Below, in pieces: positions 1-59,012 of a DNA stretch of 59,012 nucleotides. The translations under genes were made by a program, and so were the position numbers. The notes beneath the pieces were generated by a model. That model had not been told where the DNA came from and did no database searches. It saw nothing but the letters and a program-made list of their open reading frames with translations. The DNA lies in NCBI GenBank assembly GCA_964558825.1, contig CAZLGB010000001.1, positions 1 to 59,012 of the forward strand. Reading direction: 5' to 3'. How positions within the stretch are numbered: position 1 is the first letter of the stretch; the number at the start of each line of letters is the position of its first letter. The DNA comes from an uncultured Intrasporangiaceae bacterium. GTDB lineage: Bacteria > Actinomycetota > Actinomycetes > Actinomycetales > Dermatophilaceae.

Positions 1-411
1 CGGCACGGGGATCGCCGGCACGGAGGGGCGTCGCGACCGGCGCGCGCCGACCGCACCGAGCCCATCGGAGGCTCCCAGCGGACCACCCATGGACGCCCGC
101 CTACCGAGCGCAGCGCCGGTGCCCAGTGGTGCAGCGGCACCGAGCGAGGCCCCAGTCGCGAAGGGGGCCCGCGAACCGAGCGGCTCGGACTCCGCCGACG
201 TGCTCGCCAGCTCGAGCAACAGGGCCTGCAGGCCGGCGGACATCCCCGGCTCGCGTGCGGCCCGCAAGGACGCGAGCACTCGCCGCTCCTGCTCGACGGC
301 ATGACGGCAGGGCTCGCAGACGACGACATGGCGATCGCCTGCCAGCAGCTCTGCTGCGGGCAGGCGTCGGTCGACGTAGGCGCTGACGAGGTCGCCGAGG
401 TGCCGCTGCAT
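1..411 (-). CDS. rseA: Anti-sigma-E factor, zinc-binding ZAS family (RseA-like); C-terminal part lies beyond the window start
   Basis: Frame open from ATG at 411 to base 1 (absent from ORF track because it has no stop in the window). The ATG overlaps the sigE stop (ATGA). Translation [17 protein letters not shown]...DRHVVVCEPCRHAVEQE carries the H-x3-C-x2-C ZAS motif. Lies directly downstream of sigE. Confidence 0.8.
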   Translation of the reverse strand, partial: MQRHLGDLVSAYVDRRLPAAELLAGDRHVVVCEPCRHAVEQERRVLASLRAAREPGMSAGLQALLLELASTSAESEPLGSRAPFATGASLGAAAPLGTGAALGRRASMGGPLGASDGLGAVGARRSRRPSVPAIPVP

Positions 412-1103
412 CACGCCCCTTGACGGGCAACGGGGCGCAGCCGCCCCGGCAGGGGTATGCCGGTCCGCGACCGCGCGGGGGCGGCCGCCGCGGCGGGCTT
501 GATGTCGGGATTGACCACGGCGCCGGGGGCGCGGTGGGCCAGCGACTCGCGCAGGGCGGCGCGCCCACGGTGGATGCGCGAGCGCACCGTGCCGAGCTTG
601 ATGCCGAGCGTGGCGGCGATCTCCTCGTAGGACAACCCCTCGATGTCGCACAGGACGACGGCGGCGCGGAAGTCCGGCGGCAGCGCGTCGAGCGCCCGCT
701 GGATGTCGTCGTCGAGGTGGGTCGCCTCGAAGACCTGCTCGGGACCGGGCTCCGAGCTGGCCATCCGCCAAGCGGCGTCCTCGGGGAGGGCGTCGAAACG
801 GATGCGCTGCTTGCGGCGCATCTTGTCGAGGAAGACGTTGGTCGTGATCCGGTGCAGCCAGCCCTCGAAGGTGCCCGGCTGATAGCTGTGCAGCGAGCGG
901 AAGACCCGGACGAAGACGTCGTGGGTGAGGTCCTCGGCGTCGTGCGGATTGCCGGTCAGGCGGTAGGCGAGCCGGTAGACCCGAGCGGAGTGTTCGGTGA
1001 CGATCTGCTCCCACGAGGGCGGTGACCACGGCGCCGTGCCGTCGACCAGCGAAGCGGCGGGCTGGTCCAGCCCACTCGCCGGGAGGGTGAGCGTGTCGGT
1101 CAC
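411..1103 (-). CDS. sigE: ECF RNA polymerase sigma factor SigE
   Basis: 230-aa ORF with sigma-70 region 2 ([26 protein letters not shown]) and region 4 HTH ([25 protein letters not shown]). Followed by a ZAS anti-sigma gene and divergent from an O-methyltransferase, as in the mycobacterial sigE locus. Confidence 0.9.
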
Positions 1104-1292
1104 GTGAGTGTCGCGCCTTTCAGGGAGCTGCTTGTTACGACGTCTGTGGCAGGTCTACGGTTCCCGCGGGTCCCGTGCGTCAGCCACGACTTCACTGTGC
1201 CGGTTCTGTGAGCCAGCAACCATCGGGGTCGACCCCGATATTCCCCTGACCGACCCCGAGCATGCGCCAAGCGGCGCCACTAGGGTGAGCGC

Positions 1293-1925
1293 ATGAGCGC
1301 CAACCGTGCCGCCAGCTGGGCCTATGCCGACGCGTTCGTCTCCGAAGCCCCCGTCATCGAGTCCGCGCGCCGCCGCGGCGAGGAGCTCGGAGCGGTCCCG
1401 GTCGGCACCGCCACCGGCGCGGCCCTGCGGATGCTTGCCGCCGCGGTCCCGGCCAAGGCCGTCGTCGAGATCGGCACCGGCGCCGGGGTGTCCGGGCTGT
1501 GGCTGCTCTCGGGGATGCCCGCCGACGGCGTGCTGACGACCATCGACATCGAGGCCGAGCACCAGCGCGCCGCCAAGGACGCGTATGCCGCGGCCGGCTA
1601 CGCCCACCAGCGCACTCGGGTCATCACCGGGCGGGCGCTCGACGTGCTGGCCCGGATGACCGATGGGGCCTACGACCTGGCCCTCGTCGACGGCGACAAG
1701 TCCGAGTATCCGGCATACGTCACCGAGGCGGCGCGGCTGCTGCGACCGGGGGGTGTGCTTGCGATCGACAACATGCTCTGGCACGACAAGGTGGCCGACC
1801 CGGCGGCCCGCGACGAGGTGACCCGCACCTTGCGCGAGCTCGGCAAGACACTGCGCGAGGACGAGCGCTTCCACACGATGCTCCTGCCCGTCGGCGACGG
1901 CCTGTTGGTGGCCGTCAAGCGCTAA
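1293..1925 (+). CDS. Class I SAM-dependent O-methyltransferase (caffeoyl-CoA OMT-like)
   Basis: 210-aa ORF with SAM-binding motif VEIGTGAGVSGLWLL and a DGDK..Y..Y segment. Divergent from sigE. Confidence 0.85.
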   Translation: MSANRAASWAYADAFVSEAPVIESARRRGEELGAVPVGTATGAALRMLAAAVPAKAVVEIGTGAGVSGLWLLSGMPADGVLTTIDIEAEHQRAAKDAYAAAGYAHQRTRVITGRALDVLARMTDGAYDLALVDGDKSEYPAYVTEAARLLRPGGVLAIDNMLWHDKVADPAARDEVTRTLRELGKTLREDERFHTMLLPVGDGLLVAVKR

Positions 1926-1928
1926 GCC

Positions 1929-2735
1929 GTGGGCGCCCTGCCCGTGCTCGTCGGCCAGGTCAGTGACCTCCACCTCGGCGACGACCCCACAGCCACCGCT
2001 CGTGCCGCGCGGGTCTTCGCCCACCTGGGGGCGATGGCCACGCGCCTCGACGCGCTCGTGCTCACTGGCGACCTCACCGATGCCGGCACCGACGCGGCGT
2101 ATGCCGTGCTCTCCGGCCTGCTCGACGCGCACCTTCCCGGCGGGCCGGCGCTGGTCTACTGCCCGGGCAATCACGACGAGCGGGCGGCATACCAGCGCTT
2201 CCTGGCCGCCCGCGGCGGCCCGCGCGACGGAGTCCATCGGCTGCCCGGGCTCACCGTGCTTGCCCTCGACACCCTCGTGCCCGGCGCACCGCACGGCGAG
2301 CTGGGCGACGCCGGGGCCCGGCGACTGTGGGCCGAGCTCGCCGCGGCGCCACCGGATCGACCGGTCGTCCTGGCCATGCATCACCCGCCGGTGCCCGTGC
2401 ACAGCGAGTGGCTCGACTCGATGCCCCTCACGGACCCCGCGCGGTTGGCGGCGGCGATCGAGGCGAGCGGCCGGCGCCCCGACCTCGTCCTCACCGGGCA
2501 CACTCATGCGGCGACCGCGACGGCCTGGCACGGCATACCCGTGCGGGGGTCTGGGGCGGTGCGCTCGACCCTGATCAGCGAATGGGAGAGCGGGGTGGCG
2601 GACCACCTCACCGACGACGTGCCCCCGATGCTCGCCTTCCATCACCTCTCGCCGGCAGCAACCGGCGGGGGCGGGGGCGCCGGTGCCGGCCCGGCCACCG
2701 TCACCACACGATGGCGCGCGCTCCCGGCCAGCTGA
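1929..2735 (+). CDS. Metallophosphoesterase (CpdA-like phosphodiesterase family)
   Basis: Motifs DLHLGDD, GDLTD, GNHD, HHPP and GHTH in the canonical order. GTG start 4 nt after the previous stop. Confidence 0.8.
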   Translation: MGALPVLVGQVSDLHLGDDPTATARAARVFAHLGAMATRLDALVLTGDLTDAGTDAAYAVLSGLLDAHLPGGPALVYCPGNHDERAAYQRFLAARGGPRDGVHRLPGLTVLALDTLVPGAPHGELGDAGARRLWAELAAAPPDRPVVLAMHHPPVPVHSEWLDSMPLTDPARLAAAIEASGRRPDLVLTGHTHAATATAWHGIPVRGSGAVRSTLISEWESGVADHLTDDVPPMLAFHHLSPAATGGGGGAGAGPATVTTRWRALPAS

Positions 2736-2805
2736 CCGGCGGGACAACGAGTCGGGCCCCCGACTCCGTGGGAGTCAGGGGCCCGCAGGCTCAGGCAAAC
2801 GCGAG

Positions 2806-2979
2806 TCAGGAGACGCCGTCGCAGCCTTGGATCGCGTCACGCAGGGCCGCAGCCTCGTCGGGCGTCATCTCGACGACCAGACGACCGCCACCCTCGAGCG
2901 GCATACGGAGAACGATCCCGCGCCCCTCCTTGGTGACCTCGAGCGGACCATCACCGGTCCTCGGCTTCATCGCCGCCAT
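2806..2979 (-). CDS. DUF3117-type small conserved actinobacterial protein
   Basis: MAAMKPRTGDGPLEVTKEGRGIVLRMPLEGGGRLVVEMTPDEAAAL matches this conserved ~55-aa family. Start moved to the internal ATG at 2979, which is preceded by GAGGAAGG. Confidence 0.8.
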   Translation of the reverse strand: MAAMKPRTGDGPLEVTKEGRGIVLRMPLEGGGRLVVEMTPDEAAALRDAIQGCDGVS

Positions 2980-3105
2980 GGGTTCCCCTTCCTCGGAACT
3001 CAGCGCCATGCGCGCACGGATCGACCTCGCGCGCGCGGCTGCCAGAGACCATTATCACGCCTGCAGCCGGTCGGGACGAAATCGCCGTAGGGCACCATTG
3101 CCACC

Positions 3106-3915
3106 ATGACCTCCGCTGCGACGGCCGGGTCCGACCCGGTGCTGCTCACCATCGCCGACGGCGTCGGCACGGTGACCTTCAACCGGCCCGACGCCATGAA
3201 CTCCCTCGACCTCGCGACCAAGGAGCTGCTCGCTCCGACCCTCGCGCGCGCCGCCGACGACCCCGACGTGCGGGTCGTCGTCATCACCGGTGCGGGGCGC
3301 GCCTTCTGCGTCGGGCAGGACCTCAAGGAGCACATCACCGGTCTCAAGGCCGGCGACGAGGGCCTGCAGGTCACCGTCGTCAAGCACTACAACCCGGTCG
3401 CCGAGTTGATCGCGACCATGGACAAGCCGGTCATCGCCGCCATCAACGGCGTGGCAGCCGGCGCGGGTGCCTCGATTGCCATGGGGGCCGACTTCCGGAT
3501 CATGGTGGACCGCGGCGGGATGAATCTCGCCTTCGCCGGGATCGCGCTCTCCTGCGACACCGGCGCGTCCTTCTGGCTGCCCCGGCTGGTCGGCATGGCC
3601 AAGGCCAAGGAATTGCTGCTGCTGCCCCGCACGCTCTCCGCGCAGGAGTGCCTCGAGCTTGGCCTGGTCACCACGGTCGTGTCGGCCGAGGACTTCGCCG
3701 GCGAGGTCGCCACGCTCGCAGCCAAGCTCGCCGCGGGGCCGACCAAGGCCTACGGCGCGATGCGCCGGGCAGTGGCCTACAGCGCGACCCACGACCTCAC
3801 CGAGTCGCTGGCCTTCGAGGCGGCGCAGATGAACGCCACCGGGTTCACGGCCGACCACCTCGCCGCGGTCGACGCCTTCCTTACCAAGCAGAAGCCGATC
3901 TTCCAGGGCCGCTGA
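3106..3915 (+). CDS. Enoyl-CoA hydratase/isomerase (crotonase) family protein
   Basis: 269-aa ORF with crotonase signatures (VVVITGAGRAFCVGQDL, AAINGVAAGAGASIAMGAD, MAKAKELLLL). Confidence 0.85.
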   Translation: MTSAATAGSDPVLLTIADGVGTVTFNRPDAMNSLDLATKELLAPTLARAADDPDVRVVVITGAGRAFCVGQDLKEHITGLKAGDEGLQVTVVKHYNPVAELIATMDKPVIAAINGVAAGAGASIAMGADFRIMVDRGGMNLAFAGIALSCDTGASFWLPRLVGMAKAKELLLLPRTLSAQECLELGLVTTVVSAEDFAGEVATLAAKLAAGPTKAYGAMRRAVAYSATHDLTESLAFEAAQMNATGFTADHLAAVDAFLTKQKPIFQGR

Positions 3916-3932
3916 GTCCAGACGGGCTGCGC

Positions 3933-5204
3933 TCAGGGAGCCCAGTCGGTCGGTGGCGTGAAGTGCCAGAGGACGCTGATCCACTTCCACTGCCACCACA
4001 GGGCGAGCGGCACGAGCACGGCGAAGCGCAGCATCGTCGGCAGCCACCGTCCGCGCCCGCGCTCCCCTGCCAGCCCGAGCAGGACGGCGAGATAGGGAAA
4101 CATCGGCAGCAGGTAGCGAGGAGTGCTCGTCCCTGGGGTCTGAGCCGCCATGACGTATGCCGCGTAGACCAGCGGCCAGGTGCGCAGCTCGGCGCCGAGC
4201 CGCCGCGCCCAGGGGCCGGCAACTCCGGCGATGAGCACGGCGATGAGAGCGACGAGTGCCGGCAGCGCCCAGTCGCCGAGGTAATAGGGCGGGATGGTCA
4301 GCCACGGCTCGAAGATGCGCACCTGACCGCCGTAGGACCAGGCCCCCATCGTCTCGAGGTAGGCGTTGCGCTCGCCCGTGCCGAGCCAGGCGATCGCCGG
4401 CCACAGCAGGCCGGCGACGCCGCACCCGACGAGGGCGGCGAGGGCTGAGGCCGCCTCGCTCGCCGCGATCGGTGAGGTATGCCGGCGCCGCCACCGCAGC
4501 CACAGCGCGACGAGGGTGACGACGCCCAGCGGGAGCGCGATCGGTCGGGTGAGGCCGATGAGCAGCGCCAATCCCGTTGCGACGAGCCAGCGCTCGCGAC
4601 GCAGGGCAAGCAGGTAGCCGCACAGCAGCAGCATGGCGAAGGACTCGGTGTAGCAGACCTGCAGCGCCGGGGAGGAGGGAAAGACGGCATACAGGGTGAC
4701 GGTGAGCAGCGCGCCGACGCGCCCGAGCGGCTCGCGCAGCAAGAGGGCCATGAGCACGGCCGCGCCGAAGCCCGCGAGCAGGGCGAGCATCGACCCGACG
4801 ACGGGGAAGGACGCGCCGGTGAGCGTCATCACCACTCGCGAGAGCAGCGGATAGAGGGGATAGAAGGCCCAGGGGTTCTGCTGGACCGAGCCGTTGTCGT
4901 CGCGCGGCAGCTCGCTCGGATAGCCGTCGGTGGCGATGCGGCCATACCACTCGCCGTCCCAGAGCCGGGTGAAGCCGAAGTAGCCGACGCGCAGGCCGTC
5001 GGTCATACCGGCCGGCTCCTGGGACGGCGCGACGATCGCCAGCATGACCGCGGTGAGGAGCCGGGTGACGGCATAGAGGTAGACGACCTGGGCGACGAGG
5101 CTGCCGCGCAACACCCGGGCCAGCAGCGCCTCGGCCCGGGGGAAGGCGAGCGGGGCTGGAGGGTCGGCCGCCGCCGGTGCGGCGGGACCGGCGGAGGCGC
5201 TCAC
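3933..5204 (-). CDS. Polytopic membrane protein, GT-C / PIG-V-like mannosyltransferase family
   Basis: About 10 predicted TM helices and a WDGEWYGRIATDGY motif reminiscent of PIG-V-type mannosyltransferases. The GTG start at 5204 overlaps the tag stop (GTGA). The upstream part of the 602-aa track ORF overlaps tag and is Arg-rich shadow. Confidence 0.65.
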   Translation of the reverse strand: MSASAGPAAPAAADPPAPLAFPRAEALLARVLRGSLVAQVVYLYAVTRLLTAVMLAIVAPSQEPAGMTDGLRVGYFGFTRLWDGEWYGRIATDGYPSELPRDDNGSVQQNPWAFYPLYPLLSRVVMTLTGASFPVVGSMLALLAGFGAAVLMALLLREPLGRVGALLTVTLYAVFPSSPALQVCYTESFAMLLLCGYLLALRRERWLVATGLALLIGLTRPIALPLGVVTLVALWLRWRRRHTSPIAASEAASALAALVGCGVAGLLWPAIAWLGTGERNAYLETMGAWSYGGQVRIFEPWLTIPPYYLGDWALPALVALIAVLIAGVAGPWARRLGAELRTWPLVYAAYVMAAQTPGTSTPRYLLPMFPYLAVLLGLAGERGRGRWLPTMLRFAVLVPLALWWQWKWISVLWHFTPPTDWAP

Positions 5205-5806
5205 TCGCGTCCCGACCGGTGGCACCCGAGCAGGTGGTCGTCGACGAGCCCACAGGCCTGCATCGCGGCATACATCGTCGTCGGTCCGACGAAGACGAAG
5301 CCGTGCGCCTTGAGCGCCTTGGCGAGGGCCACCGACTCGGGGCTGCTCGCGCGCAGCTCGGCCGGGCTCGCGGGAGGGGTATGCCGGGCCGGCGCGTGTG
5401 ACCACACGAGGGCGTCGAGCCCCCCGTGCTCGCGCAGCGCCACGGTCTCGCGGGCGTTGGCGATCGCCGCGTCGACCTTGCGGACGTTGCGGACGATGCC
5501 GGGGTCGGCCAACAGCCGCGCGCGGTCGTCGGCGTCGAAGGTAGCGACGACCTCGGGGTCGAAGCCCGCGAAGGCGGCGCGGAAGGACTCGCGCTTGCGC
5601 AGGATGGTCAGCCAGGACAGCCCCGACTGAAAGGCCTCGAGGGTGAGTCGCTCGAAGAGCGCCGACTCGCCGTGCACCGGCCGGCCCCATTCGAGGTCGT
5701 GATAGTCGACATAGTCGGGGGCCGAGGCGGCCCAGGCGCACCGGGGTATGTCGTCAGCCCCCACGGCGATGCCCGGCCGGGACGGGGTGCTCGCCCCGTC
5801 GGTCAC
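5201..5806 (-). CDS. tag: DNA-3-methyladenine glycosylase I
   Basis: 201-aa ORF. YHDLEWGRPV, LTLEAFQSGLSWLTILRKRE and GPTTMYAAMQACGLVDDH are typical of Tag. Confidence 0.9.
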   Translation of the reverse strand: MTDGASTPSRPGIAVGADDIPRCAWAASAPDYVDYHDLEWGRPVHGESALFERLTLEAFQSGLSWLTILRKRESFRAAFAGFDPEVVATFDADDRARLLADPGIVRNVRKVDAAIANARETVALREHGGLDALVWSHAPARHTPPASPAELRASSPESVALAKALKAHGFVFVGPTTMYAAMQACGLVDDHLLGCHRSGRE

Positions 5807-6240
5807 GGCTCGCCGACCATGTCGGTGACGGCCCGGCGGAACATCGCCGCGACGGCCCGGTCACTCAGCGGGGCGACGAGCCGGCCGATGGCGTGCGGAT
5901 GCACGACGATCTCCTCACGCCACACCAGCTCGGTCCGCTCCGGCCCACGCGCCGTGAGGGTGACCTCGGCCCAGCCGCCGAGCAGCCGTCCGGTCTTGAC
6001 GACGGCATAGACTGCTGTGGGCGAATCCGTTTGCGGCGGAGACCATCTGGTGACGACCATCGCGTCGATGAAGCGCACCGGGCCGACCCCGGTGACCGCT
6101 CGGAAGGACCAGCCGACCCTGGGCTGCCCCGGGTCGGTGTGCACCGTGGTCAGCGGCAGCCGGTGGGCCCGCACATCGGCCACCCGCGCCCAGACGGCGG
6201 GCAGCGGTTGGTGGACGATGCGAGTGACGACGACGGGCAC
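5803..6240 (-). CDS. SRPBCC (START/polyketide-cyclase-like) family protein
   Basis: 145-aa ORF with normal composition. Its stop overlaps the tag start. Family call made from overall pattern only. Confidence 0.65.
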   Translation of the reverse strand: MPVVVTRIVHQPLPAVWARVADVRAHRLPLTTVHTDPGQPRVGWSFRAVTGVGPVRFIDAMVVTRWSPPQTDSPTAVYAVVKTGRLLGGWAEVTLTARGPERTELVWREEIVVHPHAIGRLVAPLSDRAVAAMFRRAVTDMVGEP

Positions 6241-6244
6241 CGGC

Positions 6245-6594
6245 TCAGGCCTCCGCCGGCGATGACTCGCCGGCCGCCGAGACCGGCTCGACCGCCGGTG
6301 CCGGATCGGTTGCGCCGCTGGGGGATTCGTCGGTCGTCGGCTCGAGCCGCTCGCGCAGCGAGGCGATCTCGTCGGCCAAACGCCCGATGACCTCGTCGAC
6401 CTGGTCCATCCGATAGCCCCGCAGGCCGGTGTCGAGACGCAGCGACTCGAGGTCGCCGGGCGTCAGCCGGTCGTCGGGCAGGGGCACATACGACAGCGAG
6501 CTCGTCGGCTCGACGAGCGCCCCGTCGACCCGGCCGAGCACGGCGGCCACCGTGAGCCCGACGAGCACGACAGCGACGGTGAGGGCGAGCGCCA

Positions 6595-6598
<4 letters not shown>
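6245..6598 (-). CDS. Small membrane-anchored DivIVA-domain protein
   Basis: N-terminal TM helix followed by LRGYRMDQVDEVIGRLADEIASLRERL (DivIVA N-terminal domain signature). The ATG overlaps the stop of the upstream LOG gene. Confidence 0.7.
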
Positions 6599-7497
<899 letters not shown>

Positions 7498-7646
7498 GAG
7501 GCCCAACGCTAACCGACGCCGCTGGGTCCAGCAGCGCCCCTCGCCCGTGCGCACTCGCAAGGGTGGGCCCTGGCGACTGGCCAGCGGCACCTTGGTCGCA
7601 CTCCTGTGAGGCACCATGCGGCCGGGAGAGGACAGGCGTCCGGGGA

Positions 7647-7788
7647 GGCACTGGGCTGTAGAAACCGTCACGGGTGACCGAAACAGCAGCCCAAGCCCTC
7701 TGCTGACCAACCAGAACGGGGGCTGCAGAGGCAAAGGGCAGGCAATGGGCTGTAGAAACCGTCACGGGTGACCGAAACAGCAGCCCAA
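7647..7788. repeat. Two direct copies of a 48-bp element (7647-7694 and 7741-7788; 1 mismatch, 43 bp perfect), each a potential hairpin, flanking a third hairpin
   Basis: TGGGCTGTAGAAACCGTCACGGGTGACCGAAACAGCAGCCCAA occurs twice. GGGCTGT pairs with GCAGCCC (one G-U pair as RNA) and GTCAC with GTGAC. Between the copies CCTCTGC..GCAGAGG (7696-7733) can also pair. Lies in the 307-bp gap between a NUDIX gene and the LOG gene. Confidence 0.85.
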
Positions 7789-7804
7789 CAATCCCGTCGA
7801 CTCG

Positions 7805-8314
7805 TCAGCGAGGCCCTCCGTCAGGAAGGCTGCGATGGATCAGCTCATGGTGGTGGCGGCGCAGGCCCTCGGGAAGCGCATCGAGGGTGAACCACCGCGC
7901 CTCGAGGATCTCGCTGCGCTGCAACCGGATCGGCCCCGATTCAGGCGCCACCCGCGCGACGAGGTCGACCTCGATCCGCAGCCGCAGCCCCGCCGACACC
8001 CGCACGACGTGGACCTCGGCGAGCTCCAGCCCGGTCTCCTCGCGCACCTCTCGGGCAAAGGCGGCCTCGAGGCTCTCGCCCCGCTCGAGATAGCCGCTCG
8101 GCGTGCCCCACGGACAGTCCTTCCACCAGCGGTGGCGCAGCAGCAGCACCCGACCGGCATCGTCGTGCACTGCACCCGTGAGCCCGACGACGAACTGCGG
8201 GTGACGCAGCCACAACAGCCGCCACTGCGCCCGCCCGGACAACGCGCGCCACACCGCGGGGCCAAGCCCGTCGGGCAGGCCGGCGGCGAGCGCATCGCGC
8301 AGGCGCACCGGCAT
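7805..8314 (-). CDS. NUDIX hydrolase
   Basis: Nudix box GYLERGESLEAAFAREVREETGL. ATG at 8314 is preceded by GAGAGG. The upstream part of the track ORF overlaps dapE. Confidence 0.8.
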   Translation of the reverse strand: MPVRLRDALAAGLPDGLGPAVWRALSGRAQWRLLWLRHPQFVVGLTGAVHDDAGRVLLLRHRWWKDCPWGTPSGYLERGESLEAAFAREVREETGLELAEVHVVRVSAGLRLRIEVDLVARVAPESGPIRLQRSEILEARWFTLDALPEGLRRHHHELIHRSLPDGGPR

Positions 8315-8333
8315 ACCTCTCGCCCCCAAAGGG

Positions 8334-9416
8334 TCAGGCGCCGAGCCAGCGCCGCATGGCCGCCTCGGCGGCGACATACTGCGCGACCGGGGCGCGCTCG
8401 TCGTCCATGTGCGCGAGCAGCGGGTCGCCGGGGCCGTAGTTGACGGCCGGGATGCCCAAGCCGGCAAAGCGGGCGACGTCGGTCCAGCCCTCCTTGGCCT
8501 GCACCGGCACGCCGAGCGCGGTGACGAAGGCCTGGGCGGCCGGCCGGTCGAGCCCCGGACGCGCGCCGCCGGCGTTGTCGACGATCTCCAGCTCGAAGGC
8601 GTGGAAGACCTCGCGCACGTGTGCGACGGCCTGCTCCTCCGAGCGGTCGGGGGCATACCGATAGTTGACGGTCACCGTGCACGAGTCGGGGATGATGTTG
8701 GCCGCCGTGCCACCGCTGATGAGCACGGCCTGCAGCGCCTCGCGATAGGTCAGCCCCTCGACGTCGACGACCCGCGCGGTGTATGCCGTGAGCCGCGCGA
8801 GGATCTCACCCGCGTCGTGAATCGCGTTGTGTCCCATCCACGGACGCGCCGAGTGAGAGGCAATCCCCTTGGTGCGCACCTCTGCTCGCAAGGTGCCCTT
8901 GCAGCCGCCCTCGACGGTGCCATCGGTCGGCTCCATGAGGACGGCGAAATCCGCCTGCAGCGCAGTGGGATCCGAGGCGGCGACCCGCCGCAGGCCGTTG
9001 CGCTCGGAGTCGACCTCTTCACAGTCGTAGAAGCAATAGGTGACGTCACGGTTGGGCTCGGCGAGGGTGGCGGCGAGCTTGAGCATGACCGCCACGCCGC
9101 CCTTCATGTCGACGGTGCCGCGGCCGACGAGCTCATCGCCGACCCGGCGGGTCGGGAGATTGGGCGTGGCCCGGGTGAGCGGCACCGTGTCGATGTGCCC
9201 GGCGATGACGACTCGCTCGGCGCGGCCGAGCTCGGTGCGAGCGATGACGGTGTTGCCGTCGCGGTGGACATGCAGGTGGCGCAGCGGGGTCAGCGCCGCC
9301 TCGATGGCGTCGGCCAGGGGGGCCTCGTCGCCGCTCACCGACTCGATGTCGCAGACGGCCGCGGTGAGGGCGACGACGTCGAGGGCACAGTCGAGCGACA
9401 GCGAGTGGGACGGCAT
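8334..9416 (-). CDS. dapE: Succinyl-diaminopimelate desuccinylase
   Basis: M20 peptidase pattern ([25 protein letters not shown]) with the actinobacterial DapE layout. Divergent from dapD. Start at the internal ATG 9416 ([15 protein letters not shown]). Confidence 0.9.
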
Positions 9417-9519
9417 ACCCCTGAGCCTAAAGCCGGGGCGAGGCGATCTGGCGCAGCCCACCTCCCGGTGGCTGAATACCTCCGACCCGTGCACGAGCGC
9501 AGCGCTTAGGCTTGCGGGC

Positions 9520-10449
9520 ATGACGGAGCGGCGGATGGCCTGGGGCGACGGACTGGCGACGATCGCCGGTGACACGGTGCTCGACACGTGGTTCCCGCGG
9601 CCGGCGTTGGGCGCCCGGCCAGCCGACGCCCAGCCCGTCGAGGCGCTGGCGGCCCTCTCCGGAGCCGACGCCGCGCGCAGCATCCGCACCCAGGTCGTCC
9701 TCGTCGAGATCGATCTCGACGCCCCGCCGGCCGGCACGTCCGACGCCTATCTGCGGCTGCACCTGCTCAGCCACCGCCTCGTCGCGCCCAACACCATCAA
9801 CCTCGAGGGCATCTTCGGCGTGCTGCCGAATGTCGTGTGGACCAACCACGGCCCATGCCTCGTCGAGCACTTCGAGCGCACCCGGGTGTGGCTGCGCGCC
9901 CGTGGGCCGGTGATGGTCTACGGGATCGACAAGTTCCCGCGGATGGTCGACTACGTCGTGCCGTCGGGGGTGCGGATCGCCGACGCCGACCGGGTGCGCC
10001 TCGGTGCCCACCTGGCCAGCGGGACGACGGTCATGCACGAGGGCTTCGTCAACTTCAACGCCGGCACTCTCGGAGCGTCGATGGTCGAGGGGCGCATCAG
10101 CCAGGGCGTCGTCGTCGACGACGGCTCCGACATCGGCGGCGGTGCCTCGACCATGGGCACCCTCTCCGGCGGCGGCACCGAGCGCGTGCGCATCGGCAAG
10201 CGCTGCCTGCTCGGGGCCGAGTCGGGCCTCGGCATCGCGCTCGGGGACGACTGCGTCGTCGAGGCCGGGCTCTATCTCACCGCAGGCACCAAGGTCACCC
10301 TGCCCGACGGGCAGATCGTCAAGGCTCGGGACTTGTCCGGCCAGTCGAGCCTGCTCTTCCTGCGTGACTCGGTGAGCGGCGCGGTCGTCGTCAAGGCCCG
10401 CGACGGGCACGGCATCACCCTCAACGACGCCTTGCATGCCAACGACTAG
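9520..10449 (+). CDS. dapD: 2,3,4,5-tetrahydropyridine-2,6-dicarboxylate N-succinyltransferase
   Basis: Left-handed beta-helix hexapeptide repeats ([36 protein letters not shown]...) and [10 protein letters not shown]-domain. Start at the internal ATG 9520. Confidence 0.9.
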
Positions 10450-11362
10450 GGGCGGCGGACTCGTCCTGGCCGAGGAGGGTCCCGCGACGCCGCGCCGGCG
10501 GCGCATCCTTCGGGTGCTCGTCACCGCGCTCGTGCTCGCCCTCCTGTATGCCGGGTGGGTGGGGGTGCGCGGGCTGCTCACGGGGTCGCCGTCGCCGACC
10601 TGCACGGCCAATGTCACCGGCGGGGCGGCCGAGGTGTCTCCCGAGCAGGCCGGTAATGCCGCGGTGATCTCCGGCGTCGCCGTCAAGCGCAAGCTCCCCA
10701 CCCGCGCGGCCGTCATCGCCGTCGCCACGGCCATGCAGGAGTCCAAGCTGCGCAATCTGCGCTTCGGCGACCGCGACTCCCTCGGCCTGTTCCAACAGCG
10801 GCCGAGCCAGGGCTGGGGCACCGCCGAGCAGATCCTCGACCCGGTCTACGCCAGCGGGGCCTTCTACGACCGGCTCGTCAAGGTCAAGGACTGGCAGAAG
10901 CGTCCGCTCACGGAGGTCGCCCAGGAGGTGCAGCGCAGTGCCGCGCCCACGGCATACGCCCAACACGAGGACGAGGCGCTCGCCCTGGCCTCCGCCCTGA
11001 CCGGGGCATCAGCAGCCAGCCTCGTATGCCGGCTCGGCGACGCGTCCGCCCCGGGCTCGGCCGCCGCCACGGTCGCCGCCCTCGGGGCCGAGCTCGGCGT
11101 CAAGGGCACGGCCACCGACGGCCAGGTCATCGTGCCTGCCGATGGCCAGACCGACTGGGCGGTCGGCGCCTGGGCGGTCGGCGCCTGGGCGGTCGCCCGC
11201 GCCGAGGCGTTGGGCATCACCGATGTCAGCGTGGGCGGGCTGGGCTGGAGTCGAGCCGATCCCGAAAGCTGGGTCGGCACAGGCGATTCGGCCAGCTCAA
11301 GAGGCTCTGGATCAGCGGGTGCCGCAGCCAGCCAGGTGGTCATCCTCCACGCCGCCGGCTGA
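10436..11362 (+). CDS. Conserved membrane-anchored/secreted protein of unknown function
   Basis: N-terminal Arg-rich segment plus TM helix. Conserved core [33 protein letters not shown]. Contains an in-frame WAVGA tandem repeat. Confidence 0.65.
11156..11197 (+). repeat. In-frame 15-nt tandem repeat (TGGGCGGTCGGCGCC, about 2.8 copies) encoding [13 protein letters not shown]
   Basis: Read directly in the sequence and in the translation of ORF 10436-11362. Confidence 0.9.
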
Positions 11363-11376
11363 GCCGGCCGCCGGCG

Positions 11377-12681
<1,305 letters not shown>

Positions 12682-12751
12682 GTCAGCCAGCCTCTCTGTC
12701 GTTCGGCGAACAGCATGCGCCCCGCAGTTGAACGGACGTTACCCGAGCCGC

Positions 12752-13921
12752 CTAGGCCCCCGGACGTGAGCTTGCCGACAGGCGATCGGCGGCAGCTGCG
12801 ATGCGCTCGTCGGTCGCGGTGAGCGCCACGCGGACAAAACGGGCGCCCGCCTCACCGTAGAAACGTCCCGCCGCCGCGAGAATGCCGAGCTCGGCGAGCC
12901 ACCCGATGGTCTCCCAGCAGGACTCGTCACGGGTCGCCCAGAGATAGAGCCCCGCCTCGGAGTGCTCGATGCGCAGCCCGGCGCGCTCCAGCGCCGGCAC
13001 GAGCAGCTCGCGGCGCACGCCATACCGCAGCCGCTGCTCCTGCACGTGCTCGTCGTCGCCGAGCGCGGCGGTCATCGCCGCCTGCACCGGCCCCGGCAGC
13101 ATCATCCCCGCGTGTCGGCGCACCTCGCGCAAGATGCCCACCAGGGCCGGGTCGCCCGCGACGAAGGCCGCCCGGTAGCCCGCGAGATTGGACTGCTTGG
13201 ACAGCGAATAGACGGCGAGCAGGCCCTCGTGAGAGTCGCCGCACACGGCTGGGTCGAGGATCGACGGCGTCGTATGCCGGTTGGTCGAGGGCGCCAGTGG
13301 CCGCCGGTCGGCAGGCGCCCGCCAGTCGAGCTCGGCATAGCACTCGTCCGAGACGACGACGACGCCGTGCTGGCGGGCCCAGCCGACGACCTTGGCCAGA
13401 TGCTCGACCGGCAGCACGGCCCCGGTCGGATTGCCGGGGCTGTTGAGCCACAACAGTTTCGGTGTCGAGGCCCGGGTGAGCGGACCGAGCGCGGCCAGCC
13501 CCGAGACGACCTGCGGCGTGGCCCGCGCCAGCCGGGCACCGACGTCATAGGTCGGATAGGCGATGGCCGGGATGCCGACGATGTCGCCGGGCCCCAGCCC
13601 GAGCAGCGTCGGGAGCCAGGCCACGAGCTCCTTGCTGCCGATCGTCGGCAGCACCGACGCCACGGTGAGCCCGCTGACCCCGCGCCGGCGCGCGAACCAG
13701 TCGACGATCGCCTGGCGCAGCGCCGGGGTGCCGACGGTCAGCGGATAGCCCGGCGAATCGCTCGCGCCCACGAGGGCGCGCTGCACGACCTCGGGTGTCG
13801 GGTCGACGGGCGTCCCGACCGACAGGTCGACGATCCCGTCAGGGTGAGCCGCGGCAGTGGCCCGAAAGGGCTCGAGGGAGTCCCAGGGAAAGTCCGGCAA
13901 CCGCGGTGGCACGAGGGCCAC
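12752..13921 (-). CDS. dapC: Succinyldiaminopimelate aminotransferase (class I PLP aminotransferase)
   Basis: LWLNSPGNPTG, SDECY and YSLSKQSNLAGYR (PLP lysine) motifs. Adjacent to fdxA as in mycobacteria. GTG 13921 (or 13912) chosen because upstream sequence overlaps fdxA. Start uncertain. Confidence 0.8.
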   Translation of the reverse strand: MALVPPRLPDFPWDSLEPFRATAAAHPDGIVDLSVGTPVDPTPEVVQRALVGASDSPGYPLTVGTPALRQAIVDWFARRRGVSGLTVASVLPTIGSKELVAWLPTLLGLGPGDIVGIPAIAYPTYDVGARLARATPQVVSGLAALGPLTRASTPKLLWLNSPGNPTGAVLPVEHLAKVVGWARQHGVVVVSDECYAELDWRAPADRRPLAPSTNRHTTPSILDPAVCGDSHEGLLAVYSLSKQSNLAGYRAAFVAGDPALVGILREVRRHAGMMLPGPVQAAMTAALGDDEHVQEQRLRYGVRRELLVPALERAGLRIEHSEAGLYLWATRDESCWETIGWLAELGILAAAGRFYGEAGARFVRVALTATDERIAAAADRLSASSRPGA

Positions 13922-13965
13922 CGCGGGGCCACCCGACGCGGAGTCGGCGCCGGCCGAGGCGCCGC

Positions 13966-14289
13966 TCAGTGCTCGCCCTGCGGCGGCAGCGCCGCCACGA
14001 GCGCGTGGTCCTTGTTGATGAGGCCGAGCTTGGCGGCGCCACCGGGGCTGCCGAGGTCGTCGAAGAACTCGACATTGGCCTTGTAGTAGTCGGCCCACTC
14101 CGACGGCACGTCGTCCTCGTAGTAGATCGCCTCGACCGGGCAGACCGGCTCGCAGGCGCCACAGTCGACGCACTCGTCGGGGTGGATGTAGAGCATCCGC
14201 TCGCCCTCGTAGATGCAGTCGACCGGGCATTCCTCGATGCAGGCCTTGTCCTTGACATCGACGCACGGCTGGGCGATGACGTAGGTCAT
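13966..14289 (-). CDS. fdxA: 7Fe ferredoxin (3Fe-4S plus 4Fe-4S)
   Basis: [29 protein letters not shown]...[16 protein letters not shown] is the classic FdxA cysteine pattern. Confidence 0.92.
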
Positions 14290-14394
14290 GTGAGCGGTCC
14301 TCCTACGGGACTCCGGTGATGAGCCCTAGTATGCCGAGTCCGGGCCGCTTGCACATCGGCGACCCCACCGCGTCGTGAGGTTCCTCGCGCGTCC

Positions 14395-15201
14395 TTGGTC
14401 ACGGAAGTGGGTCATGCCCGAATGAGCGTCGACGTGGCGCAGCTGGAAGAGGTCACCGTCGACGGATGGCGGGCGCTCGAGCAGGACGACCTCGGCGACT
14501 GGGTGTTGCGCGCCTCCAGCGGCTGGACCTCACGCGGCAACTCCGTGCTCACCGTGGGCGATCCGGGGCTCTCGCTCCCCCAAGCCGTCGGCGTCGCGCA
14601 GCGGTGGTATGCCGCCCGCTCCCTGCCGGCTCGCTTCTGTCTGCTCACCGATGCCGCCGGCGACCCGCTGCACCCGGCCCTGTTCACGGTGCTGCGCGAT
14701 GGCGGCGCGACGACGGCTCAGCCGACCTTGACGATGACCGCGCCCGTGGGTCAGCTCCCCCAGCTGACCGAGTCCTCGCCGCCCGTGACGGCCGACGCGG
14801 AGCTGACCCTGCCGTGGCTCACGGCGTTCGCGGCATACCGCGAGGTGTTGCCCGGCGTCGCCGAGGCGATCCTCACCGGGTCGCGCGCGCAGCTCTTCCT
14901 CGCCGTGCCCGGGGCCGAGGCAGGCGCTCAGGGGCACCCCGGCGCGACCCCACGAGCCATCGCCCGGATGTCGATCTATCCGGGTTGGGCGGGGATCCAC
15001 GCGATGTGGGTGGCCCCGGAGCATCGCCGTCAGGGCCTGGCGACCGCGATCGTCGCTGCCGTCGCCCAGTTGGGGCGCGACCATCACATGGGTGAGGTCT
15101 ATCTCATGGTCGAGCGCGACAACCAGGCCGCGGTCACGGCATACACGGCGATGGGGTTCGCACCCCACCACGGGCACCTCTACGCGACGCTGCCCGGCTA
15201 A
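14395..15201 (+). CDS. GNAT family N-acetyltransferase
   Basis: C-terminal acetyl-CoA motif VAPEHRRQGLATAIVAAV..YLMVERDNQAAVTAYTAMGF. TTG start per track; an ATG at about 14421 is an alternative. Confidence 0.7.
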   Translation: MVTEVGHARMSVDVAQLEEVTVDGWRALEQDDLGDWVLRASSGWTSRGNSVLTVGDPGLSLPQAVGVAQRWYAARSLPARFCLLTDAAGDPLHPALFTVLRDGGATTAQPTLTMTAPVGQLPQLTESSPPVTADAELTLPWLTAFAAYREVLPGVAEAILTGSRAQLFLAVPGAEAGAQGHPGATPRAIARMSIYPGWAGIHAMWVAPEHRRQGLATAIVAAVAQLGRDHHMGEVYLMVERDNQAAVTAYTAMGFAPHHGHLYATLPG

Positions 15202-16883
15202 CTGTGCGTGGGACCCGTGCACTGCACGGCGTTCTCGGGCAGATAGGACGTCGAGTAGTTCTCGGTCTTGATGACCTTGCCGCCCTGGCTGATGACCCGC
15301 TGCACGGTGATGTCGAAGCCGGGCACCGCGCTCATCGGCACACACGTCGGTGAGGCGTCAGTGAAGGTCTGCGGGGTGCGCGGGTTGGTCCGCGGGCCGG
15401 GGTTGGCCGTGACGTCGACCCACTTGGTGCTCCACATCCGGCCGTGGACCTGGCCGCCGGACACCCACATCTGCATGAGGATGCCGTAGGGGGAGGTGTT
15501 CTTCCACTTGTTGTCCAGGTCAGGCCAGGAGACCGTGGCCTCGCGCCCGGCGGGATAACGGCTGATGTAGAACGAGTGGGCCTTGTGCTCGACGAGCTGC
15601 ACGCCCGCGAACCACGACAGGTTGTAGATCACCGTCGACACCTGGGAGACACCGCCGCCCACCGTCTTCTGCAGGCGGCCGCCGTCGGCGATGAAGTTGC
15701 CCTCGAGGTAGCCCTTGGCCGTCGTGCGCTCGCCGAGGACGCCGTTCATGCTGAAGGTCTCGCCCGGCTTGATCAGCGTGCCGTTGATCGTGTTGGAGGC
15801 CACGGTGAGGTTGGTCGTGCGGTTGGGATCGGTCGGGAAGGCCGAGTCGAAGCTCGAGACGATCTCCTTGACCCCGAGGGCCGCCGCGCCGTCCGTCGTG
15901 AGGCTGGGCTGGGCCGTGGTCGTGTTGAGGGTGAACTTGCGGTCGGGAGCCGTCATCGCCGCGATGAGCAGGTCGGGAGCAGGAGCCGCGTCGACGGCGA
16001 CGCCCGGGACGGCGGGCACGACGGTCGGGGTGCTGCCCTGCAGGACGATCGTCGCGTCCTTGGCGGGCGTCACCATGGCGGATGTCGCCTTGACGACGGC
16101 CTGGCGCAAGGCGTCCTTGTCGAACTTCGGCACGAGCTTGCCTGCGTCGGCGACCATGGTGACGGCACCGGCATACTGCTCGGGGCTGATGGTGGCCGTC
16201 TTGTCGCCGACGACGATCGTCACCGGTGCCGACAGGGCCGGGGTGGCGAAATCGCGCACGGCGGCGTCGATGGCGGCCTGACCGACCTGAGGCTGGGTCA
16301 CGGTCGTGTCGGCAGTCACCGAGGCGACCCGGGGCCAGGCCTGCTCGACCTTGTGGACGGCGTCGGCGACGTCGAGCTTGAGGCCGGGGCTGGCCGGCGT
16401 GGACGTGATCTTGCCGTCGGTGAGGCTGACCGAGCCCTCCTTGGGCTGAGTCGCGACGGCAGCGGCCTTCTCGGTCACCACGGCGGTGAGCTTGTCGAGG
16501 TCGACGACCGTGCGCACCGGCCGGTCGACCATGCCGGTGAGCCGAGCCCAGATCTTGCTGGGGTCGAGGGTGAAGCCAGACAGGCCCTCGATCGTTCCGG
16601 GGATGTCGAGGTGCATGCCGGCAGCGGCGGGGTCGACCGAGATCGACGTGCCGGTGGTCCCGAGCTCGACCGTGACCGGTGCGGTGGCCTTCGCCGAGAG
16701 CTCCTTGGTCAGCCGCTCAGTGGCCTGCTCCGGGCTGAGCCCGCCGACGCTCACGCCGTCGACGAGGACCTGGCTGGGCATCTGCTGGCCGGTCCACCAG
16801 GCCAGCGCCGCGTAGGCCCCGCCCAGCACGAGTGCGGTGAGCACCAGACGCACCCCGATGCGTCCCCATTCAAGCCGAGACAT
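15198..16883 (-). CDS. VanW-domain protein with N-terminal membrane anchor
   Basis: TM anchor, then repeated G5/PG-binding-like region, then C-terminal VanW-like core (FSMNGVLGERTTAKGY..GGGVSQVSTVIYN..H..YISRYPAGREATV). Start at the internal ATG 16883. Confidence 0.8.
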   Translation of the reverse strand: MSRLEWGRIGVRLVLTALVLGGAYAALAWWTGQQMPSQVLVDGVSVGGLSPEQATERLTKELSAKATAPVTVELGTTGTSISVDPAAAGMHLDIPGTIEGLSGFTLDPSKIWARLTGMVDRPVRTVVDLDKLTAVVTEKAAAVATQPKEGSVSLTDGKITSTPASPGLKLDVADAVHKVEQAWPRVASVTADTTVTQPQVGQAAIDAAVRDFATPALSAPVTIVVGDKTATISPEQYAGAVTMVADAGKLVPKFDKDALRQAVVKATSAMVTPAKDATIVLQGSTPTVVPAVPGVAVDAAPAPDLLIAAMTAPDRKFTLNTTTAQPSLTTDGAAALGVKEIVSSFDSAFPTDPNRTTNLTVASNTINGTLIKPGETFSMNGVLGERTTAKGYLEGNFIADGGRLQKTVGGGVSQVSTVIYNLSWFAGVQLVEHKAHSFYISRYPAGREATVSWPDLDNKWKNTSPYGILMQMWVSGGQVHGRMWSTKWVDVTANPGPRTNPRTPQTFTDASPTCVPMSAVPGFDITVQRVISQGGKVIKTENYSTSYLPENAVQCTGPTHS

Positions 16884-17120
16884 GCACACCTTCCGCTGCT
16901 GTTGGACCCGCGGCGACCTCTGCGGCCCCCTCGCCGTCGGCCGGTCAGGGGCTGCCTGCTCGGCCACTGGGCACGGGCGATCCACGATAACGGACCATCC
17001 TGGGTGGTGTCCGCCGCTCCGAGGCGCTCAGGCGTGATTTGTCGGTCGGCGTCGGCTCGAGGACCGCTTTCGTGGGGCCAAAGCACCGGCCGGCGGCCGG
17101 CCCAGGTGGCACAGTGAGGC

Positions 17121-17948
17121 ATGACACAGGTCCCCGGAGCCCAGAACTTCCGCGCGAGCGGCACGGCATACGACCGCTTCATGGGGCGCTATTCGCGAGC
17201 GTTGGCCCCGCTCTTCGCCGATGCCGCCGGGCTGGGCGGACCCGGCTCCGGCGCCACGGCCCCGGTGACGAGCGCGCTCGACGTCGGGTGCGGGCCCGGT
17301 GCCCTCACCGAGGTGCTCGTCGCCCGCCTCGGAGCGGGCGCCGTGGGTGCCTGCGACCCCTCGGAGTCCTTCCTCGCTGCCGTCCACGAGCGCTGCCCGG
17401 GAGTCGACGTGCGGCCGGGGTCGGCCGAGGCCCTCCCCTTCGCCGACGCGGCCTTCGACGCGGCGCTCGCCCAGCTGGTGCTGCATTTCGTCCACGAGCC
17501 CGATCGGGCGGGCGCGGAGTTGCGCCGGGTCGTGCGGCCCGGCGGGGTGGTGGCGGCGTGCAGTTGGGACTTCGCCGAGCAGATGCAGCTGCTGCGGTCC
17601 TTCTGGGATGCCGCTCTGGCCGTGCGCCCCGACGCCCCCGACGAGGCCCAGGTGCTGCGCTTCGGGCGCCGCGGCGAGATCGCCGACCTCTTCTCGGGCG
17701 CGGGGCTGCGCGATGTCGCCGAGGGCACCCTGCAGGTGGAGTCGACCTATGTGGACTTCGCGGAGCTCTGGTCGGGCTTCCTGTTGGGGATCGGCCCAGC
17801 CGGGGCCTTCTGCGTCGGGTTGCCCGAGGCCGAGCGTGACGCGGTGCGCGCCGAGCTGTTCGCCCGGCTCGGCGCCCCGGCCGGGCCGATCACCATGTCG
17901 GCTCTCGCGCGGTATGCCGTGGGTCGAGTCCCAGCCCGGTCCACCTGA
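17121..17948 (+). CDS. Class I SAM-dependent methyltransferase
   Basis: LDVGCGPGALTEVL motif I, LPFADAAFDAALAQLVLHFV and RVVRPGGVVA motifs. Confidence 0.8.
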   Translation: MTQVPGAQNFRASGTAYDRFMGRYSRALAPLFADAAGLGGPGSGATAPVTSALDVGCGPGALTEVLVARLGAGAVGACDPSESFLAAVHERCPGVDVRPGSAEALPFADAAFDAALAQLVLHFVHEPDRAGAELRRVVRPGGVVAACSWDFAEQMQLLRSFWDAALAVRPDAPDEAQVLRFGRRGEIADLFSGAGLRDVAEGTLQVESTYVDFAELWSGFLLGIGPAGAFCVGLPEAERDAVRAELFARLGAPAGPITMSALARYAVGRVPARST

Positions 17949-17999
17949 TCTCGGAGTAAGCGCTTGACCGGCGGCTTTTCCGGCGGGACTGCGGACGAA

Positions 18000-18054
18000 G
18001 TCGTGTCGGCCTGTCGTGCCGGCCTAGTCGTGCCGGCCTAGTCGTGCCGGCCGA
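18000..18054. repeat. About 4 tandem copies of a 14-bp unit (GTCGTGCCGGCCTA) spanning the stop codon of the flavin reductase gene
   Basis: GTCGTGTCGGCCT / GTCGTGCCGGCCTA / GTCGTGCCGGCCTA / GTCGTGCCGGCCGA. The last unit encodes the C-terminal GRHD. Two units contain CTA (TAG on the minus strand). Confidence 0.85.
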
Positions 18055-18547
18055 AGGCGCCGCGGAAGTGGGTGAGGGCCGCCGGGGGGTCCTGCGCCAA
18101 GGTCAGCCCGACGACCTCGCCGACGACGATGGAGTGGTCGCCGCCAGGATGCACCGCGACGGTGCGCACCTCGAGCCAGCCAAGGGCGTCGTCGACGAGC
18201 GCCGCGCCGGTCAGCTCACCGCGGTGGCAGGCCACCGGGTCGAGCTGCCCCACGAGCGGGCGGCCGCGGGTCGCCAGCCAGGCCGCCGTCCCGCGCGCGC
18301 CGGCTCCGAGGATGCTCACGCCCCACTCTCCGGCAGCGACGACAGCATCGTGGAAACGGGTCTCCACCTCGACGCAGACAAGCACGAGGGGCGGGTCGAG
18401 CGAGACCGAGGTCAACGAGTTGGCCGTCATCGCGTGGTCGAGCCCGTCGACCACGCACGACACGACGGTGACGCCGGTGACGAAGCGCCCCAGGGCGGCG
18501 CGGAAGGCGTCGGCACTGACCTGCGCGGACGGCATACCGCTGATCAT
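18038..18547 (-). CDS. Flavin reductase-like FMN-binding protein
   Basis: FRAALGRFVTGVTVVS..MTANSLTSVSLDPPLVLVC is the flavin reductase domain signature. ATG 18547 overlaps the mshB stop (ATGA). Confidence 0.8.
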   Translation of the reverse strand: MISGMPSAQVSADAFRAALGRFVTGVTVVSCVVDGLDHAMTANSLTSVSLDPPLVLVCVEVETRFHDAVVAAGEWGVSILGAGARGTAAWLATRGRPLVGQLDPVACHRGELTGAALVDDALGWLEVRTVAVHPGGDHSIVVGEVVGLTLAQDPPAALTHFRGAFGRHD

Positions 18548-19422
18548 GCCTCGCCGAGCAGGCCATGCGCCCACGCGGTCGCGCCTCGGGACATCCGCGT
18601 GCCGGTCCGCGGGTCCCACCTCACGAAGGCCTCCCGCCCCGGCAGCCGGGCGGCCACGAGATTGGAGAGCGCGTAGTAGTCGTCATCGACGGTGACCTGG
18701 GTCCGGTGGGCGCGCAGCGCATCGCGCTGTCGGGGCACCGCGCCGGGGTCGACGACGACGTGGGTGACGAGCTCGTCGGCGACGACCGACGGTGGATAGG
18801 GCTCGTCGAGGGTCGGCACGTGCAGACCGCCGTCAGCGGGGACGTGCGCGGCAAGCCACTCACGATCCTGCCGTGCCCAACTTTGCGGGACGACGATTTC
18901 GTATGCCGCGCAAGGCAATTCGTCGTCCACAGCCTGGGCGAGGGCGGCCTGGACGACCCGCCGGGTCTGCACGTGATCGGGGTGCAGGTATCCGCCGTCG
19001 ACGTCATAGGTGACGACGACATCGGGCGACGTCGCGCGCAGATGGGCCAGCAGCACCTCGGCGGCCACCTGGACATCGGCGCTCGCGAAGGCCCGCGGAT
19101 GATGCGCCGACGGCGTGCCGGCCATCCCGCTGTCGCGCCACCGCGGCATACCCTGGGCGTCCGTGTCGGCGCCCAGCAACGAATGCCGAGCCCCGAGCCG
19201 GCGCATGGCCTCGTCGAGCTCGCCCCGGCGGAAGACACCGAGTTGCTCATCGCCGGTGGCCTCGAGGTGACGCAACTCGGGCGGGATGACCTCGCCCTCC
19301 TCGCCGAGCGTGCAGGTCAGCACCTCGACCTCGTGTCCGCGGGCGAGGTAGTGCGCCGCGGTCACGCCGGTGGTCAGCGTCTCGTCATCAGGGTGGGCGT
19401 GGACGAGCAGCAGCCGCGCCAT
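18544..19422 (-). CDS. mshB: N-acetyl-1-D-myo-inositol-2-amino-2-deoxy-alpha-D-glucopyranoside deacetylase
   Basis: LLVHAHPDDETL, GY.HPDH and the overall LmbE/MshB pattern. 292 aa. Confidence 0.9.
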   Translation of the reverse strand: MARLLLVHAHPDDETLTTGVTAAHYLARGHEVEVLTCTLGEEGEVIPPELRHLEATGDEQLGVFRRGELDEAMRRLGARHSLLGADTDAQGMPRWRDSGMAGTPSAHHPRAFASADVQVAAEVLLAHLRATSPDVVVTYDVDGGYLHPDHVQTRRVVQAALAQAVDDELPCAAYEIVVPQSWARQDREWLAAHVPADGGLHVPTLDEPYPPSVVADELVTHVVVDPGAVPRQRDALRAHRTQVTVDDDYYALSNLVAARLPGREAFVRWDPRTGTRMSRGATAWAHGLLGEA

Positions 19423-20502
19423 CTAGAGGACCGCACGCTCCTCCGGGAAATGGCAGGCGACGAAGTGTCCGGGGCTCAGCTCGCGGCGCTCGGGAACCTC
19501 TGCGGCGCAACGATCTTCGGCCTTGGGGCAGCGCGTGCGGAAGACACAGCCACTCGGCGGGTTCTGCGGGCTGGGCAGGTCGCCCTTGAGCAGGATGCGC
19601 GCCTTGGTCTCGCCCTTGCGCGGGTCGGGCACGGGCACGGCCGACAGCAGCGCGTGAGTGTAGGGGTGCAGCGGCGCTTCGTAGAGCTCGTCGCGGTCGG
19701 CTTCCTCCATGATCTTGCCGAGGTACATGACGACGACGCGGTCGGAGATATGCCGCACGACCGACAGGTCGTGGGCGATGAAGACATAGGCGAGGTTCTG
19801 CTCGGCCTGGATGTCCTCGAGGAGGTTGACGACCTGTGCCTGGATCGACACGTCGAGGGCCGACACCGGCTCGTCGCAGACGATGAGCTTGGGCCGCAGG
19901 GCAATGGCCCGGGCCACCCCGATGCGCTGTCGCTGGCCGCCGGAGAACTCGTGCGGATAGCGGTTGTAGTGCTCGGGGTTGAGCCCGACCCGCTCCATGA
20001 GGTCCTGGACGGTCTTGCGGGTGCCGCCCTCGGGCGTCATCTTCTGGATCTCGAAGGGAGCCGCGATGATCGAGCCGATGGTCTGGCGCGGGTTGAGCGA
20101 GCCATAGGGGTCCTGGAAGACCATCTGCATCTCGCGCCGCAGAGCGCGCAGGTCGGACCCGTCGATGTGGGTGATGTCGCGGCCCTCGAACTCGATGGTG
20201 CCCGCGGTGGGCTCGAGCAGGCGCAGCAAGGTGCGCCCGGCGGTCGACTTGCCGCAACCTGACTCCCCCACCAGGCCGAGGGTCTGCCCACGGCGGACCT
20301 CGAAGGAGATCCCGTCGACGGCCTTGACCGGGTTGTCCGGCCGCTTGACGAGGGTCTGCTTGAACTGCGGGAAGTGCTTGGTGAGATTGGTGACCCGCAG
20401 CAACGGGGCCTCGCCGGTCGGCTTCGTCGCCGTTGCGGTCGCGGTCCCGGCCGTGGCGGAGGCCCCCGAGTCGGCGGGCATGGTGGCGTCGGTGGTCGTC
20501 AT
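19423..20502 (-). CDS. Oligopeptide/dipeptide ABC transporter ATP-binding protein (OppF/DppF type)
   Basis: Walker A GESGCGKST, signature FSGGQRQR, Walker B LIVCDEPVSALD and C-terminal oligopeptide-type Cys motif. Start at the internal ATG 20502. Its stop abuts the mshB start. Confidence 0.9.
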   Translation of the reverse strand: MTTTDATMPADSGASATAGTATATATKPTGEAPLLRVTNLTKHFPQFKQTLVKRPDNPVKAVDGISFEVRRGQTLGLVGESGCGKSTAGRTLLRLLEPTAGTIEFEGRDITHIDGSDLRALRREMQMVFQDPYGSLNPRQTIGSIIAAPFEIQKMTPEGGTRKTVQDLMERVGLNPEHYNRYPHEFSGGQRQRIGVARAIALRPKLIVCDEPVSALDVSIQAQVVNLLEDIQAEQNLAYVFIAHDLSVVRHISDRVVVMYLGKIMEEADRDELYEAPLHPYTHALLSAVPVPDPRKGETKARILLKGDLPSPQNPPSGCVFRTRCPKAEDRCAAEVPERRELSPGHFVACHFPEERAVL

Positions 20503-20515
20503 CGCTTGCTCGCCT

Positions 20516-21592
20516 TCACAGCCGCGGCTGGACGTCGGCGTCGAAGAGGTCTCGGCGCCGCTGGACGGGGATATGGCAGCGCACGAGGTGATCGCCGCCG
20601 GCATCCACGAGGTCGGGCACCTGCGTGCGACAGGCGTCGCCGGCGACCTCGCTGCGATAGGTGCAGCGCGGGTGGAAGGCGCATCCCGAGGGCACGTTGA
20701 TGAGCGACGGCGGGTTGCCCGGGACCGGGTTGAGCCGGGCCATCCGGGCGCGGTCCAACCGCGGCATCGACGTGAGCAGCCCCCACGCGTAGGGGTGCTG
20801 CGGGGTGTAGAAGACGTCGTCGACCGATCCGTGCTCGACGGCCTTGCCGCCATACATGACGAGGATCTCGTCGGCCATCTCGGCGACGACCCCGAGGTCG
20901 TGGGTGATCATGATGATCGCCGAGCCGAACTCCTGCTGGAGCTTGCGCATGAGGTCGAGGATCTGCGCCTGCACGGTGACGTCGAGGGCCGTGGTCGGCT
21001 CGTCGGCGATGAGCAGGCTGGGGTCGTTGGCCAGTGCCATGGCGATCATCGCGCGCTGGCGCATGCCGCCGGAGAACTCGTGCGGGTATTGGTCGACCCG
21101 GCGAGTCGGGCTGGGGATGCCGACGAGGCCGAGCAGCTCGGTCGCGCGGGTCTTGGCGGCCGCCTTGGACGTGTCGGGGTGATGCACCCGGATCGCCTCG
21201 ACGATCTGCGCGCCGATCGTGTAGTAGGGGTGCAGCGCCGAGAGCGGATCCTGGAAGATCATCGCCATCTTGTTGCCGCGCAACTCGCGCATCCGCTCGT
21301 CGGAGACCGTCATGAGGTCTTCGCCGTCGAGCCAGATCTCGCCGGAGGCCAGGGCACGGGTGCGCCGGTGCAACCCGAGAATGCCCTGGCTGGTCACCGA
21401 CTTGCCCGACCCCGACTCACCGACGATGCCGATGGTCTGGCCGCGTTCGAGATGGAAGGTCAGCCCGTCGACGGCCTTGACCAGGCCGTCGTCGGTCGGG
21501 AAGTGCACCTTGAGATTGCGCACGTCGAGGTATGCCGTGTCGGTCGCCTTCGCGACCGGGGGCGTGGCCGTGGAGGTCGGCTGGGAGGTCAT
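20516..21592 (-). CDS. Oligopeptide/dipeptide ABC transporter ATP-binding protein (OppD/DppD type)
   Basis: Walker A GESGSGKSV, signature FSGGMRQR, Walker B LLIADEPTTALD. Start at the internal ATG 21592. Confidence 0.9.
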   Translation of the reverse strand: MTSQPTSTATPPVAKATDTAYLDVRNLKVHFPTDDGLVKAVDGLTFHLERGQTIGIVGESGSGKSVTSQGILGLHRRTRALASGEIWLDGEDLMTVSDERMRELRGNKMAMIFQDPLSALHPYYTIGAQIVEAIRVHHPDTSKAAAKTRATELLGLVGIPSPTRRVDQYPHEFSGGMRQRAMIAMALANDPSLLIADEPTTALDVTVQAQILDLMRKLQQEFGSAIIMITHDLGVVAEMADEILVMYGGKAVEHGSVDDVFYTPQHPYAWGLLTSMPRLDRARMARLNPVPGNPPSLINVPSGCAFHPRCTYRSEVAGDACRTQVPDLVDAGGDHLVRCHIPVQRRRDLFDADVQPRL

Positions 21593-21606
21593 CTGAGGGT
21601 GCCCTT

Positions 21607-22620
21607 TCAGCTCAGCCGCACGCGCGGGTCGATGACGCCGTAGAGGACGTCGACGACGAGGTTGGCCACGACGATGAACGAGGACGCCACCAGCACGATC
21701 CCGACGATGAGCGGCAGGTCGGTCTCGAGGATGGCCCGCACCGCGGTGTAGCCGAGCCCGCGGAAGGTGAAGACCTGCTCGGTGATGACCGCGCCGCCGA
21801 GCAGACCACCGAGGTCCATGCCGGCGGCGGTGACGATCGGGGTGAGCGCGGCGCGCAGCCCGTGACGACGGATGACCGTGCTCTCCTTGACGCCCTTGGC
21901 CCGGGCGGTGCGGATGTAGTCCTCGGACATCGTCTCGAGCATGTAGGCGCGGGTGAGCCGCACGTAGGAGGCGGCGAAGATGCACGCCAGGGTGATCGCG
22001 GGAAGGATCAGGCCCTGCGCCCACACCAGCGGATTCTCGGTGAACGGCGTGTAGGTCGGATAGGGCACGAGCTTGAACTGGATCGCGACGAAGACCAGCA
22101 GCAGCTGCCCGATGAAGAAGGTCGGCAACGAATAGCCGACGAGGGCGAGCCCGACCATGAGGCGGTCGATCCACTTCCCTCGGTTGAGCGCCGCGACGAT
22201 GCCGCCGACGATGCCGACGACCATCCACAGGACGAAGGCGCTCAGGGCGATCGACGCGGAGACCGGCAGGGCCGATCCGATGATGTCGCGGACGGTCTTG
22301 TTGCTCACCCGCGAATAGCCCAGGCACGGGGCCTCGCACGTGGTGACGATGTCCGGGGACTTGGCCTGCAGCTCCGGGTCGTCGGGGAACTTGCGGTCGA
22401 CGAACAGGCCCTGGAGGAACTTGCCGTATTGCACGATGACCGGCTTGTCGTAGCCGAGGGCCTTGCGGTTGCCCTCGATGACCGCAGGGGTGCAGTTCTT
22501 GGCGCAGGTCAGTCGCGCCGGGTCCTCTGGCGCAGCGAAGAAGAGCAGGAAGGTCGCCAGGCTGATGACCAGCAACATGACGACGACGGACACCAGCCGC
22601 CGGAGGATGTAGAAGAACAC
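21607..22620 (-). CDS. ABC transporter permease (OppB/DppB type)
   Basis: MFFYILRRLVSVVVMLLVIS N-terminus and the EDYIRTARAKG EAA loop typical of OppB/DppB permeases. Confidence 0.9.
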   Translation of the reverse strand: MFFYILRRLVSVVVMLLVISLATFLLFFAAPEDPARLTCAKNCTPAVIEGNRKALGYDKPVIVQYGKFLQGLFVDRKFPDDPELQAKSPDIVTTCEAPCLGYSRVSNKTVRDIIGSALPVSASIALSAFVLWMVVGIVGGIVAALNRGKWIDRLMVGLALVGYSLPTFFIGQLLLVFVAIQFKLVPYPTYTPFTENPLVWAQGLILPAITLACIFAASYVRLTRAYMLETMSEDYIRTARAKGVKESTVIRRHGLRAALTPIVTAAGMDLGGLLGGAVITEQVFTFRGLGYTAVRAILETDLPLIVGIVLVASSFIVVANLVVDVLYGVIDPRVRLS

Positions 22621-22698
22621 GCTGCGCCGACCCGGAACTCCGGGTCCTCACCTGCCTTCCGCTCGCCGAGGGCCGATCGGCCCGTATGCCGTGGTGCG

Positions 22699-22735
22699 CC
22701 GTGCTGCCCGCCCTGAGTGAGGGCGGGCAGCACGG
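22699..22735 (-). terminator. Intercistronic stem-loop: 15-bp perfect stem, 7-nt loop
   Basis: CCGTGCTGCCCGCCC-TGAGTGA-GGGCGGGCAGCACGG, located between the substrate-binding gene and the OppB-type permease. No U-tract, so it may act as an attenuator or mRNA stabiliser rather than a full terminator. Confidence 0.6.
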
Positions 22736-22750
22736 TCACGCTAGGTGGTT

Positions 22751-22780
22751 GGTGGGGCCGGCGACGCTGCCGGCCCCACC
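22751..22780 (-). terminator. Intercistronic stem-loop: 12-bp perfect stem, 6-nt loop
   Basis: GGTGGGGCCGGC-GACGCT-GCCGGCCCCACC, 18 nt downstream of the stop codon of the substrate-binding gene. Confidence 0.6.
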
Positions 22781-22797
22781 GGGTCACTGCACCAGGA

Positions 22798-24525
22798 TCA
22801 CTTCACCGAGATCCGGGCGAGGTCGACGTAACCGCCCATGAGCGGGTTGACCTCGAAGTTCTTCACCTGCGAGCCGTAGGTGAAGGTGAACTTCTGGTTG
22901 ACCAGCGGGATGGTGCCGACCTTCTTGGCGATCATCTCGTCGATGTCACCCCAGGCCTTCTCGCGAGCGGTCGCATCGGCGATGGCGTAGGCCTTGTCGA
23001 TGGCGGCGTTGACGTCAGCGTCGTTGAAGTAGCCGTAGTCCTGGCCCGAACCACCGGCGCTGATGTTGACGCGCCCGTCGAGCAGAGCCGGCAGGACCGT
23101 CGAACCCGACGGCCAGTCGGCGCCCCAGCCGGCCCAGAAGGCGTCCTTCGTGGCGTAGGCGGGGCCCTGGATGGTGGCGTAGTACTTCTGGGTCAGCGGC
23201 TCCAGCGTGACGTTGAAGCCCGCCTTGTCCCAGGTCTCCTTCATCGCGGCGAACGCCTTGTCCGAGCTTGGACGCGAGCGGTAGACCACGGTGATGTTGA
23301 CCGGCATGGGCAGCCCGGAAGCGGTCAGCGCGGCCTTGGCAGCGTCGACGTCACCGGCGTCCTTGAGGCCGAGCGGGTTGAAGTCCTTGTAGCAGGGCAG
23401 GTCCTTGTTGCACATGGCGTTGGTCGGGATCATGACCTGCGAGCCACCCCATGCGGTGATGTAGGCGGTCTTGTTGGTCGCGAGCGCGAACGCCTCGCGC
23501 GCCTTCTGGTTGGAGAAGACGGCGCTCTTGAAGTTGGGCTGCAGGTAGTCGACGTACGGCGCGCCCGGGTTGGCGGTGCGTGCGGCGACCTTGGGGTCAG
23601 CCAACAACGGCAGCTTGGCCGGCGGGGCAGAGCCCTCGGTGACCATCATCTGGTCGTTGCCCGAGTCGGCGATCAGCCGCTCGTAGATGGTGTCACCCTG
23701 CACACCCAGGTCGTACTGGATGACGTCGGGGTAGGCCATGCGGACCGTGTCGGTGCTGGCGTCCCAGTTGGTGTTGCGGACGAACTTGCCGCCCTTGTCC
23801 TTGTCGAAGGTGCCCTCGAGCTTGTAGGGGCCATCCGAGAAGATCGCGTAGTCGGAGTCGGCACCCTTGTCCTTGTCGGCACGGAAGGGGGCGTAGGCCG
23901 TCAGACCGGCGGTGGCGACGTTGAAGTCGGTCCACGGGGTCTTCATGCGGATCGTGATGGTCTTGCCCTCACAGGTCACGGCCTTGTCGAACAGCGCCTG
24001 GCCGACCTTGGTGTAGGGGCCCTTGTAGCTCGAGGAGCCGTCGGCGTCCGACGGGACATCGAGGAAGGTGATGATGTAGTTGGGACCGCCGGTGATGACG
24101 TCCTGGGCGAAGGTCCGCGAGAGGCCGTACTTGACGTCCTCACACTTGATGTCCTGCCCGTCCTCCCACTTGACGCCGTCCTTGAGGGTGAACTTCCAGG
24201 TCTTGCCGCCGTCGGACATGGTGCCCGTGTCGGTGGCGAGGTCCGGCACGATCTTGGCGTCCTTGCCGGCCGTGTACATCGTCAGACCACGGATGAAGGT
24301 GCGGCTGGCGAACTCGATGTCCGCGCCGATGTAGATCCGCTGCGGGTCCCAGTGCTCCTGGGGGCCCAGGTTGACCATGTAGAGGGTGCCGCCCTTGGCG
24401 CCGGCGGCCGCTGCCCCCGAGCTGGTGGACGTCGCGGTGGTGCCGCCCGTCGAGCACGCTCCCGCGGCAAGCGCCACCGCAGCGCCGAGGGCGACGGCGA
24501 CCGCGCCCTTCTTCGTGCGCATCAT
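22798..24525 (-). CDS. ABC transporter substrate-binding lipoprotein, family 5 (Opp/Dpp type)
   Basis: Signal peptide with lipobox (LAAGAC). Start ATGATG at 24525 preceded by AAGGAG. Family-5 core (DLATDTG..DGGKTWKFTLKDGVKWEDG). Confidence 0.9.
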   Translation of the reverse strand: MMRTKKGAVAVALGAAVALAAGACSTGGTTATSTSSGAAAAGAKGGTLYMVNLGPQEHWDPQRIYIGADIEFASRTFIRGLTMYTAGKDAKIVPDLATDTGTMSDGGKTWKFTLKDGVKWEDGQDIKCEDVKYGLSRTFAQDVITGGPNYIITFLDVPSDADGSSSYKGPYTKVGQALFDKAVTCEGKTITIRMKTPWTDFNVATAGLTAYAPFRADKDKGADSDYAIFSDGPYKLEGTFDKDKGGKFVRNTNWDASTDTVRMAYPDVIQYDLGVQGDTIYERLIADSGNDQMMVTEGSAPPAKLPLLADPKVAARTANPGAPYVDYLQPNFKSAVFSNQKAREAFALATNKTAYITAWGGSQVMIPTNAMCNKDLPCYKDFNPLGLKDAGDVDAAKAALTASGLPMPVNITVVYRSRPSSDKAFAAMKETWDKAGFNVTLEPLTQKYYATIQGPAYATKDAFWAGWGADWPSGSTVLPALLDGRVNISAGGSGQDYGYFNDADVNAAIDKAYAIADATAREKAWGDIDEMIAKKVGTIPLVNQKFTFTYGSQVKNFEVNPLMGGYVDLARISVK

Positions 24526-24654
24526 GCAATCTCCTTGTTGTGCACTACCCGCCGCTGCAGCGACGGTCCGAGTCGCAACGGTTGTTGCGACCTGATCCAC
24601 ACCGGCCCCTCCTTGTGGCGCCGGTGAGACTGTTGCGCTCGTGCGCAGCACGCG

Positions 24655-25728
24655 TCACGAACGACCCGCCTTCGGGTCGAGGGCATCGCGCAGCCCATCG
24701 CCCAGCAGGTTGAGGGACAGGACGATGAGGAACACCGTCATGCCGGGGAAGAAGAAGAAGGCCGGGTCGACCCGGGCATAGGCGACCGAGTCGTTGAGGA
24801 TCGCCCCGAGCGAGGCGGTCGGTGGCGTGACACTGACGCCGAGGAAGCCCAGCGACGCCTCCGCCGAGATATTGGCCGGGAGGATGAGCGTCGTGTAGAC
24901 GAGGATCGGTGCCCACAGGTGGGGCAGCAGCTCCTTGAAATAGATGCGTCCGGGCCGCGCGCCGAGCGACTTGGCCGCCTCGACGAACTCGCGCTCGCGC
25001 AGCGACAGGACCTGACCACGCACGACGCGGGCGAAGAAGGGGAAGCCGAAGACACCGAGGACAAGGGCGATGAAGGTGATCTTGGCCCGGTTGTCCGACT
25101 CGGGGACGCCCATGACACCGGCGATCCGCGACACCAGCACGACCGACAGCGACAGCAGCATGACCGTGCTCGGGAAGGACAGCACCAGGTCGAGCAACCG
25201 GCTGATCCACCAGTCGAGCCGGCCCCGGGCATAGCCGGAGATGATGCCGAGGATGGTGCCCACGACGATCGCCACGGCGGTCGCGAAGAGGGCGACGAGC
25301 ATCGAGGTCCCGATGCCGGCGACGATGCGGGAGAGCAGGTCACGCCCACTGCCTGGCTCGACCCCGAGCCAGTGGCTGCTCGACACCCCGCCGAAAGGCC
25401 CGGTGGGCATCGAGCCCAGGCCTTGGACGAGGTCGGCGTGGTTGGTGTAGGGGTCGATGAGGTGCATCGCCTGCAGCAGGGGCGACAGCGCGGCCAGCAC
25501 GACGAAGAACACCGACGCGACCAGCGCCGTCATCGTCACCTTGTCGCGCTTGAGCCTCCCTCGGATGATCTCCCACGGGGTGCGTCCCTTGATCGCGACG
25601 GCCCCGTCGACTGCGGTCGAGTCGAGCACCGGGTCGGTGCCCAACACCGCGGTGGCCTCGAGGACGTCGCCCTGGGGCTGTCCGGGTGGGAACGACACAC
25701 GTCCGGAGTCCTCGTCACTAGGGGGCAC
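24655..25728 (-). CDS. ABC transporter permease (OppC/DppC type)
   Basis: 357-aa ORF with 6 predicted TM helices and EAA-like loop EFVEAAKSLGARPGRI. GTG start. Confidence 0.9.
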   Translation of the reverse strand: MPPSDEDSGRVSFPPGQPQGDVLEATAVLGTDPVLDSTAVDGAVAIKGRTPWEIIRGRLKRDKVTMTALVASVFFVVLAALSPLLQAMHLIDPYTNHADLVQGLGSMPTGPFGGVSSSHWLGVEPGSGRDLLSRIVAGIGTSMLVALFATAVAIVVGTILGIISGYARGRLDWWISRLLDLVLSFPSTVMLLSLSVVLVSRIAGVMGVPESDNRAKITFIALVLGVFGFPFFARVVRGQVLSLREREFVEAAKSLGARPGRIYFKELLPHLWAPILVYTTLILPANISAEASLGFLGVSVTPPTASLGAILNDSVAYARVDPAFFFFPGMTVFLIVLSLNLLGDGLRDALDPKAGRS

Positions 25729-25920
25729 GCGATGTCCTCGTTGATAGGGGGCAGGGGGATGCGGATCGCAGGGATCGGCCGTTTCGCCACCTTAGACCGA
25801 CACGCCCAGGCCACGAGCGTGCCTCGCGATAATTCTCCGGATCGTGACCAACCGACTGGAGCACTTGCGGTGCCCGGCGAGGGCACCGCAAATCCCGCAG
25901 CCGGGACAGATCGGGCACCC

Positions 25921-27852
25921 TCAGCCCCGCACGCCGATGACCGCGAGGTCGGGCCATCCCCCCAGCCAGAGGTTGTCGACGTATGCCGTGACCCCGGAGC
26001 CGTGGGCGAGCAGCCGGTGGCGCTCCCCCAGCGCGATGTGAGCGCCCTGGACGGCCAGCGACGCGTCCACGCCGCCCCAGGCCGCCGCGCGCTGGGCCGG
26101 GTCGAGGATGGCGCTGGCGGCGTCGATCGCCACCGCGGCGGTCGGGTCGTTGAACGAGCCGACGTCCATGCCCGTGCCGGTCGGGGTGAGGTTGATCCGC
26201 CCGTCGAACAGGTCGGGGATCACGGCCCCACCGGACGGGAAGTCGGGGAACCACGCGGTGCGGAAGACGTCATAGGCACCGGCCGCCTCGGGCGCGGAGA
26301 TGGCGCGGTAGTAGTCGCCCGCCACCGGCACGAGGCTCACCTCGAATCCGCCCTCCGCCCAGCGCGCCGTGAGCGCGCCATAGGCCGCGTCGGCGACCGT
26401 CGAGCTGCGGTAGGCGAGCTTGACCGCGACGGGCAGGCTGACCCCGGCGGCCGTGAGGGTGGCCTTGGCAGCGGCCGGATCTCCGGCGGCTGGACGTCCG
26501 AGGGGGTTGGCGTCCGAGTGCCCGGGCACGCTGAGCGGCAGCACGGCATACGCGACGCTCATCGTCCGTCCACCGTAGGCCGCGGCAAAGGCGTCGCGGT
26601 CGGTGGCCTGCGCGAAGGCCGTGCGAACCGCGGGATTGGACATGACCGGACTCTTGAGGTTGGGCTGGAGCAACTCGACGGTCCCCGAGGCCGGCGTCGT
26701 CACCCGCGCGGCCACCGCCGGATCCGCGCCGAGGCCCGACGCGGCGCTGGTGGGCAGGTCGGCGATGCTCACTGCCGTGTCGTCGGGCGACTTGTCCTCG
26801 GTCAGTCGGGTGGCGATGCTCGCGGCCGAGAGCCCCTCACGGATCTCGATGACATCGGGCCGGGCGCGGCGCAGCGGATCGGACGCGCCGGCCCAGGCGG
26901 GGTTGCGGATCAGCCGCCCGCCGTTGCCGGTCTCCCAGGCGCCATCCAGCTGGTAGGGGCCGCAGGAGAAGATGTCGAGGATGCCGTCGGCACCGCGATC
27001 GTGGTCGGCTCGGTATGCCGCAAAAGCCGGCAGCGCGGCGATCGCGGGGAAGTCCGCCTCCGGCGCCTTGAGGCGCACGGTGAGGGTGGCGCCGTCGCAG
27101 GTCACGGCCTTGTCGAAACCGGCCTGGCCGATCTGGGCATAGGGGCCCTGGTATTCCGGTTGCTGGGCGCCACGGGCGTCGGTGACGACGGGGACGTCGA
27201 TGAGCGTGGCCGGATAGGGCGAGCCGCCGGTGAGCCGACCCCGCGCGAAGGCGCGCGCGATGCCGTATTTGACGTCGGCGCAGGTGACGGGCTGGCCGTC
27301 CTGCCAGGCCGGGCCCTGGCGCAGGGTGAAGACCCAGGTCTGCCCGCCGTCAGTGGTGCGGCCGGTGTCGGTGGCCAGGTCGCCGACGAGAGGAGTCGGC
27401 CCCGCCTGGGGCGACGTGCCGGAGGTGGCCGTGGGGGTTGCCGTGTCGGTCGGGCCCGGAGCGCTGGGACTCGCGGGGTTCGGGCTCGGGGAGCTCGGAG
27501 TCGACGTGCTCGCCGACCCGGCCGGGCTGTCCGTCCCGGTGCCGGCGGCGGTGCCAGTGCCGGTGGCCGTGCCCGTGGCAGCCGGGGCCGAGGCGCTCTC
27601 CCCCGGCGCGAGATAGCCGGTGAGCGTGCGCAGGACCGTGCGCAGGGCGACCGCCGACTCGGAGCCGGCGGACAGCCGCTGCGGATCCCAGGTGCGCACC
27701 TGCTGGTCGTCGAGCAATCGCAAGGTGCCGCCGTTGGTCGCCGTGCGCGAGGTGCTGGGTCCGGTCCCATCCGGCGGCGGGGCACTCGTGCAGGCGCCCA
27801 GCAGCACCCCCGCCGCAGTGAGCAGGACCGCCAGCCGCCCGGCATACCTCAT
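25921..27852 (-). CDS. Second family-5 ABC substrate-binding lipoprotein, with ~70-aa low-complexity insert
   Basis: Lipobox LLGAC. Paralogous to 22798-24525 (DLATDTGRTTDGGQTWVFTLRQGPAWQDG). T/G/S/P/A-rich insert at about residues 84-153. Starts 10 bp after the typA stop. Confidence 0.85.
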   Translation of the reverse strand: MRYAGRLAVLLTAAGVLLGACTSAPPPDGTGPSTSRTATNGGTLRLLDDQQVRTWDPQRLSAGSESAVALRTVLRTLTGYLAPGESASAPAATGTATGTGTAAGTGTDSPAGSASTSTPSSPSPNPASPSAPGPTDTATPTATSGTSPQAGPTPLVGDLATDTGRTTDGGQTWVFTLRQGPAWQDGQPVTCADVKYGIARAFARGRLTGGSPYPATLIDVPVVTDARGAQQPEYQGPYAQIGQAGFDKAVTCDGATLTVRLKAPEADFPAIAALPAFAAYRADHDRGADGILDIFSCGPYQLDGAWETGNGGRLIRNPAWAGASDPLRRARPDVIEIREGLSAASIATRLTEDKSPDDTAVSIADLPTSAASGLGADPAVAARVTTPASGTVELLQPNLKSPVMSNPAVRTAFAQATDRDAFAAAYGGRTMSVAYAVLPLSVPGHSDANPLGRPAAGDPAAAKATLTAAGVSLPVAVKLAYRSSTVADAAYGALTARWAEGGFEVSLVPVAGDYYRAISAPEAAGAYDVFRTAWFPDFPSGGAVIPDLFDGRINLTPTGTGMDVGSFNDPTAAVAIDAASAILDPAQRAAAWGGVDASLAVQGAHIALGERHRLLAHGSGVTAYVDNLWLGGWPDLAVIGVRG

Positions 27853-27862
27853 CGCACGGGCC

Positions 27863-29785
<1,923 letters not shown>

Positions 29786-29810
29786 AAGGGTCAGTCTCTC
29801 AGCAACCTGC

Positions 29811-30251
<441 letters not shown>

Positions 30252-30259
30252 CTCCGAGC

Positions 30260-31270
30260 TCAGAGCTCGTGGCCGACGAGGGTCGCGGCGAGCACGGCCT
30301 TGATCGTGTGCATGCGGTTTTCGCTCTGGTCGAAGACGATCGAGGCCGGCGACTCGAAGACCTCGTCGGTCACCTCCATCGCCTCGATGCCGAACTCGGC
30401 GAAGATCCGCTGCCCGACGAGGGTCTGGGTGTTGTGGAAGGACGGCAGGCAGTGCATGAACTTGGCGTCGGGGTTGCCGGTGGAGCGCATGACATCGGTC
30501 GTCACCTGATAAGGGGTCAGCAGCTCGATGCGCTCGGCCCACACCGACTGGTCCTCGCCCATCGACACCCACACATCGGTGTGGACGTAGTCGACCCCGC
30601 GCACGCCCTCGTCGACCGACTCGGTCAGCGTGATCTGCGCGCCGGTCTGCTCGGCCAATCGCCTTGCGTGGCCGACGATTTCGTCGGTGGGCCAGAGCGA
30701 GCGAGGGGCGACGATCCGCACGTCCATGCCCGACATCGCGCCGGCGACGAGCAGCGAGTTGCCCATGTTGTAGCGGGCGTCGCCGAGATAGGCGTAGGCG
30801 ATCTGCTCGGCCGGCTTGGGCGAGTGCTCGACCATGGTGACGATGTCGCAGAGTGCCTGCGTCGGGTGCCAGGTGTCGGTGAGGCCGTTGTAGACCGGCA
30901 CCCCGGCATACGCCGCGAGGGTCTCGCAGTCGGCGTGGCGCGACCCGCGGAACTCGATGGCGTCGTAGAGGCGACCGAGCACCCGGCCGGTGTCGGCGAA
31001 GGACTCCTTGTGACCGATCTGGCTGCCCTGCGGGTCGAGATAGGTCAGCTGGGCGCCGAGGTGATGGGCGGCGACCTCGAAGGCGCAGCGGGTGCGGGTC
31101 GAGGTCTTCTCGAAGATCAGCGCGATGGACTTGCCGACGAGCATGCGCTCCTCGCGCCCCTCGCGGCGGGCGGCCTTGAGCCGCTCGGTGAGCGCGACCA
31201 GCCCCATCCACTCCTGCGGGGTGAAGTCGATCTCCTTGACGAAGTGCCGGTTGCTGAGGTCCAGACCCAT
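30260..31270 (-). CDS. argF: Ornithine carbamoyltransferase
   Basis: FEKTSTRTR carbamoyl-phosphate motif, HPTQAL, DVWVSMG and HCLPSFH motifs. Start at the internal ATG 31270. Confidence 0.85.
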
Positions 31271-31302
31271 GACCCGAGGGTATGCCGTGCTGCGCCCGCG
31301 CC

Positions 31303-31770
31303 TCAGGCCGGTCCACCCATCGTCGGCGGGGTCGGGCGGATGGCCCGCCGGTCGCGCTCCATCCACATCACCGGATTGGCCAGCGGCTCGAAGCCCAGCC
31401 GGGCGTAGACCTCGTGAGCGTCCCTCGTGGCCAACACCATTCGCGTGACCCCCTCGCCCTCCAGCGCCTCGACGAGCGAGCCGACGAGCCAGCCGCCGAG
31501 CCCCTCGCCGCGGCACTCGGGGGCGATATAGACGTCGCAGATCCAGGCGAAGGTCGCCCGGTCGGTCACGGCGCGCGCGACGCCGACCTGCTCACCCGGC
31601 ATACCCCTGCCGTCGTCGCGATAGGCGCCGAGGACGAGCGAGCCGTCGATGGAGCGCTCGACGGTCTCGCGCGGCCGGCCGAGCGACCAATAGGCATCAC
31701 CGGACAACCAGGCGAAGACCCGATCGCGGTCGAGGTGAGCCGGGTCGGAGCTGAGGACATAGCCGTGCAT
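31303..31770 (-). CDS. GNAT family N-acetyltransferase
   Basis: 155-aa ORF with the [21 protein letters not shown] acetyl-CoA motif. Start at the internal ATG 31770. Confidence 0.75.
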
Positions 31771-31826
31771 GGCGTCATCCTGCCGGACCGCGCCCGGTGG
31801 ACGGTCCGGCAGGCTGGGGCTCGGCG

Positions 31827-33149
31827 CTACTTCGTCAGCACGCGCGCCAGCGCCGCCGCGAGCCGGCCGGGCTCGCGCTCCCGCAGCTCGTAGCGCGCGC
31901 GGACGATCGGCTTGGACACCGACAGCACCCGGGTGAGATCGATCGGCGTGCCGCTGACGATGGCATCGGCCGGGGTCGCCTCCAGGGTCGCGACGAGGTC
32001 GCGGATCTGGTCGGCGGAGTAGCCCATCGCCGGCAGGATCCCCTTGGCGTTGGGGTACTTCGCATAGGTCGCGGCGATGCTGCCCACGGCATACGGGGTG
32101 GGGTCGACGATGCTGTGCACGCGTGCGGCGCTCGCGCCCACGACACCCGCCCCGAAGGTCATCGAGCCGTGGGTGAGCGTCGGGCCGTCCTCGACGACGA
32201 TGACGTCCTTGCCGGCCACCGAAGCCGGGTCCTCGACGGTCACCGGGCTGTCGCAGCGGTGGATCTCGGCGCCGGGATTCATCTCGCGCACCGAGGCCTC
32301 GACGGCAGCGATGTCCTCGGGGCGAGCCGCATCGCACTTGTTGACGATGAGCAGGTCGGCCATGCGGACGTTGGCCTCGCCGGGGTGATAGCGCCGCTCG
32401 TCGCCGGGGCGCAGCGGGTCGACGAGGCAGACGTGCAGATCGGGCTGATAGAAGGGCAGGTCGTTGTTGCCGCCGTCCCAGAGGATGACGTCGGCCTCCT
32501 GCTCGGCGGCCCGCAGGATCTGCTCGTAGTCGACGCCGGCATAGACGATGCACCCGGCGTCGAGGTGCGGCTCGTATTCCTCGCGCTCCTCGATCGTGCA
32601 GTCGTAACGGTCCAGATCGGCATACGTCGCGAAGCGCTGGCAGACCTGCGCGGCGAGGTCGCCGTAAGGCATCGGGTGGCGCACGGCGACGACGCGCAGC
32701 CCCTGCTCACGCAACAGCCGGGCGAGATAACGCGTGGTCTGGCTCTTGCCGACGCCGGTGCGCACGGCGGTCACCGCGACGACGGGCTTCGTCGAGCGGA
32801 GCATCGTATGCCGGCCGCTGAGCATCGTGAAATCTGCTCCGGCAGCTAGGCATTGGCTCGCCAGGTGCATGACCCGCTCGTGAGGGACATCGGAGTAGGC
32901 GAAGACGGCGAGGTCGACGCCCTGGCTCTCGATGAGCTCGACGACGGTGCTCTCCTCGACGATGGGGATGCCCTCGGGATAGAGCGGCCCCGCGAGCTCG
33001 GGCGGATAGCGGCGGTCGGCGATGTCGGGGATCTGGGTCGCGGTGAACGCGACGACCCGGTAGTCCGGATCGGAGCGATAGACGACGTTGACGTTGTGGA
33101 AGTCACGTCCGGCGGCTCCCAGGACCACGACCGTGCGAGGGCTGGTCAT
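31827..33149 (-). CDS. COG2403-type predicted GTPase / cyclic 2,3-diphosphoglycerate synthetase-like protein
   Basis: 440 aa. P-loop VTAVRTGVGKSQT and overall resemblance to the cDPG-synthetase-like family. ATG 33149 preceded by AAGGAG. Confidence 0.65.
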   Translation of the reverse strand: MTSPRTVVVLGAAGRDFHNVNVVYRSDPDYRVVAFTATQIPDIADRRYPPELAGPLYPEGIPIVEESTVVELIESQGVDLAVFAYSDVPHERVMHLASQCLAAGADFTMLSGRHTMLRSTKPVVAVTAVRTGVGKSQTTRYLARLLREQGLRVVAVRHPMPYGDLAAQVCQRFATYADLDRYDCTIEEREEYEPHLDAGCIVYAGVDYEQILRAAEQEADVILWDGGNNDLPFYQPDLHVCLVDPLRPGDERRYHPGEANVRMADLLIVNKCDAARPEDIAAVEASVREMNPGAEIHRCDSPVTVEDPASVAGKDVIVVEDGPTLTHGSMTFGAGVVGASAARVHSIVDPTPYAVGSIAATYAKYPNAKGILPAMGYSADQIRDLVATLEATPADAIVSGTPIDLTRVLSVSKPIVRARYELREREPGRLAAALARVLTK

Positions 33150-33271
33150 GCGCACTCCTTGGCTGGGTCGACCACCGCCGCCGGGGCGCCCTGCTGGCCT
33201 CCCGACCGTGGGACCCGCCACCTCCACTCTCGCCTCGGGTCGGCGCGGTGACGGGGACCTTCGACCCGCGT

Positions 33272-34792
33272 CTAGCCCTCGCGGCTCGGGTCGTCAGGCT
33301 GCCGGGCGGGATGGGTGCTCGCGTGCCCGTGTCCATGCCCGTGTCCATCGTGCGGGTGAGCCGGGTGCTCGGGGACGACGGCATGGTGGGCAGCTCGGGC
33401 GGCCTCGAGCTCGACTTGCAGCTCGGCGCAGCGTCGCTGGCCGAGCGGATAGCTGCGGGCGATCACCCAGGCGATGCCCATGAGGAGCACGACGGTGACG
33501 AGCATCGTCATGCGGATGCCGATCAGCGCGCTCTCGGGTTGGGTGAGGTGTTCGCGGCCCCCCGGCGAGTGCCGATAGCCGGTGAACTCCAGCACCCAGC
33601 CGACGATGAAGGTCGCGAGCGCGGAGGCGAGGGTGCGCACGAGGACCATGACGCCGGAATACGAGCCGGCGTTGCGCGTGCCCTGTCGGACCTCGCCGTC
33701 GTCGACGACGTCGGGGAACATCACCCACACCATGACCTGAGCCGCCGCGAGCCCGACCGCGAAGACGCCCGCGAGGACGTAGACCGGCCAGGTCGGCCAC
33801 CCGTGCGGGTAGAGCGCGATGCCGACCATCGCGACCATGCTCACGGGTATGCCGGTGTAGTAGATGACGTTCTTGTCGACCCGGGCCACGAGCCGCATGA
33901 GCAGCGGCACCATGACGAGGGTGACGGCGGCGAAGACCCCGGAGAAGAGCCGCACGTCGGCCGGGACGACGTAGAGGACGTAGTAGATGATCACCGCGGT
34001 GACGATGTCGATGGTGATCGCCGGGCAGACGTACATCGCCGTGAGCCGGCGGAAACTCGGGACCCGGAAGGGCGAGACGACCACCGCGAGGTTGAAGTGG
34101 TCGGGCTCCTCGGCCACCGGCGCCCGCTCGTGGGTGAAGCGCGCGACGAGCAGCAGCGGCACGGCGAAGAAGGTGCCGAAGCCGACGAAGAGCGAGACGT
34201 AGAGACCGGTGATCGACAGGTCGTGGTCGAGGTAGGCCTTCATCAGCGAGTTCATGACGAAGGTGCAGCCCACGGCGGAGAAGGTCGCGAAGCCCAACCG
34301 CAGGACGTTGACCCGACTGCGCTCGGCGAGGTCGGTCGTCACCTCCGTCGAGAGCGAGCCATAGGGCACGGCGACGATGCTCGCGACCGTCGTCCAGACC
34401 AGGTGAGCGGCGATGACGAACCACACCTTGGCCGACTCGCTCTCCCACGAGCCGATGGGCGCCCAGAGCCCGGCCATCGCGGGCGGCAGCAGCAGCGCGC
34501 CCGCGAAGATCCACGGCCGCCGCCGTCCCCAGCGCGAGCGGGTGCGGTCGGTGATGACCCCCATGAGGGGGTGGTTGATCGCGTCCCACACCTTGGAGAC
34601 GACGATCGTCGTCCCCGCCAGGCCGGGGGCGAGCCCGACAATATTGGTCAGGTAGAACAGGTAGAGGACGGCCAGGGTGGAGGCCGCCCCGCCCCCGAAG
34701 ACGTCACCGGCGGCGAAGATCCACCGCTCGGCCCGCCCCATCGTCGCCCGTCCCAGCTGGGCGGGCGCTGGGTGAGTCGCCTCGGTGGTCAC
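33272..34792 (-). CDS. MFS transporter, GPH (glycoside-pentoside-hexuronide) family, with His/Gly-rich C-terminal tail
   Basis: 12 predicted TM helices and GPH signature DAINHPLMGVITDRTRSRWGRRRPW. C-terminus is HPAHPHDGHGHGHGHASTHP. Confidence 0.85.
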   Translation of the reverse strand: MTTEATHPAPAQLGRATMGRAERWIFAAGDVFGGGAASTLAVLYLFYLTNIVGLAPGLAGTTIVVSKVWDAINHPLMGVITDRTRSRWGRRRPWIFAGALLLPPAMAGLWAPIGSWESESAKVWFVIAAHLVWTTVASIVAVPYGSLSTEVTTDLAERSRVNVLRLGFATFSAVGCTFVMNSLMKAYLDHDLSITGLYVSLFVGFGTFFAVPLLLVARFTHERAPVAEEPDHFNLAVVVSPFRVPSFRRLTAMYVCPAITIDIVTAVIIYYVLYVVPADVRLFSGVFAAVTLVMVPLLMRLVARVDKNVIYYTGIPVSMVAMVGIALYPHGWPTWPVYVLAGVFAVGLAAAQVMVWVMFPDVVDDGEVRQGTRNAGSYSGVMVLVRTLASALATFIVGWVLEFTGYRHSPGGREHLTQPESALIGIRMTMLVTVVLLMGIAWVIARSYPLGQRRCAELQVELEAARAAHHAVVPEHPAHPHDGHGHGHGHASTHPARQPDDPSREG

Positions 34793-35349
34793 GCGTCGTT
34801 CAACTCGAGCTCGACGAGCAGCTCATCGGCGATGTGCTCGAGGGCTGCGCGCAAGGCCTCGAGGTCGGTGCCCGCCGGCACGCGCAGTCGCGCCCGGGCC
34901 TCGAAGAGCTGACCGCCCGCCATCGGCGCTGCCCGGGTGCCCGTCTCGAGCTCCTCGATGCTCACGCCGTATGCCGCAAGCGCTCCGGTGATCTGGCGGA
35001 CGATGCCCGGCCGATCATCCCCCAGTAGCGTGACATCGAGCGTGCGGGAGTCGCCGTCGGGGGCCACCCCGGCGTCAGTTGCGGCTGCCGAGCTGGGCGC
35101 GGCCTCGGCCGGCCCGGCCTCGGTCACCTCGACCCGCAGCCCGGACGCGGCGAGGTCGGCGAGACCGGCCCGCAGGGCCGCCGTCCGCTCAGGCGTCACC
35201 TCGACGAGCACGACCCCGGCGAATTGGCCGGACAGCTGCGCCATCCGGCTGGTGAGCCAGTTGCCCCCGTGCTCGGCGACGACGCTCGACAGCGCCGACA
35301 CGAGGCCCGGGCGATCTGCCCCGACCACGGTGAGCACGAAGGTCGTCAC
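34789..35349 (-). CDS. Tandem ACT-domain protein (GcvR-like)
   Basis: FVLTVVGADRPGLVSALSSVVAEHGGNW and a second ACT (LDVTLLGDDRPGIVRQITGALAAYGVSI). Its stop overlaps the MFS start. Confidence 0.75.
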   Translation of the reverse strand: MTTFVLTVVGADRPGLVSALSSVVAEHGGNWLTSRMAQLSGQFAGVVLVEVTPERTAALRAGLADLAASGLRVEVTEAGPAEAAPSSAAATDAGVAPDGDSRTLDVTLLGDDRPGIVRQITGALAAYGVSIEELETGTRAAPMAGGQLFEARARLRVPAGTDLEALRAALEHIADELLVELELNDA

Positions 35350-35358
35350 TTGTTCAGC

Positions 35359-36315
35359 CTACCCAGCGGGCACCGCTGCGCGCGCTGAGATCAGGGCGTG
35401 GACGGTCGCCCCGAGCGCCTCCGGCCAGGGCGTCGGCGCTAGCCCGAAGGTGCGCTCGGTGAGCGCGCTGTCGAGCACGAAGGGCTGCTCGAACTGGTGG
35501 CGGGTCTCATCGAGCGAGCGGATCATCGGCGACACCCGGGCGAGCCTCATGACGACCGCCGGGATGTGCCCCACCGTCGGTGCCGGACGGCCGACCAGGG
35601 CGGCAGCCTGGGCAGCCACCTCACCGGTGGTGAGCGCCGGGGCCGTCGGCACGTGCCACGCGCGTCCCCACGAGCGCTCGTCGGTGGCGAGCCTCGCGGC
35701 GAGCCGGCCGATATCGGGCAGGTAGGTCCAGGAGTGCGGGACGCTGGGGTCGCCCATCGGCAGGCGGATAGCTGTGCCGCTCAGCGCCTTGCCGATGACG
35801 TAGTCCTGCAGGTAGCTCATCCCCGCGCTGGCCCTGGGGCCGAAGTAGTCGCTCGCCCGCAGCTCGGTCGCGCGCAGGCGGCCGGCGAGGTGCCCGGCAT
35901 ACGCCTGCTCCCACATCCACCCGCGGACCTGGCCCTTGGGGCCGTTGGGGGCGAGAGGCGTGGCCTCGGTCATCGGCGCGTCCACGCGGCCGTAGGCATA
36001 GAGGTTGGACACCGTGACCAGGCCGGCACCGCTGCGCTCGGCGGCAGCAAGCAGCGCGTTGGCGACCGGCGGCCAGTCGCGCGCCCAGTGTGCATAGCTG
36101 CGCGGGTTGGTGGCGTTGACGATGCTCGCCGCACCCTGGGCGGCGGCGGTCAGGGCGTCGGCGTCCCGTGCGTCGAGCGCGACGACCTCGGCGCCGGGTA
36201 TGCCGGGGTCGCGGCCACTGCGCGACGCGAGGACCACGGTGTGCCCGAGTTCCACGAGCTCGGCCGCGGTGTGCTGGCCGATGCCGCCGGTGCCGACGAC
36301 GAGGTGACGAGCCAT
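35359..36315 (-). CDS. NAD(P)-dependent epimerase/dehydratase (atypical SDR) family protein
   Basis: Rossmann motif VVGTGGIGQHTAAELVELGHTVV. ATG 36315 preceded by GGAG. Divergent from a TetR regulator. Confidence 0.8.
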   Translation of the reverse strand: MARHLVVGTGGIGQHTAAELVELGHTVVLASRSGRDPGIPGAEVVALDARDADALTAAAQGAASIVNATNPRSYAHWARDWPPVANALLAAAERSGAGLVTVSNLYAYGRVDAPMTEATPLAPNGPKGQVRGWMWEQAYAGHLAGRLRATELRASDYFGPRASAGMSYLQDYVIGKALSGTAIRLPMGDPSVPHSWTYLPDIGRLAARLATDERSWGRAWHVPTAPALTTGEVAAQAAALVGRPAPTVGHIPAVVMRLARVSPMIRSLDETRHQFEQPFVLDSALTERTFGLAPTPWPEALGATVHALISARAAVPAG

Positions 36316-36428
36316 GGTGATCTCCGTTCGCGAATGAGAGCACTGCTCTCGCTTTCTGCCGCCAGTTGACCACGTTAACGTAGAGATTGTCAAGAGCGGC
36401 GCTCTCGTTTGTGTGAGATGCTCTGGAC

Positions 36429-37121
36429 ATGACGTCGCCTGCAGTCGGGATCCGCGCGCGCAATCGAGCCGCCCTCGAGGCCGAGATCCTCGCCGTCGGA
36501 CGCCACCACCTGGCCGAGCAGGGCGCGGCTGCCCTGTCGCTGCGGGCGATCGCACGGGAGCTCGGGATGGCCTCGTCGGCGGTGTATCGCTATGTCGCCA
36601 GCCGTGACGAGCTGCTCACCCTGCTCATCGTCGAGGCCTATGACTCACTTGGGGATGCGGTCGACAATGCCGTTGCAGGGCAAGTGGATCCGCTGGAGCG
36701 CTTCCGGATCATCGGACGGGCGACCCGCACCTGGGCCGCCGCCCACCCGCACCAGTTCACCCTGGTCTACGGCTCCCCCGTGCCGGGCTATCAGGCGCCC
36801 GCCGAGCGCACCGTCGAGCCGGGCACTCGCGTCGTCGCACACCTCATCGGGGTGCTCGCCGAGCTCGCGCCCTCGTGGGCAGGCGCCGCCCCGGACGAGC
36901 GGGCCGAGCGGGCGCTGGCCGGGCTGATCGCCGACCCGACGATGGCCGGCCTGGCGCTGCCGCCGGTCCTGCTCTCCCGCGGCTTGGCCGCCTGGGCGCT
37001 CGTGCTGGGCTCGATCACGGCCGAGCGCTTCGGCCACTACGGGCCAGACTCGATCTCCGACCCTGACGCCCACTTCGAGGGGATGCTCGACCTGGCCGCC
37101 GGGCTGGTCACGGCGAGCTGA
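36429..37121 (+). CDS. TetR/AcrR family transcriptional regulator
   Basis: N-terminal HTH LSLRAIARELGMASSAVYRYVASRDELL. Confidence 0.85.
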   Translation: MTSPAVGIRARNRAALEAEILAVGRHHLAEQGAAALSLRAIARELGMASSAVYRYVASRDELLTLLIVEAYDSLGDAVDNAVAGQVDPLERFRIIGRATRTWAAAHPHQFTLVYGSPVPGYQAPAERTVEPGTRVVAHLIGVLAELAPSWAGAAPDERAERALAGLIADPTMAGLALPPVLLSRGLAAWALVLGSITAERFGHYGPDSISDPDAHFEGMLDLAAGLVTAS

Positions 37122-37700
37122 CGCGTCTTCTTCTCGCCACTCGACGGCGGTCGCGTCCTTCGTCCACGTGGTCGCGAACTCGGCGACCAACCCATCGAGT
37201 GTGCGCCTATCGACCGACTGCCCCAAACGTGCCAGGGTTCACGACTCGCGCGGATGCACGCGACCTGCCGACACCTCTGGACGGAGAATGGGTGGCATGC
37301 GCGACACGCGAGAGACGGGGCTGGCCCTGGTGTCCCTCGCCGATGGGCTGAAAGGGCTCACCGGCCGTGAGCACCGTGTCGGAGGGCCGGGGGTGGTCGC
37401 CCCCGGCACGGTCATTCCGCACGCCAATGCCCTTCTGCTCCAACAGGACTGGCCTCGGACACCGAGACCGGCATACGTGCGGAGCTTCCTCTTGGCCATC
37501 CCCGAACGCTCCTGAGGCCGAGGGCGAGGGTCAGGCCCCTGGGTCTGTGACGTCGGCCCACCACCGTCATACCTGGGAGTGTGCACCACGTCCAGATGTC
37601 CCCGCCCAGCACACCGAATGCCATTGGTGATTCCGGCGCGCCAAGCTCCTGCGGCAACCAAGCTCCCCACGCGACCAACGCCATTCGGTATGCCGGTGCC

Positions 37701-38273
37701 TCAGTCATCCGTGATGGCGGTTTGGAGCTGGCGGACGATGTCGCCCAGCCGGCCTCGGGTCAACAGGCCCGGCCCAAGGGGGCCTGCTGAATCGCTGCCA
37801 AGCGCAGGCAGTTGTCTCAAGGCAGCTCGCTCCGGGGCGGTCAACTCGCCCAGCTGCCAATACAGTTCATCCTTCCCAAGGTCCGGTTGGTCGGGACGCG
37901 CGAGGGTGACGGCGCGCACGGCATACGCCGCGGCGCCGAAGGCGTGGGCCCCCATGTGGGCGACAGCGGCGGCCTGCGCGACGGCCCGGCCCGCCGCCGC
38001 TCCGCCGGGATTGGTCGCGGCCCCCGCCGCCGACACCGCCACCATCCGCAGCCGGATCTCGGCAGCCGCTGTGCTGCGCCCCTCGCTGAAGGCCCGAGCA
38101 CGCGCCAGAGCCTCGAGGATCCGGTGATCCGTTGGGTCGGTCGGTTCGAACAGCGGCAGGGCTCGCTCCGCGCAGCACGCCGCCCAGCGGGCGAGCAGCC
38201 GGCGATCGGGCTCGCTGAGAGTCTGCGACGACGCCACCCTTCGGATCCTCGCACGCCGCCGCCGGTTCAGCAC
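37701..38273 (-). CDS. Hypothetical protein resembling Imm-5-like putative immunity proteins
   Basis: LLARWAACCAERALPLFE..ARARAFSEG..AAVAHMGAHAFGAAAYAVRA pattern recalled from that family (memory-based, not searched). Ala-rich helical protein. Confidence 0.5.
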   Translation of the reverse strand: MLNRRRRARIRRVASSQTLSEPDRRLLARWAACCAERALPLFEPTDPTDHRILEALARARAFSEGRSTAAAEIRLRMVAVSAAGAATNPGGAAAGRAVAQAAAVAHMGAHAFGAAAYAVRAVTLARPDQPDLGKDELYWQLGELTAPERAALRQLPALGSDSAGPLGPGLLTRGRLGDIVRQLQTAITDD

Positions 38274-38560
38274 TCCTCGGTTGTTTGGGTGAGGGTGACG
38301 GGCGGCAGCCCGTTGCGGAAGTCGTCGTCGACCGTTGGCAGCGCTCGCGGATAGGGCCGGCCGAAGACGAATCCGAAATAGGACGCTTCGTCGAACGCCA
38401 GATGCTTGACCAGACCGAGCACGTTGAGGCCCGTGGGAGTCATCGGCCGGCGGACGGCATACTCATCGAGGCCCTCGAGCGTGGGGACCACCGCGGCCCG
38501 CGCCCAGAGCAGACTCTGGTGCAATTGCTGCTTTGCCGCCTCGACCCGCTGGTCGCTCAT
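38267..38560 (-). pseudogene. N-terminal fragment of a DinB/DUF664-family protein (about half length)
   Basis: The 97-aa ORF has the DUF664-like start (..LEGLDEYAVRRPMTPTGLNVLGLVKHLAFDEASYFGFVFG) but stops after roughly half the usual length. It overlaps the next gene by 7 nt. Confidence 0.45.
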
Positions 38561-38652
38561 CTCCCGAGTCTGTCAGCGAGGCAGGCGTTAGGGGCCCAAT
38601 GCCCGTCGGCCCTCTTTACGCTGGACCAACAGATCCGACCGAAGGAGCTGCC

Positions 38653-39924
38653 GTGACGCTGCCGGAACTCCCCCACTGGGAGACGACGCCCGACGACCTC
38701 CCCGCGGCGATCCGCGACATCAAGTCGGCGCTGCGGCGTCGGCTGGAGGCGTCGGGTCGCACCGTGGAGGAGATCTTTGCCGTCGTCGAAGCACGAATTA
38801 GGCCGCAGATCGCGCAGATTGTCGCCGCGCAGGAGCGAGGCGACAACGTCTGGCCCACCATCGATTACACCGACATCGAGGCGGGGACCGTCCCGCCGGA
38901 AACGATCGACCTGTTGAGGCAGCGCGGCTGCCTGGTCATCCGCGACCACTTCCCGCGCGAGCAGGCCCTCGCGTGGGATGCCGGGATCGTCGACTACGTC
39001 GAGCGCAACCACTTCTTCGAGACCTATCGCGGCCCGGGCGACGACTTCTTCGGCAACCTCGGGTCCAAGCCCGAGATCTATCCGATCTACTGGTCGCCCG
39101 CCCAGATGCAGGCCCGCCAGAGCGATCGGATGGCCACGGCCCAGGCCTTCGTGAATCGGCTCTGGACCTATGGCACCGAGGGACAGCGGTGGTTCGACCC
39201 GGACCGCGATGCCCTCTATCCCGACCGGATCCGGCGCCGCCCCGCGGGGGTCGACTCCAATGGCCTTGGGCCACATCTGGATTCGGGCACCCTCAGCCTC
39301 TGGATGACCTCGGCCAACCAGCGCGCCTTCCGTCATCTCTTCGACGGGACAGTCGAGCGCTTCGACCCGTGGGACGCGGCCTACCGCACGAGCGGGCCGC
39401 AATATGCCAGCTCGACGATGTGCTCGGCATTCCGCACCTTCCAAGGCTGGACCGCGCTGTCAGACATGGAACACGACCAGGGTGTGCTGCACACCGTGCC
39501 GATCGCCGACGCGATGGCCTATCTGCTGCTGCGCCCACTGCTCGCCGACGTGCCCGAGGACGACATGTGCGGGGTCACGGTCGGGCAGGTCTTCCCCGCC
39601 CACCGGCAGTGGTTCGCCGAGTTGCTCACGGCCTCGGCCGGCATACCTGATGTCACAGCCGGCGACTCGGTGTGGTGGCACTGCGACATGATCCACAGCG
39701 TGGCCCCGGTGCGAGACCAGAAGGGCTGGGGCAACGTCATGTATATCCCCGCGGCGCCGTGGTGCCCACGCAACGAGGAGTATGCCGCGGTCGTCCGTGA
39801 CGCCTTCATGACCGGATCCAGCCCGAGCGACTTCCCCGACGAGCACTACGAGCGGACCTGGCGGGGCCGCTTTCAGGTCGAGCAGCTCAACGCCACCGGC
39901 CGCCGCGGACTTGGCCTGGGGTGA
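38653..39924 (+). CDS. DUF1479 (YbiU-like) family protein
   Basis: Long conserved pattern (GCLVIRDHFP..IYPIYWS..GPHLDSGT..WHCDMIHSV). GTG 38653 preceded by GAAGGAG. Confidence 0.8.
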   Translation: MTLPELPHWETTPDDLPAAIRDIKSALRRRLEASGRTVEEIFAVVEARIRPQIAQIVAAQERGDNVWPTIDYTDIEAGTVPPETIDLLRQRGCLVIRDHFPREQALAWDAGIVDYVERNHFFETYRGPGDDFFGNLGSKPEIYPIYWSPAQMQARQSDRMATAQAFVNRLWTYGTEGQRWFDPDRDALYPDRIRRRPAGVDSNGLGPHLDSGTLSLWMTSANQRAFRHLFDGTVERFDPWDAAYRTSGPQYASSTMCSAFRTFQGWTALSDMEHDQGVLHTVPIADAMAYLLLRPLLADVPEDDMCGVTVGQVFPAHRQWFAELLTASAGIPDVTAGDSVWWHCDMIHSVAPVRDQKGWGNVMYIPAAPWCPRNEEYAAVVRDAFMTGSSPSDFPDEHYERTWRGRFQVEQLNATGRRGLGLG

Positions 39925-40012
39925 TTCGGGCCTGTCTCCCCGACCTCCATGAGTCCGCTGGCCAGGGCCTGAGCCGCCGCCGTTGCGCACAGCAGTTGGC
40001 ATACTCGCCCTC

Positions 40013-40501
40013 ATGACCGATGCCGAGTTGACCGGACTGCGCGAGCGGATTCTGGCGCAGGAGCGGGACCTGCAGTTTTCCCGCTTCGCCGAGCCGGACG
40101 CCTGGGCGCTGGGCACGCTCCTGCACGATGCCGCCGTCGCAGATGGACACCCCGTGGCAATCTCCATCCGCCTCAACGGCTCGCTGCTGTTCTACAGCGC
40201 CCTGCCTGGGGCGACGCCGGACAACGCCGACTGGCTGCGGCGCAAGTGCGCGGTCGTTGATCGTTACCACCATGCGTCGCTGTATGTGGGCGTCGATTTC
40301 GCGCTCCGGGGCAAGACCTTCGAGATCGACTCGCGCCTGCCCGCAGCCGACTTTGCGGCGCACGGCGGCGCCTTTCCGATCATCCTGCGCGGAACGGGCG
40401 TCGTCGGCACCGTTGCCGTCTCTGGGCTGCCGCAGCGCGAGGACCACGACCTCGTCGTCGCTTCGCTCGGCAGCTACCTGCGCTCGGCTAGCCAGCGATG
40501 A
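40013..40501 (+). CDS. UPF0303 / heme-degrading-domain (GlcG-like) protein
   Basis: ERDLQFSRF..AWALG..ISIRLNG..LFYSALPGATPDNADWLRRK..GGAFPI..GTVAVSGLPQREDH is the UPF0303 pattern. Start at ATG 40013. Confidence 0.75.
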   Translation: MTDAELTGLRERILAQERDLQFSRFAEPDAWALGTLLHDAAVADGHPVAISIRLNGSLLFYSALPGATPDNADWLRRKCAVVDRYHHASLYVGVDFALRGKTFEIDSRLPAADFAAHGGAFPIILRGTGVVGTVAVSGLPQREDHDLVVASLGSYLRSASQR

Positions 40502-40659
40502 CACGACCGACAACGTCGTCGGCACCGCGGGCTGACAGCTGATCGCAGCTGACCGCGGACCGCTGCACGGTCGGAGCCCGCGAGGTCATCCGTCGCGGAC
40601 TCACCGACGTCAGGCTAGTCCGAGCACCGACCTAGACCTTCGATCCTAGGGGCTGGCAT

Positions 40660-40705
40660 GTTTCTCATATTCGTCATTTGACCCCCTCGGTCAAGAATGA
40701 GAAAC
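40660..40705. repeat. Nested inverted repeat in an unusually AT-rich stretch
   Basis: GTTTCTCAT..ATGAGAAAC (outer arms) enclose TTGACC-CCCTC-GGTCAA. Lies in host DNA downstream of the original ychF stop. Confidence 0.8.
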
Positions 40706-40836
40706 GATTGGACGCCACCGCGAGGGGGTCCCCGGCATCAACGCTCCGTCTCCACACTCCCCCGAAGCCGCTTGGCTACCCGCGCTGCGAAGTTCTCGGT
40801 CGGCGTCGAACCGTTGGTCGCCCGGCCGCAATGTCG

Positions 40837-40857
40837 CTAGACGTTGAAGCGGAACTC
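40837..40857 (-). other. Displaced original 3' end of ychF (codons EFRFNV plus TAG), separated from the gene by the insertion
   Basis: The reverse complement reads GAGTTCCGCTTCAACGTCTAG, which encodes the canonical YchF C-terminus ..VEFRFNV. The ychF body ends 10 kb away at 50984 with a non-canonical tail. Confidence 0.85.
40850..40857. repeat. attL core (CGGAACTC)
   Basis: Identical 8-mer at 51006-51013. Flanks on the two sides recombine in silico into an intact ychF terminus. Confidence 0.8.
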
Positions 40858-40890
40858 CACCGGATAACGTGAGTATGCAACACTACTGAC

Positions 40891-41151
40891 ATGAGCACAA
40901 GAGTGTGCGCGGACGAGCAGTGCGAGGCGACGTTCACCCCTACTCGGTCTGACGCCGAGTTCTGTTCCTCTGCCTGCCGCCAGCGGACCTATCGCCAGCG
41001 CGCCAAGGTGCGAGCGGGCATGCCGCACGCCGCCCGTTGGGCGCTCAGTGCTGGGCTCGGGCCGGCGACCGAAGCGCTCGCGCGGCACATGCTCGCCGAG
41101 ACCGTTACGGATAGCGCTCGGCTCATCCGTAACGCGGAGGGTGACCGATGA
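40891..41151 (+). CDS. Small Cys-rich (zinc-ribbon-like) protein, first gene of the element
   Basis: C-x4-C..C-x3-C (CADEQC..FCSSACRQRTYRQR). Its stop overlaps the integrase ATG (ATGA). Could be an accessory or directionality factor (inference). Confidence 0.6.
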   Translation: MSTRVCADEQCEATFTPTRSDAEFCSSACRQRTYRQRAKVRAGMPHAARWALSAGLGPATEALARHMLAETVTDSARLIRNAEGDR

Positions 41152-42557
41152 CCTCCCGCCGACGTGGTGCGGTTGCACCAGCTGAGGCCGCACCGACCAG
41201 GCGCGCGGCGATCTACCTGCGCATCTCGCTCGACGCCACGGGCGAAGGGCTCGCGGTCGAGCGCCAGCGCAAGGAGTGCCAGGCGATCGTCGAGGCGCGC
41301 GGCTGGCAGCTCGTGGGCGAGTTCGTCGACAACTCGATCAGCGCCAGCGACGCGAAGAAGAACCGACCTGGGTATGCCGCCCTGCTGGCCGCGTATGCCG
41401 CGGGCGAGTTCGACGCGCTGGTCTGCTACGACCTCGACCGGCTCACCCGCCAGCCACGCCAGCTCGAGGACTGGATCGACGCAGCGGAAGGCGGGCGGCT
41501 CGCGCTCACGACCGCCAACGGCGAGGCAGACCTCACGACCGACGGGGGTCGGCTCTTCGCCCGGATCAAACTCGCGGTCGCCCGGGCCGAGGTCGAGCGC
41601 AAGGGCGCCCGTCAGCGTGCGGCCGCCCGGCAGCGCGCCGACCTCGGGCGCCCGCCGCTGGGGGTCCGCCTGACTGGCTACACGCCGAAGGGCGACCTCG
41701 TGCCCGACGAGGCCGACCTCATCCGGCGCATCTTCCGGGAGTTCGTCGGCGGCGCCGGGCTGCGGACCATCGCCCGCGGGCTCAATGACGAGGGCGTGCC
41801 GACGCGACGGGGGAAGCCGTGGCACCCGTCGAGCCTGCTCACCATCCTGCGCAACCCTCGGTATGCCGGCCGGGCCATCTACCAGGGCGAGCAGACGGGC
41901 GGACAAGGCGCGTGGGTGGCCCTCGTCAGCGCTGAGGACTTCGAGACGGCACAGGCGATGCTCGACGACCCCACGCGGGCCACCAACCGCACCGGATCGA
42001 CCGAGCGCAAGCACCTCGGGTCGGGGCTCTTCCTGTGCGACGTGTGCCGCGAGCCGGTGAGCTCGTGGTCGGGCGGGCGCTACCGCTGCCGTAACGGCGC
42101 CCACGTCAACCGCGCCCGCGGGCCGGTGGACAGCTACGTCACGAGCGTCATCGCGGCGCGGCTGGCGCTTCCTGACATGGACGGACTCCTGTCGGTTTCC
42201 TCCACTGCGCACGCTCCCCTGCTCGACGACATCACCCGTCTACGCGCCCGGCTGGCCCGCAACGATGAGGACTATGACGCCGGGCTCATCGACGGCAAGC
42301 GCTACAAGGCCGCCCGCGATCGGGGTGAGGCTGAGCTACGGCAGGCGCAAGAGGCGCTGGCCCACGCGCGCTCAGGCGACGCCCTGGTGACCCTCGCGGG
42401 CGCCCCTGACCCAGCACAGGCGTTCCTCGACGCTCCGCTGGTGACTCAGCGCGCTGTCGTCGACTTCCTGGCCGTCGTCGCGCTGCGGAAGGGCACGCGC
42501 TACTCGCGGGAGTTCGATCCGGAGACGGTCGTCATCACGCCGAAGGAGCGAATTTGA
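41148..42557 (+). CDS. Large serine recombinase (integrase)
   Basis: N-terminal resolvase domain AAIYLRISLD (catalytic Ser) ..ERQ..DNSISAS..YDLDRLTR. Followed by a recombinase domain and zinc-ribbon (LFLCDVCREPV..YRCRNG), then a coiled-coil tail. 469 aa. Confidence 0.9.
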   Translation: MTSRRRGAVAPAEAAPTRRAAIYLRISLDATGEGLAVERQRKECQAIVEARGWQLVGEFVDNSISASDAKKNRPGYAALLAAYAAGEFDALVCYDLDRLTRQPRQLEDWIDAAEGGRLALTTANGEADLTTDGGRLFARIKLAVARAEVERKGARQRAAARQRADLGRPPLGVRLTGYTPKGDLVPDEADLIRRIFREFVGGAGLRTIARGLNDEGVPTRRGKPWHPSSLLTILRNPRYAGRAIYQGEQTGGQGAWVALVSAEDFETAQAMLDDPTRATNRTGSTERKHLGSGLFLCDVCREPVSSWSGGRYRCRNGAHVNRARGPVDSYVTSVIAARLALPDMDGLLSVSSTAHAPLLDDITRLRARLARNDEDYDAGLIDGKRYKAARDRGEAELRQAQEALAHARSGDALVTLAGAPDPAQAFLDAPLVTQRAVVDFLAVVALRKGTRYSREFDPETVVITPKERI

Positions 42558-42913
42558 GCCCTATCTCCCGAGCCGTGCGGTTCGTATGCACGGACAAGGG
42601 GCAGCACTCTGAACACGCGCTTGCCCTCGTCGTCCCGTATGCGGCGCGGGCGGATCGCACCGATATGACCCCTGATCCCGCTGCGTTATCTCGGGGGTGG
42701 GCCGTTGCTGAGAGCCTGACCCGCCGCGATGCCGGGGGTGATCCGCATACCTGGCACCGGGAATCAGCCGAGATCGTCAGTGGAACCTTGCACGTGCCGC
42801 GCTGTCCGTCGTGCAAGCGTGAACTTCGGATCACGAGTGCACAGATTCATGCGCTGGCGACTCAACTCACCCCCGACCGCGCCGGGCGTGTCCGCGTGGA
42901 CATCTCCTGCTAG
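42554..42913 (+). CDS. Hypothetical protein (element)
   Basis: 119-aa ORF. TTG start overlaps the integrase stop and is preceded by GAAGGAG. Contains CPSC. Confidence 0.55.
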   Translation: MSPISRAVRFVCTDKGQHSEHALALVVPYAARADRTDMTPDPAALSRGWAVAESLTRRDAGGDPHTWHRESAEIVSGTLHVPRCPSCKRELRITSAQIHALATQLTPDRAGRVRVDISC

Positions 42914-43020
42914 TCGCGTAGCATTGACATCACACGGGCCGAGTCCTGTTTCGACTCGGGCAAGCCGTCTCGCCGAAAGGCACGGGCGGCCCCCTACGCA
43001 TCCCCCAAGGGGAGCAGCCC

Positions 43021-43251
43021 GTGTCGCAGATCCTCGCAAGGCGCGCGCGTATCGCCGCGCTCACCCGTCATGGCCGCCCCGCCGACGATCCCGAGCTGGT
43101 CACAGAGCGCCAGGCGCTCAAGGCCGAACGTCTCGCCGAGCAAATCGAACGCGACGTCAGCACGTGGCCGCCGCTCACTGACGCCGACCGGGTCGAGCTG
43201 GCCCGCCTGCTGAGCCCGAGCCCTGCCCGTGAGCGGGGGTCCGCAGCGTGA
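43021..43251 (+). CDS. Hypothetical small helical protein (element)
   Basis: 76-aa ORF. GTG start preceded by AAGGGGAG. Normal composition. Confidence 0.55.
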   Translation: MSQILARRARIAALTRHGRPADDPELVTERQALKAERLAEQIERDVSTWPPLTDADRVELARLLSPSPARERGSAA

Positions 43252-43547
43252 GCGCTCCCCCGACACGAAGAAGCCGCCCCGGCATGGCTTCCGAGGCGGC
43301 TCCAAAGACGTTTCGCGGCGTCACCCAGATTGTACGTGAGACGCCCGTCTCGCGGACCCTCATGGTCGAGGTGTCGCGCTACTGCCTCACCTGCCGCCGC
43401 CGGCTGACCGAGCCCGGCGCCGCCGAGCAGCACGCCCGCCGCGGGCATCTCGTCGAGGTGGTCACCACGACGACTGCCGTCATGGGCACCGTCGCTGCCG
43501 TCGACCGGTTGATCCTCGCGCAGACCGGGGTGATGGCTCATGCCTGA
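43248..43547 (+). CDS. Hypothetical protein (element)
   Basis: 99-aa ORF with a GTGA overlap with the previous gene. CLTC..H..H zinc-finger-like motif. Confidence 0.5.
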   Translation: MSAPPTRRSRPGMASEAAPKTFRGVTQIVRETPVSRTLMVEVSRYCLTCRRRLTEPGAAEQHARRGHLVEVVTTTTAVMGTVAAVDRLILAQTGVMAHA

Positions 43548-43911
43548 CGACCTTGTCCCTGAGGCATACAAGCTCCACCCGATCGACTCGGGCGACCCGC
43601 AGCGGATGATCGACTACTTCGCCGGCCGTCACGACGAGCGCGAGTTCGGCGACGGTGCACGCGCCCAGGCCGAGCTCGACGAGCTCGCAGCCCTACAGCG
43701 CGCCGCCGTCCACAACGTGCACCGGGCGGCCGGTATGCCGGTCCGTGAGCCGCTCGTCCTCGAGCTGACGCCCGAGCAGATGGCGCGCGTTCACGCCGAC
43801 CGCGACCGCGTCCGGGGTGAGGCGTTCCGGGCCGGTCTTCGCGTCGGGAAGTCCGGAAGCTCGTATGTCGGGTCCCCCGACACACCGTCCGCGATGGGGG
43901 TGGCCTCGTGA
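43540..43911 (+). CDS. Hypothetical protein (element)
   Basis: 123-aa ORF. Overlaps its neighbours by 8 and 4 nt. Confidence 0.55.
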   Translation: MPDDLVPEAYKLHPIDSGDPQRMIDYFAGRHDEREFGDGARAQAELDELAALQRAAVHNVHRAAGMPVREPLVLELTPEQMARVHADRDRVRGEAFRAGLRVGKSGSSYVGSPDTPSAMGVAS

Positions 43912-45281
43912 GCCTCTACGGCACGGATTACCCGGACCCGGTCGAGCCCGACCCGACCATCCCCGTGGTCTCGCTCGCCGAGGCGCACGAGGTCTTCACG
44001 CGGTGGCTCGGGGACGACTACGACCTCGACGCCCTCGATGCCGTGTTGGCGACGGCCGCCGTCGAGCGGATGACCGGCGACCCGCTGTGGCTGCTGCTCA
44101 TCTCCGGCAGCGGCAACGCCAAGACCGAGACCGTGCAGGCTCTCGACGGCATAGGCGCGACCGTCACCTCGACGATCTCCTCCACGGGCGCGCTGCTGTC
44201 AGCGACCGCGAAGAAGGAGCGCGCCGAGGACGCCACCGGGGGGCTGCTACGCAAACTCGGCCCGCGCGGGGTCCTCGTGGTCAAGGACGTCACGAGCATC
44301 CTGTCGACCAGCCGCGATGCGCGCGCGGAGATCCTGGCAGCCCTCCGCGAGGTGTACGACGGCCGTTGGTCGCGCAACGTCGGCACCGACGGAGGCCGCA
44401 CGCTCGACTGGTCCGGGCGGCTCGCCCTCGTCGGGGCCGTCACGACCGCATGGGACCGGGCGCACGACGTCATCGCCTCGATGGGCGACCGGTTCGTGTT
44501 GCTGCGGATGGACTCCACCCAGGGCCGTCAGGTCGCCGGCCGGCAGGCCATCGGGAACACCGGCCACGAGATGACCATGCGCCGCCAGCTCGCCGACGCC
44601 GTCGCCGGAGTCCTCGCGGGCATGACGCCACGGGTGGACCCGGTCACCGACGCGGAGACCGACATCCTGCTCGCCGCCGCCGACCTCGTCACCCTGGCTC
44701 GCACCGGGGTCGAGTACGACTACCGCGGCGATGTCGTCGACGCCCACGCACCGGAAATGCCGACACGCTTCGCAAAGCAGCTCACCCAGGTGGTCCTTGG
44801 GGGGTGCGCGCTCGGTATGCCGCGCACGGCGGCGCTGCGTCTGGCGGTGCGGTGCGCCCGGGACTCGATGCCGCCGCTGCGGCTGGCCATCGTCGATGAC
44901 ATCGCGGCCCACCCCGACTCCTCGACTGCCGATGTGCGCAAGCGCCTCGGCAAGCCACGGGCCACCGTTGACCGGCAGTTGCAGGCGCTGCACATGCTCG
45001 GCGTACTGGTCTGCCAGGAAGAAGAGGTCGTCTGGGCCGGACGCGAGGCGACCCGCTGGCACTACTCCCTGGCCGACGGAATCGATCCGCACGCGCTCGA
45101 CCCGGACCAAATCAGTGCCAGATTTGGCGTTACGTACCCCTATCCACTGAAAGAAGAGGGGTCAGGCGTACACACCCCTACCGCCAAATCTGGCACTGAG
45201 TCCGACGGGTGCTGCCTCGACTGCGGTCTACCCCTGCCGGCCGGCTCGACATCGGCCTACCACCAGGGGTGCGCCGCATGA
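43908..45281 (+). CDS. P-loop NTPase, putative replication initiator/helicase-like protein with C-terminal wHTH
   Basis: Walker A-like LLLISGSGNAKTE and Walker B-like GVLVVKDV. C-terminal winged-helix-like segment (VRKRLGKPRATVDRQLQALHMLGVL). Largest gene of the early module. Confidence 0.55.
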   Translation: MSLYGTDYPDPVEPDPTIPVVSLAEAHEVFTRWLGDDYDLDALDAVLATAAVERMTGDPLWLLLISGSGNAKTETVQALDGIGATVTSTISSTGALLSATAKKERAEDATGGLLRKLGPRGVLVVKDVTSILSTSRDARAEILAALREVYDGRWSRNVGTDGGRTLDWSGRLALVGAVTTAWDRAHDVIASMGDRFVLLRMDSTQGRQVAGRQAIGNTGHEMTMRRQLADAVAGVLAGMTPRVDPVTDAETDILLAAADLVTLARTGVEYDYRGDVVDAHAPEMPTRFAKQLTQVVLGGCALGMPRTAALRLAVRCARDSMPPLRLAIVDDIAAHPDSSTADVRKRLGKPRATVDRQLQALHMLGVLVCQEEEVVWAGREATRWHYSLADGIDPHALDPDQISARFGVTYPYPLKEEGSGVHTPTAKSGTESDGCCLDCGLPLPAGSTSAYHQGCAA

Positions 45282-45676
45282 CCACTCCGCCCGTCCTCGT
45301 CTTGGGCTCGTCGGTGCTGCTGTCGGGTCAGGCGGTTGCCGATGCGCTCGGGCTGGCGGTGTTGGGCAGCCGCGTGGCAGCGCGTGACGGCATCGGCACA
45401 CCGCCTCGGGTGCGCGTCTTGGTCGGGGCCTTGAAAGACGCCCTAAAGGCACAGGGGCGTCCGGGCGGACATGCGGACGTCCGCGACGAGGCCGAGTCGG
45501 CAGAGTCGGATAGCCGGGTCACAACCTCCGACGCGGCAAGGGTGTTGGGACTGTCCACTCGTCAGGTCCGTCGCCTGGCGTTCCCCCTCGCCGGGGTGCG
45601 CGGGCCTGGCGGGTGGACGTACTCAGCCGAAGCGCTCGCGGCATACGCCGCACGACGACAGGAGCAAGCATCGTGA
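45278..45676 (+). CDS. HTH DNA-binding protein (MerR/excisionase-like HTH)
   Basis: TTSDAARVLGLSTRQVRRLA helix-turn-helix. ATGA overlap with the previous gene. Confidence 0.55.
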   Translation: MTTPPVLVLGSSVLLSGQAVADALGLAVLGSRVAARDGIGTPPRVRVLVGALKDALKAQGRPGGHADVRDEAESAESDSRVTTSDAARVLGLSTRQVRRLAFPLAGVRGPGGWTYSAEALAAYAARRQEQAS

Positions 45677-46122
45677 GCACCATCACCCGGGGCTCGTGGA
45701 TCAACGGCGACCATTTCCCCATCACGGTCGACGTCCGCGGCGCCAACCCGCTCGAGGACGATGTCCGCCAGACCAGCCCCGCCGCCTACGCGGCCAGCGT
45801 CAAGGTCGCCGGCCCATGTCCCAAACTGTTCGCCGGCGGGCTGCTCGACCTGCCGGTGTTCACCGCCTCTGGCATCGACCCGGCCGTCCTCAAGACGGTG
45901 CCCGCGACGCAGCGACACGCGCTGGCCGCCGAGCCCGACCGTGCCAAGGTCTACGCACTCATCGAGGAGTACGGCCCCTTCGACGACGTCTCCCTTCCCC
46001 ACCCCGGATGGAATGACGCGGTCGGGCGGGTCGGGCACTGGGCCTCGGGCCGACTCGACCCGCCTGGCTCCGAGGCGTCGGTCGTGGCCGCAATGGATGA
46101 GTGGGCCAGGACCAACCGATGA
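45673..46122 (+). CDS. Hypothetical protein (element)
   Basis: 149 aa. GTGA overlap upstream and ATGA overlap downstream. Confidence 0.55.
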   Translation: MSTITRGSWINGDHFPITVDVRGANPLEDDVRQTSPAAYAASVKVAGPCPKLFAGGLLDLPVFTASGIDPAVLKTVPATQRHALAAEPDRAKVYALIEEYGPFDDVSLPHPGWNDAVGRVGHWASGRLDPPGSEASVVAAMDEWARTNR

Positions 46123-46913
46123 ACCTGACCCAGTTCTCAGCGCGAGCGGTCGCGTCCTTCCTGCGCGAGCTGTCCACCGACGGGGCGCCCGTTCCGGTGG
46201 CCGCCATGAACGCGGTTGCCCTGCTCGACGACATCCTCTCGGGCGACCCGGCGCAGACCCTGCGCCCCAGCACCAATCCGACCGCGCTCATGGCCTCCGA
46301 CCCCGCCACATTCGCCGATGCCATCCGGGCCGAGGCGCTGTGGATGGTCGTCGGTTCGCGCGCCGGGGACGCCGCTGTCGTGGTGACTGACGCAACCATG
46401 AAGGCGGCCGTCGACCTCACCCGCGAGCGTGCCGACGACCTGCTCGACCACTACCGCCCCCGCTTCGACAGGGCCATCGCGACCATCGCCGCGGCGGTCG
46501 AGGCGGGCGTCCGATATGACATGACCTCCGACGACCTTGTCATCGCCGGCCCGTCAGTCGTCGCTGCGTGGCAACCCGTCCCCGGCGCAGCCGCCGTCCT
46601 CGACCGGATCGCATCCAAGCGCAGCCGCATGTGCGAGCTGCTAGATATCGCCCCTGTCGCTCAATACCAACACTCGGCGATGCCCGGCGCAGCGCGAACA
46701 ATGTGGCCCATCGACACGGCATACGCCGTGGTCCGGCTACCCGAGAAGACCCACCGATCCGGTCCCGCCTACTGGCTGCGCCTGGCATCCCTCGGGCCGG
46801 TCACGCTGCACACCGTCGCGCAAACCATCGCTGCCGAGCGAGCCACCCGACCGCCCATCCGCGTAGCCGTCGTCGAGAACGACCACGGCCGCGCCGTGAT
46901 GAACGTCCATTGA
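46119..46913 (+). CDS. Hypothetical protein (element)
   Basis: 264 aa with normal composition. Translationally coupled on both sides. Confidence 0.55.
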   Translation: MNLTQFSARAVASFLRELSTDGAPVPVAAMNAVALLDDILSGDPAQTLRPSTNPTALMASDPATFADAIRAEALWMVVGSRAGDAAVVVTDATMKAAVDLTRERADDLLDHYRPRFDRAIATIAAAVEAGVRYDMTSDDLVIAGPSVVAAWQPVPGAAAVLDRIASKRSRMCELLDIAPVAQYQHSAMPGAARTMWPIDTAYAVVRLPEKTHRSGPAYWLRLASLGPVTLHTVAQTIAAERATRPPIRVAVVENDHGRAVMNVH

Positions 46914-47272
46914 TGCCGTTCGCGTCAAAGGCCATCCGTCAGCGGGCACGCCGTCGCGTGGCCGCTCGGGTCCGCGCCGGGGAGCCGTGCGCGTTCTGCG
47001 GCCTACCCATCGACCTGACCATCCCGTATCCAGATCCCGCTTCATTCACGGTTGACCACGCCATCCCTTCCAGCCTCGGAGGCACCGACAACTACGAGCA
47101 GCTACGCGCGGCGCACAACGCCTGCAACCGAGCGAGGAGCAATCTGCCATCGGGCACCGTGGGCACCAACTCCGGCGCACTGACGGGTGGGGGACTGCCC
47201 CCCTCGCCTCCATCGCGGCCCTCTCACGGCATAGGGATCAATCTGGAGCCCAGAAAGGCCCGCGCCTCGTGA
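46913..47272 (+). CDS. HNH endonuclease
   Basis: CAFCG..TVDHAIPSSLGG..N..LRAAHNACNRAR (Cys pair plus H-N-H core). Placed immediately upstream of the terminase genes, as in cos-type phages. Confidence 0.8.
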   Translation: MPFASKAIRQRARRRVAARVRAGEPCAFCGLPIDLTIPYPDPASFTVDHAIPSSLGGTDNYEQLRAAHNACNRARSNLPSGTVGTNSGALTGGGLPPSPPSRPSHGIGINLEPRKARAS

Positions 47273-47472
47273 CCACCGACCGCGAGCGCCTGGAGGCCCT
47301 CCGCGAGCGCCTGGAGGGGGTCATCAGTGACCCCGCGACCAGCCCGCGAGACCTGGCGACGGTAGCCCGTGAGTACCGAATCCTCGTGCACAAGCTGTCC
47401 GAGTTGCGACCAGCCGAGCGGTCTGCGTTGGACGAGATTGCCGCACGCCGAGCGCAACGGAGGTCATCGTGA
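47269..47472 (+). CDS. Small helical protein in the TerS position (putative small terminase subunit)
   Basis: 67 aa with GTGA overlaps on both sides. The call rests on position between HNH and TerL only. Confidence 0.45.
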   Translation: MTTDRERLEALRERLEGVISDPATSPRDLATVAREYRILVHKLSELRPAERSALDEIAARRAQRRSS

Positions 47473-48875
47473 CGGTCGCGGTTTCGTGCCCACCCACGTT
47501 CTGCCGGGTGCCCGATGGGGATGAGACCACAGGACGGGAGACTGTCGAGCTGGCCCGCGCCTACGGGGTGCCTTTAGACGAGTGGCAGGAGTCCATCGTC
47601 CGGGGGGTCCTGCGTGAGTCCGGCAACGGATGGGCCGCCTCTCAAGCCGGGCTGGTCGTGTCTCGGCAGAACGGCAAGGGCCAAATCCTGCTCGTGCTGG
47701 AGCTGGCCGGGCTGCTCCTGTTCGACGAGCACATCCTGCACACCGCGCACGCCGTCAAGACCAGTTCCGACGCGTTCCGCCGTTTGTGGCGCCTGATCCA
47801 GTCACATGACGACCTGTCGCGCCGTGTGCGCCGGCACTCCGAGCAGATCGGCATGGAGTATGTCGAGTGGACCTCAGGCGCCCGCATCGCGTTCACCACC
47901 CGCTCAGCGTCCGCCGGCCGAGGGTTGGCCGTCGATCGGCTAGTCGTCGACGAGGCCGAAGACTTCCCCGCGCCGGAGGTCGGAGCACTCGCACCCACCG
48001 TGTTCAGTCGACCGCGCGCCCAAAGTCTGTACTTCGGCACAGCTCCTGGCCCGATGCACGACTCGGAAGCGTTCGCCACGATGCGCCGCACGGCACACGA
48101 AGGGCTCAATCCGCGCCTGGCCTGGTGGGAGTGGGTAGCCGAGTACGGGCACGACGTTGACGACCGGCAGGTGTGGCTTCAGGTCAACCCTGCGGTCGCC
48201 GTTGGCCGCGTTGACGTACAGGCCATCGTCAATGACCGGGCCGTGCTTCCCGTCGACCAGTTCCGCGCCGAACGGTTGTCCATGTGGCTACCCACGGGTG
48301 GCGCCCGAGTGTTCGACGCGGACCCCTGGCAAAGCCTCACCGACATGGGGTCGACCCCTGTCACGGATCTCGCGCTCGGGTTGGATTGCCCACCGTCCCG
48401 CGAGTACGCCACGGTCTGCCTGGCAGGCCGCCGCGCGGACGGGCTGCTCCACGTCGAGTGGTACCACAGCGCCGAAGGGGTGCGCTGGGTCCCCGAATGG
48501 GTCGCCGCGCATCTCACACCCGCCGTCAGGGCCGTGGTCGTCGACACCCGAAACCCGCTCGCTGAGCTCGACTGGAAAGCCGCAGGCGTCGCACCCACCC
48601 TCGCCGGAACCCGTGACGTCGCGGCGGCTGCTGGCGCGTATTTCGACGCCATCAGCGAAGGCCGCGCACGCCACCGCGGACAAGTCGAACTCACCCGCGC
48701 CACTCTCGGCGCCCGACAGCGACCCATGGTCGCCGGAGAAGGGTTCGGCTGGGATCGCAAGGCGCCGGGCTCGTCTGCGCTCTACGCCGCATCCCTCGCC
48801 GTCTGGGGCGTCGACACACCCACCGCCGAAAAGCCACCATGCAGGATCCGCACGGGCCGAGCCGTCTTCCGTTAG
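47469..48875 (+). CDS. Phage terminase large subunit
   Basis: LDEWQESIVRGVL, Walker A SRQNGKG and Walker B LVVDEAE, followed by a nuclease-type C-terminal half. 468 aa. Confidence 0.85.
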   Translation: MTVAVSCPPTFCRVPDGDETTGRETVELARAYGVPLDEWQESIVRGVLRESGNGWAASQAGLVVSRQNGKGQILLVLELAGLLLFDEHILHTAHAVKTSSDAFRRLWRLIQSHDDLSRRVRRHSEQIGMEYVEWTSGARIAFTTRSASAGRGLAVDRLVVDEAEDFPAPEVGALAPTVFSRPRAQSLYFGTAPGPMHDSEAFATMRRTAHEGLNPRLAWWEWVAEYGHDVDDRQVWLQVNPAVAVGRVDVQAIVNDRAVLPVDQFRAERLSMWLPTGGARVFDADPWQSLTDMGSTPVTDLALGLDCPPSREYATVCLAGRRADGLLHVEWYHSAEGVRWVPEWVAAHLTPAVRAVVVDTRNPLAELDWKAAGVAPTLAGTRDVAAAAGAYFDAISEGRARHRGQVELTRATLGARQRPMVAGEGFGWDRKAPGSSALYAASLAVWGVDTPTAEKPPCRIRTGRAVFR

Positions 48876-48893
48876 CGGCAGTAAACTTCACGA

Positions 48894-49163
48894 GTGGCTC
48901 TGAAACCCAGAAACGTCGAGTGGATCGGGTTCACGAAAGAGCAAGCCCGCATGCTCGACTTCCTCGATCACCTAGGCAACAACGGCTGGGACCGCAACGG
49001 ACAGACCGACGCCGTGATGCCCGGGTACATCCTTGAACTCGAAAGCCAGATCGGCCTATCGCGAGTCAAAGACGCCATGGCGTCAGTCGGATACGACCGA
49101 AGCGACCTGCACATGCTCGACCGGTGGTATTCGAAAGCCACAACAGGCAAGTTCGGCCGATGA
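48894..49163 (+). CDS. Hypothetical protein, atypical codon usage (cargo)
   Basis: 89 aa. Visibly more A/T-ending codons (AAA, AGA, GAA, CTA, TAT) than neighbouring genes. GTG start. Confidence 0.55.
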   Translation: MALKPRNVEWIGFTKEQARMLDFLDHLGNNGWDRNGQTDAVMPGYILELESQIGLSRVKDAMASVGYDRSDLHMLDRWYSKATTGKFGR

Positions 49164-49170
49164 GGGGCCG

Positions 49171-49824
49171 GTGGCGCCATTTGAGGCGACGGGCGCGCGG
49201 TGGGAACCTTGCGGGGTGACCGAAGCCCTCGCCGTCATCGCCATCTTGGTTTCATTGGGGTCGCTCTACTTCGCATGGAAGGTTGCTAGATCCACCGAGG
49301 ATCAAGCCGACATACAGCGTCAGATCCGGATCGATGCTGCGCAGCCGTTCGTTTTCGCTGACATCCGTCCGCACCACCAGCATGGCAGCCTCCTCATGTT
49401 CGTAGTCGGGAACACTGGTCCGACAGTGGCGACCAACGTCCGCATCTCCCTTCACCGCCCACTCCCCGCAGGCGACACGGACCGAGCGCTGAGAGCCACA
49501 CGCGCCATCGAGAACGGAATCTCGGCGCTAACGCCGGGCCAGACGGTCGCATGGACGCTCGGCGTGCCCTGGCAGGTTCTCGAACAGGTTCCCGAAGGGG
49601 ACGCTTCGTATCGCTTTGCCGTCACCTGCGATGGCCCCTTCGGCCCCGTGCCGCCCCTGGAGTACACCGTCGACCTAGACGACATTCGGCACTCACACCC
49701 GTATGCCGTGGGCACCCTTCACGGCGTTGCAGAACAGATCAGATCACTCAGAGAGGACCTCGCGCGGCAGCTCAGAGAGCTCCGCCCACCACTTGCCCAC
49801 ATGGATGATGAGGAGGACGAGTGA
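49171..49824 (+). CDS. Membrane-anchored hypothetical protein with acidic C-terminus (cargo)
   Basis: TM helix ALAVIAILVSLGSLYFAW, then a probable beta-rich domain (LLMFVVGNTGPTVATNVRISL), and it ends DDEEDE. The start is ambiguous (GTG 49171 or 49216). Confidence 0.6.
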   Translation: MAPFEATGARWEPCGVTEALAVIAILVSLGSLYFAWKVARSTEDQADIQRQIRIDAAQPFVFADIRPHHQHGSLLMFVVGNTGPTVATNVRISLHRPLPAGDTDRALRATRAIENGISALTPGQTVAWTLGVPWQVLEQVPEGDASYRFAVTCDGPFGPVPPLEYTVDLDDIRHSHPYAVGTLHGVAEQIRSLREDLARQLRELRPPLAHMDDEEDE

Positions 49825-49865
49825 CGTACAACAGCCACGGACTCCGGGACCGCGCTCGTGGGTCA

Positions 49866-50054
49866 TTAGCTCTCAAGGTCGACCCTCTGCCCGCAACTCG
49901 AGCACACGAGCTTGCGCAGCGCGCCCTTTGCGAGCCCCGCCGCGACTAGCGTCGTCTTCCCACATGTGGGGCAGTTCAGGAACTGCTCGGGTCTGTTGCT
50001 CATATCCTCCAGGTCGCCAACTAGATCATCGAGACCATCGAACTCCATGCTCAT
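49866..50054 (-). CDS. Small zinc-ribbon protein (cargo)
   Basis: 62 aa. Acidic N-terminus, then CPTC..x21..CSSC. Start at the internal ATG 50054. The upstream part of the track ORF is implausible. Confidence 0.55.
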   Translation of the reverse strand: MSMEFDGLDDLVGDLEDMSNRPEQFLNCPTCGKTTLVAAGLAKGALRKLVCSSCGQRVDLES

Positions 50055-50076
50055 GCCCCTGACCGTACCCAACGAC

Positions 50077-50107
50077 ACCGCCCCCCGCTCATCGAGCGGG
50101 GGGCGGT
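50077..50107 (-). terminator. Strong hairpin: 14-bp perfect GC-rich stem, 3-nt loop
   Basis: ACCGCCCCCCGCTC-ATC-GAGCGGGGGGCGGT, about 85 nt downstream of the 72-aa gene on the minus strand. Confidence 0.65.
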
Positions 50108-50193
50108 CTCTTGACGTCGAGCTACTTGACCCGCTCGAACACCGGGGCCAAGTACGCACGGGGTCAGGCACGGTAGGAAGTCCAGACGAGCGC

Positions 50194-50412
50194 TCACTGC
50201 TCCATCTTCGCCACGAGTTCCGAGGTCTTGATGCCGAGCCTGTCCGCGATGAAGAACAAGGTCTCGACCCTCGGAGTGGGGTCGTCGGGCGCCGGAATGT
50301 CCGGCTGGAGCCGATGGGCGAGCCGAGTGAGGGCGCGGGCGATGTCGTCCACGGCATATGCCAGCCATCCGCGCGGGTCCGTCAGGACCACGGGAAGACG
50401 GTCGGCGTTCAT
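50194..50412 (-). CDS. Hypothetical small protein (element regulatory module)
   Basis: 72 aa. ATGA overlap with the XRE gene. C-terminus (ETLFFIADRLGIKTSELVAKME) resembles the last helices of an XRE domain. Confidence 0.55.
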   Translation of the reverse strand: MNADRLPVVLTDPRGWLAYAVDDIARALTRLAHRLQPDIPAPDDPTPRVETLFFIADRLGIKTSELVAKMEQ

Positions 50413-50618
50413 CGGGCCACCACCTTCCCCATCGTGCGGTCAGCTGCCATCCGGCCCAGCGCATCGAGAGCCTGGTCACGCCGCGCCGGGCGAGCCTCAA
50501 CCTGACCCCGTTCGTAACGGCCCAACCAGGACCGGCTCAGCCCCGACTCCCGAGCGAGCTGCTCCAGCGTGAAGCCCAACGCCGTGCGCAGCAACCGCAA
50601 GGCCGCACCGTAGCTCAT
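50409..50618 (-). CDS. XRE-family HTH transcriptional regulator (Cro/CI-like)
   Basis: LRLLRTALGFTLEQLARESGLSRSWLGRYERGQ. Confidence 0.75.
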   Translation of the reverse strand: MSYGAALRLLRTALGFTLEQLARESGLSRSWLGRYERGQVEARPARRDQALDALGRMAADRTMGKVVAR

Positions 50619-50951
50619 CGCGCACCCGCCAGCACCACGGCGAGATCCTCGGCCGCGCCGCGCAAGGCGTCACCCATCGCGGTCAACCGTGCCACCGCCT
50701 CACCGAGCGGCAGTACCGCCACCCGCGCGCCGCCCACGGACACCCCGACACCCGAGGTGCCATCCGCGTGAGCGAACACGTCCACCAGCACATCCGGGGA
50801 CACGGTCGCCCCCCGCACCTGCCCCTTGCGGCTCCGAGGCTGCCAAGTCGACGTCCTCCCGCGTCGGCATCGCCAGCGTGTCCAGCAGCCGGTGCGCCGG
50901 GTTCGTGCACCAGCTCGGGCAGTCGGTGGGGCTGAGAGTGGAAAGGGTCAT
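50615..50951 (-). pseudogene. Phage-type small protein apparently split by a frameshift at a C6/G6 run
   Basis: The N-terminal frame (ATG 50951: MTLSTLSPTDCPSWCTNPAH..) and C-terminal frame (50818-50615: ..VLVDVFAHADG..LPLGEAVARLTAMGDAL) change at the homopolymer at 50809-50814. Alternatively 50615-50818 is an independent GTG-started gene. Confidence 0.4.
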
Positions 50952-50983
50952 GTCCGGCCTCCATTGGGCCGGTCGAGCCACCC

Positions 50984-52078
50984 TTACCTAGTTGTTGCAG
51001 AGTGTCGGAACTCGACCACGTCGCCGTCGGCCATCACATAGTCCTTGCCCTCGATGCGCACCTTGCCCGCAGCGCGCGCGGCCACCATCGTCCCGGCGGC
51101 ATCCAGATCGGCGAAGGACACGACCTCGGCCTTGATGAAGCCCCGCTGGAAGTCGGTGTGGATGACACCCGCAGCTTGCGGGGCCGTCCAGCCCTGGCGG
51201 ATCGTCCAGGCTCGCGACTCCTTGGGCCCCGCCGTCAAATAGGTCTGCAGCCCGAGGGTGTGGAAGCCGACATGAGCGAGCTGGTCGAGCCCCGGCTCGG
51301 TCACGCCCACCGACTCAAGCAGCTCGCGCGCCTCCGCCTCGTCGAGCTCGGCCAGATCGGCCTCAAGCTTGGCCGACAGGAAGACGCTGTCGGCAGGCGC
51401 CACCGACGCGCGCAGTCGCGCCTGCAACTCGGTGTCGGTCAGCTGGTCTTCGTCGAGATTGAAGACATAGATGAAGGGCTTGGTCGTCAGCAGCTGCAGC
51501 GCGCGCGCCTCGGCGAGGTCGACCCCGTAGGCCGCGCCGGCGGCATACAGCGTCTTGCCATCCTCCAAACACCGTTGCGCCGCAACGGCATTGTCGTATG
51601 CCGCCCGCTTGTCCTTGACGACGCGCGCCTCCTTCTCCAGGCGCGGGACGGCCTTTTCGAGGGTCTGGAGGTCGGCGAGGCAGAGCTCGGTCTCGATGGT
51701 CTCGATGTCCCCGGCCGGGCTGACCTTGCCCTCGACGTGGGTGACGTCGTCGTCGACGAAGACCCGCACGACCTGGCAGATGGCGTCGGCCTCGCGGATG
51801 TTGGCGAGGAACTTGTTGCCCAGACCCTCGCCCTCGGAGGCGCCGCGGACGATGCCGGCGATGTCGACGAAGGACACGGTCGCGGGCAGAATCCGCTCCG
51901 AGCCATAGATCTCGGCCAGTCTCGCCAGCCGTGGATCGGGCAGCGGCACGACGCCGACATTGGGCTCGATCGTCGCGAAGGGATAGTTCGCGGCCAGGAC
52001 GTTGTTCTTGGTCAGCGCATTGAAGAGCGTCGACTTGCCGACGTTGGGAAGGCCGACGATTCCGATGGTGAGCGCCAC
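50984..52078 (-). CDS. ychF: Redox-regulated ATPase YchF, with C-terminus altered by the insertion
   Basis: [18 protein letters not shown] and the full YchF pattern. It ends ..[14 protein letters not shown] instead of ..VEFRFNV. Confidence 0.93.
51006..51013. repeat. attR core (CGGAACTC)
   Basis: See attL. Lies within ychF codons V-E-F-R. Confidence 0.8.
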
Positions 52079-52111
52079 AAGGGCGAGAGTCTAGCTGGCG
52101 CGCGGGCCGGG

Positions 52112-52741
52112 CTAGCGCGCAGATGGGTCGCCGGCCCCGGCCACCGGCAGCAGCCAGGCGCGCTCGACCGCGTCGACATGACGGGCGAAGAAGGCATCCC
52201 GCTGCTCGACCGTCTGCAGGTGGCGCCACAGCTTGCGGTCCAGCTCGATGGCCCCGTGAACGGACGCCCACATCGAGGACGCCACCTCCAGCAGGTCGGT
52301 CGCCTTCAGCCGGCCGGCCGTGACCATGCGCATCATGGCCGCGACGACTTTACTCAGCCCCGGTGCGATGAGGGCGTCGACCAAGGATTCGCGGCCTTCG
52401 ACGCTGAATCGGCCGCCGAACATCACGGCATACAGGTCGACGTGATCGAGCGCCCACGCGCGGTAGGCGAAAACATAGCTACGGAGGTCTGCCGCAGGAT
52501 CAGCGGTCTCGGGCACCTGCAGGAGGGCGGCCGTGAGGCTATCTGCGCCAGCCTCGATGACCGCGTCGATCAACTCTTGCTTGCCCCCGAAGAGGGCATA
52601 GATGGCGCTCGTCGACGTGCCGTGCTCCGCTGCCAGGCGACGCATGACCAGTCCGTCGACTCCCCCTCCGGCCACAGTGCGAGCTGCTCCCTCGAGCAGA
52701 GCATCCCGCAGCCCCTTGTCATGGATCTTCGGCCTGGCCAT
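52112..52741 (-). CDS. TetR/AcrR family transcriptional regulator
   Basis: HTH LVMRRLAAEHGTSTSAIYALFGGKQELI. Confidence 0.85.
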   Translation of the reverse strand: MARPKIHDKGLRDALLEGAARTVAGGGVDGLVMRRLAAEHGTSTSAIYALFGGKQELIDAVIEAGADSLTAALLQVPETADPAADLRSYVFAYRAWALDHVDLYAVMFGGRFSVEGRESLVDALIAPGLSKVVAAMMRMVTAGRLKATDLLEVASSMWASVHGAIELDRKLWRHLQTVEQRDAFFARHVDAVERAWLLPVAGAGDPSAR

Positions 52742-52941
52742 GCGCCGGAAATTAGCATAGCCAGATTGGAACGACGTTATGGAACATCGATGAAAAGAAC
52801 ATGGCGATATGCCGGAAAGGCCCGAAATACCACTACTTTCTCCGGTTCACCTTCCCACTGAGCGGGGATCGCCCCTCGCAGTCACCCCACGCGACCGGGC
52901 ATTTTGCGGTCGTATGCCGTGCCCGTTGACCGCGTCACCTC

Positions 52942-53808
52942 TTAGGCCGGCTTGGGAGGCCGGAACCCGCACAGCTGACGCGACATCGCCACCAGGTGCC
53001 CGGTGGAGTCCCAAATGCTGGCGTCCTCCTCCATGAGGCCGCCGACGACGTTTTCGGTGCGTAGCTGCACCCGCAACCAGCCCGGAGCCGGTCGAGCGCG
53101 CAGGTGAGCGCTGAATTCGAGCGTGGGGACCCAGCCGAACAGGCCGAGGTCGAAGGCCACCGGAGGGAGGGCATCGAGCGCCCACAGCAGAGACATGACG
53201 TCGGGCTCGCGGCCGTCGGCGAAGCGCAGCCACCCGTTGATCAGGCCCTGGCCCGAGGGCTTGCCGTGCAGCCAGCCCGCGGTGGCCGGGTCCAGGCGCA
53301 GGTCCATCCGCGACACGAGCGTCGAGTGCGCGAGGTAATCGGGGCTGAAGGCCCGCGTGACGCATTCGTCGGGGGGCGGCAGCTCGGGCGCCGCTGCCAT
53401 CTTGACCTGAGGCTGCAGACGCTCACTGAGGTCACCGAAGGTCGCCAGCGCTCGCATCCGCTCGATCGGCGACCCGTCGGGGCCGGGCTGGGAGAGGCTC
53501 ACCTGGCCGGATGACATCGTCCGACCGGCCCGCAGCACCTCCGTCGTCAGCGAGATCGGCCCGGGCAGGGTCGGGAGGGTGAAGTAGGCGCTGAGCGCGA
53601 GCGGGTCGGGGTGCAACCCGTCCTTGTCGAGTCGATGCTTCAGTGCCGAGGCACCGAGGCACATGAGCAGGCCCCCGTTGACCCCGTTGCCGATCATCCA
53701 GCGGTCGTCGACCGCTCCGGTCAGTTGTTCCGGCCCCGCTCCGGGACTGAGGCTGATGGCGCGATCGAACTCGTAATCAGCCGATGCGTCCTGCGTGGAG
53801 TTCCCCAT
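52942..53808 (-). CDS. Acyl-CoA thioesterase-like (double hot-dog) family protein
   Basis: 288 aa. N-terminal GNGVNGGLLMCLGASAL and the overall thioesterase-like superfamily pattern. Confidence 0.7.
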   Translation of the reverse strand: MGNSTQDASADYEFDRAISLSPGAGPEQLTGAVDDRWMIGNGVNGGLLMCLGASALKHRLDKDGLHPDPLALSAYFTLPTLPGPISLTTEVLRAGRTMSSGQVSLSQPGPDGSPIERMRALATFGDLSERLQPQVKMAAAPELPPPDECVTRAFSPDYLAHSTLVSRMDLRLDPATAGWLHGKPSGQGLINGWLRFADGREPDVMSLLWALDALPPVAFDLGLFGWVPTLEFSAHLRARPAPGWLRVQLRTENVVGGLMEEDASIWDSTGHLVAMSRQLCGFRPPKPA

Positions 53809-53814
53809 GACCGC

Positions 53815-54627
53815 TCAGTCTTGCACTGCCTGCTGCGCCACGGCGAAGGCCCGCCGAAACGGCAGGACGACCCCGCCGGGTCCGGGCGGATAGGCGGCCC
53901 GCAGCCGGCTGGCGAACTCGGCGAGGAAGGCCTCCCGCAGGGGCCCTTCGGGGATGGCCTGGATGGTCGGGCGGGCGCCCGTGCCGGACACCCACTCGAG
54001 GACGGGGTCTGGTCCTGGCAGCACGTGCAGGTAGGTCGTCTCCCAGGCGTCGACGCCAAGGCCGAGCCGGCCCAGGTGCTCGAGATAGGCCGCTGCGCGC
54101 GGTGCGTCAGGCGCCGCGACCCCCCGGGTGTATGCCGTGTACGGGGCTTCGGCGGCCAGCTCACGCCGGATCGTGTGGCTGGGTTGGTCGAAATTGCCGG
54201 GCACCTGGATGGCCAGCCACCCACCGGGGGCGAGTCGCTCGACGAGGCGTGGGAGCAGCTCGAGGTGATCGGGGATCCATTGCAGCGCTGCATTGCTGAT
54301 GATGACGTCGACCGCTGCGTCGGGCTCCCAGCTGCGCACGTCGCCCAGCTCGAAGGACAGCTGGCCCCTCGCCCCGGCACGGCCCGCGGGCTCCGGGCGG
54401 CGCAACGCCTGGGCTTGCTCGATCATCCGCGCCGAGCTGTCCACACCGACGACCCGTGCGTCGGGCCAGCGCTCGGCGAGCAGCTCGGTGAGCGTCCCCG
54501 GGCCGCACCCGAGGTCGACGACCAGACGCGGATCCTCGGCGCCGACCCGGGCGAGCAGCTCGACGAACGGACGGCCGCGCTCGGCGGCATACCGCAGATA
54601 GGTCTGCGGATCCCACGTGTGGACCAT
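53815..54627 (-). CDS. tam: Trans-aconitate 2-methyltransferase
   Basis: WDPQTYLRYAAERGRPFVELL..VVDLGCGPGTLTELLAERWP..VVGVDSSARMI..SNAALQW is the Tam pattern. ATG 54627 preferred; GTG 54645 is possible. Confidence 0.85.
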   Translation of the reverse strand: MVHTWDPQTYLRYAAERGRPFVELLARVGAEDPRLVVDLGCGPGTLTELLAERWPDARVVGVDSSARMIEQAQALRRPEPAGRAGARGQLSFELGDVRSWEPDAAVDVIISNAALQWIPDHLELLPRLVERLAPGGWLAIQVPGNFDQPSHTIRRELAAEAPYTAYTRGVAAPDAPRAAAYLEHLGRLGLGVDAWETTYLHVLPGPDPVLEWVSGTGARPTIQAIPEGPLREAFLAEFASRLRAAYPPGPGGVVLPFRRAFAVAQQAVQD

Positions 54628-54644
54628 CCCCCGAGGGGACCACA

Positions 54645-54672
54645 CGATTTATCTTGATGTCAAGATAAATCG
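54645..54672. promoter_or_regulatory. AT-rich perfect inverted repeat (13-bp arms, 2-bp centre): candidate operator
   Basis: CGATTTATCTTGA-TG-TCAAGATAAATCG. Lies immediately upstream of tam and overlaps the stop codon (54660-62) of the upstream gene. Extremely AT-rich for this genome. Confidence 0.6.
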
Positions 54673-55280
54673 CGAACGAGCCGCCCACCGCCCACGTCCC
54701 GGAAGCCGACGCCCAGCAGATAGGTCCGGTGGACGGCCGTCGTCGGCGTCGCCACGACCTGCTCGACACCGGCGCCGCGCAGGACCTTGGCACCCGGGCC
54801 GTAGAGCCAGGTGCCGATGTGCGAGTCGCGGTAGGCCGCCATGACGTAGTCGAGGGTGAGCTCGAGTTGCTCACCCGCGCGCCGTCCGACGAGCGCGCCG
54901 GCCGGCAGGCCGTCACGGGTCAGCACGAGAGCCAGGTCTGCGGGTGCGCTGCCCGTGAACTCCGGTTGCGAGCGGCGGATGTCCTCCAGGTGCGACCCGA
55001 TGAAGTCGGCGAAGAAGGGCGCCTGCGGGTCGATGGGGGTCGCGCCCAGCGCCCGGCCACCGCCGAGCTCCTTGCGCAGGAACCAGATGTTGAGGACCGC
55101 CACGGCGGCGTTGGTGACGATGATCGGCACCGAGCCGAGCAGCAGCCCATAGACGACGAAGGTCACCGACCCGACCAACGAGATGCTGCGCAGGCGCACG
55201 ACATTGGTCATCGCCAGCGACGCGACGACCAGCGCCGAGGCGGCATATCCGACGAGTTCCACGGGACTGAGCCAGTTCAC
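54660..55280 (-). CDS. Membrane protein of unknown function (N-terminal 3-TM YgjV-like segment plus soluble C-terminal domain)
   Basis: TM helices VELVGYAASALVVASLAM.. and VGSVTFVVYGLLLGSVPIIVTNAAVAVLNIWFL. The start is ambiguous (GTG 55280 or 55310). Confidence 0.6.
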   Translation of the reverse strand: MNWLSPVELVGYAASALVVASLAMTNVVRLRSISLVGSVTFVVYGLLLGSVPIIVTNAAVAVLNIWFLRKELGGGRALGATPIDPQAPFFADFIGSHLEDIRRSQPEFTGSAPADLALVLTRDGLPAGALVGRRAGEQLELTLDYVMAAYRDSHIGTWLYGPGAKVLRGAGVEQVVATPTTAVHRTYLLGVGFRDVGGGRLVRDLS

Positions 55281-55390
55281 GCCCGGAAGCTTAGGACCCG
55301 GCCCGCGCACATGGTGCGGGCGACGGGCGATCGCGCCCCTGCCGCCGTGTCGGGGCGGGGTTGTCGGTGCCCGGTGGCATCGTCGGCGGC

Positions 55391-56587
55391 ATGGATGGCT
55401 TTGCTCCGCTCGCTCTCGCCGCCCTCGCCGGTGCCGTCATCACCTGGCTGGTGATCCAGGTGCGGTATGCCGCGCGCCTCGCCGCGGCGACGGCCGAGCG
55501 CGACGTGCTGCGCGAGCGGGTCGTCGACCTCGAGGCCACCGTCGCGGCGGACGACGAGACGGCCGCTCTCGTCGCCCCGCTGGCGGCGAGCCTCGACCGG
55601 GTGGCCGCGCAGGTGCACACCCTCGAGCGCGAGCGCGGCGAGCAGTTCTCCCGGGTCGCGCTGGAGCTGGCCCGGGTGCAGTCGAGCACCGACGGGCTGC
55701 GTGATCAGACCGCCTCGCTCGTCGGCTCGCTCTCCTCGGCCAACACGCGCGGGGCGTGGGGCGAGCTGACCCTGCGCCGGGTGCTCGAGGTATCGGGGAT
55801 GCTTCCCCGCTGCGACTTCGACACCCAGTGGAGCGGTCGCACCCGCGATGGGGCGGCGGTGCGCCCCGACGTCGTCGTTCACCTGCCCGGCGACAAGCAT
55901 CTGGCGATCGACGCCAAGGCCCCGATGAGCGACTTCCTCGCCGCGGCCGCCGACGGGCTCGACGAGCCGGCCCGGGCCGACCTGCTGCGCCGTCATGCGC
56001 GGGCGCTGCGCGGGCATGTCGAGACGCTGGCAGCCAAGGGCTACTGGTCGGCCGTCGGCCCCTCCCCCGAGCTCGTCGTGTGCTTCGTGCCCGGCGATGC
56101 GCTGCTCGCCACCGCCTTGTCCGCCGACCCGGGCCTGCACGAGCACGCCATGGCCAAGCGAGTCGTGCTGGCCTCTCCCGCAACGCTGTTGGCGTTGCTG
56201 CGCACGGTGGCGGTCACCTGGCAGCAGGACGCGCTCGCCGATGGAGCCCGCGAGCTGCTCGGGCTGGGCCGCGACCTCTATGCGCGGATCGGCGCGCTGG
56301 GTCGGCATACCGAGGCGGTCGGGGCGAGCCTGCGGCGCTCGGTGCAGGCCTACAACGGGCTCGTCGGGTCGCTCGAGGGGCGGGTGCTCGTCACCGCGCG
56401 GCGGATGCAGCAGCTCGGGCTGGCCGACGAGCCGCTGCCCGCACCGGCGCCGGTGCTCGAGACGCCACGCCCGCTCACCGCCGTCGAGTTGCTCGAGGCG
56501 CTCGACGAGCAGCTGGCCGCCGAGGGCGCGGGGCGCGAGCCAATCGTGCAAGAGGTGGTGGCGCGACGCGAGCGAGAGGTGGGCTGA
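55391..56587 (+). CDS. rmuC: DNA recombination protein RmuC
   Basis: N-terminal TM and coiled coil, then GAWGELTLRRVLE..LAIDAKAP..FVPGDA..A.E..V.LASPATLLALLR is the RmuC pattern. Start ambiguous (55361 TTG or 55391 ATG). Confidence 0.85.
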   Translation: MDGFAPLALAALAGAVITWLVIQVRYAARLAAATAERDVLRERVVDLEATVAADDETAALVAPLAASLDRVAAQVHTLERERGEQFSRVALELARVQSSTDGLRDQTASLVGSLSSANTRGAWGELTLRRVLEVSGMLPRCDFDTQWSGRTRDGAAVRPDVVVHLPGDKHLAIDAKAPMSDFLAAAADGLDEPARADLLRRHARALRGHVETLAAKGYWSAVGPSPELVVCFVPGDALLATALSADPGLHEHAMAKRVVLASPATLLALLRTVAVTWQQDALADGARELLGLGRDLYARIGALGRHTEAVGASLRRSVQAYNGLVGSLEGRVLVTARRMQQLGLADEPLPAPAPVLETPRPLTAVELLEALDEQLAAEGAGREPIVQEVVARREREVG

Positions 56588-56616
56588 CGCCGCTCAGGAC
56601 GTGCTCGACGAAGCAC

Positions 56617-57684
56617 TCAGTGCAGCGAGCCCGAGCCGGAGAAGGACCCGTCGTGGCGGACCGTGGCAGGGTCCTGTCCGGAGAGGTTCTTGATGTCCCG
56701 GCGCAGCTCGTTGGGCAGGGCGAAGAGCAATGACTCCTCCGCGGCGACGACCGGCTGCACGTCGGTGAACCCCCGCTCGGCGAGGAAGTCGAGCACGTCC
56801 CGGACGAGCAGCTCGGGCACGCTGGCCCCGGAGGTCACTCCGACGGTGGTGACGCCGTCGAGCCAGGCCGGGTCGATCTCGGCGGCATAGTCGACCAGGT
56901 GGCCGGCCGCGGCGCCATGCTCGAGGGCGACCTCGACGAGGCGCACCGAGTTGGAGGAGTTGCGCGAGCCGACGACGATCATCAGGTCGGTGTCACGGGC
57001 CATCTGCTTGACCGCGAGCTGGCGATTCTGGGTGGCATAGCAGATGTCATCGCTCGGCGGGTCGACGAGCGCCGGGAAGCGCTCGCGCAGCCGGGCCACC
57101 GTCTCGAGGGTCTCGTCGACCGACAGCGTGGTCTGCGAGAGCCAGACGACCTTGTCGGGGTCGCGGACCTGCACATCGGCGACCGCGTGCGGTCCGTCGA
57201 CGATGCGGATGTGCTCGGGCGCCTCGCCGCTCGTGCCGACGACCTCCTCGTGGCCCTCGTGGCCGATGAGCAGGATGTCGTAGTCGTCCTTGGCGAAGCG
57301 CACGGCCTCGCGGTGGACCTTGGTCACCAACGGGCAGGTCGCGTCGATCGTCTTGAGCGAGCGCGCGGCCGCCTCGGCGTGGACGACCGGGGCGACGCCG
57401 TGGGCGGAGAAGATCACCGTCGCGCCCTCGGGCACCTCGTCGGTCTCGTCGACGAAGACCGCACCCCGGCCCCGCAGCGTCTCGACGACGTGCTTGTTGT
57501 GGACGATCTCCTTGCGGACATAGACCGGCGGCCCGTAGAGCTCGAGCGCCTTCTCCACGGTGACGACCGCCCGGTCCACGCCTGCGCAATAGCCGCGTGG
57601 AGCCGCGAGGAGCACGCGTTTGGCGGCTGACCCTGCCGGTGCGGGGTTCGGTGAGACGCCGGACGTATCTGCAGCGGGCGGCAT
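56617..57684 (-). CDS. ispH: 4-hydroxy-3-methylbut-2-enyl diphosphate reductase
   Basis: [50 protein letters not shown] is the IspH/LytB pattern. Confidence 0.93.
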
Positions 57685-57718
57685 ACCCTCATGCTACGTG
57701 CGCGCATGAGGTATGCCG
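57679..57718. repeat. Inverted pair of the abundant octamer forming an imperfect 13-14-bp inverted repeat in the ispH divergent intergenic region
   Basis: GGCATACCCTCATG (57680-93) and CATGAGGTATGCC (57705-17). The first copy contains the ispH start codon. Confidence 0.8.
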
Positions 57719-57751
57719 TCCCACCGCTTGTCTCCCCGGAGGACACCCGCC

Positions 57752-59012
57752 ATGACCGACCGCCAGCCCACCGACCTCGTCGTCGTCCTGCCCGGGATCA
57801 CCGGGTCGACCCTCTACAAAGACGGCAAGCCCGTGTGGGAGCCCTCGGCCGGAGCCCTGATCAACGCTCTGTTCACCCTCGGAGGGAGCCTGCGCTCGCT
57901 CAAGCTCCCCGACGGGATCGGTGACGACCACCCGGCTGACGGGATCGAGCCGCGGGCGCTCGTCGACGACGTCCACGTCATCCCGGGCATTTGGACCCCG
58001 ATCAAGGGCTATTCCCCGCTTATCGATCGGCTGCACGCGCTCGGTTACCGCGAGCCGACCGCCGACACTCCCGGCAACCTGCTCCCGATGCCCTACGACT
58101 GGCGCCTGTCCAATCGCTACACGGCCGGCTGGATGGCCCCGACGATCCAGCGAGAGCTGGAGCGCTGGCGCGCCCAGGGCGGGCGGTATGCCGGCGCGAC
58201 GGTCACCTTCGTCTGCCACTCGATGGGTGGGCTCGTCGCGCGGTGGTATGCCGCCCACCAGGGGGCCGATCACACCGGGATGATCGTCACCTTCGGCACG
58301 CCGATGCGCGGCTCGATGAATGCCGTCGACCAACTCGTCAACGGCGCCCCCTCATCCATGGGGCCGCTGCGCGGGCTCATCAGCGACCTCGGCCGGTCGC
58401 TGCCGTCGCTTCACCAGTTGCTGCCGTCCTATGCCTGCGTCACCGGCGGTGCCGAGCTCGAGCGGATCGATCCGGCAGTCCTCCCCCACGGCAACTCGGC
58501 GATGGTCGCCGACGGGCTCGCCTTCTACGACCAGCTGGAGACCGCCGAAGCCGGCGACCCGGCATACGCCAAGAAGCTCCACGCGATCGTCGGGACCAAC
58601 CAGCCGACCCAGACGACCGTGGCCATGCGCCCCGACGGGGTGGAGATCTATGCCAACTACGGCGACGACGACTTCCAGGGCGACTCGACGGTGCCGCTCG
58701 TCGGCGCGGCGCCCAAGGGGGTGGCGCTCAATGACAACACCCTGCGGCGCGTCCCCGACAATCACGGCAACCTGCAACGCAATCCGGCCGCCCTCGACGA
58801 GCTCGAAGGGGTGCTGCGCGCCAAGCCGATCATCGCCAAGGGCGACCTGCTCATCCCCCTCTCCGTCACCGTGCCCACGGTCGTGGCGGCCGGCGAGGCC
58901 CTCGCCGTCGAGGTCGCCGTCGACCCGGGCAACAGCCCTGCGCTGCGGGCCACGGTGCGCGCGGCAGGCGCCCACCAGGGCAGCGGCACGACCCGGCCGC
59001 TGACCATCGAGG
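57752..59012 (+). CDS. Alpha/beta-hydrolase, LCAT/PGAP1-like lipase-acyltransferase family; 3' end beyond the window
   Basis: Frame open from ATG 57752 (GGAGG 10 nt upstream) to the window end, and not in the track because it has no stop. LPGITGS oxyanion-type motif, nucleophile elbow CHSMGG and DSTVP..H late motifs. Confidence 0.75.
   Translation, partial: MTDRQPTDLVVVLPGITGSTLYKDGKPVWEPSAGALINALFTLGGSLRSLKLPDGIGDDHPADGIEPRALVDDVHVIPGIWTPIKGYSPLIDRLHALGYREPTADTPGNLLPMPYDWRLSNRYTAGWMAPTIQRELERWRAQGGRYAGATVTFVCHSMGGLVARWYAAHQGADHTGMIVTFGTPMRGSMNAVDQLVNGAPSSMGPLRGLISDLGRSLPSLHQLLPSYACVTGGAELERIDPAVLPHGNSAMVADGLAFYDQLETAEAGDPAYAKKLHAIVGTNQPTQTTVAMRPDGVEIYANYGDDDFQGDSTVPLVGAAPKGVALNDNTLRRVPDNHGNLQRNPAALDELEGVLRAKPIIAKGDLLIPLSVTVPTVVAAGEALAVEVAVDPGNSPALRATVRAAGAHQGSGTTRPLTIE

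What the first reader, a model, noticed from the sequence alone, without database searches (positions are those of the whole stretch)
1..59012. Hyper-abundant non-palindromic octamer GTATGCCG / CGGCATAC throughout the window
Scanning by eye I find roughly 80 copies of GTATGCC/GGCATAC, about one per 0.7-0.8 kb. Nearly all extend to the exact 8-mer GTATGCCG; rare variants are at about 8652 and 39996. With three A/T positions in a roughly 70% GC genome, base composition predicts only a handful of the 7-mer on both strands (my rough estimate, not computed). The two orientations are about equal, roughly 43 versus 37. The motif occurs in all three frames and on both coding strands. It also occurs in intergenic DNA, for example at 14329-14336 and 22684-22691. 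I see no conserved base beyond the eight. Inside genes it is often built from codons otherwise disfavoured in high-GC actinobacteria. Examples are ATA-Ile in GGC-ATA-CCC (sigE C-terminus, 455-462), TAT-Tyr in TAT-GCC (1583-1590) and GCA-Ala in GCA-TAC (1711-1718). That argues the pressure acts on DNA rather than on protein. Density in the integrated element (8 copies in ~10 kb) is about half that of the flanking chromosome. Known precedents for this density are the Haemophilus USS, the Neisseria DUS and the cyanobacterial HIP1 octamer. Chi and KOPS are rarer and strand-skewed. I know of no such element described for an actinobacterium.
Basis: partly seen in the sequence, partly recalled or inferred. 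Interest (0 to 1): 0.8.

Follow-up and report, generated by a model that had tools for sequence, protein, structure and literature searches.

The report
Hyper-abundant genome-wide octamer in Dermatophilaceae
The 8-base word GTATGCCG occurs about once per 750 bases on both strands of this actinobacterial genome and its relatives, roughly 60 times more often than expected, which resembles the DNA uptake sequences of Neisseria and Haemophilus and which I did not find described for this phylum.

Summary
GTATGCCG/CGGCATAC occurs 79 times in 59,012 bp (43+/36-) against 1.2-3.5 expected, and it is the commonest 8-mer in the window. No flanking base is conserved. All six reading frames and non-coding DNA are used, often through rare codons (7 of the window's 10 ATA codons).

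The window comes from a Dermatophilaceae bacterium close to Ca. Phosphoribacter. The same octamer is as dense (8-18 per 10 kb) in Phosphoribacter, Nostocoides, Tetrasphaera and Lutibacillus genomes and in 23 unrelated metagenome contigs. Other relatives of equal GC carry 0.2 per 10 kb.

Copies arise by point substitutions at different positions in different genera. They sit at orthologous positions only in three genomes, two of them the closest relatives. Orientation is 50:50 everywhere, which excludes a Chi/KOPS-type polar signal. Sister genera carry other words at similar density: GGATGCCG in Ornithinibacter and CGAAGGGG in Janibacter and Marihabitans.

My best reading (confidence about 0.4) is a kin-DNA tag kept abundant by biased horizontal transfer plus recombination, like DUS/USS. 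It is not associated with terminators, and no receptor or competence data exist. Rivals are a non-polar recombination signal and a HIP1-like link to methylation or repair. I found no prior description in the held literature.

The parts
1..59012 (.). Whole window: 79 GTATGCCG copies, 13.4 per 10 kb, 2-10 per 5-kb bin
455..462 (+). copy; CDS template strand; ACC-GGC-ATA-CCC (TGIP), ECF sigma gene
1583..1590 (+). copy; CDS coding strand; GCG-TAT-GCC-GCG (AYAA)
1711..1718 (-). copy; CDS template strand; CCG-GCA-TAC (PAY)
2099..2106 (+). copy; CDS coding strand; GCG-TAT-GCC-GTG (AYAV)
2185..2192 (-). copy; CDS template strand; GCG-GCA-TAC (AAY)
2531..2538 (-). copy; CDS template strand; CAC-GGC-ATA-CCC (HGIP)
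2899..2906 (-). copy; between called genes
4155..4162 (+). copy; CDS template strand; GCG-GCA-TAC (AAY)
4477..4484 (+). copy; CDS template strand; CGG-CAT-ACC (RHT)
4685..4692 (-). copy; CDS coding strand; CTG-TAT-GCC-GTC (LYAV)
5266..5273 (-). copy; CDS coding strand; ATG-TAT-GCC-GCG (MYAA), Tag glycosylase gene
5379..5386 (+). copy; CDS template strand; CGG-CAT-ACC (RHT)
7023..7030 (-). copy; CDS coding strand; AAG-TAT-GCC-GAG (KYAE)
7206..7213 (-). copy; CDS coding strand; GGG-TAT-GCC-GTG (GYAV)
7255..7262 (+). copy; CDS template strand; CCG-GCA-TAC (PAY)
8309..8316 (-). copy; CDS coding strand; GGT-ATG-CCG (GMP)
8781..8788 (+). copy; outside my gene calls but inside the Pfam-supported M20 peptidase ORF 8334-9737 (-)
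9411..9418 (-). copy; in the overlap of the dapE-like and dapD-like ORFs, frame assignment uncertain
10546..10553 (+). copy; CDS coding strand; CTG-TAT-GCC-GGG (LYAG)
10950..10957 (-). copy; CDS template strand; ACG-GCA-TAC (TAY)
11024..11031 (+). copy; CDS coding strand; GTA-TGC-CGG (VCR), the only copy in this frame
12151..12158 (+). copy; citrate synthase, template strand; GCG-GCA-TAC (AAY); relatives have GCC/GCG-TAC here
12412..12419 (+). copy; citrate synthase, template strand; GCG-GCA-TAC (AAY); outgroup majority is T-S-Y
13272..13279 (+). copy; CDS template strand; CGG-CAT-ACG (RHT)
14329..14336 (+). copy; between called genes
14607..14614 (+). copy; CDS coding strand; TGG-TAT-GCC-GCC (WYAA)
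14831..14838 (-). copy; CDS template strand; GCG-GCA-TAC (AAY)
15137..15144 (-). copy; CDS template strand; ACG-GCA-TAC (TAY)
16169..16176 (-). copy; CDS coding strand; CAG-TAT-GCC-GGT (QYAG)
17164..17171 (-). copy; CDS template strand; ACG-GCA-TAC (TAY)
17912..17919 (+). copy; CDS coding strand; CGG-TAT-GCC-GTG (RYAV)
18530..18537 (-). copy; CDS coding strand; GGT-ATG-CCG (GMP)
18901..18908 (+). copy; CDS template strand; GCG-GCA-TAC (AAY)
19144..19151 (-). copy; CDS coding strand; GGT-ATG-CCG (GMP)
21530..21537 (+). copy; CDS template strand; ACG-GCA-TAC (TAY)
22684..22691 (+). copy; between called genes
25981..25988 (+). copy; CDS template strand; ACG-GCA-TAC (TAY)
26544..26551 (-). copy; CDS coding strand; GCG-TAT-GCC-GTG (AYAV)
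27013..27020 (+). copy; CDS template strand; GCG-GCA-TAC (AAY)
27840..27847 (-). copy; just downstream of bipA, at the start of the next gene (ATG-AGG-TAT-GCC-GGG); L001 and L042 have an inverted motif pair here
29108..29115 (+). copy; BipA/TypA, template strand; CCG-GCA-TAC (PAY); 99% of the non-D1 orthologues compared have P-T-Y
29948..29955 (+). copy; CDS template strand; CAC-GGC-ATA-CCC (HGIP)
30904..30911 (-). copy; CDS coding strand; GCG-TAT-GCC-GGG (AYAG)
31280..31287 (+). copy; between called genes
31597..31604 (-). copy; CDS coding strand; GGT-ATG-CCG (GMP)
32087..32094 (-). copy; CDS coding strand; CCG-TAT-GCC-GTG (PYAV); shared with L001 and L042
32618..32625 (-). copy; CDS coding strand; ACG-TAT-GCC-GAT (TYAD)
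32806..32813 (+). copy; CDS template strand; CGG-CAT-ACG (RHT)
33847..33854 (+). copy; CDS template strand; ACC-GGC-ATA-CCC (TGIP)
34969..34976 (+). copy; CDS template strand; GCG-GCA-TAC (AAY)
35895..35902 (-). copy; CDS coding strand; GCG-TAT-GCC-GGG (AYAG)
36198..36205 (+). copy; CDS template strand; CCC-GGC-ATA-CCC (PGIP)
37469..37476 (-). copy; between called genes
37688..37695 (+). copy; between called genes
37919..37926 (-). copy; between called genes
38455..38462 (-). copy; CDS coding strand; GAG-TAT-GCC-GTC (EYAV)
39639..39646 (-). copy; CDS template strand; GCC-GGC-ATA-CCT (AGIP)
39780..39787 (+). copy; CDS coding strand; GAG-TAT-GCC-GCG (EYAA)
41372..41379 (+). copy; serine integrase gene of the integrated element; GGG-TAT-GCC-GCC (GYAA)
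41393..41400 (+). copy; serine integrase gene, 21 bp after the previous copy; GCG-TAT-GCC-GCG (AYAA)
41861..41868 (+). copy; serine integrase gene; CGG-TAT-GCC-GGC (RYAG)
43733..43740 (+). copy; element gene; GGT-ATG-CCG (GMP)
44815..44822 (+). copy; element gene; GGT-ATG-CCG (GMP)
45639..45646 (-). copy; element, between called genes
46717..46724 (-). copy; element gene, template strand; ACG-GCA-TAC (TAY)
49701..49708 (+). copy; element, outside my gene calls (inside ORF 49033-49824)
51541..51548 (-). copy; ychF, coding strand; CTG-TAT-GCC-GCC (LYAA)
51596..51603 (+). copy; ychF, template strand; GCG-GCA-TAC (AAY)
52426..52433 (-). copy; CDS coding strand; CTG-TAT-GCC-GTG (LYAV)
52912..52919 (+). 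copy; between called genes
54130..54137 (+). copy; CDS template strand; ACG-GCA-TAC (TAY)
54585..54592 (-). copy; CDS coding strand; CGG-TAT-GCC-GCC (RYAA)
55465..55472 (+). copy; rmuC, coding strand; CGG-TAT-GCC-GCG (RYAA)
56303..56310 (-). copy; CDS template strand; CGG-CAT-ACC (RHT)
57679..57686 (-). copy; left arm of an intergenic hairpin
57711..57718 (+). copy; right arm of the same hairpin, overlaps a gene start
58186..58193 (+). copy; CDS coding strand; CGG-TAT-GCC-GGC (RYAG)
58246..58253 (+). copy; CDS coding strand; TGG-TAT-GCC-GCC (WYAA)
58560..58567 (-). copy; CDS template strand; CCG-GCA-TAC (PAY)
8652..8658 (-). 7-mer GTATGCC without the final G (decayed or incipient copy)
39998..40004 (-). 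7-mer GTATGCC without the final G
43563..43569 (-). 7-mer GTATGCC without the final G
41148..50500 (+). Integrated phage-like element (serine integrase 41148-42557, large terminase 47469-48875; ends not mapped) with about half the motif density of its surroundings

Best explanation
GTATGCCG is a lineage-wide, orientation-independent 'iterated octamer'. It is read as double-stranded DNA by a conserved, still unidentified protein of Dermatophilaceae.

Shown: a continuing directional force turns near-matches into perfect copies by point substitution all over the chromosome. Copies accumulate where the protein cost is lowest, but rare codons and some conserved residues are overridden.

Inferred, as the most likely mechanism: biased horizontal transfer of the clade's own DNA followed by homologous recombination (molecular drive, with or without selection). 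This is how the DNA uptake sequences of Neisseriaceae (DUS) and Pasteurellaceae (USS) work. The route could be natural transformation. In this phylum it could also be a TraB/FtsK-like double-strand DNA translocase that recognises 8-bp words. Fragments that carry the word are imported or transferred preferentially, so the word spreads through the population.

The recognition specificity has shifted in sister genera: GGATGCCG in Ornithinibacter-like genomes, and the unrelated CGAAGGGG in Janibacter and Marihabitans.
For: Scale and specificity.
- 79 copies against 1.2-3.5 expected.
- Pooled motif-rich genomes have 12.4 per 10 kb, against 0.22 per 10 kb in 924 kb of relatives with equal GC. Only the full 8-mer is enriched, not other xxATGCCG words.
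- The word is genome-wide: 23 unrelated high-GC metagenome contigs (179 kb) carry 11.7 per 10 kb, or 9.1 after removing the two ascertained copies per contig.

DNA-level signal.
- All six frames, both gene strands and non-coding DNA are used.
- 7 of 10 ATA codons lie in the word, and TAT-GCC outnumbers TAC-GCC 45 to 15.
- BipA Thr became Ala at a residue conserved in 99% of the non-D1 orthologues compared.
- The proteome is shifted: Ala-Tyr dipeptide odds are 1.23 against 0.81-0.90, and Tyr is 2.40% against 2.1%.
- Copies tend to lie at less conserved protein positions (mean percentile 0.38, p = 0.036, n = 20). This measure is partly circular, because it scores identity to the window's own residue.

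Ongoing process.
- Copies align without gaps to non-motif orthologous sequence 1-4 substitutions away.
- 17 of 42 mapped sites are shared with three genomes (L001, L042, L008), against 18% for control 8-mers (p = 0.0006). L001 and L042 are the closest relatives by BipA; L008 is not.
- Only 1 of 31 is shared with other motif-rich genera, against about 17% for controls.

No polarity. Orientation is about 50:50 in 9 loci and in 23 contigs, and coding versus template strand is 115:110.

Dialects and phylogenetic spread resemble DUS dialects.

Other points.
- Density is lower in the integrated element.
- A few inverted pairs form hairpins, for example downstream of bipA in L001 and L042.
- An 8-bp word recognised for DNA transfer has a precedent in actinobacteria: TraB/clt, with hypothesised chromosomal 'clc' copies (PMC4447253, PMC11571958).
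- HIP1 is now linked to transformation (bioRxiv 10.1101/2024.09.10.611283 and 10.64898/2026.06.24.733823).
Against: - There is no evidence that these bacteria are naturally transformable. No receptor, competence gene or TraB-like gene was identified. The window encodes only housekeeping genes plus a small phage-like element.
- About half of DUS/USS copies lie in terminators (bioRxiv 10.1101/2025.10.24.684340). Here 82% of copies are in coding DNA, roughly in proportion to coding density. Most close inverted pairs are inside genes with long loops.
- Depletion in the integrated element is only two-fold and borderline (p = 0.052). The element still carries about 35 times the background density.
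- Known TraB clt sites are clustered direct repeats, not single dispersed copies.
- Adjacent copies alternate in orientation slightly more than chance (153 against 111, p = 0.011). An uptake model does not predict this.
Confidence: 0.4

Rival explanations
1. Non-polar recombination or repair signal (Chi-like). The octamer is recognised by the end-processing helicase-nuclease of these actinobacteria (AdnAB or RecBCD type). It marks the cell's own DNA and switches degradation to RecA loading. Selection keeps both orientations interspersed so that either side of a two-ended break soon meets a correctly oriented copy.
For: - It is an 8-mer, like E. coli Chi.
- It is conserved across genera, with slow changes of specificity.
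- It is less dense in the phage-like element.
- Adjacent copies alternate in orientation more than chance (153:111, p = 0.011), and close pairs are mostly inverted (22:8, p = 0.016). This is what selection for both orientations everywhere would give.
Against: - From my own knowledge, every characterised Chi is co-oriented with replication and only a few-fold over-represented. Here there is no strand bias in any of 9 loci or 23 contigs.
- The excess is about 56- to 77-fold.
- No Chi is known for AdnAB.
Confidence: 0.2
2. HIP1-like: the word is tied to an orphan DNA methyltransferase and/or a sequence-specific mismatch-correction enzyme. Biased very-short-patch repair, or selection on an epigenetic function, drives near-matches to the cognate word inside the cell, without any DNA transfer.
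For: - It matches HIP1 in length, density, presence inside genes in many frames, and patchy but phylum- or family-level conservation (PMC4390886).
- The transition neighbour GTACGCCG is almost absent from motif-rich genomes, at 0.23 against 1.1-1.65 per 10 kb.
- The resident phage-like element is also strongly enriched. A process that acts on any DNA replicating in the cell would produce this.
Against: - The word is not a palindrome, unlike HIP1 and most methylase/Vsr targets.
- Copies arise from substitutions at many positions, including transversions, not one mismatch type.
- The GTACGCCG pool (about 1-2 per 10 kb) is far too small to supply 12 per 10 kb.
- No DNA methyltransferase or Vsr gene is in the window, though it could lie elsewhere in the genome.
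Confidence: 0.15
3. Dense binding sites for an abundant chromosome-organising or other DNA-binding protein, kept by selection for site density.
For: - Spacing is slightly more even than random (CV 0.87).
- The word is orientation-independent.
- It is conserved across genera.
Against: - Perfect copies vastly outnumber one-mismatch copies in excess of background (273 against roughly 40). That sharpness is unusual for nucleoid proteins.
- Individual sites turn over between genera.
- Sister genera do without the word or use another one.
Confidence: 0.1
4. Trivial causes: a repeated protein motif or codon bias, a dispersed mobile element (REP/MITE), methyl-cytosine deamination of GTACGCCG, or an assembly or base-calling artefact.
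For: - Tyr-Ala and Ala-Tyr frames dominate (47 of 66 coding copies).
- TAT usage is generally raised in motif-rich genomes.
- All fully motif-rich genomes in my sample are metagenome-assembled.
Against: - All six frames and non-coding DNA are used.
- No flanking conservation.
- Copies align without gaps to orthologous non-motif sequence.
- The precursor pool is too small.
- The same sites appear in an independent assembly.
- The word is dense in short-read (contig names in SPAdes/MEGAHIT style) and long-read assemblies.
- It is 15- to 25-fold enriched in isolate genomes such as Phycicoccus sp. 3266 and Ornithinimicrobium sp. Y1847.
Confidence: 0.03

Closest known systems
DNA uptake sequences: DUS of Neisseriaceae and USS of Pasteurellaceae (together DUES)
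   Same: - A short exact word at about one per kb.
- Tens- to hundreds-fold above expectation.
- Both orientations equally.
- Present inside genes in the cheapest reading frames, with a measurable imprint on the proteome.
- Conserved across a family, with genus-level 'dialects'.
- Sites turn over between genera.
- Less dense in mobile DNA.
- Occasional inverted pairs form hairpins.
   Different: - 8 bases rather than 9-12, with no semi-conserved flanks.
- A different phylum (high-GC Gram-positive).
- 82% of copies are in coding DNA and there is no general link to terminators. About half of DUES lie in terminators (bioRxiv 10.1101/2025.10.24.684340).
- No uptake assay, no receptor (ComP-like) and no evidence of competence.
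HIP1 (GCGATCGC) of cyanobacteria
   Same: - An octamer.
- Comparable density.
- Spread through coding and non-coding DNA.
- Conserved over a large clade, with exceptional lineages that lack it.
- Function long unknown and now linked to transformation (bioRxiv 10.1101/2024.09.10.611283 and 10.64898/2026.06.24.733823).
   Different: - HIP1 is a palindrome that contains the targets of two orphan methyltransferases (PMC4390886).
- GTATGCCG is asymmetric, and no cognate methylase is known.
Chi (RecBCD/AddAB) and KOPS/SRS (FtsK/SpoIIIE) octamers
   Same: - Asymmetric 5-8-base words read by a DNA translocase.
- Over-represented on core chromosomes.
- Species-specific sequence.
   Different: - From my own knowledge, those words are strongly co-oriented with replication and only modestly over-represented.
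- Here orientation is 50:50 in every locus tested, and the excess is about 60-fold.
TraB recognition repeats in clt loci of Streptomyces conjugative plasmids and AICEs, with hypothesised chromosomal 'clc' copies
   Same: - Actinobacterial.
- 8-bp asymmetric words read on double-stranded DNA by an FtsK-like translocase whose specificity differs between elements.
- Proposed to mobilise chromosomal DNA (PMC4447253, PMC11571958).
   Different: - clt sites are a few clustered direct repeats on a plasmid, not roughly 5,000 dispersed copies in both orientations.
- No TraB gene was found in the window.

Membership tests
DUS/USS (DNA uptake enhancing sequences) | Exact short word at about one per kb, far above compositional expectation, genome-wide | tested here: met
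   13.4 per 10 kb against 0.2. 23 unrelated contigs carry 9-12 per 10 kb.
DUS/USS (DNA uptake enhancing sequences) | No strand or replication polarity | tested here: met
   43:36 in the window, about 50:50 in 8 other genomes, and 97:112 in the contigs.
DUS/USS (DNA uptake enhancing sequences) | Family-level conservation with dialects | tested here: met
   The same word occurs in Phosphoribacter, Nostocoides, Tetrasphaera and Lutibacillus. Ornithinibacter-like genomes carry GGATGCCG.
DUS/USS (DNA uptake enhancing sequences) | Biased reading-frame use inside genes, with an imprint on protein sequences | tested here: met
   Frame counts are 27/20/7/6/5/1. Ala-Tyr dipeptides and Tyr content are raised. 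BipA has Thr changed to Ala.
DUS/USS (DNA uptake enhancing sequences) | About half of copies, and most inverted pairs, lie in transcription terminators | tested here: not met
   82% of copies are in coding DNA. Of 22 close inverted pairs, only 2-3 form intergenic hairpins.
DUS/USS (DNA uptake enhancing sequences) | Scarce in recently acquired mobile DNA | tested here: inconclusive
   The element has 7.8 against 14.6 per 10 kb, p = 0.052. The viral-contig scans were uninformative.
DUS/USS (DNA uptake enhancing sequences) | The word increases DNA uptake or transformation, and a cognate receptor exists | not testable with these tools
   This needs uptake and transformation assays. No receptor candidate is in the window.
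HIP1-type highly iterated palindromes | Palindromic octamer | tested here: not met
   The reverse complement of GTATGCCG is CGGCATAC.
HIP1-type highly iterated palindromes | Contains the target of conserved orphan methyltransferases | not testable with these tools
   No methylome data are available. No DNA methyltransferase is in the window.
HIP1-type highly iterated palindromes | Quasi-periodic spacing | tested here: inconclusive
   Spacing CV is 0.87, and the fraction of gaps under 100 bp equals the exponential expectation.
Chi / KOPS polar octamers | Strong co-orientation with replication (skew) | tested here: not met
   No locus departs from 50:50 (binomial p of 0.33 or more), and there is no gene-strand bias.
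REP / MITE dispersed repeats | Conserved sequence beyond the core, intergenic location, insertion relative to orthologues | tested here: not met
   Flanks carry at most 0.19 bit in the window and at most 0.24 bit in the other motif-rich genomes, mainly at codon third positions. Most copies are coding. Copies align without gaps to orthologues.
TraB clt repeats | Clustered direct 8-bp repeats next to a traB gene | tested here: not met
   Copies are dispersed. Only 8 of 30 close pairs are direct. No FtsK/TraB domain is in the element.

The most novel reading that the evidence does not exclude
Dermatophilaceae, including the globally dominant wastewater phosphate accumulators Ca. Phosphoribacter and Nostocoides/Tetrasphaera, may possess a sequence-specific system for exchanging their own chromosomal DNA. 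This could be natural transformation or TraB-like double-strand transfer. Its recognition word would differ by genus (GTATGCCG, GGATGCCG, CGAAGGGG). That would be the first uptake- or transfer-sequence system with dialects in Gram-positive, high-GC bacteria.
Probability: 0.35. Interest if true: 0.9.

Novelty: new variant of a known kind. Interest (0 to 1): 0.8.

Why it matters
Hyper-abundant exact words of this kind are known from only a few clades: Neisseriaceae, Pasteurellaceae and cyanobacteria. In each case they led to the discovery of how cells recognise their own species' DNA.

Finding one in Actinomycetota, with apparent dialects, predicts an undiscovered sequence-specific DNA recognition system. 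It would sit in bacteria that dominate biological phosphorus removal and are hard to manipulate genetically.

Practical uses:
- A ready marker for binning contigs and assigning hosts in activated-sludge metagenomes.
- A marker for spotting recently acquired DNA.
- Possibly a way to make these organisms transformable by adding the word to donor DNA.

It also explains odd codon usage in these genomes (TAT, ATA, GCA).

Tried and rejected
It gives 70 against 79 only because the 6- and 7-mer sub-words exist almost solely inside the octamer. Orders 0-3 and real-genome backgrounds were used instead.
- Protein-motif explanation. Rejected: six frames plus non-coding DNA are used.
- Mobile-repeat explanation. 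Rejected: no flank conservation and gap-free orthologous alignments.
- Methyl-cytosine deamination of GTACGCCG as the sole source. Rejected: the precursor pool is about ten times too small, and other substitution types occur.
- A general preference for ATGCCG after NA. Rejected: only GTATGCCG is enriched.
- Extension of the word to 10 bases (GTATGCCGTG). The weak +1/+2 preferences follow codon phase.
- Terminator association. Only isolated cases.
- Phages and viral contigs. The terminase found no relatives in the viral contigs. The phage collection holds only distant actinophage relatives.
- Extending the window with neighbouring contigs gave nothing new.
- Pfam and PHROG annotation of the window found no competence, methylase, Vsr or TraB-type gene.
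- Other locally enriched octamers were judged to be codon effects or local repeats, not the same class. These were CTCGAGGA in L019, CCTGGCCA in Nonomuraea and CCGCTAGC in L062.
- GTACGCCG enrichment in L054, L051 and L003 is left open, because its frame usage resembles the background.

Full report
**Observation.**
- GTATGCCG/CGGCATAC occurs 79 times in the 59,012-base window, 43 on the + strand and 36 on the - strand.
- Dinucleotide-preserving shuffles give 1.15 (maximum 5). Markov models of order 0-3 give 1.3-3.5.
- It is the most frequent of all 8-mers in the window, ahead of codon-driven words such as CGACGACG, although it has three A/T positions at 70% GC.
- The 7-mer GTATGCC occurs 82 times. 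The three extra sites are at 8652, 39998 and 43563.
This only reflects that the 6- and 7-mer sub-words hardly exist outside the octamer.
- No flanking position carries more than 0.19 bit in the window. In the other motif-rich genomes the maximum is 0.24 bit, at a codon third position. The weak +1/+2 preferences follow codon phase.
- One-mismatch variants have 0-10 copies each.
- Spacing is close to random: mean 745 bp in the window, pooled CV 0.87.

**Context in the window.**
- A GC3-based gene call plus Pfam shows an ordinary housekeeping region. It includes an ECF sigma factor, Tag glycosylase, dapD/dapE-like genes, citrate synthase, an Opp-type ABC transporter, TypA/BipA, ornithine carbamoyltransferase, YchF, RmuC and IspH.
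- A small integrated phage-like element carries a serine integrase (41148-42557) and a large terminase (47469-48875).
- Copies lie in all six frames: G-TAT-GCC-G 27, xCG-GCA-TAC 20, C-GGC-ATA-C 7, GT-ATG-CCG 6, CGG-CAT-AC 5, GTA-TGC-CG 1.
- About 13 copies lie outside called genes. The call is rough, and at least the copy at 8781 falls in a real gene that the caller dropped.
- Coding-strand and template-strand copies are equal: 34:32 in the window and 115:110 pooled.
- Seven of the window's ten ATA codons are inside the word. Tyr-Ala(GCC) is written TAT-GCC 45 times against TAC-GCC 15 times.
- The element has 7.8 copies per 10 kb against 14.6 outside, p = 0.052.

**Who carries it.**
- BipA-anchored loci from 80 species place the window in Dermatophilaceae. 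The nearest are a Dermatophilaceae MAG (L001, 93% BipA identity) and Ca. Phosphoribacter hodrii (L042, 89%).
- The octamer is the top outlier at 8-18 per 10 kb in L001, L008, L010 (Tetrasphaera), L015 and L018 (Nostocoides), L021 (Ca. Lutibacillus), L034 and L042.
- It is intermediate (3-5 per 10 kb) in Pedococcus, Phycicoccus sp. 3266, Intrasporangium, Serinicoccus and Ornithinimicrobium. This group includes isolate genomes.
- It is absent from Piscicoccus, Austwickia, Mobilicoccus, Oryzobacter and the Streptosporangiales.
- Pooled, motif-rich DNA has 273 copies in 221 kb. The motif-poor loci of similar GC have 16 copies in 999 kb. With the separate pooling, the background is 0.22 per 10 kb in 924 kb.
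- Only the complete 8-mer is enriched, not other xxATGCCG words.
- A metagenome scan for close inverted pairs returned 23 high-GC contigs (179 kb) from unrelated genomic regions. They carry 11.7 copies per 10 kb (9.1 after removing the ascertained pair), with orientation 97:112.
- An independent assembly that is 99.9% identical to the window has all 18 sites in the shared 13.3 kb.
- The signal is therefore genome-wide, lineage-wide and not an artefact.

**How copies arise.**
- Codon-level mapping to orthologues shows gap-free alignments in which relatives carry words 1-4 substitutions away. In citrate synthase, for example, GTAGGCCG or GTACGCCG stands where the window has GTATGCCG, which is Ala-Tyr rewritten with the rare GCA codon.
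- In BipA, a Pro-Thr-Tyr that is conserved in 99% of the non-D1 orthologues compared has become Pro-Ala-Tyr.
- L001, L042 and L008 share 17 of 42 mapped sites, against 18% for control 8-mers (p = 0.0006). L001 and L042 are the closest relatives by BipA. L008 is more distant by BipA (83%).
- Other motif-rich genera share 1 of 31, against about 17% for controls.
- Accumulation is therefore independent and continuing in each lineage, and existing copies are preferentially kept.
- Copies sit at somewhat less conserved protein positions (mean percentile 0.38, p = 0.036). This test is partly circular.
- The proteome is shifted: Ala-Tyr odds are 1.23 against 0.81-0.90, and Tyr is 2.40% against 2.1%. 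TAT makes up 18-48% of Tyr codons, against mostly 0-12% in motif-poor relatives.
- The transition neighbour GTACGCCG is nearly absent from motif-rich genomes. Its normal pool (1-2 per 10 kb) is too small to explain 12 per 10 kb.

**Dialects.**
- Leave-one-out 8-mer enrichment shows that Ornithinibacter-like genomes (L014, L017, L030, L041) carry GGATGCCG at 10.4 per 10 kb against a background of 1.8. It occurs in both orientations and many frames, with 16 of 79 copies non-coding. These genomes lack GTATGCCG.
- Marihabitans (L069) and Janibacter (L049) carry the unrelated (G)CGAAGGGG at 10 and 7 per 10 kb against a background of 0.6. It is also non-polar and occurs in many frames.
- On a rough BipA neighbour-joining tree the GTATGCCG-rich lineages form a grade. 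The GGATGCCG group and motif-less genera are nested within it. This is a single-gene tree and not robust.
- GTACGCCG is about 6-fold enriched in L054, L051 and L003, but with background-like frame use, so I leave it open.

**Mechanism.**
- Shown: a sharp, 8-base, strand-symmetric, DNA-level directional force operates across the chromosome and across genera, and its specificity changes between genera.
- Excluded: Chi/KOPS-type polarity, protein motif, mobile repeat, single-step deamination, and artefact.
- Inferred: a conserved protein reads the duplex word.
- The known processes that generate this pattern are biased import of own-species DNA followed by recombination (DUS/USS) and the still debated HIP1 system. 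HIP1 is now also linked to transformation (bioRxiv 10.1101/2024.09.10.611283 and 10.64898/2026.06.24.733823).
- Actinobacteria additionally have TraB translocases that recognise 8-bp words, with hypothesised chromosomal copies (PMC4447253, PMC11571958).
- I therefore rank a transfer- or uptake-enhancing kin tag first, at about 0.4.
- Points against it: about half of DUS/USS copies lie in terminators (bioRxiv 10.1101/2025.10.24.684340), whereas here copies are mostly coding and only a few inverted pairs form hairpins. No competence or transfer machinery was seen. The resident element is only two-fold depleted.
- Rivals: a non-polar recombination signal at 0.2, which the mild excess of alternating orientations favours (153:111, p = 0.011). 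A methylase/repair-linked HIP1-like system at 0.15. Dense binding sites for a chromosomal protein at 0.1.

**Novelty.**
- Full-text searches for GTATGCCG, its complement and the variant words, and for uptake sequences or over-represented octamers in actinobacteria or Tetrasphaera, returned nothing relevant.
- The held library is incomplete, so an earlier mention elsewhere cannot be excluded.
- I class this as a new variant of a known kind (hyper-abundant iterated oligomers), in a new phylum and with a distinct anatomy: asymmetric, embedded in coding DNA, and with dialects.

Noticed in passing
L014, L017, L030, L041 (whole loci): Ornithinibacter-like genomes carry GGATGCCG, one base different from the window's word, at about 10 per 10 kb. 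It occurs in both orientations, many frames and non-coding DNA. These genomes lack GTATGCCG, so this looks like a dialect.
   Followed up: partly
L069 (Marihabitans) and L049 (Janibacter), whole loci: An unrelated octamer, CGAAGGGG (often preceded by G-R), occurs 22 and 16 times per ~22 kb against about 1.4 expected. It is non-polar and occurs in many frames. It appears to be a second hyper-abundant word in the same family.
   Followed up: partly
L054 (Marmoricola), L051, L003 (Austwickia sp.): GTACGCCG is about 6-fold enriched, but its reading-frame use resembles the background. It is unclear whether this is a third dialect or a codon effect. The same word is almost absent from GTATGCCG-rich genomes.
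   Followed up: partly
window, all genes; L001-L042 motif-rich loci: TAT makes up 18-48% of Tyr codons in motif-rich genomes, against mostly 0-12% in relatives of similar GC. That is more than the octamer copies themselves account for (27 of 150 TAT codons in the window). CAT for His is also somewhat raised.
   Followed up: partly
window 41148-50500: A small integrated phage-like element with a serine integrase and a large terminase. No tRNA gene is in the window. Most element genes have no family match. The element's ends were not mapped.
   Followed up: partly
window 57676-57721: An intergenic inverted repeat between the divergent ispH-like and lipase-like genes. Its arms contain the octamer in both orientations (GGGCGGCATACCCTCATGC ... 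GCATGAGGTATGCCGTCC). DNA fold is -20.1 kcal/mol, z = -3.8.
   Followed up: partly
L001 6268-6310 and L042 12347-12389: Directly downstream of bipA, an inverted pair of the octamer forms a 12-bp-stem hairpin (CAGGTATGCCG-loop-CGGCATACCTG), which looks like a terminator. The window has only one copy at that place (27840-27847).
   Followed up: partly
window 29108-29115 (BipA): The window and L008 both have the octamer at this BipA site, whereas the closer relatives L001 and L042 do not. This suggests either parallel gain or exchange between lineages.
   Followed up: no
window 20001-25000: This is the 5-kb bin with the lowest motif density (2 copies) and the second-lowest GC of the twelve (0.675). 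It lies in the Opp-type transporter cluster, which has two family-5 solute-binding protein genes (22798-24525 and 25921-27852). It may be more recently acquired.
   Followed up: no
L062 (Sphaerisporangium flaviroseum): CCGCTAGC occurs 9 times, all non-coding and strictly alternating in orientation, against 0.08 expected. It looks like a palindromic intergenic repeat family.
   Followed up: no
L061, L067, L075-L077 (Nonomuraea): CCTGGCCA is 4- to 5-fold enriched, but in only two reading frames. It contains CCTGG, so a codon effect or a Dcm/Vsr-type effect is possible.
   Followed up: no
L317 (metagenome contig, 1412 bp, 31% GC): An AT-rich contig with tandem CGGCATACCATAA units and inverted GGTATGCCG copies. 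It looks like an iteron-type array in an unrelated replicon that happens to contain the same octamer.
   Followed up: no

Follow-up and report, generated by a model that had tools for sequence, protein, structure and literature searches.

Gene content of the island

The window, the whole stretch of 59,012 nucleotides analysed here, carries a 10-kb phage-related island in the last codons of ychF, the gene of a ribosome-binding ATPase. Comparison of the DNA itself confirms that a serine integrase inserted it and that the insertion can be cleanly reconstructed. The features of the locus are collected in Table 1.

Table 1. Features of the ychF locus and of the island within it
Feature	Position	Strand	Evidence or remark
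Orphan ychF 3' end (EFRFNV-stop)	40837-40857	-	Read directly; forms attL with the core
attL 8-bp identity block CGGAACTC (= GAGTTCCG in ychF sense)	40850-40857		
attP-derived arm adjoining attL, ..CACCGGATAACGTGAGTATGCAACACTAC..	40858-40890		Kept in the L114 and L118 islands
86-aa CxxC..CxxxC zinc-ribbon-like ORF	40891-41151	+	ATGA overlap with integrase start
Large serine recombinase (integrase), 469 aa, Ser27 nucleophile	41148-42557	+	Pfam, PHROG, PDB alignment
Doubtful 119-aa ORF	42554-42913	+	Low GC3 (0.71); absent from the public contig's calls
Three small early ORFs, 76, 99 or 87, and 123 aa	43021-43911	+	
457-aa replication-type protein	43908-45281	+	P-loop-like GSGNAKT motif, C-terminal winged helix
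Two ORFs, 132 and 149 aa	45278-46122	+	GC3 0.76-0.88
264/270-aa protein	46119-46913	+	Directly upstream of HNH
HNH endonuclease, of the kind accompanying cos-type terminases	46913-47272	+	Pfam HNH 1.3e-7; phrog_338 1.2e-21
Small terminase-like protein (TerS), 67 aa	47269-47472	+	phrog_1459 TerS 1.4e-5
Large terminase subunit (TerL), full length, 468 aa	47469-48875	+	phrog_9 2.7e-47
Accessory region: small ORF and 217-aa ORF	48894-49824	+	Lower G+C (0.59-0.64)
67-aa ORF, XRE-type HTH regulator (50409-50618), 72-aa ORF, 70-aa ORF	49866-50818	-	
attP-derived arm, new YchF end	50984-51005	-	Last Arg-codon base, then H-S-A-T-T-R-stop
attR 8-bp identity block CGGAACTC	51006-51013		
ychF, 364 aa versus 361	50984-52078	-	YchF-GTPase_C 3.4e-36, MMR_HSR1 6e-22

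The integrase, whose reading frame starts 291 bp past the attL core, matches the Pfam families Resolvase (1.7e-26) and Recombinase (5.4e-21) and phrog_95 (integrase, 1e-90). Its residues 19-316 align to the Bxb1-type integrase of PDB 9iu2 (phmmer E 2.6e-17), a remote similarity that spans the catalytic and recombinase domains and the zinc-ribbon cysteine motif (CxxC..RYRC kept) and places Ser27 on Ser10 (IS27 on the catalytic LS10). The nearest integrases in the phage collection, from Microbacterium phages, are 44% identical. The zinc-ribbon-like ORF before it, which is shorter in the public gene call (43 aa), has weak PHROG matches to a primase-family zinc-finger region (3.4e-6) and shows no homology to the ORF that precedes the L118 integrase. 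Behind the integrase, the 119-aa ORF has no Pfam or PHROG family match, and a promoter scan places a promoter-like site at 42897-42924. Profile searches assigned no family to the three small early ORFs; the 76-aa and 99-aa products are 60% and 38% identical, respectively, to ORFs of the Intrasporangium calvum ychF island, and the former is 38% identical to one ORF of L118. Since they travel with this integrase type, each is a candidate regulator or recombination directionality factor.

The 457-aa protein has no PDB relative by sequence and gave weak winged-helix matches; it shares 30% identity across 332 aa with the C-terminal region, outside Prim-Pol, of a 749-aa Prim-Pol protein in the Kytococcus island L123. 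A 21-nt inverted repeat (45112-45132 and 45179-45199, 95% complementary) is a candidate origin. The 132-aa product ends in an excisionase/MerR-type HTH with weak matches to phrog_66 (excisionase and regulator, 0.0022) and phrog_57 (0.00035), making it a candidate directionality factor or TerS-like DNA-binder. The 264/270-aa protein has only one homologue among 5.8 billion proteins, and its AlphaFold model (pLDDT 39), mostly helical, is too poor to use. A weak match of this protein to a major head protein (0.0048) is not credible alone.

The HNH-TerS-TerL block has relatives elsewhere. The HNH and TerS-like proteins are 52-65% and 52-64% identical to their counterparts in L121-L123, where the HNH gene likewise lies directly upstream of TerS-TerL, and the TerS-like ORF contains two perfect 17-nt direct repeats (47280-47296 and 47301-47317). 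TerL, in which we checked the Walker A (RQNGKG) and Walker B (LVVDEA) motifs, has 304 homologues of 65-77% identity across Actinomycetota and no relative in IMG/VR by pattern search; among sequenced phages, Rhodococcus phage Sleepyhead has the best-matching TerL (34% identical across 97% of the length).

Past TerL, the accessory region has a match to phrog_11802 (unknown function, 6e-5) and none to a PADLOC model; a transmembrane segment in its 217-aa ORF was suspected by eye. The XRE-type regulator (HTH_31, 1.3e-11) belongs to a minus-strand block co-directional with ychF, and a GC-rich hairpin with 17-nt arms (94% complementary, 3-nt loop) lies at 50074-50110. A scan found no terminator-like site between the ychF stop and this block, which may be transcribed by read-through from ychF because it is co-oriented and immediately downstream. 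GC3 is high in the island genes, which overlap tightly.

Reconstruction of the insertion site

The reverse complement of 40837-40857 reads GAG TTC CGC TTC AAC GTC TAG, encoding EFRFNV*, and this 21-nt end is unique in the window even at three mismatches, with none expected. The 8-mer CGGAACTC shared by the two junctions occurs seven times in the window against 2.6 expected and is by itself weak evidence. Joining the outer flanks yields the 33-mer CTAGACGTTGAAGCGGAACTCGACCACGTCGCC, which has exact matches in at least 82 genome stretches of other species, chiefly Actinomycetota. The reconstructed attB comprises ychF codons 351-361 (..GACGGCGACGTGGTC-GAGTTCCG-CTTCAACGTCTAG), the attP deduced in the ychF sense reads ..GTGTTGCATACTCACGTTATCCGGTG-GAGTTCCG-ACACTCTGCAACAACTAGGTAAGG.., and the circle would measure 10,156 bp. 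The arm at 50984-51005 is kept as CGACACTCTGCAAC(A/T)ACTA(A/G)GTA in L114, L118, L115, and L120.

Comparing the junctions across islands, we infer that crossover took place within GAGTT, most likely with TT as the strand-exchange dinucleotide. In the window, L114, and L118, the base immediately 5' of GAGTT matches the host where the ychF body meets the island and the element where the tail does, and identity ends with GAGTTC in L083 and with GAGTT in L101. The earlier note had pointed to short inverted arms as a mark of attB. The GACGT..ACGTC arms are present and symmetric about the second T of GAGTT, a core position, but they add little, because they are only 5 bp long and fixed by the Asp-Val and Asn-Val codons. 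We found no convincing symmetry of attP about the inferred crossover; its conserved 7-bp inverted repeat TGTTGCA/TGCAACA, of which the arm at 40858-40890 holds TGCAACA, has its centre about 6 bp off the crossover.

For YchF, the outcome is an exchanged C terminus, as the earlier note had proposed: the protein is intact to Arg359, residues 1-358 and most of codon 359 being host-derived, and the final Phe-Asn-Val is replaced by the island-derived His-Ser-Ala-Thr-Thr-Arg, so that three codons are lost and six gained. Among the 120 nearest YchF clusters, 98 have 361 aa and end in FNV, and a replaced tail is found in 19 (~16%).

Empty and occupied ychF loci

Re-reading gave exactly the same coordinates and sequences for the ychF end, the orphan tail, and both repeats, and other genomes bear out the insertion, the attL/attR cores, the attB, and the serine integrase through empty sites in close relatives and related integrases at the same ychF position. 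In the closest relatives, L110 and L113 (85% nucleotide identity in ychF), which lack the element, the ychF end is intact, and alignment with the window stops at the core (51008 and 51006, respectively); the MFS and 445-aa genes that lie downstream show synteny with 31.1-34.7 kb of the window. Integrases 41-71% identical to that of the window occupy the same position in at least 12 genomes from many actinobacterial genera. ychF is broken directly after VVEFR in nine islands (L083, L089, L090, L091, L093, L096, L101, L103, and L114), and orphan VVEFRFNV tails are found next to related integrases in L083, L086, L090, L100, L101, L114, and L118, and also in L103. The other ychF islands measure 8.3-11.2 kb.

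Two ychF genes, of Terrabacter sp. Soil811 (L115) and a MAG (L120), end in ..FRHSATT[KR] with no element alongside. Such an ending was the observation that, by the earlier note, would count against insertion, and formally it exists; both loci, however, retain the right arm of attP together with a displaced canonical tail at 0.6-2.8 kb downstream, and we therefore read them as decayed islands rather than as a natural ychF ending. Three other contigs with fused YchF are 99.9-100% identical to the window and thus belong to the same population, all in the integrated state. Neither the predicted attP junction of the circular form nor a same-species empty site was found in IMG/VR or JGI metagenome contigs.

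Nature of the island

We consider it likely that the island is a mobile 10,156-bp PICI-like phage satellite in the ychF 3' end of an uncultured Dermatophilaceae (Candidatus Phosphoribacter-like) bacterium. Islands of ~10 kb in Dermacoccus, Mycolicibacterium (M. gilvum), and Kytococcus end with the same HNH-TerS-TerL block (52-76% identical), carry tyrosine integrases, stop one or two small ORFs past TerL, and have no capsid or portal matches. That similar islands in three genera end with this block argues for a PICI-like satellite and against a random remnant. Family searches detected no portal, capsid, tail, or lysis genes in any ORF of the window island; we identified no cos site, directionality factor, or helper phage.

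The left part of ordinary temperate siphovirus prophages, in many cases, likewise runs from the integrase through early genes, replication gene, HNH, and TerS to TerL. The island could accordingly be a cryptic prophage remnant, left when a full temperate phage that had entered ychF with the same integrase lost its portal-to-lysis region by deletion, and then immobile or merely excisable, with no life cycle of its own. The drop in G+C past TerL, the missing circular junction and same-species empty site, and the in situ decay of ychF islands such as L115 and L120 agree with this. We nevertheless regard a remnant as unlikely, since independent deletions would not yield islands of similar size that stop at the same place, behind a TerL of 66-76% identity, in three other genera, again lacking portal and capsid; moreover, the nearest TerL of any sequenced phage is only 34% identical, the ORFs at 43540-48875 are all intact and overlap their neighbours by 1-4 nt, and other ychF islands with this integrase type are similarly small (8.3-9.2 kb).

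A defence island, pipolin, or integrative conjugative element with a few phage-derived genes is highly improbable. Serine-recombinase pipolins, a type of defence island, are known from the literature to use ychF (PMC11551731), and ychF islands with related integrases (L089, L090, L091, L093, and L101) do carry type III restriction-modification, SNF2, OLD-family, and PLD nuclease genes. In the window island, by contrast, no ORF matches a family-B DNA polymerase, a PADLOC model, an FtsK/Tra-type translocase, or a relaxase, and the largest ORFs encode the integrase, the helicase-like protein, and TerL. That ychF natively ends in ..FRHSATTR with no insertion at all, the EFRFNV-stop and 8-bp repeat being coincidental, might draw on the abundance of the 8-mer and on the few relatives with HSATT[KR]-type ends and no adjacent integrase, but it has next to no probability and is refuted by comparative data: the unique orphan tail, the intact ychF ends that equal the joined site, the prevalence of FNV, the integrase within the interval and its relatives at the same site, and the attP DNA and orphan tails of the integrase-less cases.

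Comparison with known elements

The element type and its ychF target are already known in outline. The earlier note knew of no description of ychF as a target; gene-context analysis had in fact named it as a place where large-serine-recombinase pipolins integrate in Actinomycetota (Mateo-Caceres et al., Nucleic Acids Res 2024, PMC11551731). The part of that paper concerned gives the name of the gene, not att sequences, the crossover position, or the effect on the YchF end. These pipolins share phylum, target gene, and recombinase class with the window island and are likewise delimited by gene context; the window island, lacking a primer-independent PolB and any detected defence gene, is therefore not a pipolin.

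By size and gene content, the island resembles phiRv1/phiRv2 and the Mycobacterium candidate PICIs (Bibb & Hatfull 2002, cited in PMC10085698 and PMC10654092), described there as ~10-kb actinobacterial prophage-like islands with an integrase, a primase/helicase, and a few head or packaging genes; such islands are regarded there as PICI-like satellites, the phiRv1 integrase is a serine recombinase, and the serine-integrase examples use non-tRNA sites. [quoted passage not shown] The I. calvum ychF island, whose integrase is 71% identical to that of the window, combines capsid, D5-primase, and WhiB genes, the gene content of phiRv1-like islands. phiRv1 itself integrates in REP13E12 repeats, not in ychF. 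EPIPs, helper-prophage-dependent 11-kb satellites of Mycolicibacterium aichiense (bioRxiv 2025, PMC12822802), resemble the island by description in being actinobacterial, ~11 kb long, and equipped with a serine integrase, an HTH regulator, and a small terminase, and differ in reportedly having head-tail adaptors, a scaffold, a major capsid, and a tape-measure protein but no large terminase.

With Bxb1, the island shares short att sites (the identity block in the window is only 8 bp) and a protein-coding target. Bxb1 inserts inside groEL1 and disrupts it, whereas the function-bearing body of ychF is kept. Capsid-forming PICIs (cfPICIs) are satellites with their own HNH, TerS, and TerL that package their own cos-type DNA; they additionally carry genes for portal, protease, capsid, and head-tail connectors, and tails are all that they borrow. 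HNH, TerS, and TerL are thus common to both, but the portal, protease, capsid, and connectors are undetected in the window island, and that set is too large for its unassigned coding space. The association of HNH with terminase is cited in PMC10085698.

Proposed life cycle and modular evolution

Sequence comparison shows that the island entered the chromosome when its Bxb1-type integrase recombined attP with the attB in ychF, leaving the old ychF end stranded at attL beside the integrase operon. If the island is a PICI-like satellite, induction, for which a helper phage is the probable trigger, would switch on the long plus-strand operon, whose products run from the integrase through the small early proteins and the helicase-type replication protein to HNH, TerS, and TerL. 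With the aid of a putative directionality factor, the integrase would then cut the island out of the chromosome. The island would replicate, and its own HNH-terminase holoenzyme would cut the island DNA and package it into procapsids; we propose those of a helper, because no portal, capsid, tail, or lysis genes were detected in the island. The two modules can be exchanged independently: the integrase/early module is common to other ychF islands and the terminase module to tyrosine-integrase islands at other sites.

Structure of the insertion and the empty site

Both junctions in the window read as the earlier note described them, and all of its coordinates were borne out (see the table). The 364-aa ORF is YchF (YchF-GTPase_C 3.4e-36, MMR_HSR1 6e-22), its displaced end lies on the same strand across the island, and the repeat CGGAACTC is present at both junctions. 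Taken alone this 8-mer is uninformative, with 7 copies in the window versus 2.6 expected. The 21-nt orphan ychF end occurs just once in the window at a tolerance of three mismatches, with a chance expectation of zero, so a coincidental repeat, a possibility raised earlier, does not account for the arrangement. Removing 40858-51013 yields the 33-mer CTAGACGTTGAAGCGGAACTCGACCACGTCGCC, the reconstructed attB. This is a real empty site, as had been proposed: in a one-genome-per-species collection it occurs exactly in 82 stretches of other species, including Streptomyces, Mycobacterium, Nocardia, Micromonospora, Agromyces and Acidimicrobiales.

None of these 82 stretches comes from a close host relative (best 76% nucleotide identity in ychF). 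A YchF protein search placed the host in Dermatophilaceae, with best matches of 91-92% from MAGs labelled "Dermatophilaceae bacterium" and "Candidatus Phosphoribacter sp.". Following the suggestion that ychF loci lacking the element be aligned, we compared the window with two such relatives, L110 and L113, whose YchF has 361 aa and an intact end (GAGTTCAGGTTCAACGTGTAG or GAATTCCGCTTCAACGTGTGA). Their nucleotide alignments (84-85%) end at window 51008 and 51006, within the core, and the RmuC and thioesterase genes upstream and the MFS-transporter and 445-aa genes downstream are syntenic; thus, the window corresponds to such a relative plus an insertion. The predicted circular junction GCAGAGTGTCGGAACTCCACCGGATAAC had no match in IMG/VR or JGI metagenome contigs. 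Neither did a same-species empty site, searched in JGI metagenomes as a 36-mer of species-specific flank plus attB, so the empty-site argument relies on relatives 85% identical in ychF. Three other public contigs carry the fused YchF and, being 99.9-100% identical to the window, represent the same population in the integrated state.

Features of the island and of compared islands, with gene order from gene calls, composition and family searches (Pfam, PHROGs, NCBIfam, PADLOC); window positions unless a genome is named
Feature	Position	Remarks
attB, ychF sense		..GACGGCGACGTGGTC-GAGTTCCG-CTTCAACGTCTAGCGAC..
attP, ychF sense		..AGTGTTGCATACTCACGTTATCCGGTG-GAGTTCCG-ACACTCTGCAACAACTAGGTAAGGGTGG..
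Predicted attB junction		..GACGTTGAAG-CGGAACTC-GACCACGTC..
Predicted attP junction		..GCAGAGTGT-CGGAACTC-CACCGGATAAC..
Displaced ychF end	40857-40837 (minus)	GAG TTC CGC TTC AAC GTC TAG, EFRFNV-stop
attL	40850-40857 (core)
Zinc-ribbon-like ORF		86 aa
Integrase	41148-42557	large serine recombinase
Doubtful ORF
Three small ORFs
P-loop/winged-helix protein	43908-45281	457 aa; 30% identity to non-primase part of Kytococcus Prim-Pol protein
Excisionase-type HTH protein		132 aa
ORF		149 aa
Orphan protein		264 aa
HNH endonuclease		packaging block (HNH-TerS-TerL) 46913-48875
TerS-like protein		67 aa
TerL		full length; phrog_9 2.7e-47; 34% identity over 97% of length to Rhodococcus phage Sleepyhead
Two accessory ORFs		lower G+C
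67-aa ORF, XRE regulator, 72-aa ORF		opposite strand, co-directional with ychF
GC hairpin	50074-50110	strong; after 72-aa ORF
ORF, then attR	51006-51013 (attR core)	70 aa
ychF body	50984-52078 (minus)	364 aa
Cargo, L089	7040-8233	defence type
Cargo, L090	3770-8439 and 12793-14862	defence type
Cargo, L091	1197-9037	defence type
Cargo, L093	5063-9951	defence type
Cargo, L101	7183-9792	defence type
Island genes, L114	11525-13111, 15350-16741	Intrasporangium calvum DSM 43043 (CP002343, island at about 2.99-3.00 Mb)
Island, L121	3757-13233	Dermacoccus sp. SAI-028
Island, L122	1123-12383	Mycolicibacterium gilvum
Island, L123	1668-12762	Kytococcus sedentarius

An old integrase clade targeting ychF

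The assignment of the integrase to the serine type is supported. It matches phrog_95 (integrase, 1e-90) and has an N-terminal catalytic domain (PF00239, Resolvase, 1.7e-26, residues 20-167) and a C-terminal recombinase domain (PF07508, 5.4e-21, residues 186-273). It aligns with the 500-aa integrase of PDB 9iu2, which we take to be Bxb1 integrase, such that Ser27 (YLRIS27) falls on catalytic Ser10 (IRLS10) and the zinc-ribbon cysteines are kept (CDVC..RYRC with CAVC..RYRC). No recognisable directionality factor was found among the island genes. The sister islands do not share the 86-aa zinc-ribbon-like ORF that precedes the integrase gene, and we therefore do not count it among the recombination functions.

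We collected 24 relatives of the integrase from isolates and MAGs. In the eight that lie no more than 10 kb from ychF, YchF is always broken at one place, right after ..DGDVVEFR, where a few residues of foreign origin take over (for example HGATSSGKK, TGLTSGGKK or HGITSASQGKK); six relatives have an orphan ..VVEFRFNV-stop. The YchF search led to two more islands with tail HSATTK and integrases 71% identical to that of the window, in I. calvum DSM 43043 (L114) and a related MAG (L118). The ychF-targeting integrases span 41-71% identity and come from Nocardioides, Nocardia, Dietzia, Cellulosimicrobium, Kocuria, Brachybacterium, Bowdeniella, Ornithinimicrobium and Intrasporangium. The shared break point, together with replaced tails in 19 of the 120 YchF clusters nearest to the host's, indicates that targeting of the ychF 3' end by this clade is old and widespread. 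The nearest phage integrases, those of Microbacterium phage UtzChips (44%) and prophiGD54-2 (39%), have no convincing ychF-like attP within 2.5 kb and so probably use other targets.

Attachment sites and the point of exchange

Sequence identity between the sites is confined to an 8-bp block without long direct repeats, as in serine-recombinase att sites, and L114 and L118 share both attP arms with the window. From core to core the island spans 10,148 bp, and its circular form would have 10,156 bp; the sister islands are 8.3, 8.8, 9.2 and 11.2 kb long. In the window, L114 and L118, the base directly 5' of GAGTT is C, the host-type base, where the ychF body meets the island, whereas at the tail junction these three islands have the element-type base (G, G and A); therefore the exchange takes place 3' of that base. 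The identity block ends as GAGTTC in L083 and as GAGTT in L101, two further ychF islands. On the assumption that all members of the family exchange at a homologous position, the central dinucleotide would lie within GAGTT, and TT is the candidate closest to the centre of the GACGT/ACGTC arms of attB. These arms are present as the earlier note stated, but their symmetry is weak.

No convincing symmetry of attP about the putative crossover was found. The reconstructed attP has a 7-bp inverted repeat, TGCAACA/TGTTGCA (arms at 40876-40882 and 50993-50999), which is conserved in L114 and L118 and centred about 6 bp off that crossover. An exchange at the centre of this repeat (GT in CCGGTG) is ruled out, because all three islands have the host-type base where the ychF body ends.

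Just outside attL, an intergenic AT-rich patch at 40655-40735, unusual for a 70% G+C genome, contains nested inverted repeats, TTTCTCAT..ATGAGAAA and GACCCCCTCG..CGAGGGGGTC, the latter with about 30 nt between its arms. It has no Rfam match and may serve as the original terminator of ychF or in regulation.

Replaced YchF tails outlast the islands

As the earlier note proposed, insertion swaps the end of YchF rather than destroying the protein: Phe-Asn-Val alone is lost and six residues are gained. Of the 120 nearest YchF clusters, 98 have 361 aa and end in FNV, and the replaced tails all start after VVEFR. Terrabacter sp. Soil811 (L115) and a MAG (L120) have the tails HSATTK and HSATHK and have kept attP-arm DNA, with no integrase in either genome; the orphan canonical tail lies 0.6 kb downstream in L115 (11051-11680) and 2.8 kb downstream in L120 (11051-13934). 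The alternative that relatives naturally end in an HSATT-type tail fails on the attP-arm DNA and orphan tail retained in these two genomes, which are islands decayed in place. That the tails were kept after such decay shows tolerance of an altered YchF on an evolutionary time scale. At the second junction of L115, 23 bp of ychF are repeated, so its attP was perhaps another one or a composite. New tails that end in ..GKK are found in many islands and differ in length by multiples of three, which hints at some selection on the tail peptide.

The ychF end as a shared landing site

Other islands with an integrase near the ychF body (L089, L090, L091, L093 and L101) carry genes of defence type immediately behind the restored ychF end: type III restriction-modification (Mod and Res), SNF2 helicase, OLD-family AAA_15/TOPRIM, SMC-like ATPase and PLD nucleases. 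The ychF end thus serves elements of several kinds as a common landing site. The 8.3-kb ychF island of the cultured strain I. calvum DSM 43043 has a 528-aa Phage_capsid protein, a D5-type primase and WhiB in addition to its integrase, and this strain would lend itself to experiments. Quite apart from the island, the region downstream of ychF is variable: the closest relatives lack the stretch of about 6 kb (34790-40836) that separates the orphan ychF tail from the conserved MFS-transporter gene in the window, and have toxin-antitoxin (PIN, PemK) and DUF4259 genes in its place.

Gene content and class of the island

Between 43540 and 48875 each gene overlaps the next by 1-4 nt. Profile searches detected no portal, protease, capsid, tail, lysin, polymerase, conjugation or known defence family in the island, in which about 1.3 kb of ORFs are without a family; NCBIfam and PADLOC gave nothing useful for such ORFs, and neither Rfam nor tRNA scans of the entire window gave a hit. 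The 457-aa protein resembles the helicase part alone of the Prim-Pol protein, with no primase domain demonstrated, and has no relative by sequence among solved structures. Inside the 3' end of its gene lies a relatively AT-rich 21-nt inverted repeat (45112-45199, 95% complementary, 46-nt spacer), a candidate replication origin. The 264-aa protein upstream of HNH has a single homologue and an AlphaFold model with pLDDT 39; its weak PHROG match to "major head protein" was discounted. Two perfect 17-nt direct repeats (CCGCGAGCGCCTGGAGG, 47280-47317, 21 nt spacing) at the start of the TerS-like gene may stem from a coding repeat (RERLEALRERLEG) or act in recognition by the terminase.

PICI-like actinobacterial islands of about 10 kb are known, namely phiRv1, phiRv2 and Mycobacterium candidate PICIs with tyrosine or serine integrases (PMC10085698, PMC10654092), and EPIP satellites (PMC12822802). 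The present island has traits of a PICI-like satellite in its size (10,156 bp), in site-specific insertion with a serine integrase at one end, and in having HNH, TerS and TerL with no structural or lysis family detected by profile searches. We favour a satellite-type island with its own terminase holoenzyme, dependent on a helper for capsids, tails and lysis; no helper phage was identified. Such an island would presumably be induced, excise, replicate and be packaged.

The main rival reading, that the island is the remnant of a full prophage after deletion, was weighed by a TerL search, which is the decisive point. It returned 304 homologues at E<1e-30, many of them 65-77% identical, in Dermacoccus, Nakamurella, Janibacter, Kytococcus, Mycolicibacterium gilvum, M. 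monacense, M. arabiense and M. intracellulare; a pattern search of IMG/VR gave no TerL relatives. In three genomes with long contigs (L121-L123) this TerL ends an island of about 10 kb of one architecture. It starts with a tyrosine integrase, small ORFs and a D5 or Prim-Pol primase, with WhiB detected in two of the three, and ends with an ORF of about 170-290 aa, HNH, TerS and TerL, followed by one or two small ORFs. No capsid or portal match was found in these islands, and their HNH-TerS-TerL proteins are 52-76% identical to those of the window (TerL alone 66-76%). They look like a conserved family of capsid-less, terminase-bearing islands. Full prophages shortened by separate deletions in four genera would not all end at one point, and the sequenced phages offer no close TerL, which is why the satellite-type reading is favoured over a remnant. 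The window island is a mosaic, with a packaging module from this TerL-ending family and an integrase and early module common to Intrasporangium ychF islands.

Other classes fit poorly: no island ORF matches a polymerase family, including the pipolin hallmark piPolB; head, tail and lysis modules of an intact temperate prophage were not detected in these 10 kb; and no FtsK/SpoIIIE-type transfer protein or Rep family of an AICE was detected.

Tentatively, and with the balance leaning somewhat against it, the HNH-TerS-TerL block may mark an undescribed phylum-wide family of capsid-less satellites, with the ychF end as a general landing pad in Actinomycetota. Islands of about 10 kb would then bring a complete terminase holoenzyme and no portal or capsid, and would divert helper procapsids. 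Their TerL would form a satellite-specific lineage, because it is 65-77% conserved across orders yet only 34% identical to that of any sequenced phage. Integrase modules would be swapped freely, tyrosine in Dermacoccus, Mycolicibacterium gilvum and Kytococcus versus ychF-specific serine here. One old serine-integrase clade would serve ychF, its attP arm always rebuilding a short YchF tail, and about a sixth of the genome lineages related to the host would have the ychF end occupied.

Implications

The island is a well-supported and well-resolved new case of two known kinds, a serine-integrase island at ychF and a PICI-like actinobacterial satellite. In open-access papers we found no description of att sequences at ychF or of capsid-less, terminase-bearing islands. 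It provides a fully resolved case of a serine integrase hitting the last codons of a conserved housekeeping gene, with attL, attR, attB and attP defined and the crossover narrowed to 5 bp.

The attB site is identical across dozens of actinobacterial genera. Because its 33-mer is unchanged in Streptomyces, Mycobacterium, Nocardia, Micromonospora and others, a broad-host integration tool without target knockout is possible, for which an integrase of this clade, such as that of the cultured I. calvum DSM 43043, could be a candidate. The ychF ends of Streptomyces or Mycolicibacterium smegmatis equal the 33-mer or depart from it at silent positions only. The finding would gain interest if the integrase were developed as such a non-disruptive tool, or if the terminase-only islands turn out to form a satellite class of their own. 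Among the members of the host family is Candidatus Phosphoribacter, which accumulates phosphate in wastewater and in which the interplay of phage, satellite and host is little known. The ychF end is a busy insertion hotspot for satellites, defence islands and, according to the literature, pipolins, where "scarred" YchF tails persist once the islands decay.

Follow-up and report, generated by a model that had tools for sequence, protein, structure and literature searches.

In the window, i.e. the complete analysed stretch of 59,012 nucleotides, a 10.16-kb element bounded by two 8-bp cores CGGAACTC (40850-40857 and 51006-51013) lies at the 3' end of ychF. The range 40858..51005 given in the preliminary description is thus the interior between both cores. 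The insertion into ychF is precise, as can be seen from the shared cores, the split ychF end, and the empty attB of a relative. On the minus strand of attL, the native ychF end (...VEFRFNV) is followed by its stop codon at 40837-39, and the attL core was aligned against attR and against the empty attB of locus L161. The final six codons and the stop codon of the present ychF come from the element; the encoded protein comprises 364 residues, compared to 361 in empty-site relatives of the same 90% cluster. The empty site was found in a relative with a 95.6% identical YchF, where the 361-aa ychF is uninterrupted and upstream synteny is conserved. Furthermore, the reconstructed attB 30-mer is intact in more than 120 metagenome contigs, and three independent Logan assemblies contain the same element at the same site. 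The features of the locus are listed in Table 1.

Table 1. Features of the element and of its insertion site, with window coordinates and the basis of each assignment.
Feature	Position	Strand	Basis
Displaced native ychF 3' end (...EFRFNV, stop) and attL core CGGAACTC (40850-40857)	40837..40857	-	sequence reading
86-aa Cys-rich Zn-ribbon-like protein, first gene of chain	40891..41151	+	weak matches: phrog_8643 (3.4e-6), zf-CGNR (0.08)
Large serine integrase, 469 aa	41148..42557	+	PF00239 Resolvase 1.7e-26, PF07508 Recombinase 5.4e-21, phrog_95 1e-90
119-aa Cys-containing protein	42554..42913	+	no family match
76-aa protein, after 108-bp gap	43021..43251	+	gene call
87-aa protein with CxxC motif	43284..43547	+	gene call
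123-aa protein	43540..43911	+	no family match (Pfam, PHROGs, NCBIfam)
457-aa AAA+ (MCM/Cch/PriRep-like) helicase, C-terminal winged helix	43908..45281	+	motifs, homologues, Foldseek
132-aa HTH_17 (excisionase/MerR-type) protein	45278..45676	+	PF12728 2.7e-4; phrog_66, phrog_57 weak
149-aa protein	45673..46122	+	no match (Pfam, PHROGs, NCBIfam, PADLOC)
264-aa mostly alpha-helical protein	46119..46913	+	remote homologues, hhalign
HNH endonuclease, 119 aa	46913..47272	+	PF01844 4e-8, phrog_338 1.2e-21
21-nt conserved motif GGCATAGGGATCAATCTGGAG	47228..47248	+	conservation across loci
Small terminase subunit (TerS) candidate, 67 aa	47269..47472	+	phrog_1459 1.4e-5, position
Large terminase subunit TerL, 468 aa, full length	47469..48875	+	phrog_9 2.7e-47
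70-aa cargo protein (89 aa if start is 48894), lower-GC stretch	48951..49163	+	gene call
217-aa cargo protein, N-terminal stretch hydrophobic-looking in translation	49171..49824	+	phrog_11802 6e-5
~62-70-aa double-CxxC zinc-ribbon protein	49866..50078	-	weak Zn-ribbon Pfam matches, phrog_2945
72-aa protein, downstream partner of XRE gene	50194..50412	-	no match
XRE-family HTH regulator, 69 aa	50409..50618	-	PF13560 1.3e-11, PF01381 2.4e-8
67-aa ORF (50615-50818) and upstream out-of-frame ORF	50615..50981	-	three-frame translation
attR core CGGAACTC	51006..51013	.	sequence, alignment with empty attB
Host ychF	50984..52078	-	Pfam MMR_HSR1 / YchF-GTPase_C

The preliminary description had noted a rightward chain of 12 overlapping genes from 40891 to 48875. 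Span and overlaps hold, but the chain comprises 13 genes, nearly all of which are joined by overlaps of 1, 4 or 8 nt. The sole gap measures 108 bp (between 42913 and 43021); one promoter-like site was found there at 42897-42924, compared to 0.3 expected, which is weak evidence. Among the proteins named beforehand, the serine integrase is of full length, the P-loop replication-like protein proved to be an MCM-like AAA+ helicase on the basis of its motifs and homologues, and the HTH protein is matched by HTH_17; it is a candidate for a recombination directionality factor or a regulator. In the helicase, the Walker-A-like GSGNAKT and the VVKD motifs are invariant. Its more than 2800 homologues stand alone or are fused to Prim-Pol, Toprim or DUF3854 primase domains, and one of them bears the name 'PhiRv2-like prophage protein'. 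An AF2 model had a pLDDT of 81, and Foldseek listed MCM, the NrS-1 CTD, SaPI PriRep1 (7pds) and SCCmec Cch (5dgk) with a probability of 1.0 and TM values of only 0.25-0.41. As judged from the model, the fold matches that of the self-loading helicases SaPI PriRep1 and SCCmec Cch, and the protein is presumed to be the replication initiator-helicase.

The chain ends with the packaging genes, all three of which had been named beforehand. The domain of the HNH endonuclease fills approximately the first 85 residues, whereas the tail spans DNA that is intergenic in aligned relatives; identity across the family is 36-70%. For the 67-aa protein the profile match is weak when taken alone, but its position and sequence (48-68% identity) are conserved in all relatives, with dN/dS values of 0.08-0.5. 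Profile match and position together make it a candidate for TerS. No Pfam or NCBIfam terminase model matches TerL. Alignments with actinophage TerLs of 470 aa cover 97% of the protein, including that with TerL of Rhodococcus phage Sleepyhead, to which it is 34% identical. Walker A (RQxGKG) and Walker B (DEAED) are invariant in 25 homologues, and so are three acidic residues of the C-terminal half (D306, D359 and D429), which are read as the putative nuclease site. TerL is under purifying selection; its dN/dS values of 0.10-0.25 indicate that selection continues.

A cos site had been suspected near 47.2-47.5 kb, and this region contains the 21-nt motif GGCATAGGGATCAATCTGGAG. A single copy per element stands directly before TerS in 18 of the fetched element-carrying loci, and none of the other 146 contains it; the motif has one match in the window versus none in 100 shuffles. 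Its final bases double as the ribosome-binding site of TerS. The motif is a candidate for a cos/terminase recognition site or for a late-operon control site; an assignment as cos would be based on conservation only, and the overlap with the ribosome-binding site counts against it. A hairpin upstream of the motif is no more stable than shuffled sequence.

The 264-aa protein belongs to a fast-evolving family of ~260 residues, which is encoded directly upstream of HNH in these elements and was demonstrated in most of them. It has 75 remote homologues, and hhalign related it to the C4 family of mycobacterial and Kytococcus elements with a probability of 90% (E 1.6e-6, 224 columns). The dN/dS of C4 is 0.33-0.73, compared to 0.10-0.17 for TerL in the same pairs. 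A tblastn search of 50,697 phage genomes gave no match and the PHROG search was likewise counted as giving none; a weak match is to phrog_283, 'major head protein' (E 0.0048). The AF2 model was unusable (pLDDT 39) and showed the first 175 residues, at low confidence, as mostly helical. The protein may be a helper-specific hijack or scaffold-like factor.

Downstream of TerL, the expected cargo (~1 kb, lower GC) and leftward XRE module were found. The 70-aa cargo protein has no match in Pfam, PHROGs, NCBIfam or PADLOC, the family matched by the 217-aa protein is of unknown function, and PADLOC defence models did not match the cargo. The XRE protein also matches the PADLOC 'control protein' (9e-8) and is a candidate for the master repressor. 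In agreement with the preliminary description, no ORF of the element matched portal, protease, capsid, tail or lysis families in Pfam, PHROGs or NCBIfam. Nine ORFs are without assignable function, the largest encoding the 264-aa protein, and the element contains no recognisable capsid-size gene. Next to attR, the 67-aa ORF and the out-of-frame ORF upstream of it, which starts at ATG 50951 and has a CPxWC motif, may be the two parts of one frameshifted gene. When joined, their product matched nothing in Pfam or PHROGs, and BLAST showed no similarity to the DUF6907 gene that occupies the corresponding place in the related element L032. This possible frameshift in the present copy counts against reading the element as a satellite.

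Homologues of TerL with 52-78% identity were found at ~20 independent loci of at least eight genera, including Dermacoccus, Kytococcus (two species), Nakamurella, Janibacter, Mycolicibacter and several MAGs. Mycobacterial loci include those of M. gilvum, M. arabiense, M. chlorophenolicum, M. elephantis and M. intracellulare, the last of which is indexed in 88 blocks of the collection. Elements with readable boundaries measure ~9.5-15 kb. They differ in integrase (tyrosine or serine), insertion site and replication genes (Prim-Pol, D5_N, AAA_25 or DUF3631), and share a core of HNH-TerS-TerL, the ~260-aa family (most members) and GGCATAGGGATCAATCTGGAG. No portal or capsid gene adjoins any close TerL relative placed in context (~20 loci); of the 58 PHROG families matched by 68 ORFs (150 aa or longer) up to 7 kb downstream of TerL, the best 25 include no portal, capsid or protease. 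More distant TerLs (~30% identity) are followed by a conserved block of portal-, ~420-aa- and capsid-sized genes, whose functions were deduced from size and position; this block is absent from the close loci. The nearest phage or prophage TerLs are ~30-34% identical, the closest among 50,697 phage genomes reaching only 34% and plasmids at most 32%. Recurrence at ~10 kb had been proposed beforehand as a check, and its outcome clearly favours a satellite over a prophage remnant.

Individual members vary further. TerL is frameshifted in L018-L020, which shows that element copies do decay, and L002 and L004 carry IS insertions. Single tail genes are present in some relatives: L032 and L158 have a tape measure gene directly behind TerL, whereas L015 and L016 encode a minor tail protein. 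Such genes would be of use only to an element that travels in phage particles. The family is nearly absent from IMG/VR; the order of the only contig, TerL-cargo-regulators-integrase-replication, is the circular permutation that would be expected of an excised or concatemeric form.

Satellites have already been predicted or isolated in Actinomycetota, namely phiRv1/phiRv2, Mycobacterium PICI candidates, MiniFlayer/MulchRoom and EPIPs (PMC10085698, PMC10654092, PMC10690885, PMC12822802); phiRv1 and phiRv2 were predicted as PICIs (PMC10085698, PMC10654092). The earlier claim of an undescribed type thus does not apply to satellites as such; only the layout, an own terminase and no capsid, appears to be undescribed. 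The element resembles the phiRv type in its size of ~10 kb, the small HTH_17-type protein and the ~460-aa helicase family, whose homologues in this comparison are 66-79% identical. Its integrase is a large serine recombinase as in phiRv1, whereas that of phiRv2 is a tyrosine recombinase. The sister element L163 from Intrasporangium has the same ychF core, a 53% identical integrase and a 74% identical helicase, but carries Phage_capsid in place of HNH-TerS-TerL; in M. marinum, element L164 combines the same backbone with a prohead protease. In elements of the phiRv type, capsid and prohead protease genes are accompanied by a small terminase-like gene but, to our knowledge, by neither TerL nor HNH. 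In contrast, the element described here possesses HNH-TerS-TerL and lacks capsid and protease. The backbone, i.e. the helicase and once also the att site, is shared with these capsid-bearing elements, which argues for a PICI-like satellite with its own terminase and no capsid.

Among described satellites, only cfPICIs encode HNH, TerS and TerL and therefore use a terminase of their own for packaging their DNA; the SatelliteFinder rule asks for a minimum of 9 of 11 core components, and Type A has been reported only from Proteobacteria (PMC10085698, bioRxiv 10.1101/2022.09.08.507074). The likeness includes integrase, regulator and primase-replicase in the left arm. However, cfPICIs add capsid, portal, protease, head-tail adaptor and connector and obtain only tails from the helper, whereas our element has at most 6 of the 11 components. 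With classical PICIs/SaPIs it shares size, integrase, repressor module, self-loading helicase, TerS-based packaging redirection and the lack of virion genes. Unlike these, which use the TerL of the helper, it brings its own TerL and HNH, its integrase is a serine recombinase, and, once integrated, it has the regulator module at the end opposite the integrase. EPIPs from Mycolicibacterium aichiense and MiniFlayer/MulchRoom from Streptomyces are likewise actinobacterial satellites (~11-17 kb). EPIPs possess a serine integrase, TerS and a tape measure gene (paralleled in L032 and L158); capsid-related genes and genes for head-tail adaptor, stopper and scaffold have also been reported for them, but not TerL or HNH (PMC12822802); MiniFlayer has encapsidation genes and lacks replication genes (PMC10690885). 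The distinction from both is based on their descriptions.

With a probability of about 0.6, we regard the element as an integrated, PICI-like phage satellite, with a phiRv1/phiRv2-type backbone and, as hijack module, a cos-type terminase (HNH/TerS/TerL) instead of a capsid. This agrees with the earlier satellite interpretation, which is supported by the recurrence, the missing portal and capsid genes, and the full-length TerL and integrase. The group is widespread and apparently undescribed; its actinobacterial elements retain a full set of packaging enzymes and are devoid of genes for capsid or tail, as would be expected of a parasite of helper phages. We infer the following cycle of induction, excision, cos cleavage, mobilisation by a helper and packaging in its capsids, together with the roles of the small ORFs. 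At rest, the XRE protein would silence the rightward operon, and ychF stays open because the element replaces its last codons. Infection by, or induction of, a helper siphovirus would lift repression. Excision at the 8-bp core would be carried out by the integrase, possibly aided by the HTH_17 protein in the role of a directionality factor. Replication into concatemers would be driven by the helicase. TerS, TerL and HNH would then recognise and cleave a site specific to the element, which most probably lies in the HNH-TerS spacer at ~47228-47248, and TerL would dock on the helper portal and pump the satellite DNA into helper procapsids, to be completed by helper tails and lysis functions. The ~260-aa helical protein is the best helper-specific candidate and may serve capsid-size control, portal adaptation or derepression. 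It counts against a satellite that a normal siphovirus head would be left partly empty by a cos genome of 10 kb and that TerL must fit a foreign portal; we know of no described satellite that uses its own TerL on a foreign portal without having a portal itself.

Alternatively, an integrative element that moves rarely or by other means could have kept the trio for a purpose other than transfer, e.g. for a defence in which the procapsids of incoming phages would be hijacked or blocked, or phage DNA would be cut. Interference functions are common in satellites and islands, TerL, TerS and HNH are under selection, and the near absence from IMG/VR would be in line with rare movement. However, the conserved cis motif lies exactly at the cos position of HNH phages, the element has modules for integration and for autonomous replication, some members acquired tail genes, and elements with 70% identical TerL occur in different orders. 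These findings point to horizontal spread in particles, and with no defence model matching the cargo we consider this explanation unlikely. Interference and transfer are not mutually exclusive.

The preliminary description had named as its own alternative a prophage remnant, i.e. a 35-50-kb temperate phage that lost everything from portal to lysis by deletion and retained the early region and the first packaging genes. Late operons of HNH/cos siphoviruses do normally begin with HNH-TerS-TerL, lower-GC DNA stands where the portal would be, and some relatives are decayed or interrupted by IS. The same truncation would, however, have to recur in ~20 loci with differing integrases, att sites, replication genes and hosts, while selection on TerL continued. 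Moreover, no full-length phage or prophage has a TerL more than 34% identical, and no fragments of structural genes were matched in the element itself or, across the relatives, among the best 25 of 58 PHROG families downstream of TerL. Recurrence thus largely refutes this alternative, which is very improbable.

A self-sufficient minimal virus or gene-transfer-agent-like entity, with capsid, portal and tail hidden among the nine ORFs without function, is hardly credible in spite of the phrog_283 match: no unassigned ORF exceeds 264 aa and none is therefore portal-sized, the 264-aa protein has no homologue in phages and its putative helical part is unlike an HK97-fold capsid, and the remaining ~3.5 kb of small ORFs cannot encode head and tail. 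Prim-Pol-type replication proteins, as found in relatives, are also known from AICEs, and size (~10 kb), integrase, replication gene and actinobacterial host would fit such a conjugative or mobilisable element with incidental phage-like genes; this can practically be dismissed, as no ORF matched FtsK/SpoIIIE-type Tra, Spd, Nudix or Kor in Pfam, PHROGs or NCBIfam, and the terminase trio is the only module conserved across the family.

The element is a precise insertion of 10,156 bp in the 3' end of ychF, located on a 59,012-bp contig (G+C about 70%) that makes up the entire window. This follows from two 8-bp att cores, a displaced YchF terminus, a reconstructed attB and an unbroken ychF in a relative. 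Directly left of the attL core, the minus strand reads ...VEFRFNV-stop, the usual C-terminus of YchF. The present-day ychF crosses the attR core, its stop codon lies in element DNA, and it encodes 364 residues, compared to mostly 361 in the 90%-identity YchF cluster. A 30-mer attB, rebuilt from the left half of attL and the right half of attR, is intact in more than 120 metagenome contigs. None of 120 attB-bearing metagenome contigs offered a same-species empty site; the empty site came from one relative in the YchF 90% cluster, which has an unbroken ychF, shares the upstream genes (RmuC, methyltransferase, 4HBT_3) with the window and has an attB that aligns base for base with the joined att halves. 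Furthermore, three independent Logan assemblies hold the identical element at the identical site. Large serine integrases such as that of Bxb1 typically have a common core of 8 bp; cores of this length lay below the thresholds of the repeat search of the window and were hence not reported by it.

The preliminary description had proposed a rightward chain of 12 genes between the cores. The chain and its span were retained, and the number of genes was corrected to 13, on which GC3 frame analysis, ORF lists and the gene calls of the collection agree. The genes overlap by 1-8 nt, with a single gap of 108 bp. As had been stated, replication and HNH-TerS-TerL genes are present and virion genes are absent: for no ORF of the element was a match to portal, protease, capsid, tail or lysis proteins found in Pfam, PHROGs or NCBIfam, and the longest ORF without assignment comprises 264 aa. 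The unassigned ORFs and the cargo genes also remained without assignment in NCBIfam and PADLOC.

Features of the element, of the flanking host DNA and of related loci
Feature	Coordinates	Orientation	Size	Content or match
attL core	40850-40857		8 bp	CGGAACTC
Gene chain	40891-48875	rightward	13 genes
Chain gene 1		rightward	86 aa	Cys-rich
Large serine integrase		rightward	469 aa	Resolvase 1.7e-26, Recombinase 5.4e-21, phrog_95 1e-90
Four small proteins, between integrase and P-loop protein		rightward		no assigned family
P-loop protein (replication)		rightward	457 aa
HTH_17 protein		rightward	132 aa
Two proteins between HTH_17 protein and HNH		rightward	149 aa, 264 aa	hypothetical
HNH		rightward		PF01844 4e-8, phrog_338 1e-21
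Conserved motif	47228-47248		21 nt	once in window, none in 100 shuffles
TerS candidate		rightward	67 aa	phrog_1459 1.4e-5
TerL	47469-48875	rightward	468 aa	phrog_9 2.7e-47
Two cargo ORFs after TerL			70-89 aa, 217 aa	lower-GC DNA
Block after cargo		leftward		zinc-ribbon protein, 72-aa protein, XRE regulator, 67-aa protein
Promoter-like match	42897-42924			TGGACA-16-TAGCAT
G+C hairpin	50086-50114			CCGCCCCCCGCTC...GAGCGGGGGGCGG
Apparently split gene	50615-50981	minus		ORF from ATG 50951 (MTLSTLSPTDCPSWCTNPAH...)
attR core	51006-51013		8 bp	CGGAACTC
Present-day ychF	50984-52078	minus	364 aa
Left-flank ORFs	~37579-38560			Imm5-like (immunity protein family), MST family
Tandem repeat	6644-6741		18-nt unit x5.6	GCCGGGGTCGGCGGCGCC
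Tandem repeat	11155-11195		15-nt unit x2.7
Tandem repeat	17999-18052		14-nt unit x3.9
Intrasporangium sp. element (Logan DRR536540)	L163:6141-14600			same ychF attB; core CGGAACTC, then CAC
Nakamurella element and IMG/VR contig	L032:11471-14974, L158:1855-4710		950-1170 aa	tape measure protein; M15/SLT or NlpC/P60 lysin domains; directly after TerL
Two Mycobacteriaceae loci	L015:7255-9027, L016:7215-8990		590 aa	Sipho_Gp37-like minor tail protein (phrog_110, 4e-180); before HNH
Related locus L004	L004:13181-16771		1196 aa	no family match; ~1.8 kb downstream of TerL
M. arabiense fused gene call	L033:1392-4280			ComM-like Mg-chelatase ORF joined to serine integrase

Three smaller features were noted within the element. 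The promoter-like match is the sole sigma-70-like match (one, with 0.3 expected by chance) and sits in the only gap of the rightward chain, upstream of 43021. The hairpin, strong and without a T-run, separates the zinc-ribbon gene from the 72-aa/XRE operon and may be the terminator of the leftward operon. The last gene before attR looks split: the product of its ORF becomes Arg/Gly-rich, and the called 67-aa ORF (50615-50818) continues the gene in another frame, which is the same in all assemblies and, from the reading frames, could be a frameshift or a pseudogene. The joined protein had no family match and could not be tied to DUF6907.

We consider it probable, at roughly 0.6, that the element is a PICI-like satellite. 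It would be excised by its serine integrase and replicated by its own AAA+ helicase; its own HNH, TerS and TerL would act on its own predicted cos site and load the DNA into helper procapsids, and tails and lysis would be taken from the helper.

TerL had been regarded as full-length, and this was confirmed. In tblastn searches, its alignments to the ~470-aa TerLs of 1,879 actinophage records cover 97% of its length, the best match being Rhodococcus phage Sleepyhead with 34% identity. Across 25 aligned close homologues, no variation was seen in Walker A (RQxGKG), in Walker B (DEAED) or at the acidic residues D306, D359 and D429 of the C-terminal half; judged from their positions, the three acidic residues are the putative nuclease site. 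Pairwise dN/dS values are 0.10-0.17 for unsaturated pairs and at most 0.25 overall. The protein was detected by PHROG 9 only: no Pfam or NCBIfam terminase model recognises it, and because these models miss the clade, most NCBI copies are annotated as 'hypothetical protein'. Standard prophage and satellite finders therefore probably miss these elements, which probably accounts for their absence from the respective catalogues. A PDB sequence search with the TerL profile yielded nothing useful.

Modules of the HNH/cos type reportedly have HNH immediately upstream of TerS-TerL and cos between HNH and TerS (Kala et al. 2014). The window element shows this gene order, with a cos site that is predicted only. 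Alignment of the HNH-TerS spacers revealed the motif GGC(A/G)TAGGnAnnnATCTGGAG in essentially every member. The 21-nt motif occurs once per element in 18 fetched element-bearing loci (14 distinct elements) and in none of the 146 other loci. It lies at the cos position of HNH-type phages, yet it overlaps the ribosome-binding site of TerS. Because of this overlap and the lack of a folding signal, it is graded as no more than a candidate cos or control site. A G-run/C-run 'hairpin' upstream of it was no more stable than shuffled sequence (z ~0), and no structure is claimed. Eight IMG/VR matches to the motif pattern were unrelated lower-GC chance matches without element genes.

For the 457-aa protein, over 2,800 homologues with 66-79% identity were found, either standalone or N-terminally fused to Prim-Pol, Toprim or DUF3854 domains; one of them is named 'PhiRv2-like prophage protein'. 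An AlphaFold model derived from 35 sequences reached a pLDDT of 81. With this model, Foldseek retrieved MCM subunits, the NrS-1 helicase region, SaPI PriRep1 (7pds), SCCmec Cch (5dgk) and ASFV PrimPol, each with a probability of 1.0 and modest TM-scores of 0.25-0.41. Judged from the homologue fusions and the modelled fold, the protein is an AAA+ self-loading replicative helicase with a C-terminal winged helix. It corresponds functionally to the 'pri-rep' gene of PICIs, but is without a primase domain in the window element. A PDB sequence search with the helicase yielded nothing useful.

Searching 5.8 billion proteins with TerL gave 310 proteins at E <= 1e-20, the best 120 of which are 62-77% identical and mostly 464-484 aa long. 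Relatives on genome contigs were found with the TerL alignment; a scan with the single TerL sequence gave none. About 20 non-redundant relatives were placed in their genomic context. They are from Dermacoccus (tyrosine integrase, D5_N/DUF5906 primase-helicase, WhiB, 292-aa protein, HNH, 72-aa protein, TerL), Kytococcus sedentarius and K. aerolatus (tyrosine integrase, Prim-Pol-helicase), Nakamurella (serine integrase, AAA_25), M. gilvum, M. intracellulare, M. arabiense, M. chlorophenolicum, M. elephantis, Mycolicibacter senuensis, [M.] nativiensis, a Janibacter MAG and several further MAGs. The M. intracellulare element is listed in 88 blocks of the sequence collection. The element of Mycolicibacterium arabiense is inserted in comM: the gene caller fused a ComM-like ORF to the serine integrase, so that the insertion falls within the 3' portion of that gene, adjacent to dprA. 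According to tblastn with all element proteins, only HNH (36-70% identity), TerS (48-68%) and TerL (52-78%) are common to nearly all relatives.

Some relatives carry single tail genes (see table), which recall the tape measure gene of EPIPs. Such genes would fit elements that travel in phage particles. In the single IMG/VR member (IMGVR_UViG_3300044807_000058, L158/L160), of 15.3 kb, the genes run HNH'-TerS-TerL-tape measure-cargo-regulators-serine integrase-DUF3631 replication gene. Compared with the integrated layout, this order is circularly permuted: the regulators abut the integrase, as across attP, which hints at an excised circle or concatemer. The contig also bears a PIN/VapC-like gene. 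The tail genes, the permuted contig and the conserved motif at the cos position are the indirect signs that such elements may be mobilised in helper particles.

Alternatively, the terminase trio might serve interference or defence and not self-transfer. We regard this as unlikely. Clearly less probable is a prophage remnant left by a deletion. The preliminary description had named this alternative and held that relatives of similar size would favour a satellite, and prophages of 35-50 kb a remnant. The relatives with both ends readable measure ~9.5 to ~15 kb, which argues for the satellite. In the more distant loci L021-L023 (Gordonia, Williamsia, Nocardia; ~30% identical TerL), three shared gene clusters follow directly after TerL, with the sizes of a portal, a ~420-aa protein and a capsid gene. 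Clustering of all ORFs placed these clusters in none of the close-TerL loci. Furthermore, the 7 kb downstream of TerL in 17 close loci contain 68 ORFs with 150 aa or more. When these were scanned against PHROGs, the top 25 of 58 families consisted of genes of host type, integrases, transposases and a single tape measure protein, with no portal, capsid or protease among them. The portal, protease, capsid, tail and lysis genes that follow TerL in an intact temperate siphovirus prophage were not found in the window element or, among the families listed, in 17 related loci. A cryptic self-sufficient virus is hardly credible. Equally far-fetched is an AICE-like element (actinomycete integrative and conjugative element, marked by an FtsK/SpoIIIE-like Tra translocase and spread genes), given that no element ORF matched FtsK_SpoIIIE or related families in Pfam, PHROGs or NCBIfam.

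A PICI as modelled in SatelliteFinder has an integrase, a regulator, a primase-replicase and TerS, and no tail, holin, portal or connector (PMC10085698). By Pfam, PHROG, NCBIfam and fold matches, the window element has functional analogues in its serine integrase, XRE regulator, MCM-like helicase and TerS, and none of the forbidden components was found. Classical PICIs rely on the TerL of the helper, whereas the window element encodes a full-length TerL with intact motifs. In cfPICIs, HNH-TerS-TerL is accompanied by a protease, a capsid, a portal, an adaptor and a connector, and no fewer than 9 of 11 core components are needed; the window element has at most six (integrase, regulator, replicase analogue, HNH, TerS, TerL) and is without the capsid, portal, protease, adaptor and connector. 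To our knowledge, cfPICIs are the only described satellites with HNH-TerS-TerL, and known satellites either borrow the large terminase of the helper (PICI, P4, PLE) or combine a terminase with a capsid and portal of their own (cfPICI). A terminase-only satellite would, if true, be a third strategy. No ORF matched Psu, Delta, Sid, Epsilon, AlpA or the P4-type primase of P4-like satellites in PHROG or Pfam.

The layout had been called undescribed, and an incomplete literature search likewise found no description of a satellite that has a complete terminase but is devoid of head genes. Actinobacterial satellites as such are already known or predicted: phiRv1/phiRv2 and other mycobacterial elements were called PICIs by SatelliteFinder (PMC10085698), the Hatfull group reported candidate Mycobacterium PICIs defined by an integrase and a capsid gene (PMC10654092), and MiniFlayer/MulchRoom (PMC10690885) and EPIPs (PMC12822802) were isolated.

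The window element shares the integrase and the ~460-aa helicase family with phiRv1/phiRv2-like elements. In contrast to these, it has no Phage_capsid or Peptidase_S78 match; such features are seen in the Intrasporangium element L163 and the M. marinum element L164. L163 has an integrase 53% and a helicase 74% identical to those of the window element, and a Phage_capsid gene and an NmeDI_C-domain protein in place of HNH-TerS-TerL. In L164, the same helicase adjoins a prohead protease. These two helicase contexts tie the window element to the phiRv-type satellite population. Since a shared integrase/replication arm carries either a capsid or the terminase trio, the hijack module is exchangeable, and since L163 and the window element use one ychF attB, two satellite types compete for one att site. 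Most likely, the window element belongs to the PICI-like satellites, with a backbone of the phiRv type, rather than being an entity of a new category. Such a backbone with a swapped hijack module is a natural system for modular satellite evolution.

For a wider proposal the odds are about even: the elements would form a new, Actinomycetota-wide satellite class with a private HNH-TerS-TerL and cos. As it has no head genes, this class would steal finished procapsids by docking a foreign TerL on the helper portal; helper specificity or capsid size would be adjusted by the rapidly evolving ~260-aa protein, and optional tape measure or minor tail genes would re-tool the stolen tails. The mechanistic question is raised how one TerL, 55-78% identical across several orders, fits the portals of many helpers. 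The class, if real, includes the clinically relevant Mycobacterium intracellulare. Since environmental Actinomycetota and the M. avium-intracellulare group frequently carry such elements, phage resistance, transduction and the outcome of phage therapy in these bacteria could be influenced by them. Experimental interest is justified by a hijack module limited to the terminase and by its wide distribution in Actinomycetota.

The ~260-aa protein is the likeliest candidate for a helper-specific factor. A family of 258-291 aa (cluster C4) lies directly upstream of HNH in 11 loci, nine after removal of duplicate element copies; in the K. aerolatus locus, our own gene call gives 376 aa. The 264-aa protein of the window has two close and 75 remote homologues of the same size, and its profile aligns with that of C4 over 224 columns (hhalign, probability 90%, E 1.6e-6). 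The family had no PHROG match and no tblastn match in 50,697 phage genomes. A weak PHROG match of the 264-aa protein to a major head protein (E 0.0048) was not supported. Divergence is much faster in this family than in the terminase: its M. intracellulare and M. gilvum proteins share 40% identity, the TerLs of these two elements 85%, and the dN/dS of the family is 0.33-0.73. An AF2 model from a 2-sequence alignment is mostly helical, with low confidence (pLDDT 39).

Rfam and tRNA scans of the window found nothing; its host DNA contains three short tandem repeats (see table). In the left flank, the Imm5-like and MST-family ORFs adjoin Gig2-like and HbpS-like genes, all identified by the gene calls of the identical Logan contigs. 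These genes are absent downstream of ychF in the empty-site relative, which has an AAA_14/DUF4143 gene there instead.
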